IMG/VR virus record: IMGVR_UViG_3300005259_000074
Coordinates: 96,001 to 160,000 of that record
Strand: one strand, 5' to 3'
Origin: a virus
Lineage: Duplodnaviria > Caudoviricetes
Length of the DNA: 64,000 nucleotides
Shown in pieces: positions 1-64,000 of the stretch. Under the pieces are notes generated by a model, which was not told the DNA's origin, searched no databases, and was given only the letters and a program-made list of their open reading frames with translations. Position numbers and translations under genes: made by a program. The stretch's first letter is position 1. Each line of letters begins with the position of its first letter.

Positions 1-13
1 TGGAAGACCTCTG

Positions 14-238
14 ATGTCAGAGAAGGAGAACATGTGCAAGGCGTATTTCAGGCAGCCCTTTCGACACGTGTACGGTAGGTGCAGCGGGGCGATCGCTGCG
101 AAGAACTACTCTGAGTGTAAGTTCTTCTGCGCGAATTCTCAGCGTCCCAACAAGTGTTGCTTCAACGACCTCAGCAACTGCTACAACAAAGCAGCCATAA
201 AGGACAACATGCTAGAAGAAAAGCTCAACGATCTCTAA
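14..238 (+). CDS. small Cys-rich hypothetical protein
   Basis: 74-aa ORF with 7 Cys, converging on the 225..1835 gene with a short 3' overlap; similar in style to the small Cys-rich genes at 61167-61780. Confidence 0.35.
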   Translation: MSEKENMCKAYFRQPFRHVYGRCSGAIAAKNYSECKFFCANSQRPNKCCFNDLSNCYNKAAIKDNMLEEKLNDL

Positions 239-1835
239 GTCCATCTCTCATCGCGCGCAACTCCTTCAGCTCCTTCAACCAGGCCGCTAACTGCTGGTGG
301 TCCTTAGCGCAGCCAGATATCTCCCTCGACTTCTCGTCGCAGTGGTTTATAGCCTCGTCTAAGGTGATGGGGATGCTGTCGATCGCCATCTTCTTCTTTT
401 TCATCATCTTGAACGAGAGCTTCGCCGTCCCGGGGTACTTCGGAGAGCCGGCGAAGTAGAACTGGAAGAATGCGTCCTCGAAAGTGCAGACTCTGAACTT
501 CACGTCAGTCTTCGAGAGATTGATGTACACCTGCAGCACGTCTATCGAAGTCATCACCTTGTTCAAGAAAGCGATCATGGATTCGTCTTTGTTGAACGTC
601 TGGTATATCTTGGTTGCGAGAGGAGCTGAGAACAGCCCGCGGGCGTCGAGAGACTTGTCTTTCATGACGAACCGGATAGTCTCCTCGGTGACCGCGCTTG
701 GGATCTTGTCGAGCCAGTTAGTTCTGAGGAACTCGACGGTCTCCTCTTCTCCCATCTCCCGCATCCAGTCTCTGATGCCCCTGTTGGTGAGGTTCTCGAA
801 GTCGAGGCTCTCAGTCTTCTCGTGGTTCTTGAGGTCAGCCCACTCGCTCAGCTTCAGCTCGTCACCCATCTCGAACATCCCCGAGATAGCCGGAGAATTG
901 TGCATCATAGATATCATGTCGGCTGCGCGCTGCTCTGCCGGTGTCAGGCACTTGAACTTCTGCATGGCTTCGTAAACTGACTTGATAGACGGCGCAGCTC
1001 CGTCTTTAGACTTCGCGCTGACTCCGCGTTGCTCGTTGTCGACCATGACGTAGAAGTCGACGAGTGGTTCGTTCGCTGCCACGGGGAACTTGACGCTGTC
1101 GACCCCCCTGTTGTGCATCATCCAGTGAGCGCTCAGCACCTCGCCGAAGTCTTTGGCTATGACTCCCATGTCTGGGTCAGCCATCGGCTCTGCCAGCTTC
1201 TTCAGCTCTTCTCCGAACTCGATCGCGCTCGAGTTGGTCGCGACTACGTCTACGAGGCCCTTCAGCAGCGGTAAGAACTTGACGTAGTCTCTGTTAGACT
1301 TCTCCAGTGATGTTCTCGCAGCCTCGTAGACACGCTCGCTGAAGGTCGGCTTGTCCATCCACTGGTCGTCCTTTGCTATGCCTAGGGATGCTGGAGTGAG
1401 CTGTTTCGGCCTTATAGAAGACCCAGCTTTCTTAGCTTCTCTGAGGTTAGTTATGACGACCGTCGCGCCCTTCGGTATCTTCTTCTCGATGAGCCCATTC
1501 CTCACTCCTCGCTGGACGCAGAAGTCGTCCTCTAGGGTGAACGCGTACGACACGTAAGTAGACGACACAGAAGTGTCTTTGACGCAAGTCGCGCGAAATG
1601 GGGTTCCCGTCTCGGCGTCTACGAGAGACGAGACCACTACTTCTACGGTGCCAGGCTCCATCTTTATGCGAGCTGCTCCGTGCTTGTTGAGGTTGTCCAT
1701 GTCGTAGACGGTGTAAGAGGGGTGCGGCTTGTTACCGCGGCGGATCAGGCCCTTCTGCTTAGCGAGAGCGTCCTTAAAGTAGCTCAAGTGCTTCTCGGAC
1801 TCGCTTCGGGACACAGGAATAGCTGGAGCTTTCAT
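225..1835 (-). CDS. PD-(D/E)XK restriction-endonuclease-like fold protein, with a possible fused small C-terminal gene
   Basis: Spaced motifs DFGEVL ... EPLVDFYV ... GVSAKSKDG match the E..D..(S)xK catalytic spacing; no homology search run. Confidence 0.5.
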   Translation of the reverse strand: MKAPAIPVSRSESEKHLSYFKDALAKQKGLIRRGNKPHPSYTVYDMDNLNKHGAARIKMEPGTVEVVVSSLVDAETGTPFRATCVKDTSVSSTYVSYAFTLEDDFCVQRGVRNGLIEKKIPKGATVVITNLREAKKAGSSIRPKQLTPASLGIAKDDQWMDKPTFSERVYEAARTSLEKSNRDYVKFLPLLKGLVDVVATNSSAIEFGEELKKLAEPMADPDMGVIAKDFGEVLSAHWMMHNRGVDSVKFPVAANEPLVDFYVMVDNEQRGVSAKSKDGAAPSIKSVYEAMQKFKCLTPAEQRAADMISMMHNSPAISGMFEMGDELKLSEWADLKNHEKTESLDFENLTNRGIRDWMREMGEEETVEFLRTNWLDKIPSAVTEETIRFVMKDKSLDARGLFSAPLATKIYQTFNKDESMIAFLNKVMTSIDVLQVYINLSKTDVKFRVCTFEDAFFQFYFAGSPKYPGTAKLSFKMMKKKKMAIDSIPITLDEAINHCDEKSREISGCAKDHQQLAAWLKELKELRAMRDGLRDR

Positions 1836-1910
1836 AGAAGTTCCCTTTCAAGTTGGATTCAAAGGCACTATCGTAGCGTCACACATTTCATCGGAATGAA
1901 GTGAAGACCA

Positions 1911-2516
1911 TCAGACGATGCACTCTCGCATCTTGTCGAAGGTATCCTTCTTGAGGCCGGGCATCACTCTAGAGGTAGTCTGGTAGTCGCCGTCTCTCAC
2001 CAGAGACCTGACTCTAGTCGCCGACACCCTAGACACCACTACTTCTCCGGACTCGTCGATGAGGGCCCCTGAGGTCTCGACGTCTCTGTCTAGCAGTTTG
2101 ACTGTGACGTACCCGTCCATCAGCGGAGGGTAGAGCGTCGCCTGCTTCTTGTACGAGTCGAACCTGTCGGAGCCGCAGTAGACCTCTGTCAGCTCGTAAC
2201 CGCGGTCCCTCAGCTTGTCTAAGATTACATCGAGGGCGGCGTTCTGGAAGACTTCGACGCAGACCACGTTAGCTGGCGCTACTTCGGAGATGATCTCTCT
2301 CTGAAGAGATTCGCTGAGGGGATTCTTCTGAGGATCGGGATTCTTCCCTCTGATCAGGCCCACGACTACGGGAAGTTGTGAAGCTGTCATGAGGTTCTTG
2401 TGCCCTATGTGGAGGGGCTGGAACCGGCCGAGGACCAGAGCGACTCTGGTGTGTTTCGGACGGGGGTTCTTAGGATTGCGGTAGCCGTAAGACGTCTCTG
2501 TCACCATTGCACTCAC
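1911..2516 (-). CDS. HIGH-motif nucleotidyltransferase (NMNAT/cytidylyltransferase-like)
   Basis: VLGRFQPLHIGH signature, YCGSDR, and C-terminal SRVSATRVR (SxTxxR) motif. Confidence 0.85.
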   Translation of the reverse strand: MSAMVTETSYGYRNPKNPRPKHTRVALVLGRFQPLHIGHKNLMTASQLPVVVGLIRGKNPDPQKNPLSESLQREIISEVAPANVVCVEVFQNAALDVILDKLRDRGYELTEVYCGSDRFDSYKKQATLYPPLMDGYVTVKLLDRDVETSGALIDESGEVVVSRVSATRVRSLVRDGDYQTTSRVMPGLKKDTFDKMRECIV

Positions 2517-2645
2517 TCTTTACATTCGCTCATTCGTCTCGCTGGGCGTCAGCGAGCTCGGGTGTCTCCTTGGTAGTTCTTCGTGTCGTTCTCAGTCTTG
2601 TTGGTTCGTCACGCTAGAATACCCCGTGCCTCCACCGTCTTTAGA

Positions 2646-2675
2646 CAAAAATAGCGGGACTTGTGATCCCGCTAT
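2646..2675 (-). terminator. rho-independent terminator
   Basis: 9-bp stem ATAGCGGGA/TCCCGCTAT (2651-2675) followed on the minus strand by a T-tract; lies downstream of the 2702..2800 micro-ORF. Confidence 0.75.
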
Positions 2676-2701
2676 CGTCGTCAGAATGTGAAGTTATTTC
2701 T

Positions 2702-2800
2702 TTATTTCGAACTTGTTTCCGTTTCAACTTTGTGTATTACTTGATCAGCTTTGTTGAACGACGATAGAGTGCTCTCGTAAAGCTCTTCGAACTTGCTCAT
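2702..2800 (-). CDS. 32-aa micro-protein MSKFEELYESTLSSFNKADQVIHKVETETSSK carrying the shared leader
   Basis: Translated by hand (below the ORF-track cutoff); the first 10 residues match the starts of 2983..3441, 21516.. and 22382..; followed by a terminator. Confidence 0.6.
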   Translation of the reverse strand: MSKFEELYESTLSSFNKADQVIHKVETETSSK

Positions 2801-2858
2801 ATAATCATTCTTTCAGTTATTCTTTACTGCCGACCCACTCGTATGAGCCGTACTTAGC

Positions 2859-3005
2859 TTACAACCGCCAGTCGTCAGCTAGCTTATTCAACTCCTCCTC
2901 CTCCTCCTCGGGGATGTCGAACTTCTTCCTCATCCCCTTGCACGCCAACTCATCGAAAGCGATATCTTCACGAAGCTGTTCATCACTTCTTCCATTTATC
3001 TTCAT
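2859..3005 (-). CDS. 48-aa acidic hypothetical protein (MKINGRSDEQ...PEEEEEELNKLADDWRL)
   Basis: Hand-translated ORF filling the gap between two leader-bearing genes. Confidence 0.35.
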   Translation of the reverse strand: MKINGRSDEQLREDIAFDELACKGMRKKFDIPEEEEEELNKLADDWRL

Positions 3006-3441
3006 CAGCTTCTATGTAAGGGTAGAACTCCTTCGTGAATGCGTTTTTGGCTATCAATTTGTGAGTGTCATCCAATTTCTCATGAGCATCAACCAATTTG
3101 TGGAAGTACTGACCCATCGAGACGATGTCGTCCATAGTCTGCCTCGGAATCATGTTAGACTTATCAGCTTTTCTCCGATACTTGCTAGCATCCTTCCAAG
3201 TGTCTTTCATCTCATCATCAGAATCTATGACATTCTTCACGTGTTCTACATCTTTAGGATTTATCTTCTCGAACTTCCCACTGACTTTTCTGAATTCTGG
3301 AGCGCCAGCTTCTCTACCGTAGAGACCTCTGCCTAACGAGTGAGTGCCGTCTGGCCCCTTCTTTTCGGAGTTCTCGTAGTGCTCGTGAAAACTGTCGCGG
3401 CGTTGGACTATGCTCTCAACTAATTCTTCGAACTTGCTCAT
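2983..3441 (-). CDS. putative head-internal protein with leader and GPxGTH module
   Basis: Starts MSKFEELVESI; contains GPDGTHSLGRGLYG...FRKVSGKFEKI. Confidence 0.7.
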   Translation of the reverse strand: MSKFEELVESIVQRRDSFHEHYENSEKKGPDGTHSLGRGLYGREAGAPEFRKVSGKFEKINPKDVEHVKNVIDSDDEMKDTWKDASKYRRKADKSNMIPRQTMDDIVSMGQYFHKLVDAHEKLDDTHKLIAKNAFTKEFYPYIEADEDKWKK

Positions 3442-3451
3442 GTCATCCCTT

Positions 3452-3853
3452 TCAGTCTGAGAAGTCTTCTACCGAGCCAACTTCCTTAATGCGCTTCAGC
3501 ATCTTGTCGTCGAACACCTTCTTAGCAGAAGCGGCGTCTTCTATCTTGACGTTAACTACGATCGTGTCGTGCTCGACGTCCACTTCTATCTCAGCCCACT
3601 TCTCCAGAGGCTCTTTGCCTCCGGACTTGCGGAACTCAGCCTCTTCATCGGGCTTCATCTTCTTGAACTTGGCTTTCTCGTCCATGTAGCTCTTGTGGAA
3701 GTCCCTCTTGAGCTGGTTGACGTGAGCACGCAAATCGGAGACGATAGCTTTGGTGTCGGTTTCGTCTTTCTTGAGGACGACGGAGAACTCAGACATCTCG
3801 TCCAGACGGTTTCCCAGCAAAAACTCTCTGACAGCTGATTCAAAAAATTTCAT
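3452..3853 (-). CDS. hypothetical protein, probable internal protein (MKFFESAVREFLL...LDE)
   Basis: ORF track 3452..3868; the ATG at 3853 gives an MKF start and lies downstream of the late promoter at 3880-3887. Confidence 0.6.
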   Translation of the reverse strand: MKFFESAVREFLLGNRLDEMSEFSVVLKKDETDTKAIVSDLRAHVNQLKRDFHKSYMDEKAKFKKMKPDEEAEFRKSGGKEPLEKWAEIEVDVEHDTIVVNVKIEDAASAKKVFDDKMLKRIKEVGSVEDFSD

Positions 3854-3879
3854 GTATGATTCCCTCATTTACTTTGTTT

Positions 3880-3887
3880 TATTTATC
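3880..3887 (-). promoter_or_regulatory. T4-type late promoter GATAAATA
   Basis: Intergenic xxTAAATA shortly upstream of a start codon; the same motif recurs before many late genes. Confidence 0.6.
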
Positions 3888-3889
3888 GC

Positions 3890-4435
3890 TCAGAAGCTCC
3901 GTTTCGCCACTAATATGTCGTCTTTCTCGTAGCCGTCTTCGAACGTGTAGGAGAACGCCTCTCCAAACACCTGCTCCAGGGCGCTCATTATGCCAGCTTC
4001 GTCGACCATGTTCCACTGTGGTATTCCACCCCTCCGGAAGTACCGGAAGTCATCGACCATGATCGTGTGGTCCCTACGATCCGGGTGTTTGGCTATCGCG
4101 CGGATCTCGGACAACACGGGGCAGCTGTCCGCGATGGGCTTTGGATCTATCGGGCTGTACGAGAAGTGGGAGTCGAGCCAGAAAGTAGCGGGGCCGGAGA
4201 ACCTAGAAAGCATGTCGGGCACACACTGAGAGCTGTCTCCGAAGAACAGAGACACCTGTGGGTAGTCTGCGAACTTCTTCTGGCACTTTCCGAACTTTAT
4301 CATGTTGCACTCGACGCTGTACGCCCGCTTGAAACCGCATTCCAGGGCCAGAGACACAGCTTCCCCCTCGCTGGTCCCAGTCTCGAAGAACACCGGGCTC
4401 ACGTACTTCTGCAGGACTTCTCTCGTCAACGGCAT
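3890..4435 (-). CDS. class I SAM-dependent methyltransferase-like protein
   Basis: FFETGTSEGE glycine loop, FFGDS, FWLDSH, IMVDD motifs typical of small glycan O-methyltransferases. Confidence 0.7.
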   Translation of the reverse strand: MPLTREVLQKYVSPVFFETGTSEGEAVSLALECGFKRAYSVECNMIKFGKCQKKFADYPQVSLFFGDSSQCVPDMLSRFSGPATFWLDSHFSYSPIDPKPIADSCPVLSEIRAIAKHPDRRDHTIMVDDFRYFRRGGIPQWNMVDEAGIMSALEQVFGEAFSYTFEDGYEKDDILVAKRSF

Positions 4436-4438
4436 CGC

Positions 4439-5314
4439 TCATCCCTCCTCTATGATCTTCAACAGATCTCTCGCTCTAGCGGCTACGGTGTGCCGCGCGG
4501 CGACTAAGTCTCTCGCGTTCTTCCCGACAGTCTTCCAAGCATCAGACTCTATCAGAGCGTCGATCTGTTCTAGCGATCTTATCTTACAGCAGGTGACACC
4601 GTCTTCGAAACCCAGCTCTCCCAGCTTCGCCATGTCGAACGTGATTATAGCAGCTCCGGCAGCTGCAGCTTCAAAGTACTTCGGCGGCACTAACCTATCG
4701 AAGACTCCACCCGAAGCGTAGTACTTAGCTGACGCTAACGCTCTCTCGTACTCGTCGGTGGTCAGCGCGTAGTTACCGAAAGTAGACGAGCACGACACCA
4801 CCGATTTCGGAAACTTCTTAGTCGCCACGTATTGGCTCACGATCCTCCTCAGGGGGTAGTTGTGGTTGACGCAGCCCGAGCACATGACCGACACGTCTCT
4901 GTCGGGGTTCCACTCTGGGACGCTCTCGACGAACCACGGTATGAAAGCGCACTTGATCCCCAAGTCTGATGCAAAAGCCTCGAAGTCTCTCGGGACTTCC
5001 TGCAGGAAGCACACTAAGTTGGGGCGGACTAACTTCGTCCAAGATTTCAGTTGAGACTCGTAATAGTCGCTGACAAACGTGTAGACGTACTCGGCGGGGC
5101 GGTGCTTCGGGACTGCATACAGCTGACAGTACGCTATGTCGTAGAACTCTCTCGGGACTTCGTACTCCTCGCACAGACGGTCCGAGCTGATCGGGTGCGG
5201 CGTTACGCTTGTACTCATCGCTCTCGGAAGAGCTGTGGCAATGCCCGTCTCCCAGAATTTGAAGTGGTCTGACTCACTCGCAGGTAAGTAGAAAGAAGCA
5301 ATGTGCAGATCCAT
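4439..5314 (-). CDS. GT-B glycosyltransferase (CgeB/GT1-like C-terminal domain)
   Basis: DVSVMCSG...YPLRR, YERALASAK, PKYFEAAAAGAAII, LGFEDG...TVGKNARDLV..RHT...RA. Confidence 0.75.
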   Translation of the reverse strand: MDLHIASFYLPASESDHFKFWETGIATALPRAMSTSVTPHPISSDRLCEEYEVPREFYDIAYCQLYAVPKHRPAEYVYTFVSDYYESQLKSWTKLVRPNLVCFLQEVPRDFEAFASDLGIKCAFIPWFVESVPEWNPDRDVSVMCSGCVNHNYPLRRIVSQYVATKKFPKSVVSCSSTFGNYALTTDEYERALASAKYYASGGVFDRLVPPKYFEAAAAGAAIITFDMAKLGELGFEDGVTCCKIRSLEQIDALIESDAWKTVGKNARDLVAARHTVAARARDLLKIIEEG

Positions 5315-5338
5315 CGTTAGTTCCTCGGTTGAGCGAAC

Positions 5339-5346
5339 TATTTACA
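5339..5346 (-). promoter_or_regulatory. T4-type late promoter TGTAAATA
   Basis: 25 nt upstream of the glycosyltransferase start at 5314. Confidence 0.6.
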
Positions 5347-5553
5347 CGCATTTTTGAGTTCAAAATCCGGGTGCTGGATGATGATTCGCTCTCAGATGTG
5401 GTTCAACGTGGGGCAGATCACTACTAGCGGTCTGCGCCTCTGGAAACACGCGTACGCCACTCGAGACCGTGTGCGGTGATCTCCGTGCGATCTACTCGCT
5501 GACACTCTAAATGAAATCTAGAGGAGACTGTGAATTATCTGTAGATGAAAAAT

Positions 5554-5631
5554 CCACCAGTTCAAAAATCTTCTTCTGAGCGGTATATTCAAGAGTTAAT
5601 CCGTTGGACGGTAAAGAATAGAGGAATTGAA
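5554..5631 (+). repeat. dispersed 78-bp intergenic element, copy 1
   Basis: 69/78 identical, ungapped, to 56117..56194 (hand alignment). Confidence 0.9.
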
Positions 5632-5714
5632 ATAGTATTAGTATCATTAAGAGATCGAGAGTACAGAACTACTGAATATTGATTTGGAGATACAGATTCG
5701 CGAAAAATCACGAG

Positions 5715-6353
5715 TCAGTTGAATACTGACGATGCCTGCTCAGAGTGCGAGACTAATTTTACTGACGCTATCATCGGCATGCACCACGTCCAAACTCGGT
5801 GTCTGCGGTAGACTTCTTCAAGCTCTCCGTACTTGTCGGCGTCGATCTTCTTCTCGCACAGTACCTTTCCCAACGACGCTCTGACGTTGTCGTTAGCGCC
5901 GGAGAATGGCGTCCAGTCCAGCTTGACTAATGTGTCGGTGGTGACCACGGGTAACGACGTGGTCTGCGTTACGGTCTGCCAGGTGATCACGTGGTCTAAG
6001 TGGCCGTACTCTCCGAACATGTTGTGGGTGAACACGCAGTCGCAACCGACAGACATAGACGTGATGTTCTTCGATATCTCCGAGAGGATGTCGCTGCGGA
6101 GGCCGTTCCTGTGGTTGACCTTCGCGAACTCGGAGTCGAAGGGGAGCACTCTGCGGTCAGCAGCTCTTATCCCGACTCTGTCGCACACTTCGAAGAGAGC
6201 GTCTTTCCTGTGCGCGCACCACTTCCTAACTGGGTTGTTCTCGTCGCTGGAGCACACTAAGATGCGCTTCTCCACCGTCGGGTCTAACAGCACGGCTGCG
6301 CCGAATATCAGCTCGTCGTCGGGATGAGACACTACGACTAAGACTCTAGACAC
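5715..6353 (-). CDS. PIG-L/LmbE family N-acetylhexosamine deacetylase
   Basis: VVSHPDDELIFG and FTHNMFGEYGHLDH metal-binding motifs. Confidence 0.85.
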   Translation of the reverse strand: MSRVLVVVSHPDDELIFGAAVLLDPTVEKRILVCSSDENNPVRKWCAHRKDALFEVCDRVGIRAADRRVLPFDSEFAKVNHRNGLRSDILSEISKNITSMSVGCDCVFTHNMFGEYGHLDHVITWQTVTQTTSLPVVTTDTLVKLDWTPFSGANDNVRASLGKVLCEKKIDADKYGELEEVYRRHRVWTWCMPMIASVKLVSHSEQASSVFN

Positions 6354-6365
6354 TAACGCACCTCG

Positions 6366-6680
6366 TCAGGAGTTCAACTTCTTCCACGCCGGCTCTGATG
6401 TCCCCTCGTCGAACCTAGCCAGCTCGAGGAGAGCGTACGATATCGTCAGTTCTGCCAACTCAGCGTCTCTGCAGGTGACTAATGCCGCTGGATCCATCTC
6501 GGGGTCGCCGTAGCAGTTGCACGCGAGAATTTTGCCCGCTTCTTCTGCGTCGAAGAACCGCTTGCTGGATGTCAGCGGACACCTGACTACGGAGCACTCG
6601 CAACTGGCTACGATTATCTCGGGATATCCGCACAGAGACATCCAGAGACACGATAAGAATCTGAACAGCTTGAACGCCAT
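6366..6680 (-). CDS. hypothetical protein
   Basis: GAGGA RBS upstream; co-oriented and tightly packed between neighbours. Confidence 0.5.
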   Translation of the reverse strand: MAFKLFRFLSCLWMSLCGYPEIIVASCECSVVRCPLTSSKRFFDAEEAGKILACNCYGDPEMDPAALVTCRDAELAELTISYALLELARFDEGTSEPAWKKLNS

Positions 6681-6727
6681 CGTGAGTCCTCCTCGGTGAC
6701 CGATTATTTACGGTTCCCGAGTCGGAA

Positions 6728-7300
6728 TCACTCCTCGAGTGCTGCTATGAAGTCGAGCGCCTGTACGACGTTGTTCGGGTGGAACACCCAGCGCTTGCCG
6801 CTGACTGACTCGAACCACTGTCTAGCTGTGTTAGTCTTCAGCTCCTTAGACATCGCTTGCCAGTCGGCGACCATCTCGGCGACGGCTTCTACTGGCATCT
6901 CGCGGACTTTTATCATCTTCTCTAGGCGATCGCGGTTCTTCGGGTCGAACACTATCGGGTCCTCGCTGTACGACTCAGGGTGGTGCCTGTTGTTGACCAC
7001 GTGGTGCAGCGTAGCGGCCCTTATAGACTCCTGGAGGTCAGCTGGGATAGCCAGGGGTGTGCCCTCGCGCTTGTTCTTGTACATCCAGTTGACCCACACG
7101 TAAGGTTCCTTCTCCTCTGCGTCGTTCAGCTTGCTGAAGTCGTGCATCCTCGGCATGTTGTCCAAGCCGAACTCGGCTGCCAGTTGCTGGTAGAACTCCT
7201 CGACGTACCCGATGTGCATCTTAGTGCGCGCGTCCGAGTATTTCTGCATCTCCGGTGTGATCTTCAAGTTCAGCGCTTCCATCATCTCTTCGAAAAGCAT
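6728..7300 (-). CDS. HD-like metal-dependent phosphohydrolase (DUF5662-like)
   Basis: TKMH...MHDFSKL...LHHVVNNRHHPE...EMVADWQAMS. Confidence 0.75.
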   Translation of the reverse strand: MLFEEMMEALNLKITPEMQKYSDARTKMHIGYVEEFYQQLAAEFGLDNMPRMHDFSKLNDAEEKEPYVWVNWMYKNKREGTPLAIPADLQESIRAATLHHVVNNRHHPESYSEDPIVFDPKNRDRLEKMIKVREMPVEAVAEMVADWQAMSKELKTNTARQWFESVSGKRWVFHPNNVVQALDFIAALEE

Positions 7301-7321
7301 GATTTCTATTTCCTCTCTGTG

Positions 7322-8188
7322 TTAAAGATCTACGAAATTATCGTAGATCATTGTCTCATAGTTGGTGATTATTAGTTCGTTCAACGCTAGACTATCTTTC
7401 CCATATTTGACTCCTCGACGAGAGTTAATCTTCTGTATGTAGAAATCATAGTATATTTTCTCTATGAAGTCGTCTCCTTCTATGTAAGAATTGCTGATCA
7501 TTGCCGAACATTTTTCGTGTCTTTTCAGACATTTCATCAACCTCAAGTGATCTTCAGGTGAAAATCCGCTTGCGTTATAAGAATCGAACGTCTTATAGTA
7601 CGGTGGATCGCAGTAGATGAATGCTCCATCATCGGCGTGTTTGTCTATGACCGTCTCAAAATCTTCATTCAATATCTCGATACATTCGAACATCGATGAT
7701 AGTTTCCTGATATTGTCTTCTTTAAATATCGTCTCAGATAAATGAGCTCTGTATGAAGAGTTGAACTCCCCTTTTGAGTTGAATCTGAACAATCCACAAT
7801 AACACGTCTTATTTAAAAACATTACTAAAGACGAACTAGCGATGATGTCTTCTTTTTTCAGAGAGTTGAATTCTCTCTTCTTAGAGTTGTAGAATTCGCG
7901 TTTGGATTCTAACGTCCCGCATGCATAGTATTCGTCTCGCAGCTCACGCAATGCGGATATCAGCTCTTCTTTAGAATCTCTTATAGCTATGTAACACGAG
8001 ATTAACATCTTGTTCTTATCGGAGACGACTATTTTTTGAGGATGATACTTTTCTACCACGTCTAATAACACTGAACCAGCTCCGACAAATGGTTCTATAT
8101 AAATGTCTATCTTCTCAGGAAAGTGTTCTCTGAGTTTTGGAAGAAGCTTTCTCTTTCCTCCTAACCACTTTAAAAACGGTTCTGGCAT
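7322..8188 (-). CDS. dam: DNA adenine methyltransferase, Dam/D12 class
   Basis: FLKWLGGKRKLL, YIEPFVGAGSV, FIYCDPPY, C-terminal ELIITNY. Confidence 0.92.
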   Translation of the reverse strand: MPEPFLKWLGGKRKLLPKLREHFPEKIDIYIEPFVGAGSVLLDVVEKYHPQKIVVSDKNKMLISCYIAIRDSKEELISALRELRDEYYACGTLESKREFYNSKKREFNSLKKEDIIASSSLVMFLNKTCYCGLFRFNSKGEFNSSYRAHLSETIFKEDNIRKLSSMFECIEILNEDFETVIDKHADDGAFIYCDPPYYKTFDSYNASGFSPEDHLRLMKCLKRHEKCSAMISNSYIEGDDFIEKIYYDFYIQKINSRRGVKYGKDSLALNELIITNYETMIYDNFVDL

Positions 8189-8533
8189 ATTGTTCTAGAG
8201 TATCTCCAATGTGTAGTCTAATTCTTTGTCTTCCACGAGTTCGCGTGCGTTCACCAGAGTGCATATCCTGATGTGCATGTTTTTCAATCCGGTATCATAC
8301 AGGTGTTGGTGTTCACAACCCACAAATTCTTGGAACTATGAGGAGAACTACGACAGCAATACCTCCACGATTCACCAGCACCGGCTTGACATTCCACTAG
8401 GTTAGCTGCCAGCGTCTTCTCCTCAGCCGCGGCTAGTCCTTCAGTGTTGGGGGTAGTGCTTCTTGAAGTAGTCGTTAGTAAACAACGTCCCGTAGTACTA
8501 GTACCCGCTGTAGTACTTATTGTCAGACATCTC

Positions 8534-8737
8534 TTATTTTTCTTTCATCTCCTCGAGTTGTTTCTTCAGCTTCTCTACCAGCATTCCATTTTCGCACCAG
8601 TCTTCACAGAACAGCTCTCGACAGTGGCAGTAGTACTCCTCGAGCGCTCCTATGCATTCAGACAGCGCTGCTTTGACTCGCTCAGTCCTCCGGAATCTCT
8701 CCTCATCGGGACACATCCATGTCGGTCTGTTCTTCAT
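8534..8737 (-). CDS. small hypothetical protein
   Basis: ATGA-coupled to the upstream micro-gene. Confidence 0.55.
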   Translation of the reverse strand: MKNRPTWMCPDEERFRRTERVKAALSECIGALEEYYCHCRELFCEDWCENGMLVEKLKKQLEEMKEK

Positions 8738-8904
8738 CTTTCGTCTCTCAAGAGCCTTTCGAGTTTCTCGATAGTGTCTTCATCCCAACCTCGCTCTCTG
8801 ACTGATTGCAGGCGTTCTTGGATCATGCCTTCGGTGATGGTGAATTTCTTCCCTCGACAGGCTCTCAACTTGCGTTTGACACTCCTGTTGGTGTTGTGCT
8901 TCAT
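8734..8904 (-). CDS. 56-aa basic hypothetical protein (MKHNTNRSVKRKLR...)
   Basis: Hand-translated; ATGA overlaps on both sides. Confidence 0.55.
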   Translation of the reverse strand: MKHNTNRSVKRKLRACRGKKFTITEGMIQERLQSVRERGWDEDTIEKLERLLRDER

Positions 8905-9080
8905 TCTCTTCCACCATCACACCTGTCTTCTAGTGGGCAGTCGGCCGGAAAACATAGCAGATCTTCACACGACATCTCACTTTCGCGCCGAGAGCAGATG
9001 TGTTCACCCCTCCAGCTCATTATGTTGACTTCGCGAAATGGGCATTTCGCGGGAGATTCGATTGTGTATATCTTAGACAT
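8901..9080 (-). CDS. 59-aa Cys-rich hypothetical protein (MSKIYTIESPAKCPF...)
   Basis: Hand-translated; GAAGAG RBS; coupled to the next gene. Confidence 0.5.
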   Translation of the reverse strand: MSKIYTIESPAKCPFREVNIMSWRGEHICSRRESEMSCEDLLCFPADCPLEDRCDGGRE

Positions 9081-9090
9081 TCACTCTTCT

Positions 9091-9291
9091 TCAGCAGGGT
9101 TTGACGCCCTTCAAGCTCTTGGCTATCTTAGAGCACTCGGGACACGTCGGCTTTCCTCCTGCAGACTCCCACCCGAAGTCGTCTACCGAGTTCCACTTGT
9201 GGCCGCACACGGTGTAGTCGTCCCACGCTTCGTTGACGACGTGCACTATCCCATCAGCGGGGTTCTTGATCAACTTCAGTTTGCTCTTCAC
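9091..9291 (-). CDS. small Zn-finger-like protein
   Basis: H..TVCG...PTCPECSKI. Confidence 0.6.
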   Translation of the reverse strand: MKSKLKLIKNPADGIVHVVNEAWDDYTVCGHKWNSVDDFGWESAGGKPTCPECSKIAKSLKGVKPC

Positions 9292-9310
9292 GTGTAAAGA
9301 CCCCTTATGT

Positions 9311-9604
9311 TTACTCTATTCTTTTCACTCTGTCTACCGAGATGGGCACAAAGACTGAGAACTGCCAACACACCATTCCTTCAGGTGGGTCAAACCCATA
9401 GTTATCTACATGGCTCCCTATTCCCTTTGGCTCGTACTCGACCTCTAGCAGCACTACTCCGAAGCTCTTAGGGAAGGGCTCCGGACTTAGGTAGGTATAT
9501 CTGTATGACGTATGCCCTCTCCTAGGAGTTGGTATTCCCCATAGCACACCCTCGGCTTGTATCTTCTTCCAATTCTCTTCTGTCGTGCGGTGGTAGAACT
9601 TCAT
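9311..9604 (-). CDS. small ADP-ribosyltransferase/Tpt1(KptA)-like fold protein
   Basis: FYHRTT..NW..I..EGV ... R ... YTYLS ... LLEVE pattern recalls YHGT..I..GL..VxLS of the ART/KptA fold. Confidence 0.45.
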   Translation of the reverse strand: MKFYHRTTEENWKKIQAEGVLWGIPTPRRGHTSYRYTYLSPEPFPKSFGVVLLEVEYEPKGIGSHVDNYGFDPPEGMVCWQFSVFVPISVDRVKRIE

Positions 9605-10290
9605 GTTCTACCCTCTAGATAGTGCCTCTTGACGCTATCGTGCCCGGTGTGCAGTATGATCTCGTTCCCACACCCGATGTCTTTCTCGCACACGCAGAAC
9701 TGCGGAGGAAGCGTGTAAGCAGCGAACTCAGTGTTCCACATAGCCCTCCACATAGCAGTTGGCCCTCTCACCGGAGTATTCTCCATGATGGTAAGATACT
9801 CTTCGAGGACTCTTCTAGATTGGTCGTGACAAGTGTTGAATGCTATCGGTGACATGTTCACTGCGTAGCCGCACCCCATCGCTTCTAACAGACCGTCGGA
9901 GTCGGCGCCGACCGTGTTGTCGACCGACACTAAGTGCCTAGCGTTAGCTGGGACTAGCAGGCCGAACTGCTCTGCTAAGTACAGCAGCGATCTGACTCTC
10001 ACCGCATCTACTACTAGCATGTCTGTGTCTACTGCGATCGCTACGTCAGCTTTAGACTCCGCGAGTCCTTTGACTTTGTAGTAGTCGTTGCACCGCCAGC
10101 CGTACCTGGGGTGAGCTCTGTCGTAAGGAGGAATGGCCGTCTTGACGTTGAACTCGGGAGGTCCGTCTCCGAAGTCGTCGGTGTACAGCGTCCAAGACGC
10201 TTCCGGAAAAGCGCTCTTGAAGCTGCTGAAAGACGGTTCGAACGAAGTTGCCCTCCCTCCGAACTGAGCCATCACGAACTCGACTCTCAC
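9601..10290 (-). CDS. GT-A-like glycosyltransferase
   Basis: AIAVDTDML (DxD), WRCNDYYKV, C-terminal ILHTGH; coupled to the neighbouring GTs. Confidence 0.6.
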   Translation of the reverse strand: MRVEFVMAQFGGRATSFEPSFSSFKSAFPEASWTLYTDDFGDGPPEFNVKTAIPPYDRAHPRYGWRCNDYYKVKGLAESKADVAIAVDTDMLVVDAVRVRSLLYLAEQFGLLVPANARHLVSVDNTVGADSDGLLEAMGCGYAVNMSPIAFNTCHDQSRRVLEEYLTIMENTPVRGPTAMWRAMWNTEFAAYTLPPQFCVCEKDIGCGNEIILHTGHDSVKRHYLEGRT

Positions 10291-11048
10291 GCGTTCACCA
10301 CTTCTTTCAGTCTTCCCTTGTAGTGTAAGACTATCACGTCCGGGTCGTTCACCGCTCTGCGGATCTCCATCGAAGCCCTGTCGAAGCTCTGTGGGTCGCG
10401 CTGCTCGACCGATGGGCAGTAGTTGTACCCAGGTCCCAGGTCAGCTAGAGATATGTCGCCTGGCGTCTTCCCAGTCTTGACGTAGTCCTCCCATACTGCG
10501 CAGAAGAAGTCTTGCTCGGAGAACCACTCTAAGTGCAGAGGGTGGTTGAACTTGCGGCGGAACTTGACGTAGGGCTCCCACGTGGGGGTCTTCATCTGCT
10601 CTAGGTAGAACTTTAAGAAATCGCGAGTCTTAGCGTTCCACCTGAACGCCTCAAAACCGGTGTTTATGACGTACCAGTACTTGTAGTGGCGAGTCGTGAC
10701 AGCCCAGTCGAAGTCCATCTTGAAGCAAGAAGTGACGTCTCTCTTCGCTATCATGTCTGTGTCCATCGTCACAACGCGGTCTCCGACTTTAAGATCGAGA
10801 TCGCTGAGGGTGGATATCTTATCATAAGTCGGGAACTCCGACTTCTCGTAGTGCTTCCACGTCATCATACCCGGGTAGTTCTCGGATATCTCGGCGGCGA
10901 ACTCACCTCTGGAGTCGTCCCAAGCTTCTCCTGCCGCGTGGAACACCATCGTCACGTCTTTCGGCACGTTAGACAGCACGGACCTGACCATCGACTTAGT
11001 CATCGAGTCTATCTTCTTGTCGAATATGCAGTGTACTAACGTCTTCAT
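10287..11048 (-). CDS. GT-A nucleotide-diphospho-sugar transferase (GT8/GT77-like)
   Basis: VVTMDTDMI, INTGF, EQDFF, YNYCP, VLHYKG. Confidence 0.8.
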   Translation of the reverse strand: MKTLVHCIFDKKIDSMTKSMVRSVLSNVPKDVTMVFHAAGEAWDDSRGEFAAEISENYPGMMTWKHYEKSEFPTYDKISTLSDLDLKVGDRVVTMDTDMIAKRDVTSCFKMDFDWAVTTRHYKYWYVINTGFEAFRWNAKTRDFLKFYLEQMKTPTWEPYVKFRRKFNHPLHLEWFSEQDFFCAVWEDYVKTGKTPGDISLADLGPGYNYCPSVEQRDPQSFDRASMEIRRAVNDPDVIVLHYKGRLKEVVNA

Positions 11049-11935
11049 TTCTTTCCGTTCATCGTCGTCTCGAACATGTATTTAAACGATTCGACTTTGA
11101 CGTCCCACGACCAGCTCACCATCTTAGCGCTGACTTGTCTGCCGATGAACTCCCTGCGGGAGGAGTCGTCCATCTTCAGGTCGGCCAGCACATCTGCGAA
11201 AGCCTTGGCGTCTCTGTCGACTAAGAACTCTTCACTGACCATCTCGGCGGCAGCTCCGACTCGCGTCGACACTACCGGAGTCCCGCACGCCATCGCCTCC
11301 ATCGTCGGGTTGTTCTGCCCCTCTGATGCGGAAGCTATGCACAGCACGTCCAGACTCCTGTAGAAATCGGCCATCTCGTCTCGAGACAGCTTCTCCGCGT
11401 ACTTCAGCTCACAACCGGCTACTTCACATGCGCGCTTGACGACGTCGAATCCCTTGTCCCCACCTGATCTGGGGTTTCCCGCGACTCCGACTACCAGGCC
11501 GGAGTCTCTCCAGATGCGTTCTCCGACGTTGAATACCCTTAAGTCTATCCCGTGTTGGACGAGTAACACGCTGGGATCGACTTTTGCGAACTCGTCTTGG
11601 TGAGCTCTACACACCACGTGGAACACAGATGCTCGGTCTTTTACGTATCTGGCATAGTGTTTGTCGGCACCTTCGTTCTTCCAGGAGAACTCGCACCTTA
11701 TCCCAACGCACGTCTTGTCTCGTGGGACCGGTGGATTCCTCTCGAAGAGCCTAGTGTCCATCACGTAGACGCAGTCGAAAGCATCGTAGAACTTGGGATC
11801 TTTAGGAAATCCTATGTCTCTGTAAACGCACTGAGTCTCGTATTCCGGAGTCAACCGCTTCGATATCTCCCTCCTGTGGGAGTCGAACACCCAAGACGGT
11901 GTGTCAGCTAGGAACAAGAGTTTCTTCACACTCAC
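11045..11935 (-). CDS. GT4 family glycosyltransferase
   Basis: DVLCIASASEGQNNPTMEAMACGTPVVSTRVG (EX7E). Confidence 0.9.
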   Translation of the reverse strand: MSVKKLLFLADTPSWVFDSHRREISKRLTPEYETQCVYRDIGFPKDPKFYDAFDCVYVMDTRLFERNPPVPRDKTCVGIRCEFSWKNEGADKHYARYVKDRASVFHVVCRAHQDEFAKVDPSVLLVQHGIDLRVFNVGERIWRDSGLVVGVAGNPRSGGDKGFDVVKRACEVAGCELKYAEKLSRDEMADFYRSLDVLCIASASEGQNNPTMEAMACGTPVVSTRVGAAAEMVSEEFLVDRDAKAFADVLADLKMDDSSRREFIGRQVSAKMVSWSWDVKVESFKYMFETTMNGKK

Positions 11936-12357
11936 CTCAACTTCAGCTCTGCCATCTTCAACTCAGTCAGGTCTTCGAACTGGTCTGCTTCTGCTTCCAG
12001 AGCTCTCCCGAAGAGTGGGAGTCTGCGCAAAGAGTACTTGAAGAAGCCCATGCGCTTCAGCTGGAGCATGTGAGTCATCTCGTGGATGAGGACCTTCACC
12101 ATCATGCCTCGTTGACCTCGGAAGTCTGCTAAGAAGATAGTGTCAGGTTGGCTCGCGCAGAAACAGCCCAGAGTTGCGCCGTCGTCAGCCATGTGCGGGC
12201 ACCAGTACACGTCGATGGCCGCTATGTCTATCTCAGCATGGTCTCTGAACCTCGAGTCTGACGCGAACACCGCTGAGCAAGTCCTGGTGAAGTATCCTAG
12301 TTCTTCGATGTCTATGTGGTATGCGCCTCTGGTGTAGAAGTACGAGGGGAAGATCAC
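11932..12357 (-). CDS. HExxH zincin-like metalloprotein
   Basis: LIHEMTHMLQ followed by a downstream LEAEA third-ligand motif. Confidence 0.65.
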   Translation of the reverse strand: MIFPSYFYTRGAYHIDIEELGYFTRTCSAVFASDSRFRDHAEIDIAAIDVYWCPHMADDGATLGCFCASQPDTIFLADFRGQRGMMVKVLIHEMTHMLQLKRMGFFKYSLRRLPLFGRALEAEADQFEDLTELKMAELKLR

Positions 12358-13634
12358 TTCTTGCTCCCGTTGACCGAGAACTTCTTCGGCAGCTTATTGT
12401 TCCACGCTGAGAACGTGGTCCTGTCGACGACTTTGACTGTGTTCTTCGGCGTGATTATCACGAAACCCTCTCCTGGAGTAGGTTCTAGTGTGCCATCAGG
12501 TGTCCTGATGAACGTCTTCCAATCGCCGGCTCTTGTGTTGGCCAGCGCTCTGTGTATGGTGTTCTTCATCTGTATCATCTTATAGTACACGTCGAACAGG
12601 TTTCTGAACGACTCCCTGTGGCTCTCTACGACACCTACCCACTTGTCGAGTTTCTCCATCTTCGAGAGTTTGACTTTCTCAGTCTTCACTTTATCAGCTT
12701 CTCGTTTCCAGTAAGTGGTGAAAGCTGCGACTAGCTCTGAGCACAGTCCATCTGCGTCTATCGGTTCTCCCCTGAGAGCGGCTCCGAATATCCCCATGTC
12801 AGCTCTGTCTTTCAGCTGGGAGTTGGCGAACACCTTCATCCGTTCTGTGAACTCTGGCAGGGTATCTATCACTCTGTACAGCTTTTTGACAGTTTTCTCG
12901 TGTCGCGTAATGGTGTCAGCCGCGTGTCCTAACAGGACTCGATGCTCGGACATGTATGCGTCTCTGGCGTATATTTCAGGCACGTTATTGAGGCTCTCTA
13001 CTATGGCGCCGACGCCTCTGTCAGACTGTTTCCACACGATGTCGTCTTCCCAACCCATCTCCTCATCTTCTCCGTCGCATTCAACTTGCTCTATCTCCAA
13101 GTCGTAAGCGGTGTGCACAACTCCTCCGAGTCTGGAGTTCATAACCCTGTAGAAAGACGGGTCATCATAGGTGACGGCGTACGTTATGGTGTTGGGAGAG
13201 AACAAGATGTGTCCCACACCGTCAATCTTCTCGTAAGTCTTATCTTCCTCGGTGAACATCAAGTCCATCTGATAAGCTTCGCCTGGAGACAGCTTCAGTC
13301 TTCCCTTCAGTTGTTCGAACAGCGCTCTCACCTGTTTCCTAGGCCCCGTTGGGATTATCATCCTGTCAACGTCAGAGATCTTCTTTATCAGTCGACCAGA
13401 GCTCATTGCGGACTTAGTGCCGACGAAGAACTTCTCGTCTGTGGGGTCCACTCCAAATACCAGAGCTGGAGCGCCATCGTACTTTTGAGTTATGCGCACA
13501 CCATTCCATGTAGACAGTCTAGATGCGATATCAATAAATGCGCAGATGCCGGCGGCCCCGAGTTCTATCGCGAGGTCGTCGAGGTGGGACAAGTGAGTTA
13601 TCGCGGCTTTGCCGCTGGTGTCGGAGGCTCTCAT
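12354..13634 (-). CDS. ATP-dependent ligase-fold nucleotidyltransferase-like protein (DUF6267-like)
   Basis: THLSHLDD, ITQKYDGAP (KxDG), FFVGTKS, GEGFV, VKVVDR..FS..N. Confidence 0.7.
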   Translation of the reverse strand: MRASDTSGKAAITHLSHLDDLAIELGAAGICAFIDIASRLSTWNGVRITQKYDGAPALVFGVDPTDEKFFVGTKSAMSSGRLIKKISDVDRMIIPTGPRKQVRALFEQLKGRLKLSPGEAYQMDLMFTEEDKTYEKIDGVGHILFSPNTITYAVTYDDPSFYRVMNSRLGGVVHTAYDLEIEQVECDGEDEEMGWEDDIVWKQSDRGVGAIVESLNNVPEIYARDAYMSEHRVLLGHAADTITRHEKTVKKLYRVIDTLPEFTERMKVFANSQLKDRADMGIFGAALRGEPIDADGLCSELVAAFTTYWKREADKVKTEKVKLSKMEKLDKWVGVVESHRESFRNLFDVYYKMIQMKNTIHRALANTRAGDWKTFIRTPDGTLEPTPGEGFVIITPKNTVKVVDRTTFSAWNNKLPKKFSVNGSKK

Positions 13635-13645
13635 GACACGTCCTG

Positions 13646-15277
13646 TCAGCTGAGTTTTGCGAGTTCCTTGGTGAAGCCCTCAGATATCGACAAGTTCAGC
13701 GCGAAATTGCTAGACCCGATGGGTTTCTCCCTTATCTCGAGGTCGGCTATCTCGACAACTTTCTTATCGTTGCCCATAGAATACACTATGACTGGGCGGC
13801 CGAGCCTCCCCTTCGCTACTTTCAGGTGCTCTCTGATGTCGTTCATGTCGTCGGTGCCGAACATCTTCGCGCACGCTGCTTGGTCGAACACCTTGTCACC
13901 TATGATCATTGTCTCGCGTCCAGTGGCGACAGACTTGATGGGGAACTCGTCTCTGACGCTGTCTAGTAGACCAGTGACCATCTGGTGGTTGCTCATTATC
14001 GCCTTCGTCGCAGCTTCTTGGAACAACCGCCTGTCGTTGATCACGTCTTTGACCACGGCTCGGGCTTCAGGTGTCTTGAGTTTCGCAGCTACGCTGAGCA
14101 GCGCGGCGCTGTCTTTAGCGGATATGGCGATCACTTTGGACTCGTCGTTCTTGCTCTTCAAGCTGTCCAGCAGCTCCAAGTCAGCTTTGTTCTTTATCTT
14201 CTTCTCGACCGCAGCTGCTATCTCGGGAGTCGAGAACAAGTTAGCCAGCTTCTTGTTCAGCTTGCTCTTGTACGCGACTTTGTTGATCTCCTCTGGCTCT
14301 CCGCCGTGGGGGAAGACCCCTTTGACGAGCGTGTCGAACCAGCCGTTCTTGAAGTTCGTGTAGTCGTCTTTCTTCAGAGACACTTCGTGCACTTCTACGA
14401 GGCCGTCTTTGTCGACAGTCTTGATGAAAGCGTCAGTAGAGCTCTCGGCGTCATCGTAGTCCATGCCCAGTGCGTTGACGTCTTCTCTGGCGTCCCAAGC
14501 CGCTGCGACGATCTCTTTGCCCTTGAAAGCTTTGAGCACCGCTCTCCGGTTCTTCTCCGCAGCGTCCACCCAGGACTCGTCAATAGCACACTCCTGACCA
14601 GAGGTGGTCATCTCTTTCACTCGGGCCTTAATGTCGTGGAAGAACTTCTTAGCACGCGGAGCGTCCATAGTGCACGACATTAACGACATCAGCTCTCCAG
14701 TCCTCGACTTGAGAGAACCAGCTCCGGTGTCAGTCTTCTCGGTATAGAAACTCATGCTCTTGTGGCGTTTGTCGCTCTTGAGGTCGGTGTTCAGCATCCT
14801 ATCTATGATCTGATCGTACTTCTTCGGGTACTTTCCACCGCTGTCTGGACCATCTAAGCGGAACCTCTTGAAGTTAGATAGCACTTCTCGTCTCGTGTAG
14901 AACTTTTTGTCGTCGTGGTCGCGGAGGTCTTCTTTGAAAGCTTTCTCACCCTCGTGTCCAGTCGGAGACTGTGTGACCTGCTTCTTCGGCTTCAGCTGTC
15001 GAGCAGGAGACGTCACGACGAAGCCGTCTTCGTGGTCTGACGTAGCCAGCACGTCGTTAGCTCTGGACTTAGACGGAGGTCGTTCTTTCGCTACTTTATT
15101 GAGTTCTTTTAACGTGGGACGATCTTTATCCGTAACTTTCTTGAATTTTCCATCAACTTTCCTGTAGAGAGCGATGCCTTCTTCTTTGCCGTACCATCCG
15201 CCGCCTAAGTGGTGAGTGCCCTCCGGACCAGTGTCTAGCACTGTCTCAGCTAAGTACAACAAATAGTTAAACTTCAC
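13646..15277 (-). CDS. GPxGTH-module protein with PD-(D/E)XK-like domain
   Basis: N-terminal GPEGTHHLGGGWYG...YRKVDGKF; then RTGELM ... SSTDAFI ... EVSLKKD. Confidence 0.6.
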   Translation of the reverse strand: MKFNYLLYLAETVLDTGPEGTHHLGGGWYGKEEGIALYRKVDGKFKKVTDKDRPTLKELNKVAKERPPSKSRANDVLATSDHEDGFVVTSPARQLKPKKQVTQSPTGHEGEKAFKEDLRDHDDKKFYTRREVLSNFKRFRLDGPDSGGKYPKKYDQIIDRMLNTDLKSDKRHKSMSFYTEKTDTGAGSLKSRTGELMSLMSCTMDAPRAKKFFHDIKARVKEMTTSGQECAIDESWVDAAEKNRRAVLKAFKGKEIVAAAWDAREDVNALGMDYDDAESSTDAFIKTVDKDGLVEVHEVSLKKDDYTNFKNGWFDTLVKGVFPHGGEPEEINKVAYKSKLNKKLANLFSTPEIAAAVEKKIKNKADLELLDSLKSKNDESKVIAISAKDSAALLSVAAKLKTPEARAVVKDVINDRRLFQEAATKAIMSNHQMVTGLLDSVRDEFPIKSVATGRETMIIGDKVFDQAACAKMFGTDDMNDIREHLKVAKGRLGRPVIVYSMGNDKKVVEIADLEIREKPIGSSNFALNLSISEGFTKELAKLS

Positions 15278-16296
15278 AGTATCTCTCCGTTCATGATGTT
15301 ACCACTCAGGTCTCCGCTCAGAGTCTCCAAGTAGAAGTCGTAGTAATCTAGCGTCGACATGCCCTTTGGAAAATACCCCGTGTCATTCACCAGAAGGAGG
15401 TCTCCATCAGTGGTCGTCAAGAACTGCGGATCGCCTGAGAGGGGGGCAGGCCCTGACACCAGACCTGAGACGGTCCCTGACACGTCACTCCAATATCCCG
15501 AGAGGCCGGCGGATATCGGGAGGAAGTCCCACGCGTCTAACTTTATGAGGCCGCATATGATTGCTCCCTCATACTGGGAGAACGTTGTGGTCATAGGCAC
15601 TGTGTACCAGCGGTCCAGCATGTAGTTCTCTCCGACGGTCAGTAAACCAGGAGCGAAGTTGATGCGCTTTATTAGTGGTGTCGAGTCTCCGAGAGCGTCT
15701 GGGTCTGCTCCCATCCCTGGAAATATCCAAGTCTTATATGTGAACTGGGTGTTGGCGATTATCCTGTAAGGGTCGTTCTCGGTGACCTCTTCTGGCCAGT
15801 CCACTTGTAAGTCTCCGTCCCACACCACTTGGGACTTGATGTTCTTAGTCGGTTGCTTGGGGTGTGGCCAGACCACGTAGAAGTCTGGGTTGCAGAAAGG
15901 TATGAAGTTCGACACTATCTGGTCGAGATCGCTGTGGGTCTTAGTCACTATCGAGAGTGTGAAACCTATGTTCATCGGTACTGGAGAGTTCTTTATCAGC
16001 TGTGGGAGGCCGTCTGACGTCCCCTGGTAACGCAGCCTCTGCTGTAAGTCGTATGCCCGGGTGTTGTCTCTGGTCATGGAGTTCACCGAGAGCGTGATCA
16101 GCGGTATCTTCAGCGTCTTATCTCTGTTCTCTAGTGACTTGAGGACGCGGTCGCGCTGGCCGAACACACACGGGACCTTTATCAGCTCTTGCACGACGTT
16201 CTTGTTGTCGCGGCGGTCTATCACTATCGACGAGAAGACGTCTAACAGCTGAGCGGTGCTGGTCCTAAACTCTGCATTGTAAGAGCGGTACTTCAT
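15274..16296 (-). CDS. gp15: tail sheath stabilizer/completion protein (T4 gp15-like) with SG-rich C-terminal extension
   Basis: F..IVIDR...IKVPCVFGQRDRV...IPLITL......D..R...PVPMNIGFTLSI.TK...DLDQI..NFIPF.NP. Confidence 0.85.
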   Translation of the reverse strand: MKYRSYNAEFRTSTAQLLDVFSSIVIDRRDNKNVVQELIKVPCVFGQRDRVLKSLENRDKTLKIPLITLSVNSMTRDNTRAYDLQQRLRYQGTSDGLPQLIKNSPVPMNIGFTLSIVTKTHSDLDQIVSNFIPFCNPDFYVVWPHPKQPTKNIKSQVVWDGDLQVDWPEEVTENDPYRIIANTQFTYKTWIFPGMGADPDALGDSTPLIKRINFAPGLLTVGENYMLDRWYTVPMTTTFSQYEGAIICGLIKLDAWDFLPISAGLSGYWSDVSGTVSGLVSGPAPLSGDPQFLTTTDGDLLLVNDTGYFPKGMSTLDYYDFYLETLSGDLSGNIMNGEIL

Positions 16297-16321
16297 TTGG
16301 AAAACTCCGGAAGTTGCTCTC

Positions 16322-16357
16322 TATTTATGGCGCATTGGCGCCCAACGCGTGTAAATA
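16322..16357. promoter_or_regulatory. back-to-back divergent late promoters (CATAAATA minus 16322-16329; TGTAAATA plus 16350-16357)
   Basis: Located exactly at the strand switch between gp15 and the portal gene. Confidence 0.65.
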
Positions 16358-16428
16358 CTAACGGCCGAGTTGGCCTATCGTGCAACAGTGTCAGTGACAT
16401 AGAGTTCAAATTAAGAGGAAACGACTGC

Positions 16429-19400
16429 ATGGCTATCATAGGTACCTGGACCTCGAACAACACCCAGCTGTTCGGCGGCATAAAGCGGTTCTCTCACGCG
16501 CAAGCGGAAGCCGGCAACTACAAGCTTCCAGTCTTTGACGAAGTGAAGAGAGACTCCGACGTAGTCTCAGACATGAGCGTTATTGACAAGTACTTCAAGA
16601 ACATGCAGGAGCGAGAGACGTCTGGCGCTTACTGGGATTCTACTTCGTTCGGAAAGTTCTTGTACGCTTCGATCTCGACCAACAAACCAACTAGAGTTGG
16701 CAGCTATCGCCGCATGGCGATGTTCCCGGAGGTCGGAGACGCTATCGACGAGATCTGCGACAACGCGATGGCGTTCGATGAAAACAATAAGATAGTCGCG
16801 TTTAAGCTCAACCGTAAGTTCGACGCCGCGGCCGAGAAGGAGATCAACGCCGCTGCCGAAGAGTACTTGAACTTGTTCAACTTCGAGTCTAACATGTTCG
16901 AGATCATGCGGCAGCTCGTAGTAGAGGGCGAAGTCTGCTGGGAGAACATCATATCCAAAGACCACCCGGACGCGGGCGTCATCGGCATCAACCCCATCCC
17001 ATGCGAGACTTATGATTTCGCTATCGACACTAAAGCTAATAAAAAGACTGGAATAATCATCAACATAGCTTCCTCTGACCAGTCTGCCGACAACAAAGAG
17101 GGCACTGGCAAGAACAACAATAACAAGCGCGTTGTCGGCAACATGTCAGTTGAAACGCTGTCTAGCATAAACAACTTGAGCTCCTACGAGAAGATTAAGA
17201 ACGGTGAAGTGTGCTACATGCCGTTCGAACAGGTGACCTATGCCAACACCGGGCTCATATCTTTCGACGGTCTGATGGTGTACCCCGTGCTGGAGAGGGC
17301 TAGGAAGGCTTACAACCAGCTGTCACTCATCGAAGACTCCATAATCATATACCGTCTCGTCCGCGCTCCGGAGCGCTACGTGTTCAACGTGGACACGGGG
17401 ACTGCTTCTAGGTCTAGGGCCGAACAAGAGGTCCTCAAGATGATGAAGCGGTACAACACCAAGAAGGTGTACAACCCCTCGACGGGGACGACGACGAACG
17501 AGTACGATCCCTGCCTGCTTCTCGAGTGTCTTTCGATGAACACTGGAGTTCCTCTGCTCGACGGAAGAACTCTAACTATCTCTCAGATATCTGACGAAAT
17601 GAACGGTGGAAAGCAACTCTGGGCTTACAGCTTCGATCCTGAGACTGGTAAGTTCGCCCCAGGTAAGATCAGCTGGGCTGGAGTCACGAGAAAAGACGCT
17701 GAAGTGATGAAGATCACTTTCGACAACGACAAGACGATGACAGTCACGCCCGACCACAAGTTCCCGGTATGGGGCAAAGGCAAAGTCGAAGCTAAAGACC
17801 TCGTGATCGGCGACAGCATGATAGCGTTCAACAGGAAAAAAGAGAAGATCACCGCTGAGAAGAATGACTACGAAATGATATACGATCACGCTTCGCAGAA
17901 GTGGATATACACCCACCAGGCTGTCGCAGACTACTTCAAAGGCACGCTGTGTGAGCAATACGTATGGGACGAGGAGAATTTCTCCAAGAACAAGCGCTTC
18001 TCCGTCAGACACCACAAGAACTACGATAAGTCAATGAAAGCCGCGTGGAAGCGTTCGGACAGCATTCGATCTGCTCTCAAGAAGTACAACGATGAAAAAT
18101 GGGCTGATCCTAAGAATAGAGAAAGACTTTCGGCGTGGTACAGCTTCAAGCCTTCTAAGTTGATATTCGACCGCATCACTACCGCAATTGCCGATAAAAG
18201 ATTGGCGTTCATCGATGAAGTAGTAGAATTCTGCAATTCTGATGAGCTGTGCGCAGCTGAATACTCCAGGGTACACACAAGCGTCCACACCGTCGGCGAG
18301 AAGATCAGCAGACAGTACTTGATGATGCTCTCCAAGAATTTTGGATTCGACTCCTTCAGAAGCCTGATCAGAGAGTTCAATCCAACTGCGAAGTTCGTCA
18401 ACCAGAGGACGCTCGATCGTGCTAGACTTCAGAAAAAGTTCGTCTACACGCACGACATGCTCAAGATGCTGATAGACACCGTCAAGGCCAACAGAGACAT
18501 CAAGATGAAGGAATGCGCGGTCATCCTCAAAAATGATCAGCGGTTCATGGAATTGATGGATGAAGCCAACGGTGACAACTCGCAGTACAAGAGAGAAAAA
18601 TTCGGTTGGGGGCACGTGCAGAGCCTCGTTCACTCTTTTGGATACGAAGATTTCAGGTTGTTCCGCAAAGAACTTCAGAACCACAACCACCGCGTAGTGA
18701 AGATCGAGTACCTCTCTCAGAGAGAAGACACTGGCACGCTGGTCATCGACGGAGACAACGAGTTCCACGACTATCACACGTTCGCCACTGATGCTGGAGT
18801 TGCGACATGTAACAGTTTCTGGTTCAGCAAGCCCGCTGGAAGCACTGGAACCACTGTCGACACGTTGTCATCCAGCGTCAACCTCGGCGAGATGAAGGAC
18901 TTAGACTACTTCCTCAGGAAGTTGTACGTCTCTCTCAAGATACCCTACAACAGGTACGCACAGCCGGAGATCAACATCCAACGTGGCGAGCAGATCAACT
19001 ATGAAGAGTATCGCTTTGCGAAGTTCATCATGCGCTTACAGCAGTGCCTCGCAAAGGGCCTCGCCAATGGGCTCATATCTCACCTCCGCTTAAGAGGAGT
19101 CTGGGACCGCTTGAAGTTGCGCAACAGAGATTTCATCGTCCAGTTCACTCCTCCGACCTCGTTCGACATATACGAATCACAGAAGCGCCTCCAACTCATG
19201 ACGGAGCGCTACTCGCTGATGGCGCAGTACCAAGAGATGTCCAAGACTCTCCTCCAGAAGAAGTACCTCGGGTGGACCGAGATAGACGTCGAGGAGAACT
19301 GGCGCTTCCTAGAGGAAGAGCAAATAAAAGCAGCTAAGATCCGCTGGAAGACCATGCAGATAGAGCAGACGGGTAAGGTCGGAAAACCAGGCACAGACCC

Positions 19401-19599
19401 TTACGCTTCCCAGGTCGTGGGTGCCGAGGGTCAGTCTCCAGAAGGACAACAGGGGCAGGAAAACGTGATCCAACCGTCTTCAAGCCAGAGTCAGCCCGGC
19501 CAGTACCCCGGTCTTCCACCTCCGCTACAGGACCACGAGGACGACCAGCAAGGACAAATTAAAGACGATGAGGAAGGGGACGAGAGAGATGTTGAATAA
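16429..19599 (+). CDS. gp20: portal protein (T4 gp20-like) containing an intein
   Basis: YRRMAMFPEVGDAIDEIC, LERARKAYNQL.LIEDSIIIYRLVRAPER.VFNVDTG, LGEMKDLDYF.RKLY..LKIP; AGAGGA RBS before ATG 16429. Confidence 0.95.
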   Translation: MAIIGTWTSNNTQLFGGIKRFSHAQAEAGNYKLPVFDEVKRDSDVVSDMSVIDKYFKNMQERETSGAYWDSTSFGKFLYASISTNKPTRVGSYRRMAMFPEVGDAIDEICDNAMAFDENNKIVAFKLNRKFDAAAEKEINAAAEEYLNLFNFESNMFEIMRQLVVEGEVCWENIISKDHPDAGVIGINPIPCETYDFAIDTKANKKTGIIINIASSDQSADNKEGTGKNNNNKRVVGNMSVETLSSINNLSSYEKIKNGEVCYMPFEQVTYANTGLISFDGLMVYPVLERARKAYNQLSLIEDSIIIYRLVRAPERYVFNVDTGTASRSRAEQEVLKMMKRYNTKKVYNPSTGTTTNEYDPCLLLECLSMNTGVPLLDGRTLTISQISDEMNGGKQLWAYSFDPETGKFAPGKISWAGVTRKDAEVMKITFDNDKTMTVTPDHKFPVWGKGKVEAKDLVIGDSMIAFNRKKEKITAEKNDYEMIYDHASQKWIYTHQAVADYFKGTLCEQYVWDEENFSKNKRFSVRHHKNYDKSMKAAWKRSDSIRSALKKYNDEKWADPKNRERLSAWYSFKPSKLIFDRITTAIADKRLAFIDEVVEFCNSDELCAAEYSRVHTSVHTVGEKISRQYLMMLSKNFGFDSFRSLIREFNPTAKFVNQRTLDRARLQKKFVYTHDMLKMLIDTVKANRDIKMKECAVILKNDQRFMELMDEANGDNSQYKREKFGWGHVQSLVHSFGYEDFRLFRKELQNHNHRVVKIEYLSQREDTGTLVIDGDNEFHDYHTFATDAGVATCNSFWFSKPAGSTGTTVDTLSSSVNLGEMKDLDYFLRKLYVSLKIPYNRYAQPEINIQRGEQINYEEYRFAKFIMRLQQCLAKGLANGLISHLRLRGVWDRLKLRNRDFIVQFTPPTSFDIYESQKRLQLMTERYSLMAQYQEMSKTLLQKKYLGWTEIDVEENWRFLEEEQIKAAKIRWKTMQIEQTGKVGKPGTDPYASQVVGAEGQSPEGQQGQENVIQPSSSQSQPGQYPGLPPPLQDHEDDQQGQIKDDEEGDERDVE
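17527..18813 (+). mobile_element. intein (429 aa) in portal, with degenerate HNH-type endonuclease region
   Basis: Block A CLSMNT.V.L.DG, block B TVTPDHKF, block F DTGTL.IDG..FHDYHTF, end TCN followed by Ser+1; removal restores LLE-SFWF, matching the gp20 (M)LEDYWL motif. Confidence 0.92.
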
Positions 19600-20713
19600 G
19601 TTCGAGATGCTCTGCGCCGGTATAGTGTTAGAAGGAGTCGACCCAGTCCCTTATCCGCTAGAAGTCAGCGAGAAGGGAAAATTGGCCGTCGACAGCCTGA
19701 ACAAGGGCATCGAAGACAAGATGATCCTTAACCCAGTCTTCCAAGACGCTAAGTCTCGTCTGAACAACAACATAGAGCTCATAACTTGGCACAACGGCAA
19801 CGTGCTCGGGCCAGAAGGCATGTACAACGTGGCGTACCGCGTAGACGCTATCCCTCACGGACTGCGAGACGTCCCCAAAGCTATCAAAGGACTCAAGACC
19901 ATAGTCGATTCACCAGAGCTCCCCGCGAAATTCACCAATTTCAACGCCAATTTTAGTGAGGAATGGGCAAGGACGAACTGGATCGCCCTGCGAGATGGGA
20001 TGCGGAAGTACTTGAAGATACTCGAGTCTTGGCTACCTGTGATCAAGATGCTAGACGAACTGAAACCTCTGATAGTCAAGGGTAGGCAGCCGAACCCCAA
20101 CGCAGTCCCATCGTTCCAACCTCAGAAGGCCGACCCAGCTACTGAGAAGATAGTGGTAGACGTGCTGAACCAGCTCGCGGCCCCTCTGAAACCGAAAGTG
20201 GTAGAGACTCTCGTCGCGCAAGACGAGAAGTACGTCAAGCGGTTCCAGGAGTCCGGTCTCCCAGTCAGCTACAACGACATTCGCAAGTTCTTCAAGAACG
20301 ACATCGAAGCTATGAAGGTAGTCGACTCGTGCTTGAACCCCGCTGCGACGGCCATCATCCCCAACTACAGAGACAAACTGACACAGTCCGCGACGAGATC
20401 TGTCAACGACATGGTCACTAGGTTCATCAGCAAGAACGTGGAGAAGATAGCGCCTCTGCTAGCTCGCAAGCAGGGTTCTGAAGCCAGAGTGCTCCACGGC
20501 AACCTCGATGGGATAGGTTTCAGCGGAGAGATCTCGTTCAAGTTCAACGACGGCACTAGCTTCGTAGTCAGGAACAAAGTAGTCATGAAGTACACCGCGA
20601 TGCAGCAGCAGTTCCTGCAGTTCCCGACGACTTTCCACAACGTGGTGTTCCCAGACGGCTCTAAGAAAGCGATGCAGTCTGAAGAGCAGATGCACAAAGA
20701 CTGGCTGAAGTGA
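19589..20713 (+). CDS. hypothetical virion/prohead-core-position protein
   Basis: Start overlaps the portal stop; MLNKFEML..IVLEG leader; sits between portal and protease, where T4 has gp67/gp68. Confidence 0.65.
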   Translation: MLNKFEMLCAGIVLEGVDPVPYPLEVSEKGKLAVDSLNKGIEDKMILNPVFQDAKSRLNNNIELITWHNGNVLGPEGMYNVAYRVDAIPHGLRDVPKAIKGLKTIVDSPELPAKFTNFNANFSEEWARTNWIALRDGMRKYLKILESWLPVIKMLDELKPLIVKGRQPNPNAVPSFQPQKADPATEKIVVDVLNQLAAPLKPKVVETLVAQDEKYVKRFQESGLPVSYNDIRKFFKNDIEAMKVVDSCLNPAATAIIPNYRDKLTQSATRSVNDMVTRFISKNVEKIAPLLARKQGSEARVLHGNLDGIGFSGEISFKFNDGTSFVVRNKVVMKYTAMQQQFLQFPTTFHNVVFPDGSKKAMQSEEQMHKDWLK

Positions 20714-20731
20714 AGATCCACACGAGTCTAC

Positions 20732-20739
20732 GATAAATA
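20732..20739 (+). promoter_or_regulatory. late promoter GATAAATA
   Basis: Upstream of gp21 with AGGAGG RBS. Confidence 0.6.
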
Positions 20740-20776
20740 TGTCAACGCATTCAACTAAGCACACAGGAGGCTGATA

Positions 20777-21514
20777 ATGCCGGCTGAAATCATAGCTAGC
20801 GGACTGAAACTGCTGACGGAGACTCTCTATACAGACGTAGACATCGAGACCATCGTCGAGCAGAAGAACCCGAACGAAGCGAAGTTCCTCAAGATCAGAG
20901 GACCTTACATCGTCTCCGAGAAGCGGAACATCAACGGGCGCACCTACTCCCGCTCTCTGATGGAGAGCTCGGTCGCAGAGTGGAAGAAAGAGTGGCTCGA
21001 CACGAAACGCTCTTACGCTGAGCTGAACCACCCGGACTACATCAAAGTCGACCCAAAGAACGCGTCCGACCTCATCGTCGCGCTAGAACAGCAGGGCGAC
21101 ATGTGGATTGGCGAGTCGATCGTCCTGTGCAGCGACTTCGCCCACAACATCAAGGGCACTATGAACGGAGACACCCTGGCAGCGCTGATCCAGCACGGCG
21201 GTAAGATCGGCAAGTCGACCCGCGGCGTCGGCCAGATCAGCGAAGACAAGCGCGTAGACAAGATCTACAAGCTCATAACGGTCGACACCGTGGTAGACCC
21301 ATCTGGCCCTGGGTGCATGGTCGACGGGATACTCGAGAGCAAGGAGTTCCTCATCACCGCGCACGGCGACATCATGGAGAACGCGATCAACAAGTTCGCT
21401 TCGTCTGTGGCTAACATACCGTCTCACTCTGTGAAGACGGACATCGGCAGGGAGTACGTAGTCTCGCTGTTCGACAAGTTCATAATTGACATTAATTCTA
21501 AGAGGAGCATCTGA
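20777..21514 (+). CDS. gp21: prohead core protease (T4 gp21-like)
   Basis: IRGPY...E.RNINGRTY, AELNHP, IGKSTRGVG, ITVDTVVDPS. Confidence 0.92.
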   Translation: MPAEIIASGLKLLTETLYTDVDIETIVEQKNPNEAKFLKIRGPYIVSEKRNINGRTYSRSLMESSVAEWKKEWLDTKRSYAELNHPDYIKVDPKNASDLIVALEQQGDMWIGESIVLCSDFAHNIKGTMNGDTLAALIQHGGKIGKSTRGVGQISEDKRVDKIYKLITVDTVVDPSGPGCMVDGILESKEFLITAHGDIMENAINKFASSVANIPSHSVKTDIGREYVVSLFDKFIIDINSKRSI

Positions 21515-21515
21515 C

Positions 21516-22334
21516 ATGGGTAAGTTCGAAGAGCTTTACGAGAGCATCACCGACGATCTGATTTCAGAAGGGAAAGAAAATGCCGGTCTGATGGGTCCTG
21601 ACGGAACTCACAGCATTGGACAGGGTTTCTACGGTCACCACATCGGCGAAGCTATGTTCAAGAAGGCCGGAGGCAAGTTCGTGAAAGTTAATAAGGGTGA
21701 AGGACCGTCTGACGAGCATTCAGGACACAAGAAATTGCTCGCTCAAACCGCAGCAATCGGGGAAGACGACTGGGCCGCGCGTCATAAAATCTACCAACTC
21801 GTCGGAAAAGCTGACGCTCACACTCTGCATAAATTAGCTGATCACAAAAATTTTAATGTTCGGCAAGCAGTTGCTAGCAGCTCCGAAACGCATCCCGACA
21901 CGCTGCGAAAGTTAGCTGACGATAAAAATGAACACGCGCGGAGAGAAGTTCTTATGAATCCTAAGACACCACAAGACGTGCTAAGGAAAGCTGCTAAACA
22001 TCACAGTCAGTACGTTCGATATTACGTAGCAGGGAATCCCAATGCGCATCCTGACGATCTACACAACTTAGCTAATGAGAAAAGTCATCATACAAGAAGT
22101 GAGGTCGCAAGCAATCCTAATACCAGTGAAAAGACTCTTTTGAAATTGGCCGACGACACGAATAATATCGTGAAAACTAACGTGGCTGACCACCCCAACG
22201 CTACTGAAAGAGTGTTGAACGCACTTTTAAAACATAAGAGAGAGGGGAACCAGGACCTAAGTCATGGAAACGTCGAGTTTGCTGTGGATATAGCCAGAAA
22301 GAAACTCAAGAAGAAACTTGAGAAGAAAGATTAA
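21516..22334 (+). CDS. leader + GPxGTH module + LRV/HEAT-like repeat protein
   Basis: MGKFEELYESI; five to six ~24-aa repeats (L.KLA.D....VR..VA.NP.T....L). Confidence 0.75.
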   Translation: MGKFEELYESITDDLISEGKENAGLMGPDGTHSIGQGFYGHHIGEAMFKKAGGKFVKVNKGEGPSDEHSGHKKLLAQTAAIGEDDWAARHKIYQLVGKADAHTLHKLADHKNFNVRQAVASSSETHPDTLRKLADDKNEHARREVLMNPKTPQDVLRKAAKHHSQYVRYYVAGNPNAHPDDLHNLANEKSHHTRSEVASNPNTSEKTLLKLADDTNNIVKTNVADHPNATERVLNALLKHKREGNQDLSHGNVEFAVDIARKKLKKKLEKKD

Positions 22335-22343
22335 GATATATTA

Positions 22344-22363
22344 GGACGGGAACGTTCCCGTCC
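22344..22363. repeat. perfect 20-bp palindrome GGACGGGAACGTTCCCGTCC
   Basis: Intergenic, no U-tract. Confidence 0.8.
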
Positions 22364-22381
22364 GCAAATTCGAGGAGAAAC

Positions 22382-22858
22382 ATGAGTAAATTCGAAGAAC
22401 TCTGCGAGAGCATCCTGTCGGAAGCGAAAGCTGCTGACAAGGAAGTCAAAGGTAGGAACTCCAAGGGCCAACTGCGGGGTCCCGAAGGTACTCACTCTCT
22501 CGGCGGCGGCTTCTACGGTAAGAACAAGGGCGAAGCTGAGTACAGGAAGGTCGACGGAAAGTTCGAGAAGATAGACTCCACCACTCACCACATAGACCTA
22601 GACATCGCCGACGAGCGCGGCTTACTCCGAAATAAGAATAAACTGCCTTTCAAGCATATTGTCAAGGTCAAGCAGCACGGGCCAGGCGGCGGGAACCCGG
22701 TCTACAGGTTCGCAGCAGACAGACACACGCTGCACCGCTACATACACAAGCACTACGCGAACGACGCAGAAGAAGCCAGAGAGCTGATGAACAGCGCGAA
22801 GAAGTCTTCCGACGACGAGCTGAAAGAGCTCAAGAAGATGGAGAAAGCCGAGCATTGA
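22382..22858 (+). CDS. leader + GPxGTH module + small C-terminal domain
   Basis: MSKFEELCESILSEA; GPEGTHSLGGGFYG...YRKVDGKFEKI; GAGGAG RBS. Confidence 0.75.
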   Translation: MSKFEELCESILSEAKAADKEVKGRNSKGQLRGPEGTHSLGGGFYGKNKGEAEYRKVDGKFEKIDSTTHHIDLDIADERGLLRNKNKLPFKHIVKVKQHGPGGGNPVYRFAADRHTLHRYIHKHYANDAEEARELMNSAKKSSDDELKELKKMEKAEH

Positions 22859-23130
22859 CGGTCGAGAACCTTCTAACGTTGAAGAAAAGACCCATGTGGC
22901 AGCTGTACTTATCTAACTGTCTAGTATTAAACGGTTGGACTGCTACTGTGTTTAACAACGGTGATGTCAGGCTGAGAAAGAAGTTCGGCGTCGGTAAAGG
23001 GGAACACGAGTTGACTATAAGTCTTAAGACTACTGTGATATCTAGAGAGATGTTCGTAGATGCTCTGAAGAGGTTCTGCGACCGCTCAGACCCCGAGAAT
23101 GTAGTTGACAAGTTCTCTGGAGTCGTTTAA
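22855..23130 (+). CDS. hypothetical protein
   Basis: TTGA-coupled to the previous gene. Confidence 0.45.
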   Translation: MTVENLLTLKKRPMWQLYLSNCLVLNGWTATVFNNGDVRLRKKFGVGKGEHELTISLKTTVISREMFVDALKRFCDRSDPENVVDKFSGVV

Positions 23131-23148
23131 CAACTCGGAGGACTCTAC

Positions 23149-24204
23149 ATGGCGTCATCGAATCTCCTGCAGAACTTCTACTCGAAGTTCGGAGCGTCTG
23201 GAGCGAAGGGGAAGAACACCGATCCCCACTTCAACTTCTCTCGTAACTATCTCTGCGCAATGTCGTTCTCGTTCCCAAAGGGAATCCCCTTCCCGACCGA
23301 GTACACACTGCAAGACATAACACTGATGTCTCAAGCTGTCAACACCCCGGACATCGAGCTGTCGGGCGTAGAGCGCGAGTCGACAGTCGAGATCAAGAAC
23401 TTGGGCGGTTCGTGGACAGGCGTCGGCGAAGTCAACGTACAACCGGTAGACAACACGTTCAACATATCTCTCATCGACACCGTCAGACCGGTGCACGAGA
23501 TGTTCTTCCTCCCGTGGTTGAAGTACGTCGTAGAGGCCAACCGCCGTCCACCTGATTCAGAAGTGGGCAGTGGAGGTACAGACCAAGAGTACCCGTTCGC
23601 TCGCGCGGTCCTCCACCTCATGTTCTTCAACAACATCAGTAGTCCGAGTCTAGCTCTAGACAGCGACGTAGCTCTCGAGTACATCATAGACGGAGTGTTC
23701 CCCGTAGAGATAGAGAACCGTAAGATGGCGTACGGCGAACAGCAGAAACTGGTCAGGGACGTGAAATTCGCGTTCAACCGCATAGATTGTGTGACTCTTC
23801 CCAACGTCAACAAAGTTACAGAGGGGCTGTCGTACGCAACTCCCGCCGTCATCGAGGCGCCGATAGCACTAACTCCTCCAGCTAAAATCGTAGTTGAAGC
23901 TCCTAAGAAAGAGCAGACTCAGCCCACTACTCCCCCAGTGAACATAGTAGCTCCGCCAGATCAGACACTCAGACATTTCATCACTGTAGAACCGCAGACC
24001 GTGGTAGGGATAGATTTGTTGGGTGGTATAGCTGCTGCTGGCGCAGCTGGAATGGCCGGAGCTGGAGCCAGAGGAATTGCTTCTGCGGGTCTCAGAGGAG
24101 CTGTCAACGCCCAAGAAGTAGTAGTCGTCACCGACACCGTCGGTGGACGTGGGAGTCCAGCTGCCTCGGTAGATGCCTTCGGAAACATCATCAGATTCCG
24201 CTAA
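23149..24204 (+). CDS. tail-tube-fold baseplate protein (gp54/gp19-like) with low-complexity C-terminal tail
   Basis: NY...F.FP, LMSQAVNTPDI, F.ISLIDT...FF..W, LEYIIDGVFP.EI, VKFAFN; position in the baseplate cluster. Confidence 0.6.
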   Translation: MASSNLLQNFYSKFGASGAKGKNTDPHFNFSRNYLCAMSFSFPKGIPFPTEYTLQDITLMSQAVNTPDIELSGVERESTVEIKNLGGSWTGVGEVNVQPVDNTFNISLIDTVRPVHEMFFLPWLKYVVEANRRPPDSEVGSGGTDQEYPFARAVLHLMFFNNISSPSLALDSDVALEYIIDGVFPVEIENRKMAYGEQQKLVRDVKFAFNRIDCVTLPNVNKVTEGLSYATPAVIEAPIALTPPAKIVVEAPKKEQTQPTTPPVNIVAPPDQTLRHFITVEPQTVVGIDLLGGIAAAGAAGMAGAGARGIASAGLRGAVNAQEVVVVTDTVGGRGSPAASVDAFGNIIRFR

Positions 24205-24215
24205 TTCCCCACCTA

Positions 24216-24222
24216 ATAAATA
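24216..24222 (+). promoter_or_regulatory. late promoter ATAAATA
   Basis: Upstream of the gp26-like gene with GGAGG RBS. Confidence 0.55.
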
Positions 24223-24246
24223 GATCTAAACACGGAGGCCTCACGC

Positions 24247-25074
24247 ATGAAGTCAGATGTTCTAGTCAAATTGTTGAAAGAGTCTAATGGTTCCCACGTG
24301 TACGATGTGTGGGTTCCATCTATGAAACGCACAGTCAAATTCTTACCGCTAACCGTTGGACAGCAAAAGACCATCAGCAAACTCGCGATGGACGTGTCTT
24401 CAACTAAGATAGAAGACGAAATGACATATCGTCTGCAGAAGAAGGACGTCATAGTATCGCTTGCTACCGAAATGTTAGACGAAGCGGCACTCACAGAAAT
24501 AGACGCGATCGCGATATCCGCAGCAATCAGACGCTCTAATGTGATGGCTCCGCTGAAGATGACGATGAAGTGCGACTGCGGGGAAGAGATGGGTTTCGTC
24601 GTCGATTTTGATTCGATCATCACGAAGTGCAAAGAATTCAATTTCAAAGACGTTGAAGTAGAGAAAGTCATACAAGACAAGAAGTGGAAGATAATCCTCG
24701 GAGACGCGACGTTCGATGACTCTATCAGCTATAAGAACTTACAAGCGATGTACAGAGAAGAAGGAGCTGAACGTTTAGTGATAGACGTCGAAAAGTTCCA
24801 ATTCATGGATTGGCCGGCGCAGTTCATCAAGAGGGTGTTCGTGGACGACGAAGAAGTGGAAGACATCCCAACGATGAGCTTGTTCGACAAGATAGGCTTC
24901 TTCATCAGCGCTCCACAAGAAGTGTGGTTCGGCGAGGGGAACGTACTAGACGCCTGCATGGCCAACTTCAACCAGAAGTACTACGGAGACTTGCTGTTCC
25001 AAGACGTTGTCTGCCCTAAGTGTAAGAAGACGCACAAGGGGGTCGTCTCCTATGACAGTTTTTTTACGCTATGA
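24247..25074 (+). CDS. baseplate hub/tail assembly chaperone (T4 gp26-like)
   Basis: VPSMKRTVKFLPLTVGQQK, CDCG and CPKC motifs, C-terminal SFF. Confidence 0.75.
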   Translation: MKSDVLVKLLKESNGSHVYDVWVPSMKRTVKFLPLTVGQQKTISKLAMDVSSTKIEDEMTYRLQKKDVIVSLATEMLDEAALTEIDAIAISAAIRRSNVMAPLKMTMKCDCGEEMGFVVDFDSIITKCKEFNFKDVEVEKVIQDKKWKIILGDATFDDSISYKNLQAMYREEGAERLVIDVEKFQFMDWPAQFIKRVFVDDEEVEDIPTMSLFDKIGFFISAPQEVWFGEGNVLDACMANFNQKYYGDLLFQDVVCPKCKKTHKGVVSYDSFFTL

Positions 25075-25241
25075 GAGACGGAGATGCATCGATGCTGATG
25101 TCTCTGTACCAGAGGGACATGTTCTTGAAAAAACACGGTTTCTCGGTGCAAGAGATGAATGCTCTTCCGATGGCGGAGATCACGACATACGAAGCTATGA
25201 TAGTGTCAGAGCTCGTAGAGCAGTCTAAGCAAAAGAATTGA
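25071..25241 (+). CDS. gp51-like small hub assembly protein (56 aa), in the -1 frame of the gp26-like gene
   Basis: Hand-translated MRDGDASMLMSLYQRDMFLKKHGFSVQEMNALPMAEITTYEAMIVSELVEQSKQKN; H.(F/Y)S..E...(L/M)P..E...Y pattern of gp51/GT-type chaperones. Confidence 0.65.
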   Translation: MRDGDASMLMSLYQRDMFLKKHGFSVQEMNALPMAEITTYEAMIVSELVEQSKQKN

Positions 25242-25253
25242 GAGGAATGGCTG

Positions 25254-28016
25254 ATGGCGGGGATGACAAACGTGGGTGAAACTGGCACTGGTGGAGACTT
25301 CAAGACGATAGAGAAGTCTCTGAACGAGTTGTCAAAGTCTCTCAAAGAGACTGGTAAGACCATCCGCGAGGATTCTCGAAAGAGAGCTGAAGCAACTCTT
25401 CCTCGGCGAGAACACAGAGATGACACCTCAATCAGAGATGACATCGACAAGTCAATAAGGTTCTTCTCGGAGAAGATAGACAAACTTGCGACCACCTCGG
25501 AAGCATTGGCGAACTCTATCGAAGAGATAGAGAGGTCAAAAGATCTTCCAACGCGTCTGCTAGCTAACATAAAGTCGGGTACTCCTGAGTATGCTCCGTT
25601 CAAAAATAGAGAAGCGGAACTGAGCAAGAGGATAAAAGACGCCGACAGGCAGTTAGAGTCTCTCCGAAGAGAGCGCGTAGCTAACGAGAAGTTCCAAGAA
25701 GAACTCACGAAACTGATAGAACTCCAACAAGGACAGATGGAAGCGCCGGGAGGTAAGACTTCCAACGCAATGTACAACAAGTTCTCCGCACTGGGAGAGA
25801 CTGTTCCAGGCAACGTCAAAGCGCAAATGTTCCTTCAAGCGAAGGGTCTCAGAGCTGCGATGAAAGACATTGGCACCCCAAGAGATGCCATTTCTAATCA
25901 GATGAAGCAGATCCAGGACAAGATCGACCGTAACATGGACTTAGCGTTCCGCGGGGCATCTACCGGAAAAGACGAGAAAGGTCGTTTCCGCAGATTGACG
26001 ACGCTTGCGATGAACGATGCAAGACAGCTATTAGACCTCCAGAAGCTCAAGACTAAGCAAGATTCCGACTTCAAGATGCTCAAAGACCGAGTCGAAAAAG
26101 AGAAGGGGCAATTCGCCAACATACTCGATACGCTGTACGGTCCAGCAGTCAATCCAAAGCTCAGAGTGCGCGAAGACTTGTTGAAGAAGCTCAATGAGAA
26201 CATGGAAGACTTGACAGACAATATCGACGACCTCAAGACTAACCTCAAAGAGGCTGAATTATCTGAAAAGATAGCAGGGCTCCGTCGAAAGACAGAGAGG
26301 AGTTGGGTGTTGAACCCCGCTGAGATGCTGTCGAAGACGATCGGCAAGTATAAGGACAAAGCCATAGCTGCTACTCTCGGTGGACTGGGTAAAGTGACTG
26401 GACTTAGCGCGTTGACTGCTAAGAGCCAATTGATAACAGCTGAACAAGAGGAAGAGGAGTTCGCTGAGAGTCGTCAAGAGAGACAGGCTAGTAAACACAT
26501 TCGCTCTAGAAAACGCGAGCTCGAGCGCGAGCAATCGCGCATGGAAGCGACTGCTGATGAACTCGACGAGACTGTCACCAACATTGAAGAGATAAACGAC
26601 GAACTGAGAGAAGTCAAGAAGCACTTTGAAGACGTGTACAGCATCGCTGGCATCAAAAAGGACCTAGCAGACATCCTTCCAGAAGCTGCAACTCCTGTTA
26701 TGACCGAGAAGTACAGGAATAAGATAAAGACATTCAGAGGTAAGATCAATGCTGCTGGGACTGCCACGTCTGGCATCTCAGCTAACGATGCGCGGACTCG
26801 TGAAGAGAAGGCTGACAGAGTTCAAGAAGGCATAGAAGATGGAATTAATACTTTAGTAGACCTCGCGAAGAAAGAGCACAAGACCGAGAAAGCTAAGGAG
26901 AAGGGCGAGACTAAAGCATCATCTGGAATGGGGCTGACTGCGCTAGCTCTGGGGCTAGTCCAAGGCGTAGCTGGCTACGAAGCCGCTAAAGTCGCCAAAC
27001 TGTGGTCATTCGCGAGCAAGATACCGGGGATGGCGAAGCTCGCCGCGCCAATGAAAACGATGATGTCGAGCAAACTAGCGCCCATCATCACAGGAGGGCG
27101 TGAAATTACTGCAGCTGCTAAGACTGGTCTTGGAGGGATAGCGAAGCTTGGAGGCATGGGTGTCAAGGCTGCGTTAGGTGCCGAGACTGGAGCGAAAGCT
27201 CTCGGGTGGGGCGCTAAAGGACTCTCAATGATCAAGGGAGCTGCTACTTCCAAAATATCATCAGTCCTTGGAACTGCTGGCAAAGTGGCAGGGGGCGTCG
27301 CGAAAGTGATGCCAATCATCGACGTGTTAGGACTCGCTTATGGTGGCTACAAAGGCGCAACGATGGACGATAAGTCTAAGCAAGCTGAGATAGAGAGGTT
27401 GCGCCAAGCTAACAGCACATTCTCTGGGGGTCTGTGGGAAGCTACGAAGACGTTCTTCAACCCAGTACAGCAAGGGAAGAACATTGCTCTAGCTGCCAGA
27501 GAAGGTGGTGGATTAGTCAGCGATCTCTATAAGAACCACATGGATGGAATAGCCGTCATGAAGAAGACGACTGCTCTCAAAGAGAGACAAATAAAGCACC
27601 TCCAGGACATGGGAGCTTCGGACTCCGACATTTCAGCTCTTCGAGGAGCGGCACTTGAGAACGACGACCTATTCCAGAAGAAGTACCGCGAGATACTGAT
27701 GAAGAACAAAGACGCTGAGAAAGAAACTGCTAAAGCGTCCGCGGTGCCTCCAGCTAGCGCGGCAGAAGCACTGAGGAAAGCAACTGATATCGACTCGAAA
27801 GAAGTAGAAAAAGCTACCGATGCTGTCAAGACTTCTCCACAAGCTGCGAGAGATAAAGCGATTGCTGATGCCATGAACAGGGGATTTGAGATGGTCGCTG
27901 ACACTATTGTGAAAAATAAGCCAGTCGTAACTACTATTGTTCCCAAAGGGAGCCCTCCTAGAGACAGCCGATACCCAGTGTTGAGTTCTGCTCTGCCGTC
28001 GGGTGCGGGAAACTGA
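25254..28016 (+). CDS. tape-measure/hub-like protein (gp29-like)
   Basis: 920 aa, long coiled-coil region followed by G/A-rich hydrophobic segments; directly follows the chaperone pair. Confidence 0.65.
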   Translation: MAGMTNVGETGTGGDFKTIEKSLNELSKSLKETGKTIREDSRKRAEATLPRREHRDDTSIRDDIDKSIRFFSEKIDKLATTSEALANSIEEIERSKDLPTRLLANIKSGTPEYAPFKNREAELSKRIKDADRQLESLRRERVANEKFQEELTKLIELQQGQMEAPGGKTSNAMYNKFSALGETVPGNVKAQMFLQAKGLRAAMKDIGTPRDAISNQMKQIQDKIDRNMDLAFRGASTGKDEKGRFRRLTTLAMNDARQLLDLQKLKTKQDSDFKMLKDRVEKEKGQFANILDTLYGPAVNPKLRVREDLLKKLNENMEDLTDNIDDLKTNLKEAELSEKIAGLRRKTERSWVLNPAEMLSKTIGKYKDKAIAATLGGLGKVTGLSALTAKSQLITAEQEEEEFAESRQERQASKHIRSRKRELEREQSRMEATADELDETVTNIEEINDELREVKKHFEDVYSIAGIKKDLADILPEAATPVMTEKYRNKIKTFRGKINAAGTATSGISANDARTREEKADRVQEGIEDGINTLVDLAKKEHKTEKAKEKGETKASSGMGLTALALGLVQGVAGYEAAKVAKLWSFASKIPGMAKLAAPMKTMMSSKLAPIITGGREITAAAKTGLGGIAKLGGMGVKAALGAETGAKALGWGAKGLSMIKGAATSKISSVLGTAGKVAGGVAKVMPIIDVLGLAYGGYKGATMDDKSKQAEIERLRQANSTFSGGLWEATKTFFNPVQQGKNIALAAREGGGLVSDLYKNHMDGIAVMKKTTALKERQIKHLQDMGASDSDISALRGAALENDDLFQKKYREILMKNKDAEKETAKASAVPPASAAEALRKATDIDSKEVEKATDAVKTSPQAARDKAIADAMNRGFEMVADTIVKNKPVVTTIVPKGSPPRDSRYPVLSSALPSGAGN

Positions 28017-28053
28017 AGTAAATAGTTCTAGAACAACTCCGCGGAGATCTTTA

Positions 28054-29253
28054 ATGGCCAGCAACACTAACCAGCAGTCAACTAGCATCTCTGGACCGGG
28101 AGACGTCAGGTACGAGCTGACATTCAGGAGCGGCAAAGGAGCTGCGACCCCATCGACTAACGTGCAGAACGGCACGACTGCTGCCAACACTAACACAGCT
28201 TACAGTATCAATGACTACACATGGGCTCAGGGATTTGGAGATGGAAGAGCTTTCGGCTCTACGTCAGATCTAGGTCTCGCTGTTCCGAAGTTGATATGCA
28301 CCGAGTTCCAACCGACTAGGACATTCGGATGGAACACCCTCTTGGGTGAGACGCTGAACTCACTGACGGGATTCCTCGGTGGTTTAGGTGGAGGTTGGGG
28401 TGAAAAAGCGGCTGGAGTACTGACCGATAAGATAGTGTTCAACCCTCAGACATTTTTGAACTCCTATGCGCAAGGTGGTGGGAAGTCTGCGCTGGGCACT
28501 GAGAGCATGACGTTCATCAAGCAACTATTCACTGGCATATACCTAAAATCGTACGAACTTCCCTATTTTGGGAAGACGTTCATCAATGCCGACACATCAG
28601 ATTCGTGGTCGGTCGGTGGTTCTGACGTCGCGATAGGCACCACTGCGAGCAAATTCTTAGAGGAAAGGTACTCGATAAACTTCCCGATGGTGCCCGTGTG
28701 GAACCACGGTAAAGACAACTATCTTAACTTCGATTTCGACTTCTATCTCATCAATACAAGCGTAGACTCGCTAGTCAGTAACTTCAAGTTCTTGACGGCC
28801 TTCGCCTCTGGCAACTTTTGGGTGCAGTTGGGCATGGTGCAGCAGTCCCCTAACGTATGGGACATACAAGTGCCGGGTCGGTTCCACATATACTTCGCAG
28901 CGATGGGAGTGAAAGTCGAGTACGCTGGTAAGACGCGCTTGAGCTCGGCTGCTACTAACAAGCTGAACGGCTCCGGGTCATACAGCCTCCCATCTGACAT
29001 GTTGTTCCCAGATGCTTACCACGTGGAGATAACTGTGAAATCTTTCACGCCGAACAACTTCAACTGCTTCTTGGAGTACTTCAAGAACGGAGACAAGGTG
29101 ACGGTGGGCGACTCTACGACTACTATCGGCAACGTCAAGTCCGGACAGCAGGTCACATCGCTAGACCCGAACAAAGCTGCGGTGAATACCCTCATCAACA
29201 CGACGGGGTCAACTGATCTCGTCAACCAAGCTAGAAAAATGATGAACAAGTGA
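28054..29253 (+). CDS. baseplate-tail tube cap-like protein (gp48-like)
   Basis: Late promoter GTAAATA at 28018-28024; F.FDFYLINT, Q.SPNVWDIQ.PG, V.ITVKS; position before gp53. Confidence 0.5.
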   Translation: MASNTNQQSTSISGPGDVRYELTFRSGKGAATPSTNVQNGTTAANTNTAYSINDYTWAQGFGDGRAFGSTSDLGLAVPKLICTEFQPTRTFGWNTLLGETLNSLTGFLGGLGGGWGEKAAGVLTDKIVFNPQTFLNSYAQGGGKSALGTESMTFIKQLFTGIYLKSYELPYFGKTFINADTSDSWSVGGSDVAIGTTASKFLEERYSINFPMVPVWNHGKDNYLNFDFDFYLINTSVDSLVSNFKFLTAFASGNFWVQLGMVQQSPNVWDIQVPGRFHIYFAAMGVKVEYAGKTRLSSAATNKLNGSGSYSLPSDMLFPDAYHVEITVKSFTPNNFNCFLEYFKNGDKVTVGDSTTTIGNVKSGQQVTSLDPNKAAVNTLINTTGSTDLVNQARKMMNK

Positions 29254-29257
29254 AAAC

Positions 29258-29620
29258 ATGCAAGTATCAGATCTAGTCACACTGAGCCAGTACAACTTCG
29301 CGAACATATTCGACGTCGCGAAGAACTCCGACGGGAACTACGGGTTCGTCATCAACAAGTCGGTGTACATCCCCAATCCAGATATGATGTACACCACGTA
29401 CTACACCAACTACACAGTAGAGGTGAACGACACCTGGCCGCTGATCAGCTACAAGACCTACGGCACTACTGAGCTGTGGTGGTTGGTGTGCAAGACTAAC
29501 CAAGTGATAGATGCTACGGTGTCTCCCAATCCCGGAGACATCATACGCCTCCTGACTAAGGAGATAGCACAGGGCATTCTCAACTCGATGCAGAACGTCG
29601 GGCAAGTGGTGGAGAGCTGA
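29258..29620 (+). CDS. gp53: baseplate wedge protein gp53-like (LysM-type)
   Basis: YTVEVNDTWPLISYKTYGTTELWWLVCKTNQVID. Confidence 0.8.
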   Translation: MQVSDLVTLSQYNFANIFDVAKNSDGNYGFVINKSVYIPNPDMMYTTYYTNYTVEVNDTWPLISYKTYGTTELWWLVCKTNQVIDATVSPNPGDIIRLLTKEIAQGILNSMQNVGQVVES

Positions 29621-30888
29621 TGATCAGTCCAAACATACAGCTGAACGACGACAAGTACTTCCGGGAAATAGTCATCGGGCGCATGAAAGATGACACTACT
29701 AACACAGTCTTTGACAAGTTAGTAGTGCCAGACGACTCCGTACACAACATGACGCTGACAACAGACGTAGCAGAACCCTACCCGACGCTGACTATCACCG
29801 TAGCAGACCCGGACGGGGGTAAGAGCGTGCCGAAGTACCAGCCAGACGGTTACAGCGTCATCCAGCTGACTTTCTCCTACTATGACACCTCTTCTAACAA
29901 GCCTTACACGATGCAGCACCGGTTCGTCATAACTAACTGCGAGATAGTCAGCAGGACCAACGAAGAAGCTATATTCCTACTGACGGCTGTCACATTCTAC
30001 TACCCAATACTGAACGCGAGAGTGGCTTACGCCGACCAGAACGACACCTCTTGCACAAGGCACATACAGAGCCTCTTGAAGACGGTCGGTCTCCCTGTCG
30101 CTGCGCCCGCTGGGTTCAACCACTCTTCTAGGAAGATGCCCTTTACGTCTACGGCCAACGACACCGTTATGGCAAACGTCAACTTCTTACTAAAGCACTC
30201 GAACACCGCTGACACAGGGATATACTGGCTCTGCTTCAACATGCTAGACAACCAGTACAGCGTAGTGTCGCTCAAAGACCTGTTCAAGTCTAAACCGCTG
30301 TACTTCAACGCGACTACCGTCGGCACTAAGCACGGCTTTAGCTCTATGGAAGCCCTGTCGGACGCCGAGCGGACTAATAACTACATCGGTGGAGTAGAGA
30401 TGTACGACTTCGCCAGCCAGACTACGGTACACAACTTCGACTACGCTACGCGCACATGGAACCCCAACGTGTATCCGACTAAGAGGATCCGTCAGTTCTT
30501 TCCTCGAAGTCCAGACTTACAAGACAGGATAGTCGACCACCTAGTCGTGAACGTCCCTAGCTCTTACACGCGCAAGGGGGCTAAGTTCGAGATACAGCGC
30601 GCAAACACCACGGAACAGATGCTGGGAGACAGAGTCGACAAAGTGCTGCGCTACGGAGACGTGCTGCAGCTAGATGTCAGGGGTTTCATAGCGAGAGACG
30701 TCGGACAGCTCTTCGTGGTGTCGGCCAGCAGAGACGACGACGCCAACTTCAAGAAGTTCTCGGGTGTCTACGCTATCACCAGGGTGTACAGCACGTGGAC
30801 AAGGGGCATATACAACCAGAACTTGAGCTTGGTCAGAGTGCAAAAACCATCGTACTACTTGCAGAGCGGCAGCATCGGCGCTAACTGA
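29620..30888 (+). CDS. baseplate hub protein (gp27-like)
   Basis: C-terminal L.V.G...RDVGQL.V...FSGVYAITRV pattern; lies between gp53 and gp5. Confidence 0.55.
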   Translation: MISPNIQLNDDKYFREIVIGRMKDDTTNTVFDKLVVPDDSVHNMTLTTDVAEPYPTLTITVADPDGGKSVPKYQPDGYSVIQLTFSYYDTSSNKPYTMQHRFVITNCEIVSRTNEEAIFLLTAVTFYYPILNARVAYADQNDTSCTRHIQSLLKTVGLPVAAPAGFNHSSRKMPFTSTANDTVMANVNFLLKHSNTADTGIYWLCFNMLDNQYSVVSLKDLFKSKPLYFNATTVGTKHGFSSMEALSDAERTNNYIGGVEMYDFASQTTVHNFDYATRTWNPNVYPTKRIRQFFPRSPDLQDRIVDHLVVNVPSSYTRKGAKFEIQRANTTEQMLGDRVDKVLRYGDVLQLDVRGFIARDVGQLFVVSASRDDDANFKKFSGVYAITRVYSTWTRGIYNQNLSLVRVQKPSYYLQSGSIGAN

Positions 30889-30891
30889 TCT

Positions 30892-30899
30892 TATAAATA
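30892..30899 (+). promoter_or_regulatory. late promoter TATAAATA
   Basis: Exact T4 late consensus. Confidence 0.75.
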
Positions 30900-30928
30900 A
30901 CGAGAACCAACTAACGGAGCGAATTGAC

Positions 30929-31219
30929 ATGTCTAAACGCAACGAATTCTTGAAGATCTACGAGAACGTTCGCATGAGCGATGAACAGAAACCCATGACA
31001 GAGAGCGTTGAGAGAGAATTGCAAGCTAAGTGTGTGGCGTCAGCGAAATCTCTGAATGACGCTGAACGCGTGTTGCAGAAAGCTATCGACATCGCTTCGA
31101 AAGAAGTCAAGAAAGACGCGACTCTCGGAGACGTCGTGGGCGACCTCGTAGCAGCTAAGGAAACTCTCGTCAAGCTGGTCAAAGACATCAACGACATCGA
31201 GACTAAGCTCGTAGGGTAA
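30929..31219 (+). CDS. small helical protein in its own transcription unit
   Basis: Own late promoter and terminator; MSKRNEFLKIYE leader-like start. Confidence 0.65.
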   Translation: MSKRNEFLKIYENVRMSDEQKPMTESVERELQAKCVASAKSLNDAERVLQKAIDIASKEVKKDATLGDVVGDLVAAKETLVKLVKDINDIETKLVG

Positions 31220-31236
31220 AACTGATTCTTCACAGG

Positions 31237-31260
31237 GCGGGGAGTGATCCCCGCTTTCTC
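31237..31260 (+). terminator. rho-independent terminator
   Basis: GCGGGGA-GTGA-TCCCCGC stem with GNRA loop, then TTTCTC. Confidence 0.75.
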
Positions 31261-31287
31261 AGTCTGTAGCGAAGATAAATACTATCG

Positions 31288-32649
31288 ATGAGCGACAAAG
31301 TAACAGTTCCCTACTACGGCAACTTCAGGGGGATAGTCATCTCTAACGACGATCCGCTTGTCAAAGGTCGTCTGAAGATATTTGTCCACGGCGTCTACCC
31401 AGAAGACTTCAAGGACAAGCCGGGAAAGCTCCCGTGGGCTGAGCCTGCTATGCCACTGGGTGGAGGCAGTTGGACCAACGAGAACTCCGGGATGAACTCC
31501 GAGACTGGGGTGACTACTATCCCCCATGCCGGGAACTCCGGATCTAATGGCGCGATACTATGGGTCTTCTTCGAACAGGGACAAGCTCAACGTCCTGTGT
31601 ACTTCGCTGCGTGTCAAGGCGGAGACGGTTGGCTCAGCGAGCACAAAAACCAACACGTCATGAAGACAGATAACGTCACCGTGAGGATCGACGAGAACCC
31701 GTCTCTTCCGACGGCTGTCAACCCAGCTCTGGTGTTCAAGTTCAGCTACGTCAAGACGCAAGTGGATTCTAATGGGACTAACTCTACCGTCAACCAGGAG
31801 TCTAGGCAGTTCAGCTCGTACGAAGCTGGAGAAGCTTGGATAGGGACTGTCGAATCAGCGTTAGAGGTGAACCAGAACATAACGTGGGACTGGGTGAGGC
31901 TGGCAGATTCTGGAGTCGAGAGGTCGTCGTGTAAGTTCGACAGTTACAACTCGAAGAACACCGCAGTCTCCATAGGCGACGACTCCAAGAGCCAGATGCC
32001 GACTCGCGTAGACGTGCAGATAGACAACCCAACTGGCTGTGGGCTCAACTTGGTGGTCAACGGCGCGGTCAACATCAAAGTGGTGGGGTCAGTCTACGAG
32101 GAGATAACCGGCAACAAGCACGAGACGCTGATTGGCAACCTCTACAGAAAGCACGTGGGAGACTCTTACATCGTCCACGAGGGAGTCGTCAAGTACGAAC
32201 ACACAGGCGACTACTCGGAGACCAGCGTAGGCGACAAATACATAAAGCAAACAGGCATGAGACAGGAATTCGTCACCAACAAGTACACACTGGTGACGCA
32301 GTCTGACTACAGCCTCACCGCTGCCAACAACATAACTGACACAGCAGGAGGAAACCTCGTAGAGAACATCACTGGAACGAGGGCCGCAAGAGTCGGAGGT
32401 TCAGTGAATTACATCGCAGCAGGTGATTACATCGCGATGGTCAGTGGAAAAAATTTACAGATGTCAGGTGGAGACGCTGTCCAGATGGCGATCGCGGGAA
32501 ACACTCATAGGTACGCGTTCGGAGGCACTGTGCTAGACAAAGGTCTGACTTGCACTAGGAAAGCTTCTACTTACGTCTACGACTACGCTGGAAGTCAGAT
32601 ACACCACGACCAAGCAGCATACAGTCCAACTCCTGAGGTGACACTGTGA
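31288..32649 (+). CDS. gp5: baseplate central spike gp5-like (OB fold + beta-helix, no lysozyme domain)
   Basis: YYGNFRGIVISNDDP..KGRLKI...PWAEPAMP; C-terminal V.G....I.GN repeats; promoter GATAAATA 31274-31281. Confidence 0.85.
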   Translation: MSDKVTVPYYGNFRGIVISNDDPLVKGRLKIFVHGVYPEDFKDKPGKLPWAEPAMPLGGGSWTNENSGMNSETGVTTIPHAGNSGSNGAILWVFFEQGQAQRPVYFAACQGGDGWLSEHKNQHVMKTDNVTVRIDENPSLPTAVNPALVFKFSYVKTQVDSNGTNSTVNQESRQFSSYEAGEAWIGTVESALEVNQNITWDWVRLADSGVERSSCKFDSYNSKNTAVSIGDDSKSQMPTRVDVQIDNPTGCGLNLVVNGAVNIKVVGSVYEEITGNKHETLIGNLYRKHVGDSYIVHEGVVKYEHTGDYSETSVGDKYIKQTGMRQEFVTNKYTLVTQSDYSLTAANNITDTAGGNLVENITGTRAARVGGSVNYIAAGDYIAMVSGKNLQMSGGDAVQMAIAGNTHRYAFGGTVLDKGLTCTRKASTYVYDYAGSQIHHDQAAYSPTPEVTL

Positions 32650-33689
32650 GCAATCCAACACCATCTCAGATCAACGCGCAGCTGACAGCTCTGTCTAACG
32701 CTCCAGGCATATCGATACCTGGAGGCGATGTAGCGTTGTCGTCTCTAGCCACTAGTGCAGCCCCAGCACTCGGAAAAGGAGCGCTGATATCCGGCAACGG
32801 ATCTCCTCTGAACCCCGGGCCAAAGAACGAAGCCACGTTAGATAACTTGTGTGGACTCAGCTCTTCTCTAAAAGACATATCTTTCACAGTCCCTTCGATA
32901 TCATTCACTTTTCCGCCGCTCGATTTCAACTTACCGTCGGTGCCGTCTCTCAGCCTTGCGTTCAAAGTGTGTACGCAAGCTCAGGCTGATAACGTCGTAG
33001 CTAATGCTGCATCTGCAGGAATGACAGTTCCGATAGCCGCAGCGCAAGAGAGTGTTTCAGCTAAAGGTTCTATAGCGGGAGCAGTCGCGATGGAACAACA
33101 ATCATTCTCTTCTTCTCTAGCTACGATGCAATCTTCACAGAGCACAGCTAGTTCTACGTTTGTCAGCGGAGTCACAGGGCCTTTCAGTGTTCTAGCCCCA
33201 GATTCCGCCGGGTTTGCAGAGTCATTTGAGAGCTCTCTTAGCACTCTCAACGTGTGTCGCTTACAGGGGATAAACTTACCGATCGGCTCTATGGGGCCGT
33301 GTCTAGCGGCGATTCGAAATGCGTTGGCAGCGGCCATAGTAAACACTGGGATGTCTAACAGCATGTTATCCGCTGGAATACCTTCTACCACTGTTTCTAA
33401 CCTCTCAGCTGCTGGGGGAACAGATGGAATAATGGCAAACCCGGCTGGAGTGATCGACGCATTCAAGAGTGTCGGAATGAACGTCGCGGAGAGCGATGGG
33501 AAGACATTAGACTTGGCTAAGATACCCGGAGCTGTCACACTGGAGCAAGCTGGGCAGCAGGCGACTGCGCTGACTACCGATTACGGACGAGGAGTCGGGC
33601 AGAATCCTGACCAAGTTGCATTTGCGAACGGGATCAGCAACACACAGAAGCAAGTGGACTCTCTCAGCAGCTTAGTGAAGAAGTACTGA
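32646..33689 (+). CDS. hypothetical S/A-rich baseplate-associated protein
   Basis: GTGA-coupled between gp5 and PAAR. Confidence 0.55.
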   Translation: MSNPTPSQINAQLTALSNAPGISIPGGDVALSSLATSAAPALGKGALISGNGSPLNPGPKNEATLDNLCGLSSSLKDISFTVPSISFTFPPLDFNLPSVPSLSLAFKVCTQAQADNVVANAASAGMTVPIAAAQESVSAKGSIAGAVAMEQQSFSSSLATMQSSQSTASSTFVSGVTGPFSVLAPDSAGFAESFESSLSTLNVCRLQGINLPIGSMGPCLAAIRNALAAAIVNTGMSNSMLSAGIPSTTVSNLSAAGGTDGIMANPAGVIDAFKSVGMNVAESDGKTLDLAKIPGAVTLEQAGQQATALTTDYGRGVGQNPDQVAFANGISNTQKQVDSLSSLVKKY

Positions 33690-33692
33690 CCC

Positions 33693-34037
33693 ATGCCAGG
33701 GCTCATCAGAGACTTTTCAGCCGACAACTGTGGTAACGGCAACATAGGAACACCTAAGCAGTCGTTCTGCTTTGCTGATGGCTACAAGATAGCCCTCTTA
33801 GGAGAGAAAGTCAACAAGTCTCCTCATGACACCACGATGGTCCAATCTAGCGCAATAACTTACATCGGAGGAATCGGAGTCTGTAGGAACGGAGACTTAG
33901 CTGGAGACGCGTCGTCGGCTCGCTACGGTAGCTCTGCGGTGTTTGCTGACGACTACTCGCCTCCTCCTGGCGCATTCGATGTCGTCGACTACGGCGAGGA
34001 AGTGCTCGACTCCGGAGTTCAAGTCGTCGACACGTGA
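33693..34037 (+). CDS. PAAR-like spike tip (gp5.4-like)
   Basis: D.CG...FADG.KIALLG....PH....SS...IGG..V.R.GD. Confidence 0.75.
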   Translation: MPGLIRDFSADNCGNGNIGTPKQSFCFADGYKIALLGEKVNKSPHDTTMVQSSAITYIGGIGVCRNGDLAGDASSARYGSSAVFADDYSPPPGAFDVVDYGEEVLDSGVQVVDT

Positions 34038-34051
34038 ACAGTCGAACACTT

Positions 34052-34059
34052 TATAAATA
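34052..34059 (+). promoter_or_regulatory. late promoter TATAAATA
   Basis: Exact T4 late consensus, upstream of 34091. Confidence 0.75.
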
Positions 34060-34090
34060 GATCGTTACCGCTATTTGGAGGTCTCTTCCG

Positions 34091-34756
34091 ATGAAATTTG
34101 ACGTCTTCTGCCGTAAGATAAACGAAGCATCTGCTGTTGGTAAGAAGGTAAAGAACTTATCCAACTCTTCTGAGATGTATGATCCCAATAAACCGAACGA
34201 CAAGCGCGCATTCTTTGACAAATTTGTAGCTGACAACGCAGCTAAAGCTAAATGCAAAGCAGACAAAGAGAAAGAGGAGAAAGTTCCAGAAGTCCAAGAA
34301 CCAGATGAAAATATCCTCAATAACGAGAAGTTAGAAGACAAGAAAAAAGACGTCGCAGAAGAGATCGCTGACCTATTCAAGAAAGCTCTAGATGGTGATA
34401 CTGCTGAGATATTAGACTCAGTGAAAGATTCTGGATTGATAGAGACTATCAAGACTTTCATCAAAGATGTGTACTCTGCGCAAGACGGTGTGCAACCGTC
34501 ATCGAGAATGGTAGCGCTCACCAATATAGAAACGATAGCAGACCAGGTGTCCGACAAGTTAGACGGCATCTTCGCTAACGACAATGTAGAAAACTGGGAC
34601 ACCGGAGAAGGCGAAGACGAGGAAGAAGACTACAGCGGCATTGACTATGACGATAGCGAAGACGACTCCACTGACGACACTGAGGAAGAGGAGCCCGAAG
34701 AAGAAACGGACGACACTGAAGATGATGAAGAGTCTGACGACACTGAGGAAGAGTGA
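34091..34756 (+). CDS. highly acidic protein, prohead-core/scaffold-like
   Basis: MKFDVFCRKINEAS start; D/E-rich C-terminus. Confidence 0.55.
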   Translation: MKFDVFCRKINEASAVGKKVKNLSNSSEMYDPNKPNDKRAFFDKFVADNAAKAKCKADKEKEEKVPEVQEPDENILNNEKLEDKKKDVAEEIADLFKKALDGDTAEILDSVKDSGLIETIKTFIKDVYSAQDGVQPSSRMVALTNIETIADQVSDKLDGIFANDNVENWDTGEGEDEEEDYSGIDYDDSEDDSTDDTEEEEPEEETDDTEDDEESDDTEEE

Positions 34757-34762
34757 TCAACT

Positions 34763-35197
34763 ATGGGATCGATGATATTCGACCTCACCACTGGGTCACC
34801 GAGTGTGTCGAAGACGTGGACTTACAGTGACCTGAACACGACGATGGCGATCAATGCATCGAATAGAGACGTCATCACCAATTTAGACATCAACGCGGTG
34901 CAAGATGGGATAACTAACATGTTCCTCTTCGCTCCCGGGGAGCGGATACTCTACCCGACGTTTGGCAACAGCTTGTACAAGTACCTCTACCAACCGATAA
35001 ACGACTTGACAGCCAAACAACTCGGTCGCGCGGTCGTCGCGATGTTCGAGCAGTGGGAACCTAGAGTCACGATACAGACCGTCACCGTAACACCAAATCC
35101 CGACGCTAACTACTACAAAGTCGCTGTCACTTACTCTATACCGACGCTGAATGCGACAGACTTGAATTTCTCGCTCTCAGTCAACTCCAGGAGATGA
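34763..35197 (+). CDS. gp25: baseplate wedge subunit gp25-like
   Basis: YSDL, AVQDGITN......GER..YPTFGNSL..YLYQP, WEPRV. Confidence 0.9.
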   Translation: MGSMIFDLTTGSPSVSKTWTYSDLNTTMAINASNRDVITNLDINAVQDGITNMFLFAPGERILYPTFGNSLYKYLYQPINDLTAKQLGRAVVAMFEQWEPRVTIQTVTVTPNPDANYYKVAVTYSIPTLNATDLNFSLSVNSRR

Positions 35198-35202
35198 TAT
35201 AG

Positions 35203-37080
35203 ATGGCTACTAACACGAATTACATGGTGTGGGGGGCCAACTCCATGCAGCAGGCGATCATCAACTCCCTGCAGAGCAACCCAGCGTTCACAGACCAGAT
35301 ATTCACTGACTCTAATTTATCAGTCCTCATAGACGTGTTCGCTTACATGTACGACGTGCTCGCTTACCAGATGAACCACGGTGCATCTGAGGCGATATTC
35401 ACAGATGCACAGCTATATGAGAACATGAACCGCATAGTCAAGATGCTCGGGTACAACCCGGCGGGTTTCACTACTTCGGTCGTCACGTGTCAGATGGGCA
35501 TAAAGGCCAGTGCTAGCATAACTCCAGGCATATACACCATCCCAAAATTCACAACTATAACTACTTCACTGGTAGACTCCAACTCTAATCCAGTGTCATT
35601 CTCGTTCGTCAACAACTACGTGTTCGTAGCGCAGTCGTCAACTTCTATATCTAGCGACTTCACACCCATCATCTACAACGGTTCTTGGAAACTGTACGAC
35701 AAGACGTTCGTCACTCAGGGCATACCGTTCGAAGCGTACGCCCTCACAGACTTAGTGCTGTGGGGCACCGATAGAGTGTACGTCGCAGACAAATACATGT
35801 ACGTCTACGCAGTTGACCAAGCTGGGGCAACTACTGAGTATGCGGCTTGCACTAACATATATGACTACGGTGCTAAAGACAACGTGTTCGAACTGAGGTT
35901 GAACGAGAACAGGCAGTACACACTGGAGTTCGGAGACGGCATCAATGGTTCTCTGCTTCCGGCCAACTCTACGCTGTACGTGGTGTACTTAGAATCTAAT
36001 GGAACAGCGGGTGAGATAGGAGCTAACGCTATCAACTCGACTTATGTTCCTGCAGTAGCTATTGCTGGTCTCGATGAGAGTTTCATCAAGAACAACATCT
36101 TAAAGGTGTCTGAGAACCCAGGCTTCATAACGTTCGGTTCAACTGCTGGGGCGTCTCTGGCTAACATAACTTTCTCCAACTCTAGCGCTTCTACCGCGGT
36201 CGTCGACCTCGAAGACGTAGACACCATGAGGACTAACGCTCCGGAGTGGTTTAGAATGGGCAGCAGACTCATAACAGCCAGAGACTTTAAGAACTACATA
36301 GAAGCAACTTACAAAGCCGAAGTGTACACTTGCTCGGTCCAGAACAACTGGGACTACATGGTAGAATTCCAAAAGTGGTTGAAAGACTTGAATAAGCTTA
36401 ACACCGACATCCGCTTCTATGGTTACACTTTTGCCGACTCGTGCGACTTCAACAACGTGTACGTGTGGTTGAAGTCTCCTGGGTCACTCCCAGTCGCGAC
36501 TTCAACCAAGAGGATCATAGAAAACGACTGCGACCAAAAGAAACCACTGACTTCTGAACTAGTGTTCTTAGACCCGTTCATCACGATGTTCGCCCCGTTT
36601 GTATCGACGACTTCCAATTACACTGCTGGTACTATCCCCTATCCATTCGAAGCTTGGGACCCAGACTACGAGAATAAGATCGTCTTGACTAGAGACAGAA
36701 ATACGATGATAACTGTTGAACGCATACAGCAACAAGCGCTGAGCGTCATCCAGACGTTCTTTGCAGTCACGAGCTGCGACTTAGGAATGACGATGGACTT
36801 CAACGCGCTGTACAACCAATTGATGGCGATCGAAGGCGTGAAGACTGTCCAGACTAGCTATCTCAAGGCTGGATCTGCAGCTAGCTCGACGACATATGTC
36901 AATGGGCTCTCTTTTGGAGTATGGACGCCTCACATAGCGCTCGGTACAGACTTCGTCCCAGCAGCAGGGAACTTTAAGCTCAAGAGTTTTCAATTCCCAC
37001 AGTTGTACAACGCGGCGAGCTTTGCCAACAGCATATCAGTCGTCAGCGACAGCTATAATGTGAACGACGTCGAGTTTTAA
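35203..37080 (+). CDS. gp6: baseplate wedge subunit gp6-like
   Basis: FTDSNLSVLIDVFAY, EAIF.DAQL.EN...K.LGY.P, LEFGDG.NG, Y..SNG..G, RLITARDF. Confidence 0.9.
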   Translation: MATNTNYMVWGANSMQQAIINSLQSNPAFTDQIFTDSNLSVLIDVFAYMYDVLAYQMNHGASEAIFTDAQLYENMNRIVKMLGYNPAGFTTSVVTCQMGIKASASITPGIYTIPKFTTITTSLVDSNSNPVSFSFVNNYVFVAQSSTSISSDFTPIIYNGSWKLYDKTFVTQGIPFEAYALTDLVLWGTDRVYVADKYMYVYAVDQAGATTEYAACTNIYDYGAKDNVFELRLNENRQYTLEFGDGINGSLLPANSTLYVVYLESNGTAGEIGANAINSTYVPAVAIAGLDESFIKNNILKVSENPGFITFGSTAGASLANITFSNSSASTAVVDLEDVDTMRTNAPEWFRMGSRLITARDFKNYIEATYKAEVYTCSVQNNWDYMVEFQKWLKDLNKLNTDIRFYGYTFADSCDFNNVYVWLKSPGSLPVATSTKRIIENDCDQKKPLTSELVFLDPFITMFAPFVSTTSNYTAGTIPYPFEAWDPDYENKIVLTRDRNTMITVERIQQQALSVIQTFFAVTSCDLGMTMDFNALYNQLMAIEGVKTVQTSYLKAGSAASSTTYVNGLSFGVWTPHIALGTDFVPAAGNFKLKSFQFPQLYNAASFANSISVVSDSYNVNDVEF

Positions 37081-37151
37081 TCCACTCTGCCCACAAAAAG
37101 AGTGTAAATAAAGCGTAGCGATCGCTCTACTTTCATCTACAAGGGACACAA

Positions 37152-39920
37152 ATGGCGCTTAACCTAACTTCGTTCCCAATCAACACCTCTGATGGGACAG
37201 CATCCGAATCATCTATCGGTCTCTGTCCGATAATGTACCAAGACGTGACTGCTTCGGGCAATACTGCGACAGTGAACAGCGAGTACGGAGTCCGAAAAGG
37301 CATTGGAGACTCTCTGAGTGGCGCAGTGTCTGGCTTGAACTACGGCGTGGGCGCTCCAGTTTATGCTGGTAACACCACCGACCCGCTGAATGTATACGCA
37401 GACGTTCGCAGTGTCACATCTTACAGTCCTCGGTTCGTCTTTGAAGACACTGGAAACGGACTGACTATCGGTTACGATGGCTCGTACGGCTCTTCTTACT
37501 TTTCAACGTCTTCGCACTTCGTCCAAGGAGGATCGTTGCAAGCGTTAGGCCACCTGAACATCGTCGACATAAACGGTTCTTACACTGGCAATTACTTCGG
37601 AGATGGCACTGACGGCGTGTACAACGTCACATCTGACACGTACCTACAATCGACAACTGACGGAGACGCAGTAGTACTTCACACGACCCAACTGAATGTA
37701 GCTGCTGGTACGACGCTGACGACGCTGACTCGCTGTAAAGCTCTCATAGCATATGTCCAAGGAGACCTCAACGTCGATGGGACTATCACAATGACTGCTA
37801 GGGGTGCTAATGTGGATCCAATCGCAGCGGGAGTGCCGGTCAGCGGGTTGCAATTCATCAGGTCCACACCGGGAGGCACGCAGTCTCTGACTTCTAGCGT
37901 CGTCAACGGTATGGGATCCAGCGCTATCACCGCAGAAGCCAAACAACTGGCGACTTCTACTGGCACGCTGTTCACGATATCGAGAGGAGGAGCTGCTGCA
38001 AAAGTCAGCGGATCTTCTGGGGATACTACTGGCACAGCTTTCGTGTTCGAAAATGGCAACGATGGGACTACTGGTAAGTCTGGTTCAGGAGGCACAGGAG
38101 TCGTCTCTGCGACGTCTAACGCATGGTCTACTGGAGCGGCTGGAACGTGTTTCGGAGGGGGAAGTGGAGGAGGCGCTGCTATTGGTGGGTCTAACTTGAC
38201 TTCGACTGCTACTGCTAACGGAGGCAAGGGTGGAGATGGTGTCGGTTCAGCCGCCGCGGGGTCCGGGGCGGGTAACCCCGCGGGAACTCCTGCTAATAGC
38301 GGTCTCGCTGGTAGCACTGGCACTGGAGGCACTCTAATACTGATAGTCGGCGGCAACGTCAGAGTCAGCAGTACCGGCTCTATAACTGCCAACGGTTCAA
38401 ACGGAAATGGTTCTTTAACGCTCGCTTCTGGTGGAGCTTCTGGAGGGGGCAACATACTGATACTATACGCGGGACAGCTGATAAATTCCGGTACCATATC
38501 GGCGAACGGAGGCACTAGCGGCACGTGGTCGACCACGACTGCCAGGGCTGGTCATGGCTCAGTGCAGATAGCTCAAGTCAGCGAACAGGGGTCATTCGTC
38601 GGTTTCAGCGATACGCTAGTGCCTGTGTGCGCTAACATGCAGAACACCAGCATGATGCAAGATCACATCGTCAGCGGAGCCGCTTTAAACACTTGGAACT
38701 CTGACGTGGCTATCGCGAAGATAAGTGTGAAGACTCCAGTCGAGAGCGCATTCAGTCTATCTGGAGTCCCTGTAGCCATAGGTTACAGGGCCAACGAACA
38801 AGACTTGTTCACGCAGATAGGCGCGTTCACCACTAGGAACAGGCTGCAAGTGCAGACTGAGGGTGAAGAGATACCACTTGTGTACACGCAGAACATGTAC
38901 CAGACGCAGTACGTCTATTTCACTACTCCGAGCACCATAGTCGCTTACATGTCAGGTGCAGTCTTAGGGTTGACGGGAGAAGCAGACGTGAGAGTGTTCT
39001 TTGACCAAGTCAAGTACTCTTATGGCCAAGGAGTCGGCGTGTACCCATCTAGCTCTACTTCAGATGGTTCTAACGTCACTTCTGTCGTGAAAGTCGACTT
39101 CAGCACAGTGTTCCCAAGCGTGCAGGGTAGCATGGGTTCTCCTCGCGAGTACGCAGCTTCGGCATCCGCTCGTTCTTTCTCGTACCTTGCGGGAGGACTC
39201 ACTCTGTCTGGAACGACTACGACCACTATTCAGCGGTACTCGACTAGCTATTTCAACGCGACGGCCCAGTCTAGGTCTGCGCTGTCTGTCTCGCGCGGCA
39301 AGCTGTCGGCCGCAGCTAACTACAACTTCGGATGGTTCTTCGGAGGACTTACTAACAACACTACTCCAGTAGCGACTATAGATCGTCTATCATTCTCAGA
39401 CGACACTACTTCAGCGTCTTCTAGAGCTTCTCTGGTGAACAGCCAAGCTAAGCACACGTCGTTCACTGAAAGGACATCTCCAGCAAATACATGGATATGT
39501 GGCGGTGGAATAGCGAACGACGCTTCGCAACAGGCGTTCGCGACTGTAGTCCAGAAGTATACTTTCGCGACTGACACGTCTAACGCATCCAACAGAGCGA
39601 CGTTGGCTTCAGCTAGCGAGTACTCCGGTAGGGGTTCTTCTACTACTAAGGGATGGGTGTTTGACGGTTATTCTAACTCGTCGACTAGTTCAGTCGTACA
39701 GTCTCTGACATTTTCCAACGACACTGCCGCGACTATAGCTGAATTGAACGACATAGTAGCGCGGAAGTGTCCGGCGAATTCGACGAGTTTAGACGGTTCT
39801 GCACAGTTGTTGGTGGGTTCTTCAGTGACTAAGATAACGTTCGCCAACAGCACAGCAGCACTCGAGACCACTTACAGCAATTTCGGGTCGTATTCGACCG
39901 GATGGACAGGAGCATCTTAA
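37152..39920 (+). CDS. tail fibre/spike paralog 1 (Gly-rich domain + C-terminal Kelch-like propeller)
   Basis: Late promoter TGTAAATA 37103-37110; GGxG-rich segment; six ~48-aa propeller repeats. Confidence 0.75.
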   Translation: MALNLTSFPINTSDGTASESSIGLCPIMYQDVTASGNTATVNSEYGVRKGIGDSLSGAVSGLNYGVGAPVYAGNTTDPLNVYADVRSVTSYSPRFVFEDTGNGLTIGYDGSYGSSYFSTSSHFVQGGSLQALGHLNIVDINGSYTGNYFGDGTDGVYNVTSDTYLQSTTDGDAVVLHTTQLNVAAGTTLTTLTRCKALIAYVQGDLNVDGTITMTARGANVDPIAAGVPVSGLQFIRSTPGGTQSLTSSVVNGMGSSAITAEAKQLATSTGTLFTISRGGAAAKVSGSSGDTTGTAFVFENGNDGTTGKSGSGGTGVVSATSNAWSTGAAGTCFGGGSGGGAAIGGSNLTSTATANGGKGGDGVGSAAAGSGAGNPAGTPANSGLAGSTGTGGTLILIVGGNVRVSSTGSITANGSNGNGSLTLASGGASGGGNILILYAGQLINSGTISANGGTSGTWSTTTARAGHGSVQIAQVSEQGSFVGFSDTLVPVCANMQNTSMMQDHIVSGAALNTWNSDVAIAKISVKTPVESAFSLSGVPVAIGYRANEQDLFTQIGAFTTRNRLQVQTEGEEIPLVYTQNMYQTQYVYFTTPSTIVAYMSGAVLGLTGEADVRVFFDQVKYSYGQGVGVYPSSSTSDGSNVTSVVKVDFSTVFPSVQGSMGSPREYAASASARSFSYLAGGLTLSGTTTTTIQRYSTSYFNATAQSRSALSVSRGKLSAAANYNFGWFFGGLTNNTTPVATIDRLSFSDDTTSASSRASLVNSQAKHTSFTERTSPANTWICGGGIANDASQQAFATVVQKYTFATDTSNASNRATLASASEYSGRGSSTTKGWVFDGYSNSSTSSVVQSLTFSNDTAATIAELNDIVARKCPANSTSLDGSAQLLVGSSVTKITFANSTAALETTYSNFGSYSTGWTGAS

Positions 39921-42900
39921 TGGGCAAGATAGTCAAATTTCCAGTCGCAGTCACCACGCAGACAGCGAGCGAGACGCAGTACGGGCTGTGCCCAATGTTG
40001 GAGGCGACGGTCCGCACCGAAGCTAACGCTGGAGCCGACGCAGTCGCGTCCGACAGTGCAGTTAGAGCTGCTATCGACGCGTTCAATCCTTCTGTCGAAG
40101 CCGTGTCTATAGGAGCGGGAACAGCTGTCCTCAACACAGTCATCGCAGGAAATCCCAACACGGTGACGTTCAACTCGATAGCGGGTCGCGGTTTCATCAC
40201 AGCGACTGCGCAGGATGACACAATAGTGCTTGGAACTATGCAAGCTGGATATCCGGAAAGTGCATCTCCTTCTGCGGAAATTTCTCTCTTTAGGACGATC
40301 AACGGAGGAGTGCTCCAAGAAGCCAGCACGGTAGACAATGGAACTTTTTCGTCCAGCATCACCACGACCGAGAACATAACAGCAGGCATCCCTGTGACTG
40401 TGTCTGCCAGGTTCAATGCGTGCACTATCATCGGTTCGCAGTTCGCTAACACCGCGCCCACACCCACAAACAACAACGTCTTAGCTGAAGGAGCCGTCTA
40501 CTTAGCAGTACCAGATGGAACGTACCGCATAACTTATCTGAATGGCGCGACGAAATACAATTCGAGCTACGCTTACAATCAACCGTTGACTACTAACCAA
40601 GGGATGATGTACTGCAACAACACTGCTCTTCCAGGATACACTGCATCTAGTGGATATTCGACTCTTACTGCTGCTCAAGCCGCTTATACGTCACAATACG
40701 TTACGGTGACAGTCAGCGGAGGGGTTGGACTGTACTTCTGGTTCAACGCTACGACTAACACTAACTGCTCGGGATTCGTCCAGTATATGATAAGCGCAGT
40801 CAACCTCGTCAGCGTTAGCGCGATGATGAACGCGTCCAATGGCTATAATAACTCGAACACGTGGACGAGCACAACTTATGTTCCCGCGGCGCTCTCCGAC
40901 ACGAATATTCCTGGAGGCACTGAAGGACCGGTGCGCGTAGCGGTGCCGGATGGGACTTACCGAGTGACTTACGTCAACGGAGGGGTCACCTACCACTCTT
41001 ACAGCGCTGGACCAGTTGACGTCACCGACGGACTTGTCGCACAGTGGATGCTCAACGGCGACACGACTGATTCTCAAGGAGTCAGGAATGCGACCAACGT
41101 AGGAGTGACTTTCACTTACGAGAGTATTTTCTCTAGATCTGCTGGTGTGTTCGGAGGTTCTGGGTGGGCTTATTTCTCTCAGTCTGGAGTACCACTTGTA
41201 AACACCGCTCGTTCTATTTGCGGTTGGATGAAGATATCATCAAGCTACGGAGGTTCTGGAGGATACGCTACAGTGTTCTCGATGGGCACTTATGGTTCAT
41301 CGGGGTACACTGACCACGGTTTCGCACTGTCGGTAGACAGCGGGTACTTGAGCGCCCAATTCGGCAACTCTTACCACAACTACACAGCTTACAATAAAAT
41401 CCTCACTGACTCGACGTGGCACCACGTCGCTATGACTTGGAGTGGTTCCACTGTCATTCTTTACATCGACGGAGTAGCTTATTTGAGTGTTGCTAGGAGC
41501 GCCATCAACACCGTCAACGGTTACGGATACGGTTCGATAGGTACGATGTACGACGGCGCTAATGGACCTCAGTACACACTACTCGGTGAGTTGGCCGACT
41601 GGAGACTGTACAACAGAGTGTTGACTGCGTCTGACGTAGCTAACATAATGACTTATGACACTACTTCTAGTGGTTCTGGCACAGTCGCTGACCCATATGG
41701 TATGTGGAACGTTCCGTTCTCAACATATGCTGGGTCAAATCCAGTGATTGCAGCATTTCCAAATGGTGGAAAAGTTTTCTGCAATCAGACGGAGCTTCAG
41801 GGTTTTTCTAACGTGGCGGGTTATTCTTCAGTAGTGGCAGCTCAACAAGTGTACGCTGGACAGTATACCGACGTCATCGCAACGAACGGCCTCGGTTTGA
41901 ACTTCTGGTATGGCGATGTGACTAACTATGGTTATGACAACCGCGGACGCATAACTTACAGCATCGCTAAAGTCATTCCCTCGACAGAAGAGTCGTACGA
42001 CGCTTTCTACGACGTGCAAGGAGGCGACGCCATCGGAAAGATAATGATGAAGTGCACAACTCCCTTCACTACGACTAATGGAAGCGCAAAACTCAGCGTC
42101 GGAATCGAAGGAGAGAGTTCTGTTAACGCTTGGCCGACGACAGTGACGATCAACCCAGTGATGGATTGTTGCAAAGCAGATGCGACAGTGTGGACTAATG
42201 GAGTGCCTCCTATAGCAGTCGATGACATCAACAATATAGCAACTGGAGCGTTCAAACTGGATGTGCCAGATGGAACGTACCGCATAACTTATGCGGCTGG
42301 AGCTGTGTGGGGGGCGGGAGTCGTCTCGACTAACCCTTGGAATCAGACGGTGTACTACGCTCAAGGTTATGCTTATGGACCGACTAGCGGCGGCACAGTG
42401 TATAACAGGTCTACGCTGGCGGCATGCTGGAGTGGAGCTGCTTTCGTCAACGGGACTCGCCTTCCAGGTTTCAACGGTGGATTGGTCGGGACTAGCGGAG
42501 TGAATCAGTACACTCAAGGTTACGCGACCTTCGCAGCAGCTCAAGCTGCTAACGTCGGATCTTACATTGACTTCACTGTCACTGGTGGGACTGGATTATG
42601 GTTCTACTTCACTGACTTAGGAGAGGGCAACTACCACAACGAAGGTTACGTTTCTTACACAGTGTTTCCGCTGTCATACACAGGTTCTCTAGACATGCAA
42701 GTTTCAGTATCTGCAGCTTACAACCTGTGTCCAACGGTGTCAACCTCTTACAAAGTTCAACCGTCTTACTCAGCAATAGGACCTTACAACTCTACTGGGT
42801 GGGGTCCAGGTAGTCTCGACACTCCACTCACTACGGACTGCCCGAACATTCCAGGAGCTACTCATGTTCCAGTATCTGACGGAATATACAGGATAACGTA

Positions 42901-44395
42901 TGTCGACGGAGCCGTCAACTACGACTATTCTTCGTGGTTCACTACTGCTGGAGCTAGCTCTATCTTATTCAACATCCCGTTCTCGGCGTTCTTAAACGAT
43001 TATGTGTACGAGTATGGTTTGAGTTCAATGTATCCTCTCGCTAGGAACAACGAGGGTAGGATGTACTGCAATGCGACCCCACTTCCTGGATTTGATTACT
43101 CTTATGGTTTTTCGACGGTCGCAGCAGCTGCGAACTACTACTCAGGAGACTACATCGACATCACTGTCACTGGTGGAGATGGTTTGTGGTTCTATTATGC
43201 TGACTCTTCTGGAAAACCCTGCAACAACATGGGACGCATCTCTTATAAGATAACACAGATAACAGATGATACGGAAGCATTAGTCGAGTCTTTCGATCTT
43301 CCGACAACTACTGGATTGGTGACTCCAACTTATGGGACAAAGCTCTATGATAAAGTGCAGTACTTCGACGCTGCTGGGTCTCCGGACAAAGACGTTGAAG
43401 AGTCTAACTCGATATCTCCGGGTACCGCGATAAAGGTGTACAAGTCAGGGACTGGAGTCATAACGGGAGGCGAGCTTAAAGTCGTGGTGTTCTACGACAA
43501 GAGCACTCCTTACGGGTACATCATGGGAACGGTCGACCGGCAGATCGATAAGTTCTACTTGGGGACAGACTTGGTGAGGAACTCGTCGAGAGACGTGTAC
43601 AACTACGGCCAGGTGTCGTTCTACGGCAGCGTCGGAAATGAGAGTCAAGGCACTGCTTATTTGGGTGGCGGAAAGAATTCTGTGTCGACCGTCAATGCAG
43701 TCATCCAACGAAGTGTCGCCTCCACGGACACCGTGACACCCATAGTGAGATCTCAGTTGACGTCTGCGCGGTCTAACTTACATTCTTTCAAATCTTCTTC
43801 TAGCGCATATTTCGTCGGAGGATTGACTACTTCATCTCCGACATATGCGATAGATAAACTCGGTTTTGCAAACGATACTTCTGCAGTCACGTCTGCTGCT
43901 AACTTATCTACCGCTCTTTACGGAGTGGCGTCGGCGAGCGACGGAAATGGTGGAATGGCGTACTTCTGCGGCGGGCGCAATGCTTCTTACACTACCGACG
44001 TTGTGTCAAAAATGCTCCCATCGAGCGACACTATCATGGGTCTTTCTTCCGTCTCTCTGACTCAAGCTCGGTATAATGCTGCTACGGGAAGCGACTCGAC
44101 CAGCGTGTACGTAGTCAACGGCAGAGACTCTTCTACTTCCAGTAGGTACTCGAACGTAGATAAGATAAACACGTTCGCTGACACCGGTGCGGCGTCTTGG
44201 GCTTCGCCGACTGCCCTAGACGGTCAGGGAGTCATCGGAACGTCTCAGGCGATGTACTTAGTCGGGGGAGCCGACAGTAGCCTCGAATACGGTTTCATAA
44301 CTAAGCTCAATTTCTCCGACAGCACGGTGTCGTTCGTCTCGCAGATAGCTGGGACGACATACGGTGGCGGTGGAGCTACAATAACAAGAAGGTGA
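39920..44395 (+). CDS. tail fibre paralog 2 (four VPDGTYRITY modules, LamG/ConA lectin, Kelch-like propeller)
   Basis: AGGAG RBS; LamG pattern GLVAQW.LNG...WHHVAMT...LYIDG...G.L.D.RLYNR.LT..DV. Confidence 0.8.
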   Translation: MGKIVKFPVAVTTQTASETQYGLCPMLEATVRTEANAGADAVASDSAVRAAIDAFNPSVEAVSIGAGTAVLNTVIAGNPNTVTFNSIAGRGFITATAQDDTIVLGTMQAGYPESASPSAEISLFRTINGGVLQEASTVDNGTFSSSITTTENITAGIPVTVSARFNACTIIGSQFANTAPTPTNNNVLAEGAVYLAVPDGTYRITYLNGATKYNSSYAYNQPLTTNQGMMYCNNTALPGYTASSGYSTLTAAQAAYTSQYVTVTVSGGVGLYFWFNATTNTNCSGFVQYMISAVNLVSVSAMMNASNGYNNSNTWTSTTYVPAALSDTNIPGGTEGPVRVAVPDGTYRVTYVNGGVTYHSYSAGPVDVTDGLVAQWMLNGDTTDSQGVRNATNVGVTFTYESIFSRSAGVFGGSGWAYFSQSGVPLVNTARSICGWMKISSSYGGSGGYATVFSMGTYGSSGYTDHGFALSVDSGYLSAQFGNSYHNYTAYNKILTDSTWHHVAMTWSGSTVILYIDGVAYLSVARSAINTVNGYGYGSIGTMYDGANGPQYTLLGELADWRLYNRVLTASDVANIMTYDTTSSGSGTVADPYGMWNVPFSTYAGSNPVIAAFPNGGKVFCNQTELQGFSNVAGYSSVVAAQQVYAGQYTDVIATNGLGLNFWYGDVTNYGYDNRGRITYSIAKVIPSTEESYDAFYDVQGGDAIGKIMMKCTTPFTTTNGSAKLSVGIEGESSVNAWPTTVTINPVMDCCKADATVWTNGVPPIAVDDINNIATGAFKLDVPDGTYRITYAAGAVWGAGVVSTNPWNQTVYYAQGYAYGPTSGGTVYNRSTLAACWSGAAFVNGTRLPGFNGGLVGTSGVNQYTQGYATFAAAQAANVGSYIDFTVTGGTGLWFYFTDLGEGNYHNEGYVSYTVFPLSYTGSLDMQVSVSAAYNLCPTVSTSYKVQPSYSAIGPYNSTGWGPGSLDTPLTTDCPNIPGATHVPVSDGIYRITYVDGAVNYDYSSWFTTAGASSILFNIPFSAFLNDYVYEYGLSSMYPLARNNEGRMYCNATPLPGFDYSYGFSTVAAAANYYSGDYIDITVTGGDGLWFYYADSSGKPCNNMGRISYKITQITDDTEALVESFDLPTTTGLVTPTYGTKLYDKVQYFDAAGSPDKDVEESNSISPGTAIKVYKSGTGVITGGELKVVVFYDKSTPYGYIMGTVDRQIDKFYLGTDLVRNSSRDVYNYGQVSFYGSVGNESQGTAYLGGGKNSVSTVNAVIQRSVASTDTVTPIVRSQLTSARSNLHSFKSSSSAYFVGGLTTSSPTYAIDKLGFANDTSAVTSAANLSTALYGVASASDGNGGMAYFCGGRNASYTTDVVSKMLPSSDTIMGLSSVSLTQARYNAATGSDSTSVYVVNGRDSSTSSRYSNVDKINTFADTGAASWASPTALDGQGVIGTSQAMYLVGGADSSLEYGFITKLNFSDSTVSFVSQIAGTTYGGGGATITRR

Positions 44396-44402
44396 TGTTG
44401 CG

Positions 44403-46115
44403 ATGGCTGTAGGTCAACTGACAAAATTCCCGATAAAGACGATCCTCGAGTTCGCCACCGACACGAGGAAGGGTATAATGCCCGTCCTCAAGTCTGAAGT
44501 CAAGATGCTCGAGGAAGCCAGCCCGTCCGGAGTGCCGTCTGAGCTGGCCGTCAGGAAGGCGATCAACCAGATCAACAGCCACGCGCAGTTCGAGAGCGTG
44601 GGCATTGGGATGCCGATATTCTCGCAGATGGCCGGGACGCAAGCTCAGATCAACTCTCTCATCCCATCTGGAGCAGACGCTATATGGTTAGACACCACGA
44701 CTAACACGGTCATGCTGTCGGGGTGGGCAGTGTCCTCTTCGACGTCGGCGACTCTAGACTACATCGTGTTCAACGAAGGAGACATGTGCGTCAACGACAG
44801 CGTCATAGTCATCGATCCTCCGCTGAACGGTTCGTCTGTGATAACGACTTATGGTATGTCGGTCCAGGGTGGGAAGAACCAGTACTGCGCTGAGATCAAC
44901 TACGACGAGCTGGCTACGTCTGGAGTGGCGATCGCGACTGCTTACAGAGACGACGTGATCGGAAAGATCTTCATCAAGTGCGAAGTACCCCTAGAGCAGA
45001 ACGGCTCTGTGTACAGCGTAGGAGACTGGACAGACAAGATCAAGTACACTCAGAACTTCTCGGCTCCTGTCAACGCAGGTCTGGTCAACTTCGAGTACGG
45101 GGACGGGATGACCAGCGAGTTCTCTTGGATCTCCGCTGCGTCAGCTGACATAGTGCTATGGACGTATGGCACGCCTCCAGTCACTGGTAAACTTGGATTT
45201 AGCATCTTTTATGACCACGTGAATTGGGCGCCTGACTTCGGTTACTACTTGGGTACAGGTGCGACGGACGTCATCAGGTTCGATTTGACTCAAGAAGACA
45301 ATTCGTTTTCATATAGAGCAGCGTTAGCAGCAAACACGACCAGCTACGGTGTGTTCCAAAATGGGTACAACATGTACGCCGCTGGTGGGATATGGACGGC
45401 TGTCATGGCGACGATCCAGAAGTACAACTCGAAGAACGACACGCTCGCTGCAGTCGCGACTAGCGTGCTGACTGTAGCGAGGATGTCCACCAGGGGCGCA
45501 AACTCAACTCTGGCTGGGTACGTGTTCGGAGGGCAGACTGCCTCAGCGTCGTCGGCAGTCGTAGACAAACTGACATTCTCGACAGACACCACGAACGCAA
45601 CGTCTAACGCTACGATGAACGCGGCTAGAGTCGGCGGGGGAACGGTCAGCAATAGCACTACGGCGATAGTCGCGGGAGGCTTCTCATACGGAGTGGTCCC
45701 GCTGTCTTCGATAGAGACTATGACGTTCTCCAGCGACACTACGATGGCACTGTCGTCTTCGACGCTGAGTGAGAACACTTACTGCATGTTCTCGTTCGAC
45801 GCATCTTCCTATGGGTATTTGGTGGGTGGTCAGACTGGTTACTCGAGTTTTCATAAATATAACTACTCGAGCGGAGGAGTGACGACTGTCAGCTCGTCGC
45901 TAGTCATGCCGCAGTACGCCGGATGCGACGTGCAGACGGTCGCTTATGGGTACGCGATCGGCGGGTACAGCAACGGGACGCCTGCTACTTTCGCGCAGAA
46001 GATAGACATGGCAACTGACACGGTGTCCGTAGTCAATTTCGAGTGTCCACAGCTGAAAGACGCTTATGGACACTCGTTAGGTCCGGCAACTGGATGTCCA
46101 GGACTATCAGTCTAA
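44403..46115 (+). CDS. tail fibre paralog 3 (minimal scaffold + Kelch-like propeller)
   Basis: N-terminus shares KFP...G(L/I)(C/M)P.L...AVR.AI with paralog 2; propeller repeats GY..GG....IDK.TFS.DT. Confidence 0.75.
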   Translation: MAVGQLTKFPIKTILEFATDTRKGIMPVLKSEVKMLEEASPSGVPSELAVRKAINQINSHAQFESVGIGMPIFSQMAGTQAQINSLIPSGADAIWLDTTTNTVMLSGWAVSSSTSATLDYIVFNEGDMCVNDSVIVIDPPLNGSSVITTYGMSVQGGKNQYCAEINYDELATSGVAIATAYRDDVIGKIFIKCEVPLEQNGSVYSVGDWTDKIKYTQNFSAPVNAGLVNFEYGDGMTSEFSWISAASADIVLWTYGTPPVTGKLGFSIFYDHVNWAPDFGYYLGTGATDVIRFDLTQEDNSFSYRAALAANTTSYGVFQNGYNMYAAGGIWTAVMATIQKYNSKNDTLAAVATSVLTVARMSTRGANSTLAGYVFGGQTASASSAVVDKLTFSTDTTNATSNATMNAARVGGGTVSNSTTAIVAGGFSYGVVPLSSIETMTFSSDTTMALSSSTLSENTYCMFSFDASSYGYLVGGQTGYSSFHKYNYSSGGVTTVSSSLVMPQYAGCDVQTVAYGYAIGGYSNGTPATFAQKIDMATDTVSVVNFECPQLKDAYGHSLGPATGCPGLSV

Positions 46116-46144
46116 GATGTAGTGTAACACGTTGGGAGACGTAA

Positions 46145-49100
46145 ATGCTTAAGTACTTCCCCAAGAAGGGCGAAGATTTCTCTACTACGGCGAAAGCCAA
46201 AGAGTTCTCCATAAACCAAGTGTGGCAGAACTACGACGAACTGTGGAACTTCGTCTCGGGGTCTACTGAGGGCATAGGCTCTCTGGTGTTTGAACACGTG
46301 TCTAACTTCGTGCAGAACATAAGAGACATCGAGACGTGCGGCTTACACCAATTGTACTCAATGGCGTCCGAGCTAGACGTCTCTCAAGTGTTCTCCTATG
46401 ACTTGGAGTACCCATACCATCTCGAAAGACTCATGGACGAACTCTCCATCAGTAGATCTCATTTACTGTGTTCCGGAAGTGTCCTGCAGGACGGAGTCAT
46501 CAGTCAACTGTACACTGATGTAGGCTCACAGGTCAGCTCTATCGTCTGGTATTCTCCGTCTGGCTACGTGACTTCGGGATACATTCCGGGCGCTGTCAGC
46601 GCAGTTGTGTACAGCAATGTCATCGTAGACTCTACGTACTTGACCGACGTGATAGAGGGGTCAATCAGCGCTAACTTAGCGTACTACGCAAACCAATCGC
46701 TATATGCGTCAGGTGCGATGTCCGGCGTAGCAGCTGACTACTTAGGTTTCATGTCGGAGATATACAGCATCCCATCCGCGTTCACTTTCACTGCGTCTAA
46801 CAGCGCACAGGTGGTGATGGACTGCACTCACACACTGCGCAACATCGCAGTAAAAGCCTCGTATCAGCGAGAGACATTAAAACGACTGGCGCAGAAGTTC
46901 GCAATGATAGGAACTACCAATGCCATCGAGAAGATCATCGGCGAATACATACTCAGGGGGTTCACCCGCAAAGATGACTGGCGGCTGTACGTCACCCCAT
47001 CGGGCTCCGGACAGTCTAACTTAACTAACTTGTCGTACGCCCTGGAGTCTCACCTACCTCGTTTGACAGACATCAATTCTTATTTCAACGTAGACGTAGT
47101 CGAGTACTACGACACCACAGAATACTTGAACGTGTCTGCTGAGTCTGCGCCTAATTATATCGCGCAGTATTCCAGTGGATACCTCACGTCTTCATGGATC
47201 GACATCAGTGGTAATTTGTGTGAAGTGCAGTACATGTCCCCATCAGCAGTCGTCGCGTGGGTGCCGTCTGGTTACGTCGTCACTGGAGGCAACTCGAGGT
47301 TCTGGGAAGGAGATGTGTTTAGCGACTCAACTTATATGACTGATTGGACCGCTGACCAGATAAGTGGGTACTTCAGCTCTATGGGCCTCAGTGCGATGAC
47401 TCTTCCAGAAGCCACTGGATTCCATGCCTTCGTGTGGGACATCCTGGCTGCCAGCGGGTACAACCGCTACGCGGTGATCCCAGAGCTGACGGGTGTGCTG
47501 ACTCCGAAGTACGCAGCGACTCCTGTGAGCGGTTACGACAGCGTGCCGGCGAGTGGGTGGCTGACACCCAGGACTAGCCTGTCGGCAATGCACTTTAAGT
47601 ACATAGGAAATGCGTCTGGAGACACTCCGCCTGCCAATATCCAGAACTCGCTGTACCCGACTGTCGCTCCACAACCCTTCATATGGAACTTAGTCGAAAA
47701 GATATACCAAGACTATCCAGACCTCCTCTCGACGATACTAATGACGGAACAAGCTACAAGCGGGCAATGGTCTCAGATGGTAGACGCGTCTGGCAACTTA
47801 ATAGACTCTTGGAAATACTTCAACCATGAATACATGGGCTATCAAACCGCATACGAGCAGTCAGACAACCTGAACTGGGCGGAGACGATGGACCCCAACA
47901 TCGACAGAGATGGTCCGTTCAACCCCAATGCCTTGAGCGCTTTCATAACGTCTTACGATGGAACTTATGCGACTATACAGCAGACTCTGTCTGGCTACTT
48001 CGCGAGCATCTCCAAGGAGTACGCCACTTCCGGAGTGCCAACGTCGGTGTCGGCGCAGCTAGTCGACTACAGAGACGATATGTTAGCTCTATCAGGCATG
48101 ACCATAGCGCAGTACGGCTTCGACCAATACGACAACAACTACATTCTCTATAAGCAGTACGCAGGTTACGAGAACACTGGCACTATATGGATGAGGTACC
48201 GCAACCACCCTCTGCCGTTCCCGATGTGCGATGGACCTTACTCCAACTGGAGGGAGCAGCAGGTGTTCCTCTACGGAGGCCTCGGGATGGGCCTACAAGA
48301 CATCGTCAACGGCGGTTGCTACGACATGGGTCACATCGGAGATGTGATGTGGGTGTACGGGAGTCCGGCGTCTGGGGCTTCTGACAGGCTCTGCGTGTTC
48401 CACAATGACTATACGTGGTTTCCGTCGCCGTCAGCAGTCACACTGTTCTCGGTCGTCGTAGACAGCAACGGAGGAGACTTACCTCAGTACATTGACATCG
48501 ATAGAAAAAACTTCGTGGGGAGCTACTCGTTTCAAGACTGGCTGATATTCGTGCAGCTAATACCTACTTCTGGAGACATCACGGCCGGCGGAAACTTCGG
48601 AAATTTCAAGTTCAACCACTACAACACCATAACTCACGTGTTCGAAGACGCGCAGTTCACCAACTTGAACTTGCAGAACTTGCCTCCGCTGTACTACGCC
48701 GGCGACAACTCGCGTCCGTTCAGGCTGTCGGCTTCGCAGAGCATGGTGACCATAGCTTACGAGAGCGACAACTCCTCACACGCTGCTGAGTCGTACACCG
48801 GAGCGGGTTTTGCGAACGGCATAACGACGATAGACATCGACATCAACTCTCTCAGCGACGTTGCTGGCGCTTACACTGTGTTCGAATGGTACAGAGTGCT
48901 AGAGGACACGAGTGGGGAAGGGCCTTGCTATGGGCTGTGCAGCAGTTCTTCGTCTTCTGCTACGTCTAGTTCGTCTAGCTCTACGCACCCGACCCCACCT
49001 GGAATCTGGATATGGTGGGAAGCTGGAGGCTCTTCTTCATCCTCATCCTCATCTTCGTCATCGAGCAGCTCTAGCAGTCATTCATCGTCGAGCAGCTCTA

Positions 49101-49438
49101 ACTCGAGTTCATCGTCATCGAGTTCTAGCAGCGAGTCAGTGTCTAGCAGTTCATCTTCAAGTTCTTCGACTGACCCTGCGACCATCTGTTATTTCGGCGT
49201 ACTAACGTGGGGAACTAACTCAACAGATCCGTTGAACGGAGGATGTGCTAACGGTGGACAAGCTGGTTGTTGCAACGATGCGACAATGACGAGTAGTTGG
49301 CCAAAGGTCGTCCCGGGCGTTGTCACATACATCGAGAGCGGTTATTTCGCTGGTTGTCACGTCATGCTCTTACCATGCGGTTATAGCTGTGCAAGAGTTT
49401 ATGATCATCCTGAGTGGCCTTGCACCTGCTCGTGTTAA
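46145..49438 (+). CDS. large baseplate wedge-like protein (gp7-like) with poly-Ser linkers and a Cys-rich tip
   Basis: NFVQNIRDIETC..HQLYSMASEL and LAQKFAMIGT..AIE..I motifs; position after gp6 and the fibres. Confidence 0.55.
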   Translation: MLKYFPKKGEDFSTTAKAKEFSINQVWQNYDELWNFVSGSTEGIGSLVFEHVSNFVQNIRDIETCGLHQLYSMASELDVSQVFSYDLEYPYHLERLMDELSISRSHLLCSGSVLQDGVISQLYTDVGSQVSSIVWYSPSGYVTSGYIPGAVSAVVYSNVIVDSTYLTDVIEGSISANLAYYANQSLYASGAMSGVAADYLGFMSEIYSIPSAFTFTASNSAQVVMDCTHTLRNIAVKASYQRETLKRLAQKFAMIGTTNAIEKIIGEYILRGFTRKDDWRLYVTPSGSGQSNLTNLSYALESHLPRLTDINSYFNVDVVEYYDTTEYLNVSAESAPNYIAQYSSGYLTSSWIDISGNLCEVQYMSPSAVVAWVPSGYVVTGGNSRFWEGDVFSDSTYMTDWTADQISGYFSSMGLSAMTLPEATGFHAFVWDILAASGYNRYAVIPELTGVLTPKYAATPVSGYDSVPASGWLTPRTSLSAMHFKYIGNASGDTPPANIQNSLYPTVAPQPFIWNLVEKIYQDYPDLLSTILMTEQATSGQWSQMVDASGNLIDSWKYFNHEYMGYQTAYEQSDNLNWAETMDPNIDRDGPFNPNALSAFITSYDGTYATIQQTLSGYFASISKEYATSGVPTSVSAQLVDYRDDMLALSGMTIAQYGFDQYDNNYILYKQYAGYENTGTIWMRYRNHPLPFPMCDGPYSNWREQQVFLYGGLGMGLQDIVNGGCYDMGHIGDVMWVYGSPASGASDRLCVFHNDYTWFPSPSAVTLFSVVVDSNGGDLPQYIDIDRKNFVGSYSFQDWLIFVQLIPTSGDITAGGNFGNFKFNHYNTITHVFEDAQFTNLNLQNLPPLYYAGDNSRPFRLSASQSMVTIAYESDNSSHAAESYTGAGFANGITTIDIDINSLSDVAGAYTVFEWYRVLEDTSGEGPCYGLCSSSSSSATSSSSSSTHPTPPGIWIWWEAGGSSSSSSSSSSSSSSSSHSSSSSSNSSSSSSSSSSESVSSSSSSSSSTDPATICYFGVLTWGTNSTDPLNGGCANGGQAGCCNDATMTSSWPKVVPGVVTYIESGYFAGCHVMLLPCGYSCARVYDHPEWPCTCSC

Positions 49439-49546
49439 ATAAACACAAATGGGAGACTATTTCACAATGAAAGAAAATTTAAGGATATGATCCGATATTG
49501 TCATTTTATGACTACGTGTGCATCAAACGTAATTAACTTTTCTGAG

Positions 49547-49554
49547 AATAAATA
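49547..49554 (+). promoter_or_regulatory. late promoter AATAAATA
   Basis: In an AT-rich spacer upstream of the HAD gene. Confidence 0.55.
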
Positions 49555-49584
49555 CCCTTAGACAGAATCAACTGCGAGAACATA

Positions 49585-50163
49585 ATGAAATTTTTCGACA
49601 TTTTAACTGAGTTGACTCTCTCAGAGTCTTTCAGTGACAACGCATACGTCTTTGACTTCGACGACACGCTGTTTCACACTGACTGTAAGATAGAGGTTAG
49701 AGACAAGAAGACTGGCGGAGTGGTCAAGCGCTTGTCGTCGGCTCAGTTCAACCACTACAAGTTGGACTCAGGAGAGGAATTCGACTTCTCGGAATTCGAA
49801 GACGTCTCGCGGATAATGGCTGGGAAACCTGCTAAGATGCTCAGAGCTGCGCAGAACATATCTGATGCAGTGACTAGCGGCAAATCCAATAGCGTCATCT
49901 ACGTGGTCACTGCGAGAGCTGGAATGGGGACAGAAGACGCTATAACGTCTGTGTTGAACAAACACGGTGTCTTCGTCAAGCGAGAGAACGTGTACGCGGC
50001 CGGTAACACTGCCAAAGACACTGGGGACATCCCCACTGAGAAGTCTAAGATTGTGAAGAGCATCCGTGAGAGACACGGAGGTAAGATAATGTTCTACGAC
50101 GACAGCTCGGCCAACGTGGCCGCTGTCAAGGATGTCAAAGGCGTCAACGCCAGAAAAGTCTGA
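49585..50163 (+). CDS. HAD-superfamily phosphatase
   Basis: YVFDFDDTLF (motif I), VVTAR (II), K (III), FYDDSSAN (IV). Confidence 0.85.
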   Translation: MKFFDILTELTLSESFSDNAYVFDFDDTLFHTDCKIEVRDKKTGGVVKRLSSAQFNHYKLDSGEEFDFSEFEDVSRIMAGKPAKMLRAAQNISDAVTSGKSNSVIYVVTARAGMGTEDAITSVLNKHGVFVKRENVYAAGNTAKDTGDIPTEKSKIVKSIRERHGGKIMFYDDSSANVAAVKDVKGVNARKV

Positions 50164-51622
50164 GATAGTGTCTACAAAGAGACTGAAACTGGAGAATTTC
50201 GCTTCCGGCCCAGGCGCTAAGCAGTTCGTCTTAACGACTACTTATATGCTCGGATCGGCTGCCATACCCCTGTCTTCCGACGTGTTCTTCGCCGGACAGG
50301 ACGGGTACGCGTTAGAAGCTACTCCGGCGAACGTGTACCAGGGGTATGGCTCAGACTCCACGATATACAGCCAGAACTTCTTCTTCAGAGACTACTCCGT
50401 GATGAATCCGGACGCAGCTCTCAGTGGAGTGGGGCTGACCGTCCGCCCGAACAGAGCCTCAGCTAAAGACTTAGTGCAATTCGGTGACTACTCATTCTTA
50501 TTGACTAACGACACAGTGTCAGGACTGTTCTTCGCTGCGCAAACTACGCCCGACTCGGCTGTCTCAGGATGCGTCAGAGAAGACAACTTAGTGGTGACAT
50601 ACGCCCCTTCAGCTACATCAGACGACCCAGAGATAGACATCATATACAGAGACGTCTCGTTCAACGCCAGCACAGAAGAACCTGACTTGATATTCGCGTC
50701 TCTAGACACATCTGGTTACACTATCTACGTCAAAGACGCAGTGCTGTCTGGAGACTCTGCGTACGCGATCCCGGGGGCGAGTGGCATTCCTTTCGCGTGG
50801 ATGTTAGAGTACGATCTCAAGAACGAAGCTATATTTCCCGAGCCAGCTCAAGTATTCGGAAAAGCTGACGGCACTACTTTCGTATGGAATACACTAGTTA
50901 AAGAAGCTGATGCAGAAGTATATTCACCTAACGCATCAGCAGACACCATATCGAAGATACTGGTGAATCCGTTCGCTCTGAAGAATATGTACAATTACGA
51001 CTGGAACGTTGAGGGAGACAGAGACACCGGAAAATTGACTGGTGTCAGAAACTACGTGAAGTGTGGAAAAGCTCAGAATCAGATGTGGATGAGTTATCGT
51101 TATTTCCGAGATGAAGAAGATGTAACGCAAAACTACGAATACATCGAGAGGACAGCAGGACTCTATAAGTTCCAACCAGCTAATGGTCATAAGAGCAACA
51201 TATACTCAGTGAGGATCAACAACTCGGGGTTAACCGACGATCAGAGAGAACCAACAGAAACGAGGACCGCTAAAGAACAGCTGCGCACTATCATTGAACA
51301 AGTCATCAAAAATGCTGTTAAAAAGATAGCTCCTGTCAACACTCACTTGTGGATGGTCGACTGGAAAGGACAAACGCTCGTTACTCAATCGAGCAGTTCG
51401 TCGAGTAGCAGTTCATCCAGTTCGTTATCTTCTAGCAGCTCTTCAAACAGCTTCAGCTCCAGTTCGTCAAGCAGTTTCAGCAGTAGTTCTAGCAGCTTTT
51501 CGTCGTCTAGCTCGTTCTCGAGCAGTTCTTCGAGCAGTTTCTCATCGTCTAGTTCTTCTGAGAGTTCGTCTAGTAGCTCATCATCCAGTTCTTCTGAGAG
51601 TTCTAGCAGCAGTTCTATTTGA
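50132..51622 (+). CDS. virion structural protein with a 76-residue Ser-rich C-terminal tail
   Basis: IIEQVIKNAVKKIAPVNTHL resembles baseplate-wedge C-termini; the true start may be the GTG at about 50168. Confidence 0.6.
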   Translation: MSKASTPEKSEIVSTKRLKLENFASGPGAKQFVLTTTYMLGSAAIPLSSDVFFAGQDGYALEATPANVYQGYGSDSTIYSQNFFFRDYSVMNPDAALSGVGLTVRPNRASAKDLVQFGDYSFLLTNDTVSGLFFAAQTTPDSAVSGCVREDNLVVTYAPSATSDDPEIDIIYRDVSFNASTEEPDLIFASLDTSGYTIYVKDAVLSGDSAYAIPGASGIPFAWMLEYDLKNEAIFPEPAQVFGKADGTTFVWNTLVKEADAEVYSPNASADTISKILVNPFALKNMYNYDWNVEGDRDTGKLTGVRNYVKCGKAQNQMWMSYRYFRDEEDVTQNYEYIERTAGLYKFQPANGHKSNIYSVRINNSGLTDDQREPTETRTAKEQLRTIIEQVIKNAVKKIAPVNTHLWMVDWKGQTLVTQSSSSSSSSSSSSLSSSSSSNSFSSSSSSSFSSSSSSFSSSSSFSSSSSSSFSSSSSSESSSSSSSSSSSESSSSSSI

Positions 51623-51686
51623 GAATTCAGTAGTGACATACTTCTATGATTTCTAAGACTGTTGCGTGAGTTAGTTTAACAAAAAA

Positions 51687-51694
51687 GATAAATA
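51687..51694 (+). promoter_or_regulatory. late promoter GATAAATA
   Basis: Upstream of the tail-collar gene. Confidence 0.6.
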
Positions 51695-51727
51695 GAGGAT
51701 AACAACACCTCTGGAGGCACTTCTAAC

Positions 51728-52393
51728 ATGTCTATCATCGAAGTCGAACTTAAGACTGTCGCTCCGCGGAAGTGGACTGGAAATTTTGGCCAGTCTGCTC
51801 CGACTATCGACTCTTCTACTGGCGTTAACATAGGAGACATAGCGGTCGACAGCAGCGCCGTGGAGTACGTGTGGACTTGTTTAGATGCTACTACTGGAGC
51901 TCCAGTGTGGCAGAAGATTCTGACGACAACTTATATAACGCAGAATGCTGCTCCAGCTGGAACAGTGAGTTATTTTGCGATGTCTTCACTTCCAACTGGA
52001 TGGTTGGAATGTAACGGAGCTGCAGTCAGCAGGACGACTTACGCTACACTGTTCGCGAACATCAGCACGACTTATGGCGCAGGTGACGGCACTAGCACGT
52101 TTAACTTACCAGACCTCCGGGGTTATTTTCTCCGTGGTTGGGACCATGGCGCAGGTGTCGATACCGGGAGGAACATCGGTACTTCACAACTAGATGGACT
52201 TGCAAGTCACAAACACACTACTACTCATACAACTCACGGTGCCAACAGAGGTGATCCTTCGCCTTATTGGTACGCTGGAGATGGTGATAACTTAGATCCA
52301 TCAACTTTTACTGTCACTTTCTATGAAGCGTCTGGTGGTGGTACAGAGACTCGGCCGAAGAACGTCGCTATGATGACGTGTATAAAGTACTGA
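51728..52393 (+). CDS. short tail fibre with phage tail-collar domain
   Basis: PAGTVSYFA....PTGWLECNGAAVSRTTYA.LF...YGAGDG.STFNLPDLRG.F.RGWD...ETRPKNVA. Confidence 0.9.
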   Translation: MSIIEVELKTVAPRKWTGNFGQSAPTIDSSTGVNIGDIAVDSSAVEYVWTCLDATTGAPVWQKILTTTYITQNAAPAGTVSYFAMSSLPTGWLECNGAAVSRTTYATLFANISTTYGAGDGTSTFNLPDLRGYFLRGWDHGAGVDTGRNIGTSQLDGLASHKHTTTHTTHGANRGDPSPYWYAGDGDNLDPSTFTVTFYEASGGGTETRPKNVAMMTCIKY

Positions 52394-52403
52394 GAGGAAG
52401 CAG

Positions 52404-53138
52404 ATGAGCAACTACAAACTAGCGTATAACTATGATTCACACGGTTTCTACTCCGGCCTCAGCCGGGCGTGGGAATCTCCTCTAGAACCAGGTGTGTATC
52501 ACATCCCCGGAGACTCGACTCTGACAGCCCCTCCTTCGGTTGCCGACGGCGCGATCGCGATGTGGACTGGATCAGCTTGGACTTCTGTAGAAGACAACAG
52601 AGGTAAGACTGCGTACAACGTCAAAGACGCGTCTCAGCAAGCTACAGTGCCAGAAACTAATGTCGTCCCCCTCGGTCTCACCGTCATCACTCCATCTTGT
52701 TCGAAAGAATTATTGAGTTCGTGCTCTTTCGACAGTTCGTCTGGGACGTGGACAGTGGATCCAGTCAAGGGAAGCGCAGCGAAGTACAAGAAGTTGTACT
52801 CGGACATCGACGTGAGGACAGCAGCTATACTGAAAACTGGGATGTCTTATGAGAACCAGATGTTCGCGTGCGACTCTCAGGGTCAGGCCGACGTAACAGC
52901 GCTATACTTGGAGTCTCAAGATACTTCTACGAGCTATCCAATCTCATTCTACAGTGGGACTGCGGTGTGGTCAGCTGCTTCAGCGAGCGATCTCATTGCA
53001 TTCTGCAGATCAGTGAAGGCATTCATCGGCGAAGTCAAAATGAAAGCGCTATCTCTCCGGAAAGAGATAGAACAACAGAGTGGAGAGTCGTACGCCGACT
53101 GGTTCGCTAGACTCCAAACGTGGACTGACCCAAGATAA
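52404..53138 (+). CDS. tail fibre assembly chaperone (Tfa-like, DUF4376-like C-terminus)
   Basis: ESPLEPGVYHIP..ST..APP...W.G..W..VEDNRG. Confidence 0.8.
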   Translation: MSNYKLAYNYDSHGFYSGLSRAWESPLEPGVYHIPGDSTLTAPPSVADGAIAMWTGSAWTSVEDNRGKTAYNVKDASQQATVPETNVVPLGLTVITPSCSKELLSSCSFDSSSGTWTVDPVKGSAAKYKKLYSDIDVRTAAILKTGMSYENQMFACDSQGQADVTALYLESQDTSTSYPISFYSGTAVWSAASASDLIAFCRSVKAFIGEVKMKALSLRKEIEQQSGESYADWFARLQTWTDPR

Positions 53139-53148
53139 GAAGATAAAC

Positions 53149-53700
53149 ATGACGTGGTACATCGGTGTCCCAGGTGGAGTGAAGTGGTTTAAGACCGACG
53201 TAGCTTCTACAGATCCAGCAGCCGCAGGCGGCACTCAGTGGACGAACGTAGACGTCGAAGCCGGCATAGAGCCGCTGGTGTACTACGATGCAGTAGCAGA
53301 CACGTTCGTTGTGCAGGGTGGAGGAGTCGCAGAAGCTGACGGGGTGTACACCATGGACACCGCTCTCAACTACCAGCTGACTGGCGCATTTAGCAGTTCT
53401 TCTAGCTCTTCTTTCAGCTCATCGTCCTCTAGCAGTTCTAGCAGCTTCTCGTCGTCGAGCAGCTCTGAGAGCTCATCGTCGTCGAGCAGCCAGTACAGCA
53501 ACTCGTCGACTTCTGGCAGTTCTCTCCAGCTAGTGATGTGGAGGAAGAGCGGAGCGGGAGTCTACTTAGGGTGCAACACGTATCTTTCTCTGCCGGCGTG
53601 GGCGTCTCTAGACAACTGGTTCTTGTACAGCGGATACTACTACTACTTCTCATACCAGTACATGCTGTATGATTGCTCTGCTTTACCTATCCCACCATAA
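53149..53700 (+). CDS. two-domain protein joined by a poly-Ser linker
   Basis: ATG 53149 follows the previous stop; Ser tract about 53392-53523; aromatic-rich C-terminal domain. Confidence 0.6.
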   Translation: MTWYIGVPGGVKWFKTDVASTDPAAAGGTQWTNVDVEAGIEPLVYYDAVADTFVVQGGGVAEADGVYTMDTALNYQLTGAFSSSSSSSFSSSSSSSSSSFSSSSSSESSSSSSSQYSNSSTSGSSLQLVMWRKSGAGVYLGCNTYLSLPAWASLDNWFLYSGYYYYFSYQYMLYDCSALPIPP

Positions 53701-53709
53701 CCACTCATG

Positions 53710-53717
53710 TATAAATA
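53710..53717 (+). promoter_or_regulatory. late promoter TATAAATA
   Basis: Exact T4 late consensus; heads glycosylation cluster B. Confidence 0.75.
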
Positions 53718-53747
53718 ACACTCGTTATCTAGTGTGGAGTAGCATGT

Positions 53748-54563
53748 ATGAGTGATCTCTTCAAGTTCGACCGATCAGTGTTTGTCGACGTAGACGACAA
53801 ACGAGTGCAGATGTTGTTAGACAGTTCTCTGTCCCAACTAGAATTCATAAAACTCATGAAAAACAGTGATCCTTGGGTAATCTCCAACGGAGAGCTGAAA
53901 CTATTGACTGAAAAAGACATCCAAGCTGGAAAAGACAGCTTCGCAAAATTCAGAAGGGGTGTCATCCAAAAGACAGGTGGAATCACACCTGATCTCATTA
54001 AGACTTATAAAGATCTGATAATCAGTGTATATCCCGAAATGACAATCCATTATGATAACACTGAGAAGGAGATATCAGAATCCGGGTGTCCAGAGTGCGC
54101 AATCAACGGAAAATATGCGAAACTTGTCGAGACTCTTGTGTCTCTAAAACCTGACGGCAGAGATTTGTCAAAGTTATCAATCTTAGGGGACACGCCTCTG
54201 AAGAAACTCAGAGGAGAAGAGATAGACCCATCTACGATAGTGATCGAATACCCAGAGGGAGTCGAGCGCAGCCTCCCGAAGATGAAGACCGGAAATTCGA
54301 AGAGCGCTCCAGCCGGCGTTGTCACAGGCATTTTTCAGAGGCCTTCGTGCAAGCTGTGTGTCGTCAAACACCTCGCGTACGCGTTCGAGTGCCTGAAAGA
54401 AGTAGCGGCGGGATACACACTCGAGCGCGGGCACGACCACTTCGCTCTCGCAGTAGCCAGCCTCGAGCACGCAGAGCAAGAAGCTCTGAAAGACGACGCC
54501 AACTTAGCTGAGAAGATAAGAGACTTCCGGAACAGGCTGGAGTCAAAGGTGTCGTGGAAATGA
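53748..54563 (+). CDS. hypothetical Cys/His-motif protein
   Basis: CPEC and CKLCVVKH...HDH...EH motifs. Confidence 0.6.
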   Translation: MSDLFKFDRSVFVDVDDKRVQMLLDSSLSQLEFIKLMKNSDPWVISNGELKLLTEKDIQAGKDSFAKFRRGVIQKTGGITPDLIKTYKDLIISVYPEMTIHYDNTEKEISESGCPECAINGKYAKLVETLVSLKPDGRDLSKLSILGDTPLKKLRGEEIDPSTIVIEYPEGVERSLPKMKTGNSKSAPAGVVTGIFQRPSCKLCVVKHLAYAFECLKEVAAGYTLERGHDHFALAVASLEHAEQEALKDDANLAEKIRDFRNRLESKVSWK

Positions 54564-55690
54564 ACACCGCAGTCGCGTCCAGAGAGATGCTTGGTGAGCT
54601 GGAGAACCTCTTGACAGAGAGCCAGACCGGCATGGAGTTGGAGATCGGCGACAGAGCGGTGTCCGCTCTGGCTAGCGAAGTTGGAAAGCTGTTCAGAGAC
54701 TCTGCTCTACTTCCGTTCGGAGAGCCGAAGAAGGTGATCCTCGAGAACTACCAGTCTCCCGGAGACTTAGTGATGATGACTGCAGCCGTCAGAGATCTTC
54801 ACAGAGCTTATCCCAACAAGTTTATAACAGACGTTCGCACTTCTTGTGGAGACATCTGGCTCAACAACCCCCACATAACTCACATAGACGACAAAGACCC
54901 AAAGGCGATAAGAATCAAAGCTGAATACCCGCTGATACACCAGAGCAACGGTGGGGCGCTCCCCTTCATACACGGTTTCGCGCAAGACCTCGCTGATAAA
55001 CTAGGAATCCCGCGGTTCCCCATCACAAAGTTCGCAGGGGACATCCACATATCTCCTCAGGAGAACTCGTGGTACAGCGCTCCTTGGGAGATATTAGGGA
55101 AAGATGTCCCGTACTGGGTCATAGACGCTGGATACAAGACCGACTTTACCTGCAAGAACTGGGGAAAGAAGAACTGGCAGCAGCTCATCGAGATGTGCCC
55201 AGAGATACAGTTCGTCCAGATCGGCCACAAAGACCACATCCACCCGAAATTGACTGGTGACAACGTGATAGACTTAGTTGGGAAGACAGACACTCGCCAG
55301 CTGATCAGGCTGATCTACAACTCGTTCGGAGTCGTGACGCCGTGCAGCTTCCCGTTCGTGCTGGCGTACAGCGTGCCTCCGCACCCGCGGTTCAAGCGGA
55401 AGTCTAGGCCGTGCGTAGTCGTCGCCGGTGGTCGAGAACCCGTCGAATGGCAGCAAGCGCCGAACGTGATGTTCATGCACACCTGCGGAGCGCTCCCGTG
55501 CTGCGACTACGGTGGGTGCTGGGTCAGCCGCGTCAAACCCCTGGGAGACGGAGACCACAAAGACAAGAACACCTGCCTCCACCCAGTCGCTTGGGGCGAT
55601 GAGTTCATACCGCGGTGCATGCAGATGATCAGAGCTGACCACGTGGCTTACTGGATAGAGACTACGACAGAGGAGCTGGACTTCAAGTGA
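54554..55690 (+). CDS. GT9-like (heptosyltransferase-fold) glycosyltransferase
   Basis: SPGDLVMMTAAVRDL..AYP...DV...IW.NNPHI, K.W....WQ.L, IDLVGKT..RQL. Confidence 0.8.
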   Translation: MEMNTAVASREMLGELENLLTESQTGMELEIGDRAVSALASEVGKLFRDSALLPFGEPKKVILENYQSPGDLVMMTAAVRDLHRAYPNKFITDVRTSCGDIWLNNPHITHIDDKDPKAIRIKAEYPLIHQSNGGALPFIHGFAQDLADKLGIPRFPITKFAGDIHISPQENSWYSAPWEILGKDVPYWVIDAGYKTDFTCKNWGKKNWQQLIEMCPEIQFVQIGHKDHIHPKLTGDNVIDLVGKTDTRQLIRLIYNSFGVVTPCSFPFVLAYSVPPHPRFKRKSRPCVVVAGGREPVEWQQAPNVMFMHTCGALPCCDYGGCWVSRVKPLGDGDHKDKNTCLHPVAWGDEFIPRCMQMIRADHVAYWIETTTEELDFK

Positions 55691-55977
55691 GGTACGAGTG
55701 CGCTATCTGCGGCTACGCGAGCGACGAACGGAGTCGCGTGCACGAGCACCACATCACTCCGCGCGCTTCCGGAGGCACTGAAGACAAGTGGAACAAAGTC
55801 GTGCTCTGCCCGAACTGCCACGCTAGAGTTCACGTCCCTGGAATGACGCACGGCATCCACTCGGTCGTCAGAGAAGACTCGATAGTGATAAACTGCTGGA
55901 GGAACGACCACACGCTGCTAGAGTGGAGACTGGCTGGCAGTGACGTCTTGGCGTACACTCCACACAAGACGCTCTAG
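55687..55977 (+). CDS. small HNH endonuclease
   Basis: CAICG...HEHHI.....GGT....N...LCPNCHARVH. Confidence 0.85.
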   Translation: MRYECAICGYASDERSRVHEHHITPRASGGTEDKWNKVVLCPNCHARVHVPGMTHGIHSVVREDSIVINCWRNDHTLLEWRLAGSDVLAYTPHKTL

Positions 55978-56116
55978 AACGTGTTTGCGAGGGTTCTGAG
56001 AAGGAGGAAGATGCGAGTCAGTGGTTACCGTTGTCGGAACGATGAAAGTGATCTGCGCCGCTGGAATGAACTTAACAAACTCAAAGATAGTTCACAGTAT
56101 CTGTTAAGTGCTCTGA

Positions 56117-56194
56117 CCACCAGTTCAAAAATCTTCATCTGAGCAGTATTTTCAAGAGTTAATCCAGAGGACGGTTAAGAATAAAGGAGTTGAA
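56117..56194 (+). repeat. dispersed 78-bp intergenic element, copy 2
   Basis: 69/78 identical to 5554..5631. Confidence 0.9.
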
Positions 56195-56224
56195 GGGAAG
56201 TAGTAAACAATGTACTGTTTATAA

Positions 56225-56304
56225 CAGTATACATTCAATTGATCAATTTCAGTATACATTATTGATTCAATAATTCAATATACATTCAATTTATTGATTC
56301 AATA
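56225..56304. repeat. AT-rich array of direct and inverted repeats
   Basis: CAGTATACATT x2 (56225, 56250); TATTGATTCAATA x2 (56260, 56292); palindrome AATTGATCAATT (56237-56248). Confidence 0.85.
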
Positions 56305-56340
56305 AACATTAGTACGAGTGGAACGAAAGATCTTCGAAAA

Positions 56341-57168
56341 ATGACCACAGTGTTATCCGACTTCTCCCGTAAGAGAGCTCTAGAACAGTGTCGAGGAGCT
56401 AAGAAAGTCCTCGTAGACTTCGCGCACGGTCTCGGCGACACGGTGATGTTCCTCCCAGTTTTCGACGAGTTTCGTAAGAACGTCTCAGATGCACGCGTAG
56501 ACTTGTTGACTCACTTCGGCCAAGAAGAGGTGTTCGGCGTCAAGACTGTTCAGTACTCGGAATACGATGTAGTGCTGACGTTGCCTTACGCCATGGCCGA
56601 GAACAGCGGGTCTACGAAGTCGGAAGCGTGCTGCGTCAGAGAACTCGGGATATTGCCGAATGCGGTGAAAGACAACTTGAAGTCTGCGTGGTACAGAGAC
56701 AACTACTCCCGAGTGTTCAGCTCGGACGAATCGTTCCGGAAGTCTAGTCCTTTCGTGCTGTTCGCCTTCCAGAGCACCGCCCTCCCAGACCCGTGCAACT
56801 GTCCTCCGCAGTTAGCTGAGACTCTCTGGAGAGAAGCCGAGAGCGTCGGGAAGATACCGATTGAATGCCACTTCTCCCACTGCTTCGCCAACCCCCGCAA
56901 CGCACAGTACCCTTTCGTGGGGAACTCCACTACCAGGAAGCTACCACCCAGAGTGCAATTGCTCGCCGACACGGTGAAGACCAGCTTCGCGTTCGTCGGA
57001 GTCGCGACGGGCTCCACTGTCGTCGCCATGGCCGGGAGCTCTCTTAGGACGGCTTTCCTAGAGAGGGCGTACCACAGGAGAGACTACTTCACTGAGGTGG
57101 GTCCGACGTTCAGCATCGACGACTACCGCCCCGGCAGCCTGGCCGCGTGGCTGAGAGGACTGGAGTGA
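56341..57168 (+). CDS. GT9-like glycosyltransferase
   Basis: VLVDFAHGLGDTVMFLP...R..V.DARVDL; FVGVATG. Confidence 0.65.
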   Translation: MTTVLSDFSRKRALEQCRGAKKVLVDFAHGLGDTVMFLPVFDEFRKNVSDARVDLLTHFGQEEVFGVKTVQYSEYDVVLTLPYAMAENSGSTKSEACCVRELGILPNAVKDNLKSAWYRDNYSRVFSSDESFRKSSPFVLFAFQSTALPDPCNCPPQLAETLWREAESVGKIPIECHFSHCFANPRNAQYPFVGNSTTRKLPPRVQLLADTVKTSFAFVGVATGSTVVAMAGSSLRTAFLERAYHRRDYFTEVGPTFSIDDYRPGSLAAWLRGLE

Positions 57169-57172
57169 CACC

Positions 57173-58114
57173 GTGAGAGCGTTCGTGCTATCTTGTGACG
57201 AGAACTACGTCGAGTACCTCAGGGCCTTCATCGGTAGCGTGCAGCGCCGTGGGATAGACGCGCGCGTCGTAGTAGTCCACCCTCCGGGGTTGAGGCTTCC
57301 AGCGGGTTGCGTATCTTTCGTGAACTCCAGGCCTCGAGAGTACTTGAAGACCGGTGGTAAGATGAAGGGGAAGACCCACAGCAACATCGGTTTCTGCCGG
57401 TGGGCCAGCATCCCTAAGATAGCTGCCATGGGCTACAGTTCGCTCTGCCTGATGGACGCCGACATGATGGTGACTTCTAAGCGCGTGGAGAACTTGTTCG
57501 ACGCCGTAGAGGGGACGTCTGTCATAGTCGGCGGAGACGAGGAGTCTAAGTGGGGGTTGGGACCGCAGTACCGGTACGTGAGAAAAGACGGATCGGACGT
57601 CAAGTTCTGCCAAGACCGCGCTGACCTGACTAGGATGAACTCTTTCTTCTGCATGCCGGTGTTCTTAGATGGAAGAGACCCGAATATCGTAGCGCTGTGC
57701 GAGAAGATAGAAGAAGTCAAGTACACCTCTTATCAGGAGAGAGACGGCAACGTCGACTTCTTGTGCGACATGTTCACCCACAACCTGTGCGTGCACGAGA
57801 CGGGTTTAGACCGACGAGTCGTGCAAGTGCCGATGGCGCAGACTACTCAAGTGCACTTCGTGGGATACACTCCGTTCGACCTGATCAGGGAAGAAGCCGG
57901 AGACTGGTACACCAAAGATGGTCTGCCGGTCTACTCCATGCACGGTAAGTTCGCGTCTAAGACGTTCGTCAAAGACTACATGTGGGGTTGCAATCGCAAG
58001 CTAGAGCTGTGGGGGATACAGAAGCAGATGGAGCACTACTTGCCGGAAGCTCAGAAGGTGCTCGAGAGGGTCCAAGCAGAGTGGAGGCTGTGCCATGATT
58101 CAGTTCGCGCGTGA
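57173..58114 (+). CDS. GT8-like glycosyltransferase
   Basis: FVLSCDENYVEYL.AFI.S, F.RW, CLMDADMMV, YSMHGK. Confidence 0.75.
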   Translation: MRAFVLSCDENYVEYLRAFIGSVQRRGIDARVVVVHPPGLRLPAGCVSFVNSRPREYLKTGGKMKGKTHSNIGFCRWASIPKIAAMGYSSLCLMDADMMVTSKRVENLFDAVEGTSVIVGGDEESKWGLGPQYRYVRKDGSDVKFCQDRADLTRMNSFFCMPVFLDGRDPNIVALCEKIEEVKYTSYQERDGNVDFLCDMFTHNLCVHETGLDRRVVQVPMAQTTQVHFVGYTPFDLIREEAGDWYTKDGLPVYSMHGKFASKTFVKDYMWGCNRKLELWGIQKQMEHYLPEAQKVLERVQAEWRLCHDSVRA

Positions 58115-58721
58115 CGAGTTCGGCTTCTGGAAGCAAGTTGACCCCTCCCCTTTCGTGTACACGGAGGAGTACAAGAGCCGCCAGTCGACGAACGAAGCGA
58201 TGTCTTTCCTCAGGCTGGGGTGGTTGGCGGCTCATTTGGGGCTCTCGGAGATGAAGAAGATGCGAGCAGTCGACGTCGGTTGCGGCAATGGGGAGTTCGT
58301 CAAACACGCTCAGAACTTCTTCTCGAGGGCTGTCGGCTACGACGTGGCTGGGAACAGCATATCTGAGCGAGAGCTAGCCGAGACGGAGTGGGACTTAGTA
58401 GTGCTGTCTGACGTGTTGGAGCACTACTCAGACATCGACGACCTGTTCGACCTGAAGTGGAAGTTCGCGTTCGTCTCGTTCCCGGAGACACCTCGTGTAG
58501 ACGACTGGAGAGAGCTCCAGTCGATGGGTTTTCGGCACTTCAAGCCGGACGAACACCTGTGGATGATGAACTCGCTGGGTTTTAGAGAGTGGTCCGCGCG
58601 GTTAGGAGCTGAGACAATAGCTGAAGACTGCTTCGAAGACGCGATCAGGACTAGGTGGGACCCACGCGTGAGGAACATCAGCAGTTTCTTGTTGAAGAGG
58701 CACCCATTCCCCTATAAATAG
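58095..58721 (+). CDS. class I SAM-dependent methyltransferase
   Basis: AVDVGCGNG, VGYDV, VLSDVLEH, FRHFKPDEHLW. Confidence 0.85.
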   Translation: MIQFARDEFGFWKQVDPSPFVYTEEYKSRQSTNEAMSFLRLGWLAAHLGLSEMKKMRAVDVGCGNGEFVKHAQNFFSRAVGYDVAGNSISERELAETEWDLVVLSDVLEHYSDIDDLFDLKWKFAFVSFPETPRVDDWRELQSMGFRHFKPDEHLWMMNSLGFREWSARLGAETIAEDCFEDAIRTRWDPRVRNISSFLLKRHPFPYK

Positions 58722-58748
58722 TTCCAAACTGAGGACGGGCCCGTTCTG

Positions 58749-59966
58749 ATGTCTCTTCTACCGAACAGCGATTACGACAAGATCCGAATCTACCCAAACG
58801 AGTACGTCACCAACGGTACTGTCAACAGGGGCGTCAGACGCCTCTTGGAGAACGACACTTGGCTAGAAGACCACATATCCGGAGCGGTGTCGGCTTCTTC
58901 TATAATGAACGCCCTCTCAGCGGAGATCACCGCTGTCGGGATCGAGACGGACGACGTGTACTCGACGGTCGCCGCCAACTCCGGAGTGTGGAGCACCGGT
59001 TCTCAGGGAGACGTAGCGGGACCCGCTACGAACCACAACTCTTACGTTCCCCAGTGGGACGGAGCTAACTCCAAACTGCTCAAAGACGGACTTCCAGTGG
59101 GAAACGGAGCTGGGTCGCTCGTCTCCAGGCCTAACGTCAACACGCTGGCGGCCGACGCTCTGGTCGCCATAACAACTAATGGATCGGTGACAGTCGGAGG
59201 CCTCGCCATTAAGAACGCAGCTCCTTACTTGGGGAGCGACGCCGTCGGTGACATATGGTTCCGAGGTGGATTGGGCATGTCCAGACTTCCTTTGGGGTCT
59301 AACGGGCAAGTCCTGACCGTCAGCACAGTCACGTCTCAGCCGGTATGGGCAGGGCTTCCGCTCCTCACGTCAGTGTACTCTACCGTGCAGTCTGGGTCTG
59401 CTTCGTGGACGACTGCTGGCAACTACGTGGGGACGAACTCCTCTAACATAACTCTGAAAGCTAACACGTTCAACGGAGCTAACCAGCTAGTCGAGCTGAC
59501 TGCTTCTGGGTACTTGCCCGCTCTGAACGGCAGCGCTCTGACGAATCTGAACGCTGGGAACATCAGCACGGGCGTCCTGTCGGCGAGCCGCGGAGGAGCG
59601 GGTGCTTCTAACGGCATCTTGTACGCCAACGGCTCGGGCGTCGTTAACTCTCTGGCTGTTAGTGGGGAACTGGTGTATTCCGCCGGTGTCTTGTCGGCGC
59701 CGCGGGTCTACGTCGAGAATAAGACGTCTGGATTCGTGATGTCGAGTTCGGACTTAGGTAAGTTAGTGCTGTTCGAGTCGTCGACTCCTTCCGGCCAAGT
59801 GATGAACCTCATAGCAGCTCCGGCTAACGGCAGTCTGACTGTCAGAGTCAAGAATGAATCTACGAACGTCGTGACTCTCAGTGGAGACATCAACGGGACT
59901 ACTACTTATGGACTCTCGGGGAGCATTACGCTGATATCAGACGGTTCTACTTGGCACACGTTCTGA
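58749..59966 (+). CDS. fibre-like virion structural protein
   Basis: TATAAATA at 58713-58720; IYPNE.V....VNR...RLLEND N-terminus; ANQLV.L..SG.LPA..GS.LTNL fibre repeat. Confidence 0.7.
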   Translation: MSLLPNSDYDKIRIYPNEYVTNGTVNRGVRRLLENDTWLEDHISGAVSASSIMNALSAEITAVGIETDDVYSTVAANSGVWSTGSQGDVAGPATNHNSYVPQWDGANSKLLKDGLPVGNGAGSLVSRPNVNTLAADALVAITTNGSVTVGGLAIKNAAPYLGSDAVGDIWFRGGLGMSRLPLGSNGQVLTVSTVTSQPVWAGLPLLTSVYSTVQSGSASWTTAGNYVGTNSSNITLKANTFNGANQLVELTASGYLPALNGSALTNLNAGNISTGVLSASRGGAGASNGILYANGSGVVNSLAVSGELVYSAGVLSAPRVYVENKTSGFVMSSSDLGKLVLFESSTPSGQVMNLIAAPANGSLTVRVKNESTNVVTLSGDINGTTTYGLSGSITLISDGSTWHTF

Positions 59967-59971
59967 GTCGA

Positions 59972-60268
59972 TCACTCGGGTGCCTCTTCCTTGGTCTTCT
60001 TTTTCTTAGCGATGTACTTGATATAGCCGTTGCGCTGCTTTGGGATCGCAGAGTAGGCCCACCTGTACACCTGTTCTGGCTCTAGAGTACCCTGGAACTT
60101 GTTCAACATCTGCGCATATGGCATGAGTTCTTCTCTCATCGAGAGGTACCGAGCGAGCATGAAGGTCGAGAAAGAAGATCTGAAGTTGACGTCTTCCCAC
60201 ATGTTACCTCCGCTCTTCTTCATCAGGATGTCTGACATTATCTCGTAGAAGTTGTTGTTCTTAGCCAT
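59972..60268 (-). CDS. clamp-loader small subunit (T4 gp62-like)
   Basis: F..FMLARYLS....L...A...N......L.....Y......IPK.....KYI.K pattern. Confidence 0.55.
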   Translation of the reverse strand: MAKNNNFYEIMSDILMKKSGGNMWEDVNFRSSFSTFMLARYLSMREELMPYAQMLNKFQGTLEPEQVYRWAYSAIPKQRNGYIKYIAKKKKTKEEAPE

Positions 60269-61100
60269 CCAGTTTGTCCTCTCTGTGGAATTTCCTGATC
60301 CTCTTGTTTACCCATCTCACCAGTTCTTTGTCGCTGTTCAAGACATCTTTCTTCAAGAAACGGATGTCTCGCTTCTCGCTATCAAGATACCCTCCATCGC
60401 CGGGCGTCCCACCCGGTTTTTGGTCGACCGGCCTCATTAGTGCGTCCATAATGTCGTCTCTCTTGAAGAATTCGACGAGAGACAACACGAAGAGTATGTT
60501 CATCTCGATCTCTTCCATGTCTTTAGTCCCTTCGTGAGCTCTGAACTCAAACGTGCGTCGATCATTCCAATAAGTCAGAGACAGCATAGAGTGGTGGTCT
60601 CCGCTATTGTCTAGCGCGTCAGCTAAGATGTCGCAGACCCTCGGAGTTCTTTCTCCCTCTTCATCCGAGGTTTCTACTAGAGGTTTAGAATAACCTCCTC
60701 CAGTGAGGCGAGAACTAGGGTAGAGCATCTTTATGGGAGACTCGAGGCTCGTCCACGGCACTATCAGCTTCTCCAGCGGGAGGTCTGGGACGTGGACGTG
60801 GACGTGAAACCCGTCAGAGTCGGTGACTCTGACGCGGTTCTTGTTGAGCAGTGCGACTATCTTCTTCAGGCGCTTGTACTCGGGTGACTGCAGAGTCAAC
60901 TTTGGAGATGCTAACTCGCATCCAGTAGATATGTCTGTCTTGAGGTCCCACTGCTTGCCGGTAGAATCGCGGTGGCTGCACTCGGAGTTGAGCATCTTCG
61001 CACTATTGTGGAATGCGCTCTTGATGGCGTTCTTCACCTCGTCGAAATCGGAGGAGAACTCCAATTCTATGCCAAATTTCCTGGATTGCATGTTCATCAC
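60261..61100 (-). CDS. putative amidoligase (COOH-NH2 ligase type 2)
   Basis: FGIELEF, W.LKTD.S..CELASP.L, DGFHVHV, TFEFR.HEGT; CATAAATA promoter at 61128-61135. Confidence 0.8.
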   Translation of the reverse strand: MMNMQSRKFGIELEFSSDFDEVKNAIKSAFHNSAKMLNSECSHRDSTGKQWDLKTDISTGCELASPKLTLQSPEYKRLKKIVALLNKNRVRVTDSDGFHVHVHVPDLPLEKLIVPWTSLESPIKMLYPSSRLTGGGYSKPLVETSDEEGERTPRVCDILADALDNSGDHHSMLSLTYWNDRRTFEFRAHEGTKDMEEIEMNILFVLSLVEFFKRDDIMDALMRPVDQKPGGTPGDGGYLDSEKRDIRFLKKDVLNSDKELVRWVNKRIRKFHREDKLDG

Positions 61101-61166
61101 AGCACCTCAGTAGATTGGTTCACACTCTATTTATGAACCTAATCTTACTGAGAATAGAATACTACT

Positions 61167-61451
61167 TCAAACATTTTCTAGAGCATTTTCTATGATGAAC
61201 TCAGAGACCTCTTCATCTTTGCAGGTACAGCCCTTTGCGCAGCTGTCATTCCTGTTGGCGCATTTCTCCGGTAAGTGGCACTCCAGACTTCCGTCTTCTC
61301 TCTTGAGAGCTACGTTGTCGTACCATATAGTGACTTTCATAGCATTATCTAGAGCCATACATTCTGCGTTGACGCGCATGACTCTGAAACTCTTCGTCTC
61401 GTGTGAAGTTAACATATTGATGTAGTCAATGAACATCACGTCGGGATTCAT
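61167..61451 (-). CDS. hypothetical protein
   Basis: ATGA-coupled; Cys-rich C-terminal half. Confidence 0.55.
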   Translation of the reverse strand: MNPDVMFIDYINMLTSHETKSFRVMRVNAECMALDNAMKVTIWYDNVALKREDGSLECHLPEKCANRNDSCAKGCTCKDEEVSEFIIENALENV

Positions 61452-61780
61452 AAATCCTCCAGAGCGAATATGAGGTCATCATGCATCGCCAATTCGATTG
61501 CTTCTGGGTGTTTGCACTCTCGAATGCGGTCTCCAGTAGCGAAGGGTTGCGACGCGTGCTTGCAGAACCTGTAAGAGTCTTCAGTCGTCTCTTCGTATCT
61601 GTCGCACGCGTGCTCATTCACGAAACGGAACTTAGGTATGCAAGTGTTGTCGCATATGACGACGTCGTCTGTCGCTCTGCACTTCCCAGCGATCTCGTAG
61701 AATCTTCCTTTTCCGTGCGAGTCGCCGTTGTTGGCAGCAAAGTATCCTCGAAGAGAGCCGCACAACACACCTTTGAACAT
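61448..61780 (-). CDS. Cys-rich hypothetical protein
   Basis: Co-oriented, tightly packed. Confidence 0.55.
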   Translation of the reverse strand: MFKGVLCGSLRGYFAANNGDSHGKGRFYEIAGKCRATDDVVICDNTCIPKFRFVNEHACDRYEETTEDSYRFCKHASQPFATGDRIRECKHPEAIELAMHDDLIFALEDL

Positions 61781-61809
61781 AGACGATCACCTCTGTCTAG
61801 AGTACTCGC

Positions 61810-62106
61810 TCATATGTCCTCGAGTTTGTCGACGATGTCTTCGTCCGCGAAACCTACTTCGCGCCACTCACCTCCTAAGAGTGGATCCCACACGAATAGT
61901 TCTTTGATGTCAGCGAACTCCAACCACCGATTTTCACCGTTGAGAGTGCGCTTTCGGAACAGGAATTTCCTCCTGATCCTCATTTCACCTTGTTTAGGCT
62001 CTTCCCATCTCATCGCTTCTCCGCACTGACGCTGTACATGGCGACTTGCAGCTCTATGTTCTTCAGCTCTACTTGCTTCTCCATGTAGTAGTGCACGAGG
62101 TTCCAC
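61810..62106 (-). CDS. hypothetical protein (true start probably MRWEEPKQG)
   Basis: RIRRKFLF.KRTLNGE.RWLE pattern of small phage proteins. Confidence 0.5.
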   Translation of the reverse strand: MEPRALLHGEASRAEEHRAASRHVQRQCGEAMRWEEPKQGEMRIRRKFLFRKRTLNGENRWLEFADIKELFVWDPLLGGEWREVGFADEDIVDKLEDI

Positions 62107-62208
62107 GCGACTGCGGCGATGATGACCACTGCTATGATGGTCCCGCAGCCACTTCCTCTATTAACTACGACCGTGTTCTCCGCCATTGTGATACGTCTCC
62201 TTTGGTGT

Positions 62209-62469
62209 TCATATGAAAATCTTATAAAGCATCTTTTTATAGATCAGCATGATCAGCAGACCTTTGCCGTCTATCTTGATGTTGAACTTAGAGTAAAAGA
62301 GATTGTGTTTCTCTTCCCATTCTATATCCAATTTTTTCTTAGACTTCTCATTCTCGAGGAATTTTCTCAATTTCCTCCTCGAAAAGAAATCGCTAGTCGC
62401 AGTTAAAGACGTGAAATACATCGTATCAGCATGTAATTCCCAGTCTCTCACTATCTCCTCGTTGGTCAT
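62209..62469 (-). CDS. hypothetical protein
   Basis: ATGA-coupled; AT-rich. Confidence 0.5.
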   Translation of the reverse strand: MTNEEIVRDWELHADTMYFTSLTATSDFFSRRKLRKFLENEKSKKKLDIEWEEKHNLFYSKFNIKIDGKGLLIMLIYKKMLYKIFI

Positions 62470-62837
62470 TTCTTCTCTACTTCACCGGAGTTCTCCCTGA
62501 TGTCGAATGTCCTGCGGCAAAACGTCTTAGGATTCCAGATGTCTCGGCCGCCCATGTGATAATAGCCGAATATGTAGACTCTCCTTACTTTGAAATTAGG
62601 AGTAGACTCCGGGAGCACGGATACTACGGCGACATCTCCGTCATCGAAGGTCACGCTTTCGATTTTTCCTTCTACTGGGAAATCATTCTTCGGTTGGAGA
62701 CGATCTATGTCAGTGATGATCTGTTGTGTGTGTTCTATGTGCATTTTGTCAAAATGAGCGCACGAGTAGCTTATGGCAGCAACACATGCTGTCACTATTG
62801 CGACAATGATTCCAACTGTTATCAATACTTCTTTCAT
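62466..62837 (-). CDS. membrane-anchored hypothetical protein
   Basis: N-terminal hydrophobic helix VLITVGIIVAIVTACVAAISY. Confidence 0.6.
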   Translation of the reverse strand: MKEVLITVGIIVAIVTACVAAISYSCAHFDKMHIEHTQQIITDIDRLQPKNDFPVEGKIESVTFDDGDVAVVSVLPESTPNFKVRRVYIFGYYHMGGRDIWNPKTFCRRTFDIRENSGEVEKK

Positions 62838-62862
62838 ATCATTTTCCTTTTCAGATGTTGGG

Positions 62863-64000
62863 TTAGACTCCGACGCCGTCTATTTTCGCGTGGTTGTACA
62901 CTGGACTTATCTCGCTGTGGCTGCCAGCTGTGTAGACCACAGACACCTTTATCTTCGGCTTCCTCCATGGGGTATATCCGTCTGTCAAGAATATTGCCCT
63001 CACCTCTCTCAGCTTTTGTCCCTTGCTGTTCTTCTCGAGGTTGTTCTCGATGTAGTCGAGAGCTTTAGTCAGATCGGTACCTCCTCTTCCGTGCATCTTT
63101 ATGCCGACATCCTTCGGGAGGCGCTTGAACTTTCTGATGCTCTTCTCGTGGACTCCGTCGTCGCACTCAATGAGAGTCACTTGTGTTCCTGTGCTTCTCA
63201 TTCCCTTACGGACATATCCCATAAATTTGGTGAGTTCGTCGTCTCCGACGGAACCGGAGGTGTCTACTACTATGTACACCTTCCTCCCTTCGATGACATG
63301 CTTCTTGTAGTGAAAGCTGTCTTCGAACCGCCGCGACGGCCTTCCGAAGTAGTAGTTCACTTCAGCTTTGATGTCGTCTCCGAACGCATGGGTGATGAGC
63401 TTCTCCCAGATCTTAGAATGCACTTTCCCCTCGTAGTCTGGGAGGATTGAAGAGAGTCCATCTCCTTGTCCGATTCCCTTCTTACGCTCGTGATCTTCCT
63501 GACGCTTCTTCGCCTTCTTGAGGATCTCGCGGAACACAGAGTTGTCTTGCGCCGCATTGGAAATCTGCTTGTTGTGGCCGTAGAGATCGTTCATTATCTT
63601 TTCGAGACCACTACCGCACTTCCCGCACGCGGCCGGACAACTGACTTGTCCGTTTCCCTGCCCTTGCTGTTGGCCATTCTGTCCCTGACCTTGCCCTGGC
63701 TGCTGTCCACCCTGACCAGGCTGTCCCTGTTGGCTGGGTTGCTGGCCTTGCCCCGGTTGTTGGCCGGGCTGCTGGCCATTCTGTCCCTGCTGACTCGGCT
63801 GCGGTTGCTGTCCACCTGGTTTTTGCTGCTGCTGCTGCTGACCTTGCTGGTTGTGTTTGCACGAAGAACAGGGATTCTTTGCGGGGTGCTCGCGAAGGAT
63901 CTTGTAGTAGTATTCAGCCTGCATCTTCTCGTCAACTTTGACGTTGGGATATCCTCTGTCTTTGAGCATCTCTTTGAAGCTCTTGAAAGTTATCCAATCC
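62863..64000 (-). CDS. VWA-domain protein (DUF2201-type metallopeptidase-VWA), 5' end outside the window
   Basis: YIVVDTSGSV.DDEL..F, IECDD, GRGGTDL, IFLTDGY (MIDAS); Q/G/P-rich linker; frame stays open to the window edge. Confidence 0.8.
   Translation of the reverse strand, partial: DWITFKSFKEMLKDRGYPNVKVDEKMQAEYYYKILREHPAKNPCSSCKHNQQGQQQQQQKPGGQQPQPSQQGQNGQQPGQQPGQGQQPSQQGQPGQGGQQPGQGQGQNGQQQGQGNGQVSCPAACGKCGSGLEKIMNDLYGHNKQISNAAQDNSVFREILKKAKKRQEDHERKKGIGQGDGLSSILPDYEGKVHSKIWEKLITHAFGDDIKAEVNYYFGRPSRRFEDSFHYKKHVIEGRKVYIVVDTSGSVGDDELTKFMGYVRKGMRSTGTQVTLIECDDGVHEKSIRKFKRLPKDVGIKMHGRGGTDLTKALDYIENNLEKNSKGQKLREVRAIFLTDGYTPWRKPKIKVSVVYTAGSHSEISPVYNHAKIDGVGV

Follow-up and report, generated by a model that had tools for sequence, protein, structure and literature searches.

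A conserved, strand-specific non-coding cassette in a T4-like phage genome combines a promoter-like block with easily melted DNA and is a candidate replication origin

The window analysed here is a stretch of 64,000 nucleotides from the 262-kb genome of a T4-like phage. It contains two copies of a 78-base repeat (block A) that forms the conserved core of a longer, non-coding, promoter-like cassette. The cassettes and the genes next to them are arranged as follows.

4439-5314, minus strand: glycosyltransferase-like gene to the left of copy 1 (Glyco_trans_1_2, 1.2e-08)
5554-5631, plus strand: block A of copy 1, 78 bp, 69/78 to copy 2; orthologues L011 and L015
5561-5589, plus strand: promoter-like core of copy 1 (TTCAAA, 17-nt spacer, TATATT), 9/12 in the consensus scan, putative promoter
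5632-5714, plus strand: tail of copy 1, GC 0.34, purine 0.61, C 0.12
5715-6353, minus strand: PIG-L/LmbE deacetylase gene, whose 3' end meets the tail of copy 1
55687-55977, plus strand: 96-aa HNH endonuclease gene directly upstream of copy 2 (Pfam HNH, 1.1e-08)
56117-56194, plus strand: block A of copy 2, 78 bp; orthologues L008, L009 and L010
56124-56152, plus strand: promoter-like core of copy 2, in the same register as copy 1 (TTCAAA 56124-56129, spacer 56130-56146, TATTTT 56147-56152)
56195-56340, plus strand: tail of copy 2, GC 0.26, extending to the start of the 275-aa gene
56341-57168, plus strand: 275-aa gene downstream of copy 2, matching no family

A preliminary description of this DNA had reported that the two 78-base stretches align without gaps at 69 of 78 positions (88%), that both are on the plus strand despite flanking genes of opposite direction, and that both occupy long intergenic gaps. 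All of this was reproduced: copy 1 lies amid minus-strand genes in a gap of 400 bp, and copy 2 amid plus-strand genes in a gap of 363 bp (55978-56340). The same description counted two copies and proposed a genome-wide survey of copy number and orientation, which brought the count to three, with the additional copy at genome positions 231111-231188, 79 kb past copy 2 and outside the window. A profile built from the copies scored E ~1e-26 on each of them when the 262-kb genome was searched, whereas the next-best match had E >2; the repeat is therefore far beyond chance, and no further copies were found. All three copies are oriented on the plus strand, an arrangement in which three copies would share one strand by chance in 1 of 4 cases. 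The 78-bp block itself stands as described, but it does not delimit the repeated unit, since alignment showed that the tail and a second short conserved block (block B), located ~55-90 nt downstream, also belong to it.

The three copies differ in their gene context. The PIG-L gene is convergent with the putative plus-strand transcript of copy 1, and a minus-strand terminator-like hairpin is present at 5730-5714. Copy 3 sits between an orphan gene and a uvsW homologue, abutting the 3' end of uvsW, with uvsY adjoining. Copies 1 and 3 each face the 3' end of a convergent gene and lack a gene of their own; copy 2 is the only one followed by a co-oriented gene. The HNH gene upstream of copy 2 occupies the same position in L008, L009 and L010, and its link with the element is a candidate one. 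Placement of both copies within glycosylation clusters, as originally suggested, holds for copy 1, whose neighbours match Glyco_trans_1_2 and PIG-L, but not for copy 2, where the flanking 378-aa and 275-aa proteins and the neighbouring 271-aa and 313-aa proteins gave no Pfam or NCBIfam match.

Every cassette follows the same order: a conserved box with a -35-like TTCAAA, a 17-nt spacer, a -10-like TAT(A/T)TT, ~45 conserved bases, the tail and block B. TTCAAA-17-TAT(A/T)TT was found at invariant spacing in all three copies and in five relatives, with a modest match to the consensus (9/12 for copy 1, 8/12 for copies 2 and 3), and the two most distant relatives read TATTTA at the -10, lacking the key last T. 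Across seven aligned sequences there were no insertions or deletions between the -35 and -10 blocks, so that the spacer is fixed in length at 17 nt while being hypervariable in sequence. A scan for promoters calls TTCAAA-17-TATATT at copy 1, and the early promoters of this phage, TTTACA-N17-TATATT, have the TATATT -10 in common with it. The layout points to putative promoter activity of the cassettes. No match to the MotCF, MotA_activ or AsiA families was found in the genome at E up to 1, and a Mot box is absent at -30, where the region reads CACCAGTTCAAA.

The element is kept at both the copy 1 and the copy 2 loci in relatives with 69-84% identity in the neighbouring proteins; there it forms an island of 80-85% nucleotide identity (~80% at copy 1, 85% at copy 2) in a surrounding gap that is 20-50% identical. 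Within the island, conserved blocks alternate with variable segments whose length is fixed. Two wastewater runs revealed 8 strain differences at copy 2, all of which fall at 56130-56145 within the spacer, and the flanks of copy 2 are nearly identical on the same contigs. In addition, the similarity of spacers between paralogues is genome-specific. This, and the replacement of a short patch at the spacer of a close strain, indicate that the copies probably exchange short patches by recombination.

Consistent with the AT-rich tail that had been noted after both copies (GC 0.34 at copy 1, 0.26 at copy 2), the tails as a group are 55-145 bp long, AT-rich, purine-rich and C-poor, with GC of 0.26-0.38 (genome mean 0.49), purine of 0.54-0.67 and C of 0.10-0.15, values that are extreme for the genome. 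The same bias is seen across paralogues and orthologues with differing tail sequences. No 60-bp or 100-bp stretch of the entire 262-kb genome forms a less stable duplex than the tail of copy 2; that of copy 1 ranks 13-16 among the least stable windows, and that of copy 3 is within the top 1%; intergenic DNA of this genome is AT-rich overall, and about a dozen other places match the instability of the copy 1 tail. By GC content and duplex stability, all three tails have the character of the AT-rich unwinding element of T4-type origins. The copy 2 tail further carries five AGTAWACAWT iterons, starting at 56202, 56226, 56251, 56277 and 56301 (spacing 24-26 bp), as well as perfect TTGA(T)TCAA palindromes and two GATC sites, and the copy 1 tail has one degenerate iteron (AGTATCATT) and one GATC. 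Similar arrays occur in L011 (three iterons) and L015 (four), spaced 23-26 bp apart at a fixed offset after block A. Since iterons are absent from copy 3 and L008, and copy 1 has a single degenerate one, the array is dispensable. Block B of copy 1 reads GATTCGCGAAAAAT and lies near 5695-5708 in the alignment; at copy 2-type loci in three lineages it immediately precedes the 275-aa gene's ribosome-binding site and ATG.

Several explanations of the element can be weighed against these data. That it is a decayed fragment of a protein gene or a live mini-gene is hardly credible. A frame reading PPVQKSSSE(R/Q)Y(I/F)QELI..TVKN(R/K)G runs uninterrupted through block A of the three copies, L008 and L011, and copy 1 has a 45-aa open reading frame at 5545-5682. 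However, variable columns are distributed 8/11/9 over the three codon positions, so that no frame has a coding rhythm; in copies 2 and 3 a stop lies immediately upstream and a start codon is missing; L009 has a TAA in that frame plus a 2-nt deletion, L015 a 2-nt insertion and a 3-nt deletion; and no paralogous gene was found in the genome. As far as sequence analysis reaches, these stops, indels and missing starts, along with the lack of rhythm, refute a protein-coding reading. The preliminary description had also pointed to short upstream reading frames stopping at a shared TGA. These exist (..TSSKIFF* at 5511-5579; ..TSSKIFI* from 55981 or 56011 to 56142), with the copy 2 start corrected to the ATG at 56011-56013 after AAGGAGG, but the common stop is incidental, because the TGA is missing in copy 3 and in relatives and the frames are unrelated outside the repeat. 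The outcome named at the start as refuting the observation, a decayed gene fragment without conservation in relatives, is contradicted by the conservation seen there, and the original view of it as non-coding is upheld: its persistence at orthologous loci without codon rhythm supports a non-coding element with a function. A small structured RNA gene (tRNA-like, riboswitch-like or a ribozyme) would agree with nucleotide-level conservation in the absence of coding, and a 6-bp hairpin (UUAAUC/GGUUAA) and a UUCCUC/GAGGAA pairing with one compensatory change can be drawn, but these hand-drawn helices did no better than the shuffle control (261/500). Rfam gave zero matches at the gathering score and at E up to 5, ARAGORN found no tRNA in the window, and shuffled sequence folds as well as the putative transcripts do (z-scores +1.2 to -2.0). 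The covariation analysis that had been suggested gave no conserved fold, with 0 pairs from RNAalifold on 7 sequences, a number that gives low power. We regard such an RNA, one of the candidates first put forward, as very unlikely. A mobile-cassette footprint or recombination site (a MITE, a homing-endonuclease flank or a PeSL-like shuffling repeat) is similarly improbable. It would account for the HNH gene beside copy 2 and for the recombination between copies evident from their spacers, but the HNH gene keeps its place in all relatives and does not accompany copies 1 and 3, no target duplication is present in the aligned flanks, the loci have been stable since the lineages diverged, and there is no stem-loop terminator as in PeSLs. 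With terminal inverted repeats of just 5 bp (TTCAA/TTGAA) and positions fixed in relatives, the mobile footprint proposed earlier is unlikely, at least as a recent event.

Two further explanations carry more weight. The element could be a promoter-independent platform in which block A, the iterons and block B are bound by a DNA-binding protein of the phage, for example an initiator of the iteron type, a regulator, or a protein for partition or condensation. Direct repeats spaced evenly at 24-25 bp and at a fixed offset from block A, the palindromes and GATC sites of the copy 2 tail, and conserved blocks parted by variable segments of fixed length would all suit this. We nevertheless consider it unlikely: iterons are missing from copy 3 and L008, copy 1 has a lone degenerate one, no candidate binding protein was identified, and the strict one-strand orientation and strand-asymmetric composition of the tails suggest an element that is transcribed. 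The main rival to an origin is a promoter for non-coding or antisense RNA, a cassette of promoter plus leader that has no role in replication, which we judge possible without thinking it probable. At copy 2 it would supply the operon of the 275-aa gene with a further (early) promoter and a long leader at the 5' end; at copies 1 and 3 it would produce non-coding RNAs running antisense into the 3' ends of PIG-L and uvsW, for example delaying UvsW, or acting in trans via their conserved 45 nt at the 5' end. Promoter-like layout and confinement of variation to the spacer are evidence for this reading as well. The position of block B ahead of the 275-aa gene and the convergence of copy 3 on uvsW favour it, and conservation within a transcribed segment is more readily understood if the RNA is recognised by its sequence than if it forms an R-loop. 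Against it, copies 1 and 3 showed neither conserved structure nor a plus-strand terminator, the rest of the genome holds no extended complement to the conserved leader words, and the evenly spaced iterons and very easily melted tails are left unexplained.

We tentatively favour, at somewhat less than even likelihood, the reading of the three cassettes as mutually homologous replication origins of the T4 oriF/oriG/oriE type. A replication origin core had been among the first suggestions and is the best-fitting of them, although what is present is not a bare core but rather a T4-type cassette of promoter plus unwinding element. We infer a mechanism in which host RNA polymerase would start at the sigma-70-type promoter of the cassette early in infection, transcribing first the ~45 conserved bases and then the easily melted tail. 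The RNA, rich in purines and with little structure, would remain hybridised to the tail in an R-loop and could then prime rightward leading-strand synthesis. Counting for an origin are the restriction to three copies on one strand, the conservation in relatives, the promoter-like layout with variation confined to the spacer, the gene-less copies 1 and 3, the composition and easy melting of the tails, the iterons, the weakly folding transcripts, the T4 precedent and the proximity of uvsW and uvsY. Counting against it are the modest promoter match, the missing MotA, AsiA and Mot box, the general AT-richness of intergenic DNA with its other unstable places, the 1 in 4 chance of a shared strand and a positional parallel with T4 that is clear for uvsW alone. 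GC skew, which had been proposed for mapping origins, gave no signal at the three sites and follows gene direction.

The T4 model, in which unwinding elements are swappable, does not account for why block B and the 45 bases after the -10 are so strictly conserved. A more speculative and rather doubtful extension is that a lineage of uncultured jumbo T4-like phages starts replication at a few homologous cassettes kept alike by short-patch recombination, with the transcribed signal and block B being specifically recognised or processed when R-loops form or primers mature, features not known from T4's own origins. T4 origins resisted definition for decades, partly because they lack a shared motif (PMC3016281). 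If the origin reading is true, homologous candidate origins would show which features matter among the promoter box, the spacing, the transcribed signal, the iterons and the closing block. The element also serves as a warning for annotation, as long gaps in jumbo-phage genomes contain non-coding units, conserved and strand-specific, on which gene callers place spurious small reading frames.

Finally, the cassettes can be compared with known systems. In the iteron origins of plasmids and lambdoid phages, an initiator is bound to direct repeats beside an AT-rich region. The cassettes likewise have evenly spaced direct repeats beside the least stable DNA, as well as GATC sites, but they differ in having no adjacent initiator gene, in the absence of the repeats from some copies and in that their conserved part is a promoter-like block rather than the repeats. 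PeSL cassettes of T4-type phages combine a strong early promoter with a stem-loop terminator and are numerous in hyperplastic regions, where they run along their genes (Arbiol et al. 2010, PMC2839356). Like them, the elements described here are dispersed, homologous, intergenic, putatively promoter-bearing and recombine with each other; unlike them, they number three, have a weaker -35, point against their neighbours at copies 1 and 3, and have no plus-strand terminator-like hairpin in or beside any copy. The phage has a separate PeSL-like family, consisting of TTTACA-N17-TATATT and a conserved leader.

The T4 origins oriF (ori-uvsY) and oriG (ori-34) are R-loop origins of ~100 bp, in which a promoter with a sigma-70-type -10 is followed by an A+T-rich unwinding element (PMC3016281). 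The T4 record annotates oriE, oriF and oriG in a single direction; their primer RNAs run antisense to genes 5 and 34 and in the sense direction for uvsY, and oriF fires toward the 3' end of uvsW from ~0.9 kb away. The cassettes resemble oriF and oriG in having a promoter-like box and then an A+T-rich element, and resemble the T4 set in sharing one direction and having one member near uvsW and uvsY, uvsW being the one clear case of a positional parallel. As in T4, the transcript could be gene-less and antisense to the surrounding gene, as at oriG, or shared with a gene, as at oriF. The oriF and oriG promoters are MotA-dependent middle promoters, unlike those proposed here. The cassettes would also resemble oriE, which pairs a promoter needing no phage factor with evenly spaced direct repeats and whose primer RNA is antisense to a late gene. 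The iterons of oriE, however, are 12 nt long, with a putative role there, and accompany RepEA/RepEB; those described here are ~10 nt long with a period of 24-25 bp, are optional (0-5 per copy) and stand in a differing sequence context. T4 origins share almost no sequence, whereas the three cassettes have in common 78 bp and block B, including the ~45 bases that follow the -10.

In line with the preliminary description, the copies of a 78-bp non-coding element at 5554-5631 and 56117-56194 align without gaps and are identical at 69 of 78 positions. The whole-genome search proposed there for counting and orienting copies added a third, likewise on the + strand, and a profile search of the whole genome with all filters off returned these three copies only (E ~1e-26 each; next match E >2):

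Copy 1: 5554-5631, + strand; neighbours are a glycosyltransferase-like gene and a PIG-L deacetylase gene, both on the - strand
Copy 2: 56117-56194, + strand; a 96-aa HNH gene before it and a + strand 275-aa gene after it
Copy 3: genome 231111-231188, + strand; a - strand orphan gene on one side and the 3' end of a - strand helicase gene on the other

Relatives were reached through the neighbouring proteins only, not by pattern scan. Proteins encoded by the flanking genes have 69-84% identical relatives in other metagenomes, on contigs that retain both the gene order and the long gaps. The element was found at both loci in these relatives, namely in L008 (copy 2 locus) and L011 (copy 1 locus) from one JGI sample, and in L009 and L010 (copy 2 locus) and L015 (copy 1 locus) from ENA samples. 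Sliding identity across orthologous loci was 80-85% in the element, 5-50% in the remaining gap and 60-95% in the flanking genes. Because the element persists at both loci as an island in poorly conserved gaps, we conclude from these alignments that the duplication predates the split of the relative lineages and that the element is under purifying selection. Paralogues are 84-88% identical, about as alike as orthologues (83%), and some spacer features are genome-specific whereas a small variable triplet goes with the locus; this pattern suggests that the copies have evolved partly in concert. Relatives of the 275-aa gene at ~35% identity have neither gap nor element, and no relative was found for the 371-aa neighbour of copy 3. 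Exact scans with two core patterns gave zero matches in viral, metagenome and genome contig collections; an AT-rich 17-mer modelled on the distant relatives matched 35 viral contigs and was rejected, these being chance matches on re-scoring.

Several features of the neighbourhood were recorded alongside. The HNH endonuclease gene (55687-55977, + strand) overlaps the stop of the upstream 378-aa gene and, since it holds the same position in three lineages (L008 9332-9622; L009 969-1259), behaves as a resident gene rather than a recently arrived homing element. Upstream of the glycosyltransferase-like gene start (5314, - strand), 50 nt within 5300-5360 are 82-95% identical to L011, above most of the gene, and are probably its promoter or leader. 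For the copy 2 locus (54500-57500), wastewater libraries from two studies contain short contigs with full or 90-99% identity, from which we infer that close strains of the phage live in wastewater.

The virus record totals 262,470 bp, of which the window covers bases 96001-160000, and its 29 tRNA genes all lie outside the window. A distant likeness to T4 is seen in its portal, baseplate and gp15-type genes; the portal is <31% identical to cyanophage and other T4-like portals. T4-type late promoters, TATAAATA, precede several structural genes; such words number only 11 in the whole genome, and those at 34052, 53710 and 58713 (+ strand) lie 30-40 nt 5' of the gene starts at 34091, 53748 and 58749. 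The portal gene (16297-19599, + strand) encodes 1100 aa, and the portal profile matches two separated stretches of it. It probably holds an intein, because the L011 orthologue has the order Portal_T4, Intein_splicing, Portal_T4. The proteins of the phage are recorded on a 313,637-bp contig, as against 262,470 bp for the virus record, which is classed 'provirus'; the ~51 kb trimmed may be phage or host DNA. At 2770-2800, 3411-3447 and 21516-21546, near-identical stretches of 31-37 nt encode the N-terminus M(S/G)KFEELYES.. of opposite-strand genes.

Alignment of seven sequences and one strain variant placed the 78-bp element within a larger cassette, whose parts are as follows.

Parts of the cassette
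Part 1: conserved 12-mer CACCAGTTCAAA
Part 2: 17-nt segment, constant in length and the most variable part of the unit
Part 3: invariant GTAT, opening TAT(A/T)TT
Part 4: ~45 conserved bases, comprising TCAAGAGTTAATC, a variable triplet and GACGGTTAAGAATAGAGGAATTGAA
Part 5: tail of 55-145 bp, poorly conserved in sequence and constant in composition
Part 6: 0-5 direct repeats (iterons) AGTAWACAWT inside the tail, at a fixed offset and 23-26 bp spacing
Part 7: block B, a short second conserved block, GAT(A/T)CGCG..AAA

On the + strand the tail has a GC fraction of 0.26-0.38, purines at 0.54-0.67 and C at 0.10-0.15; in most copies these values reach or pass the genome's 5th or 95th percentile. Five iterons are present in copy 2, four in L015 and three in L011; copy 1 and L009 have one degenerate iteron each, and copy 3 and L008 have none. 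Block B lies directly 5' of the ribosome-binding site of the 275-aa gene at copy 2-type loci, whereas at copies 1 and 3 it directly precedes the convergent gene's stop codon.

Parts 1-3 read as a putative sigma-70-type promoter, TTCAAA-17-TAT(A/T)TT. A consensus scan called it in copy 1 (9/12), with copies 2 and 3 at 8/12, just below the tool threshold. The clear early promoters of the phage have the form TTTACA-N17-TATATT with their own conserved leader, and the -10 word and spacing of the cassette therefore fit local usage. They make up a separate cassette family, (ATTTCCC)TTTACA-N17-TATATT followed by the leader GA.T.CCATTA.GGGAAC:

Genome 37044, 82419, 94040 and 235058, + strand: early-promoter cassettes
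Genome 230905, 33983 and 29799, - strand: early-promoter cassettes

One of these is predicted to drive the 371-aa gene just left of copy 3. Two wastewater runs hold a close relative of the copy 2 locus, in contigs that are near-perfect at the copy 2-specific flanks, and all eight positions that differ from copy 2 fall within 56130-56145, the spacer between the hexamers. This spacer-confined strain variation is the best single evidence for the putative promoter, and shows a spacer that would be free in sequence but not in length. Such dense change within 16 nt, next to flanks that hardly differ, also suggests that a short patch was converted between copies. At the -35, only 4/6 positions match, and the two most distant relatives carry TATTTA. 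The sequencing runs examined consist of contigs of ~151 nt, of which small shares were found; an RNA-library contig covers 56004-56154 with 100% identity, although contigs of ~151 nt show neither strand, ends nor transcription. A naive promoter logo anchored on -10-like words gave no signal. Two other promoter types were rejected: on the minus strand TTGAAT or TTGAAA is present without a usable -10, as read from the sequence, and the T4 late promoter TATAAATA is absent from the cassettes. No MotA, AsiA or Mot box was found, so the cassettes would not be middle-mode promoters in the T4 sense.

We tentatively read the cassettes as replication origins of the T4 type, a possibility that we rate somewhat below even. 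For two of the three cassettes there is no gene that the putative promoter could express, and it is aimed instead at the 3' end of a convergent gene; all three cassettes share one direction. In a nearest-neighbour energy calculation, no 60-bp or 100-bp window of the genome is less stable than the copy 2 tail; copy 1 ranks 13th-16th, and copy 3 is within the top 0.5-1%. The + strand RNA from a cassette would be purine-rich, C-poor and unstructured. Unlike in T4 origins, conservation among paralogues and between lineages extends to the 45 bases 3' of the -10 and to block B; this points to a sequence-specific step absent from the T4 model or to a different function. The origin reading stays tentative because this conservation does not fit it, nor does the lack of MotA, AsiA and Mot box, nor the GC-skew mapping that had been proposed, in which GC and AT skew were dominated by gene direction and uninformative. 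A non-replicative promoter-leader or antisense-RNA cassette would share the putative promoter and its aim at convergent genes and leave the duplex instability aside; we consider it the main rival, a little less likely than the origin reading. A promoter-independent protein-binding platform, with the iterons and conserved blocks on its side and the absence of iterons from copy 3 and L008 and the shared orientation against it, is unlikely.

Structured RNA, a coding remnant and a mobile footprint are jointly slightly less probable still. One frame is open across the 78-bp element in three copies, with a start codon only in copy 1 (45-aa ORF, 5545-5682); in copies 2 and 3 a stop lies 0-4 codons upstream, without a start. 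In L009 this frame contains a TAA, and 2 nt are deleted; in L015 there are an insertion of 2 nt and a deletion of 3 nt. The three codon positions hold 8, 11 and 9 of the variable alignment columns, so third-position variation appears in no frame, and coding was rejected, none of the three frames behaving as such. A tblastn search found no parent gene for the element peptides. The short upstream ORFs described as entering copies 1 and 2 and sharing a TGA are unrelated to each other outside the repeat, and that TGA is missing in copy 3 and in relatives; in L008 the frame in which a small ORF runs into the element is another one. At 55981-56142 (+ strand), between the HNH gene and copy 2, lies a small ORF that shares an N-terminal ..DE.DLR.WN.. 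with its L008 counterpart (9653-9808), after which a 1-nt indel makes the two cross the element in different frames; in L009 the ORF at this position is just 14 codons long, and the small ORF before copy 2 is probably a decaying or spurious gene. Rfam gave no match at gathering score or at E up to 5, and ARAGORN no tRNA. Single-sequence folds of both strands were no better than shuffled sequence, and the covariation analysis suggested earlier detected no structure, RNAalifold finding zero consensus pairs among seven sequences, a number that gives low power. Two hand-drawn helices pair in 85% of cells, which 261 of 500 shuffles equal, with one compensatory change; the putative transcripts are weakly folded (z -0.03 to -2.0), no better than shuffles.

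Among known systems, the promoter-early stem-loop (PeSL) cassette of T4-type phages has a stem-loop terminator, which the cassette lacks, and also differs in orientation (PMC2839356). T4 origins have no common motif and interchangeable unwinding elements, whereas the cassettes share conserved sequence, and the MotA-dependence of a T4 R-loop origin is likewise missing from the cassette. In the T4 RefSeq record oriE, oriF and oriG are all annotated in the (-) direction, with primer RNAs that are the complement of the gene 5 transcript (oriE), the same as the uvsY transcript (oriF) and opposite to gene 34 (oriG), which gives the arrangement proposed for the cassettes a precedent in T4. The uvsY and uvsW homologues of the phage (genome 231272-233100, - strand; L003, L051) are adjacent and co-oriented, and convergent in T4. 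The helicase gene next to copy 3 encodes the UvsW homologue (T4 UvsW is its best solved relative, 8e-28), with uvsY just beyond; T4 oriF is located at uvsY and directed at the uvsW 3' end, and origin R-loops are unwound by the UvsW helicase (PMC3016281). Proximity to uvsW/uvsY is the single positional echo between T4 oriF and copy 3. T4 oriE relies on a promoter of the early type and contains direct repeats at even spacing (PMC3016281), and by analogy the cassette may be likened to a T4 R-loop origin with oriE-like iterons.
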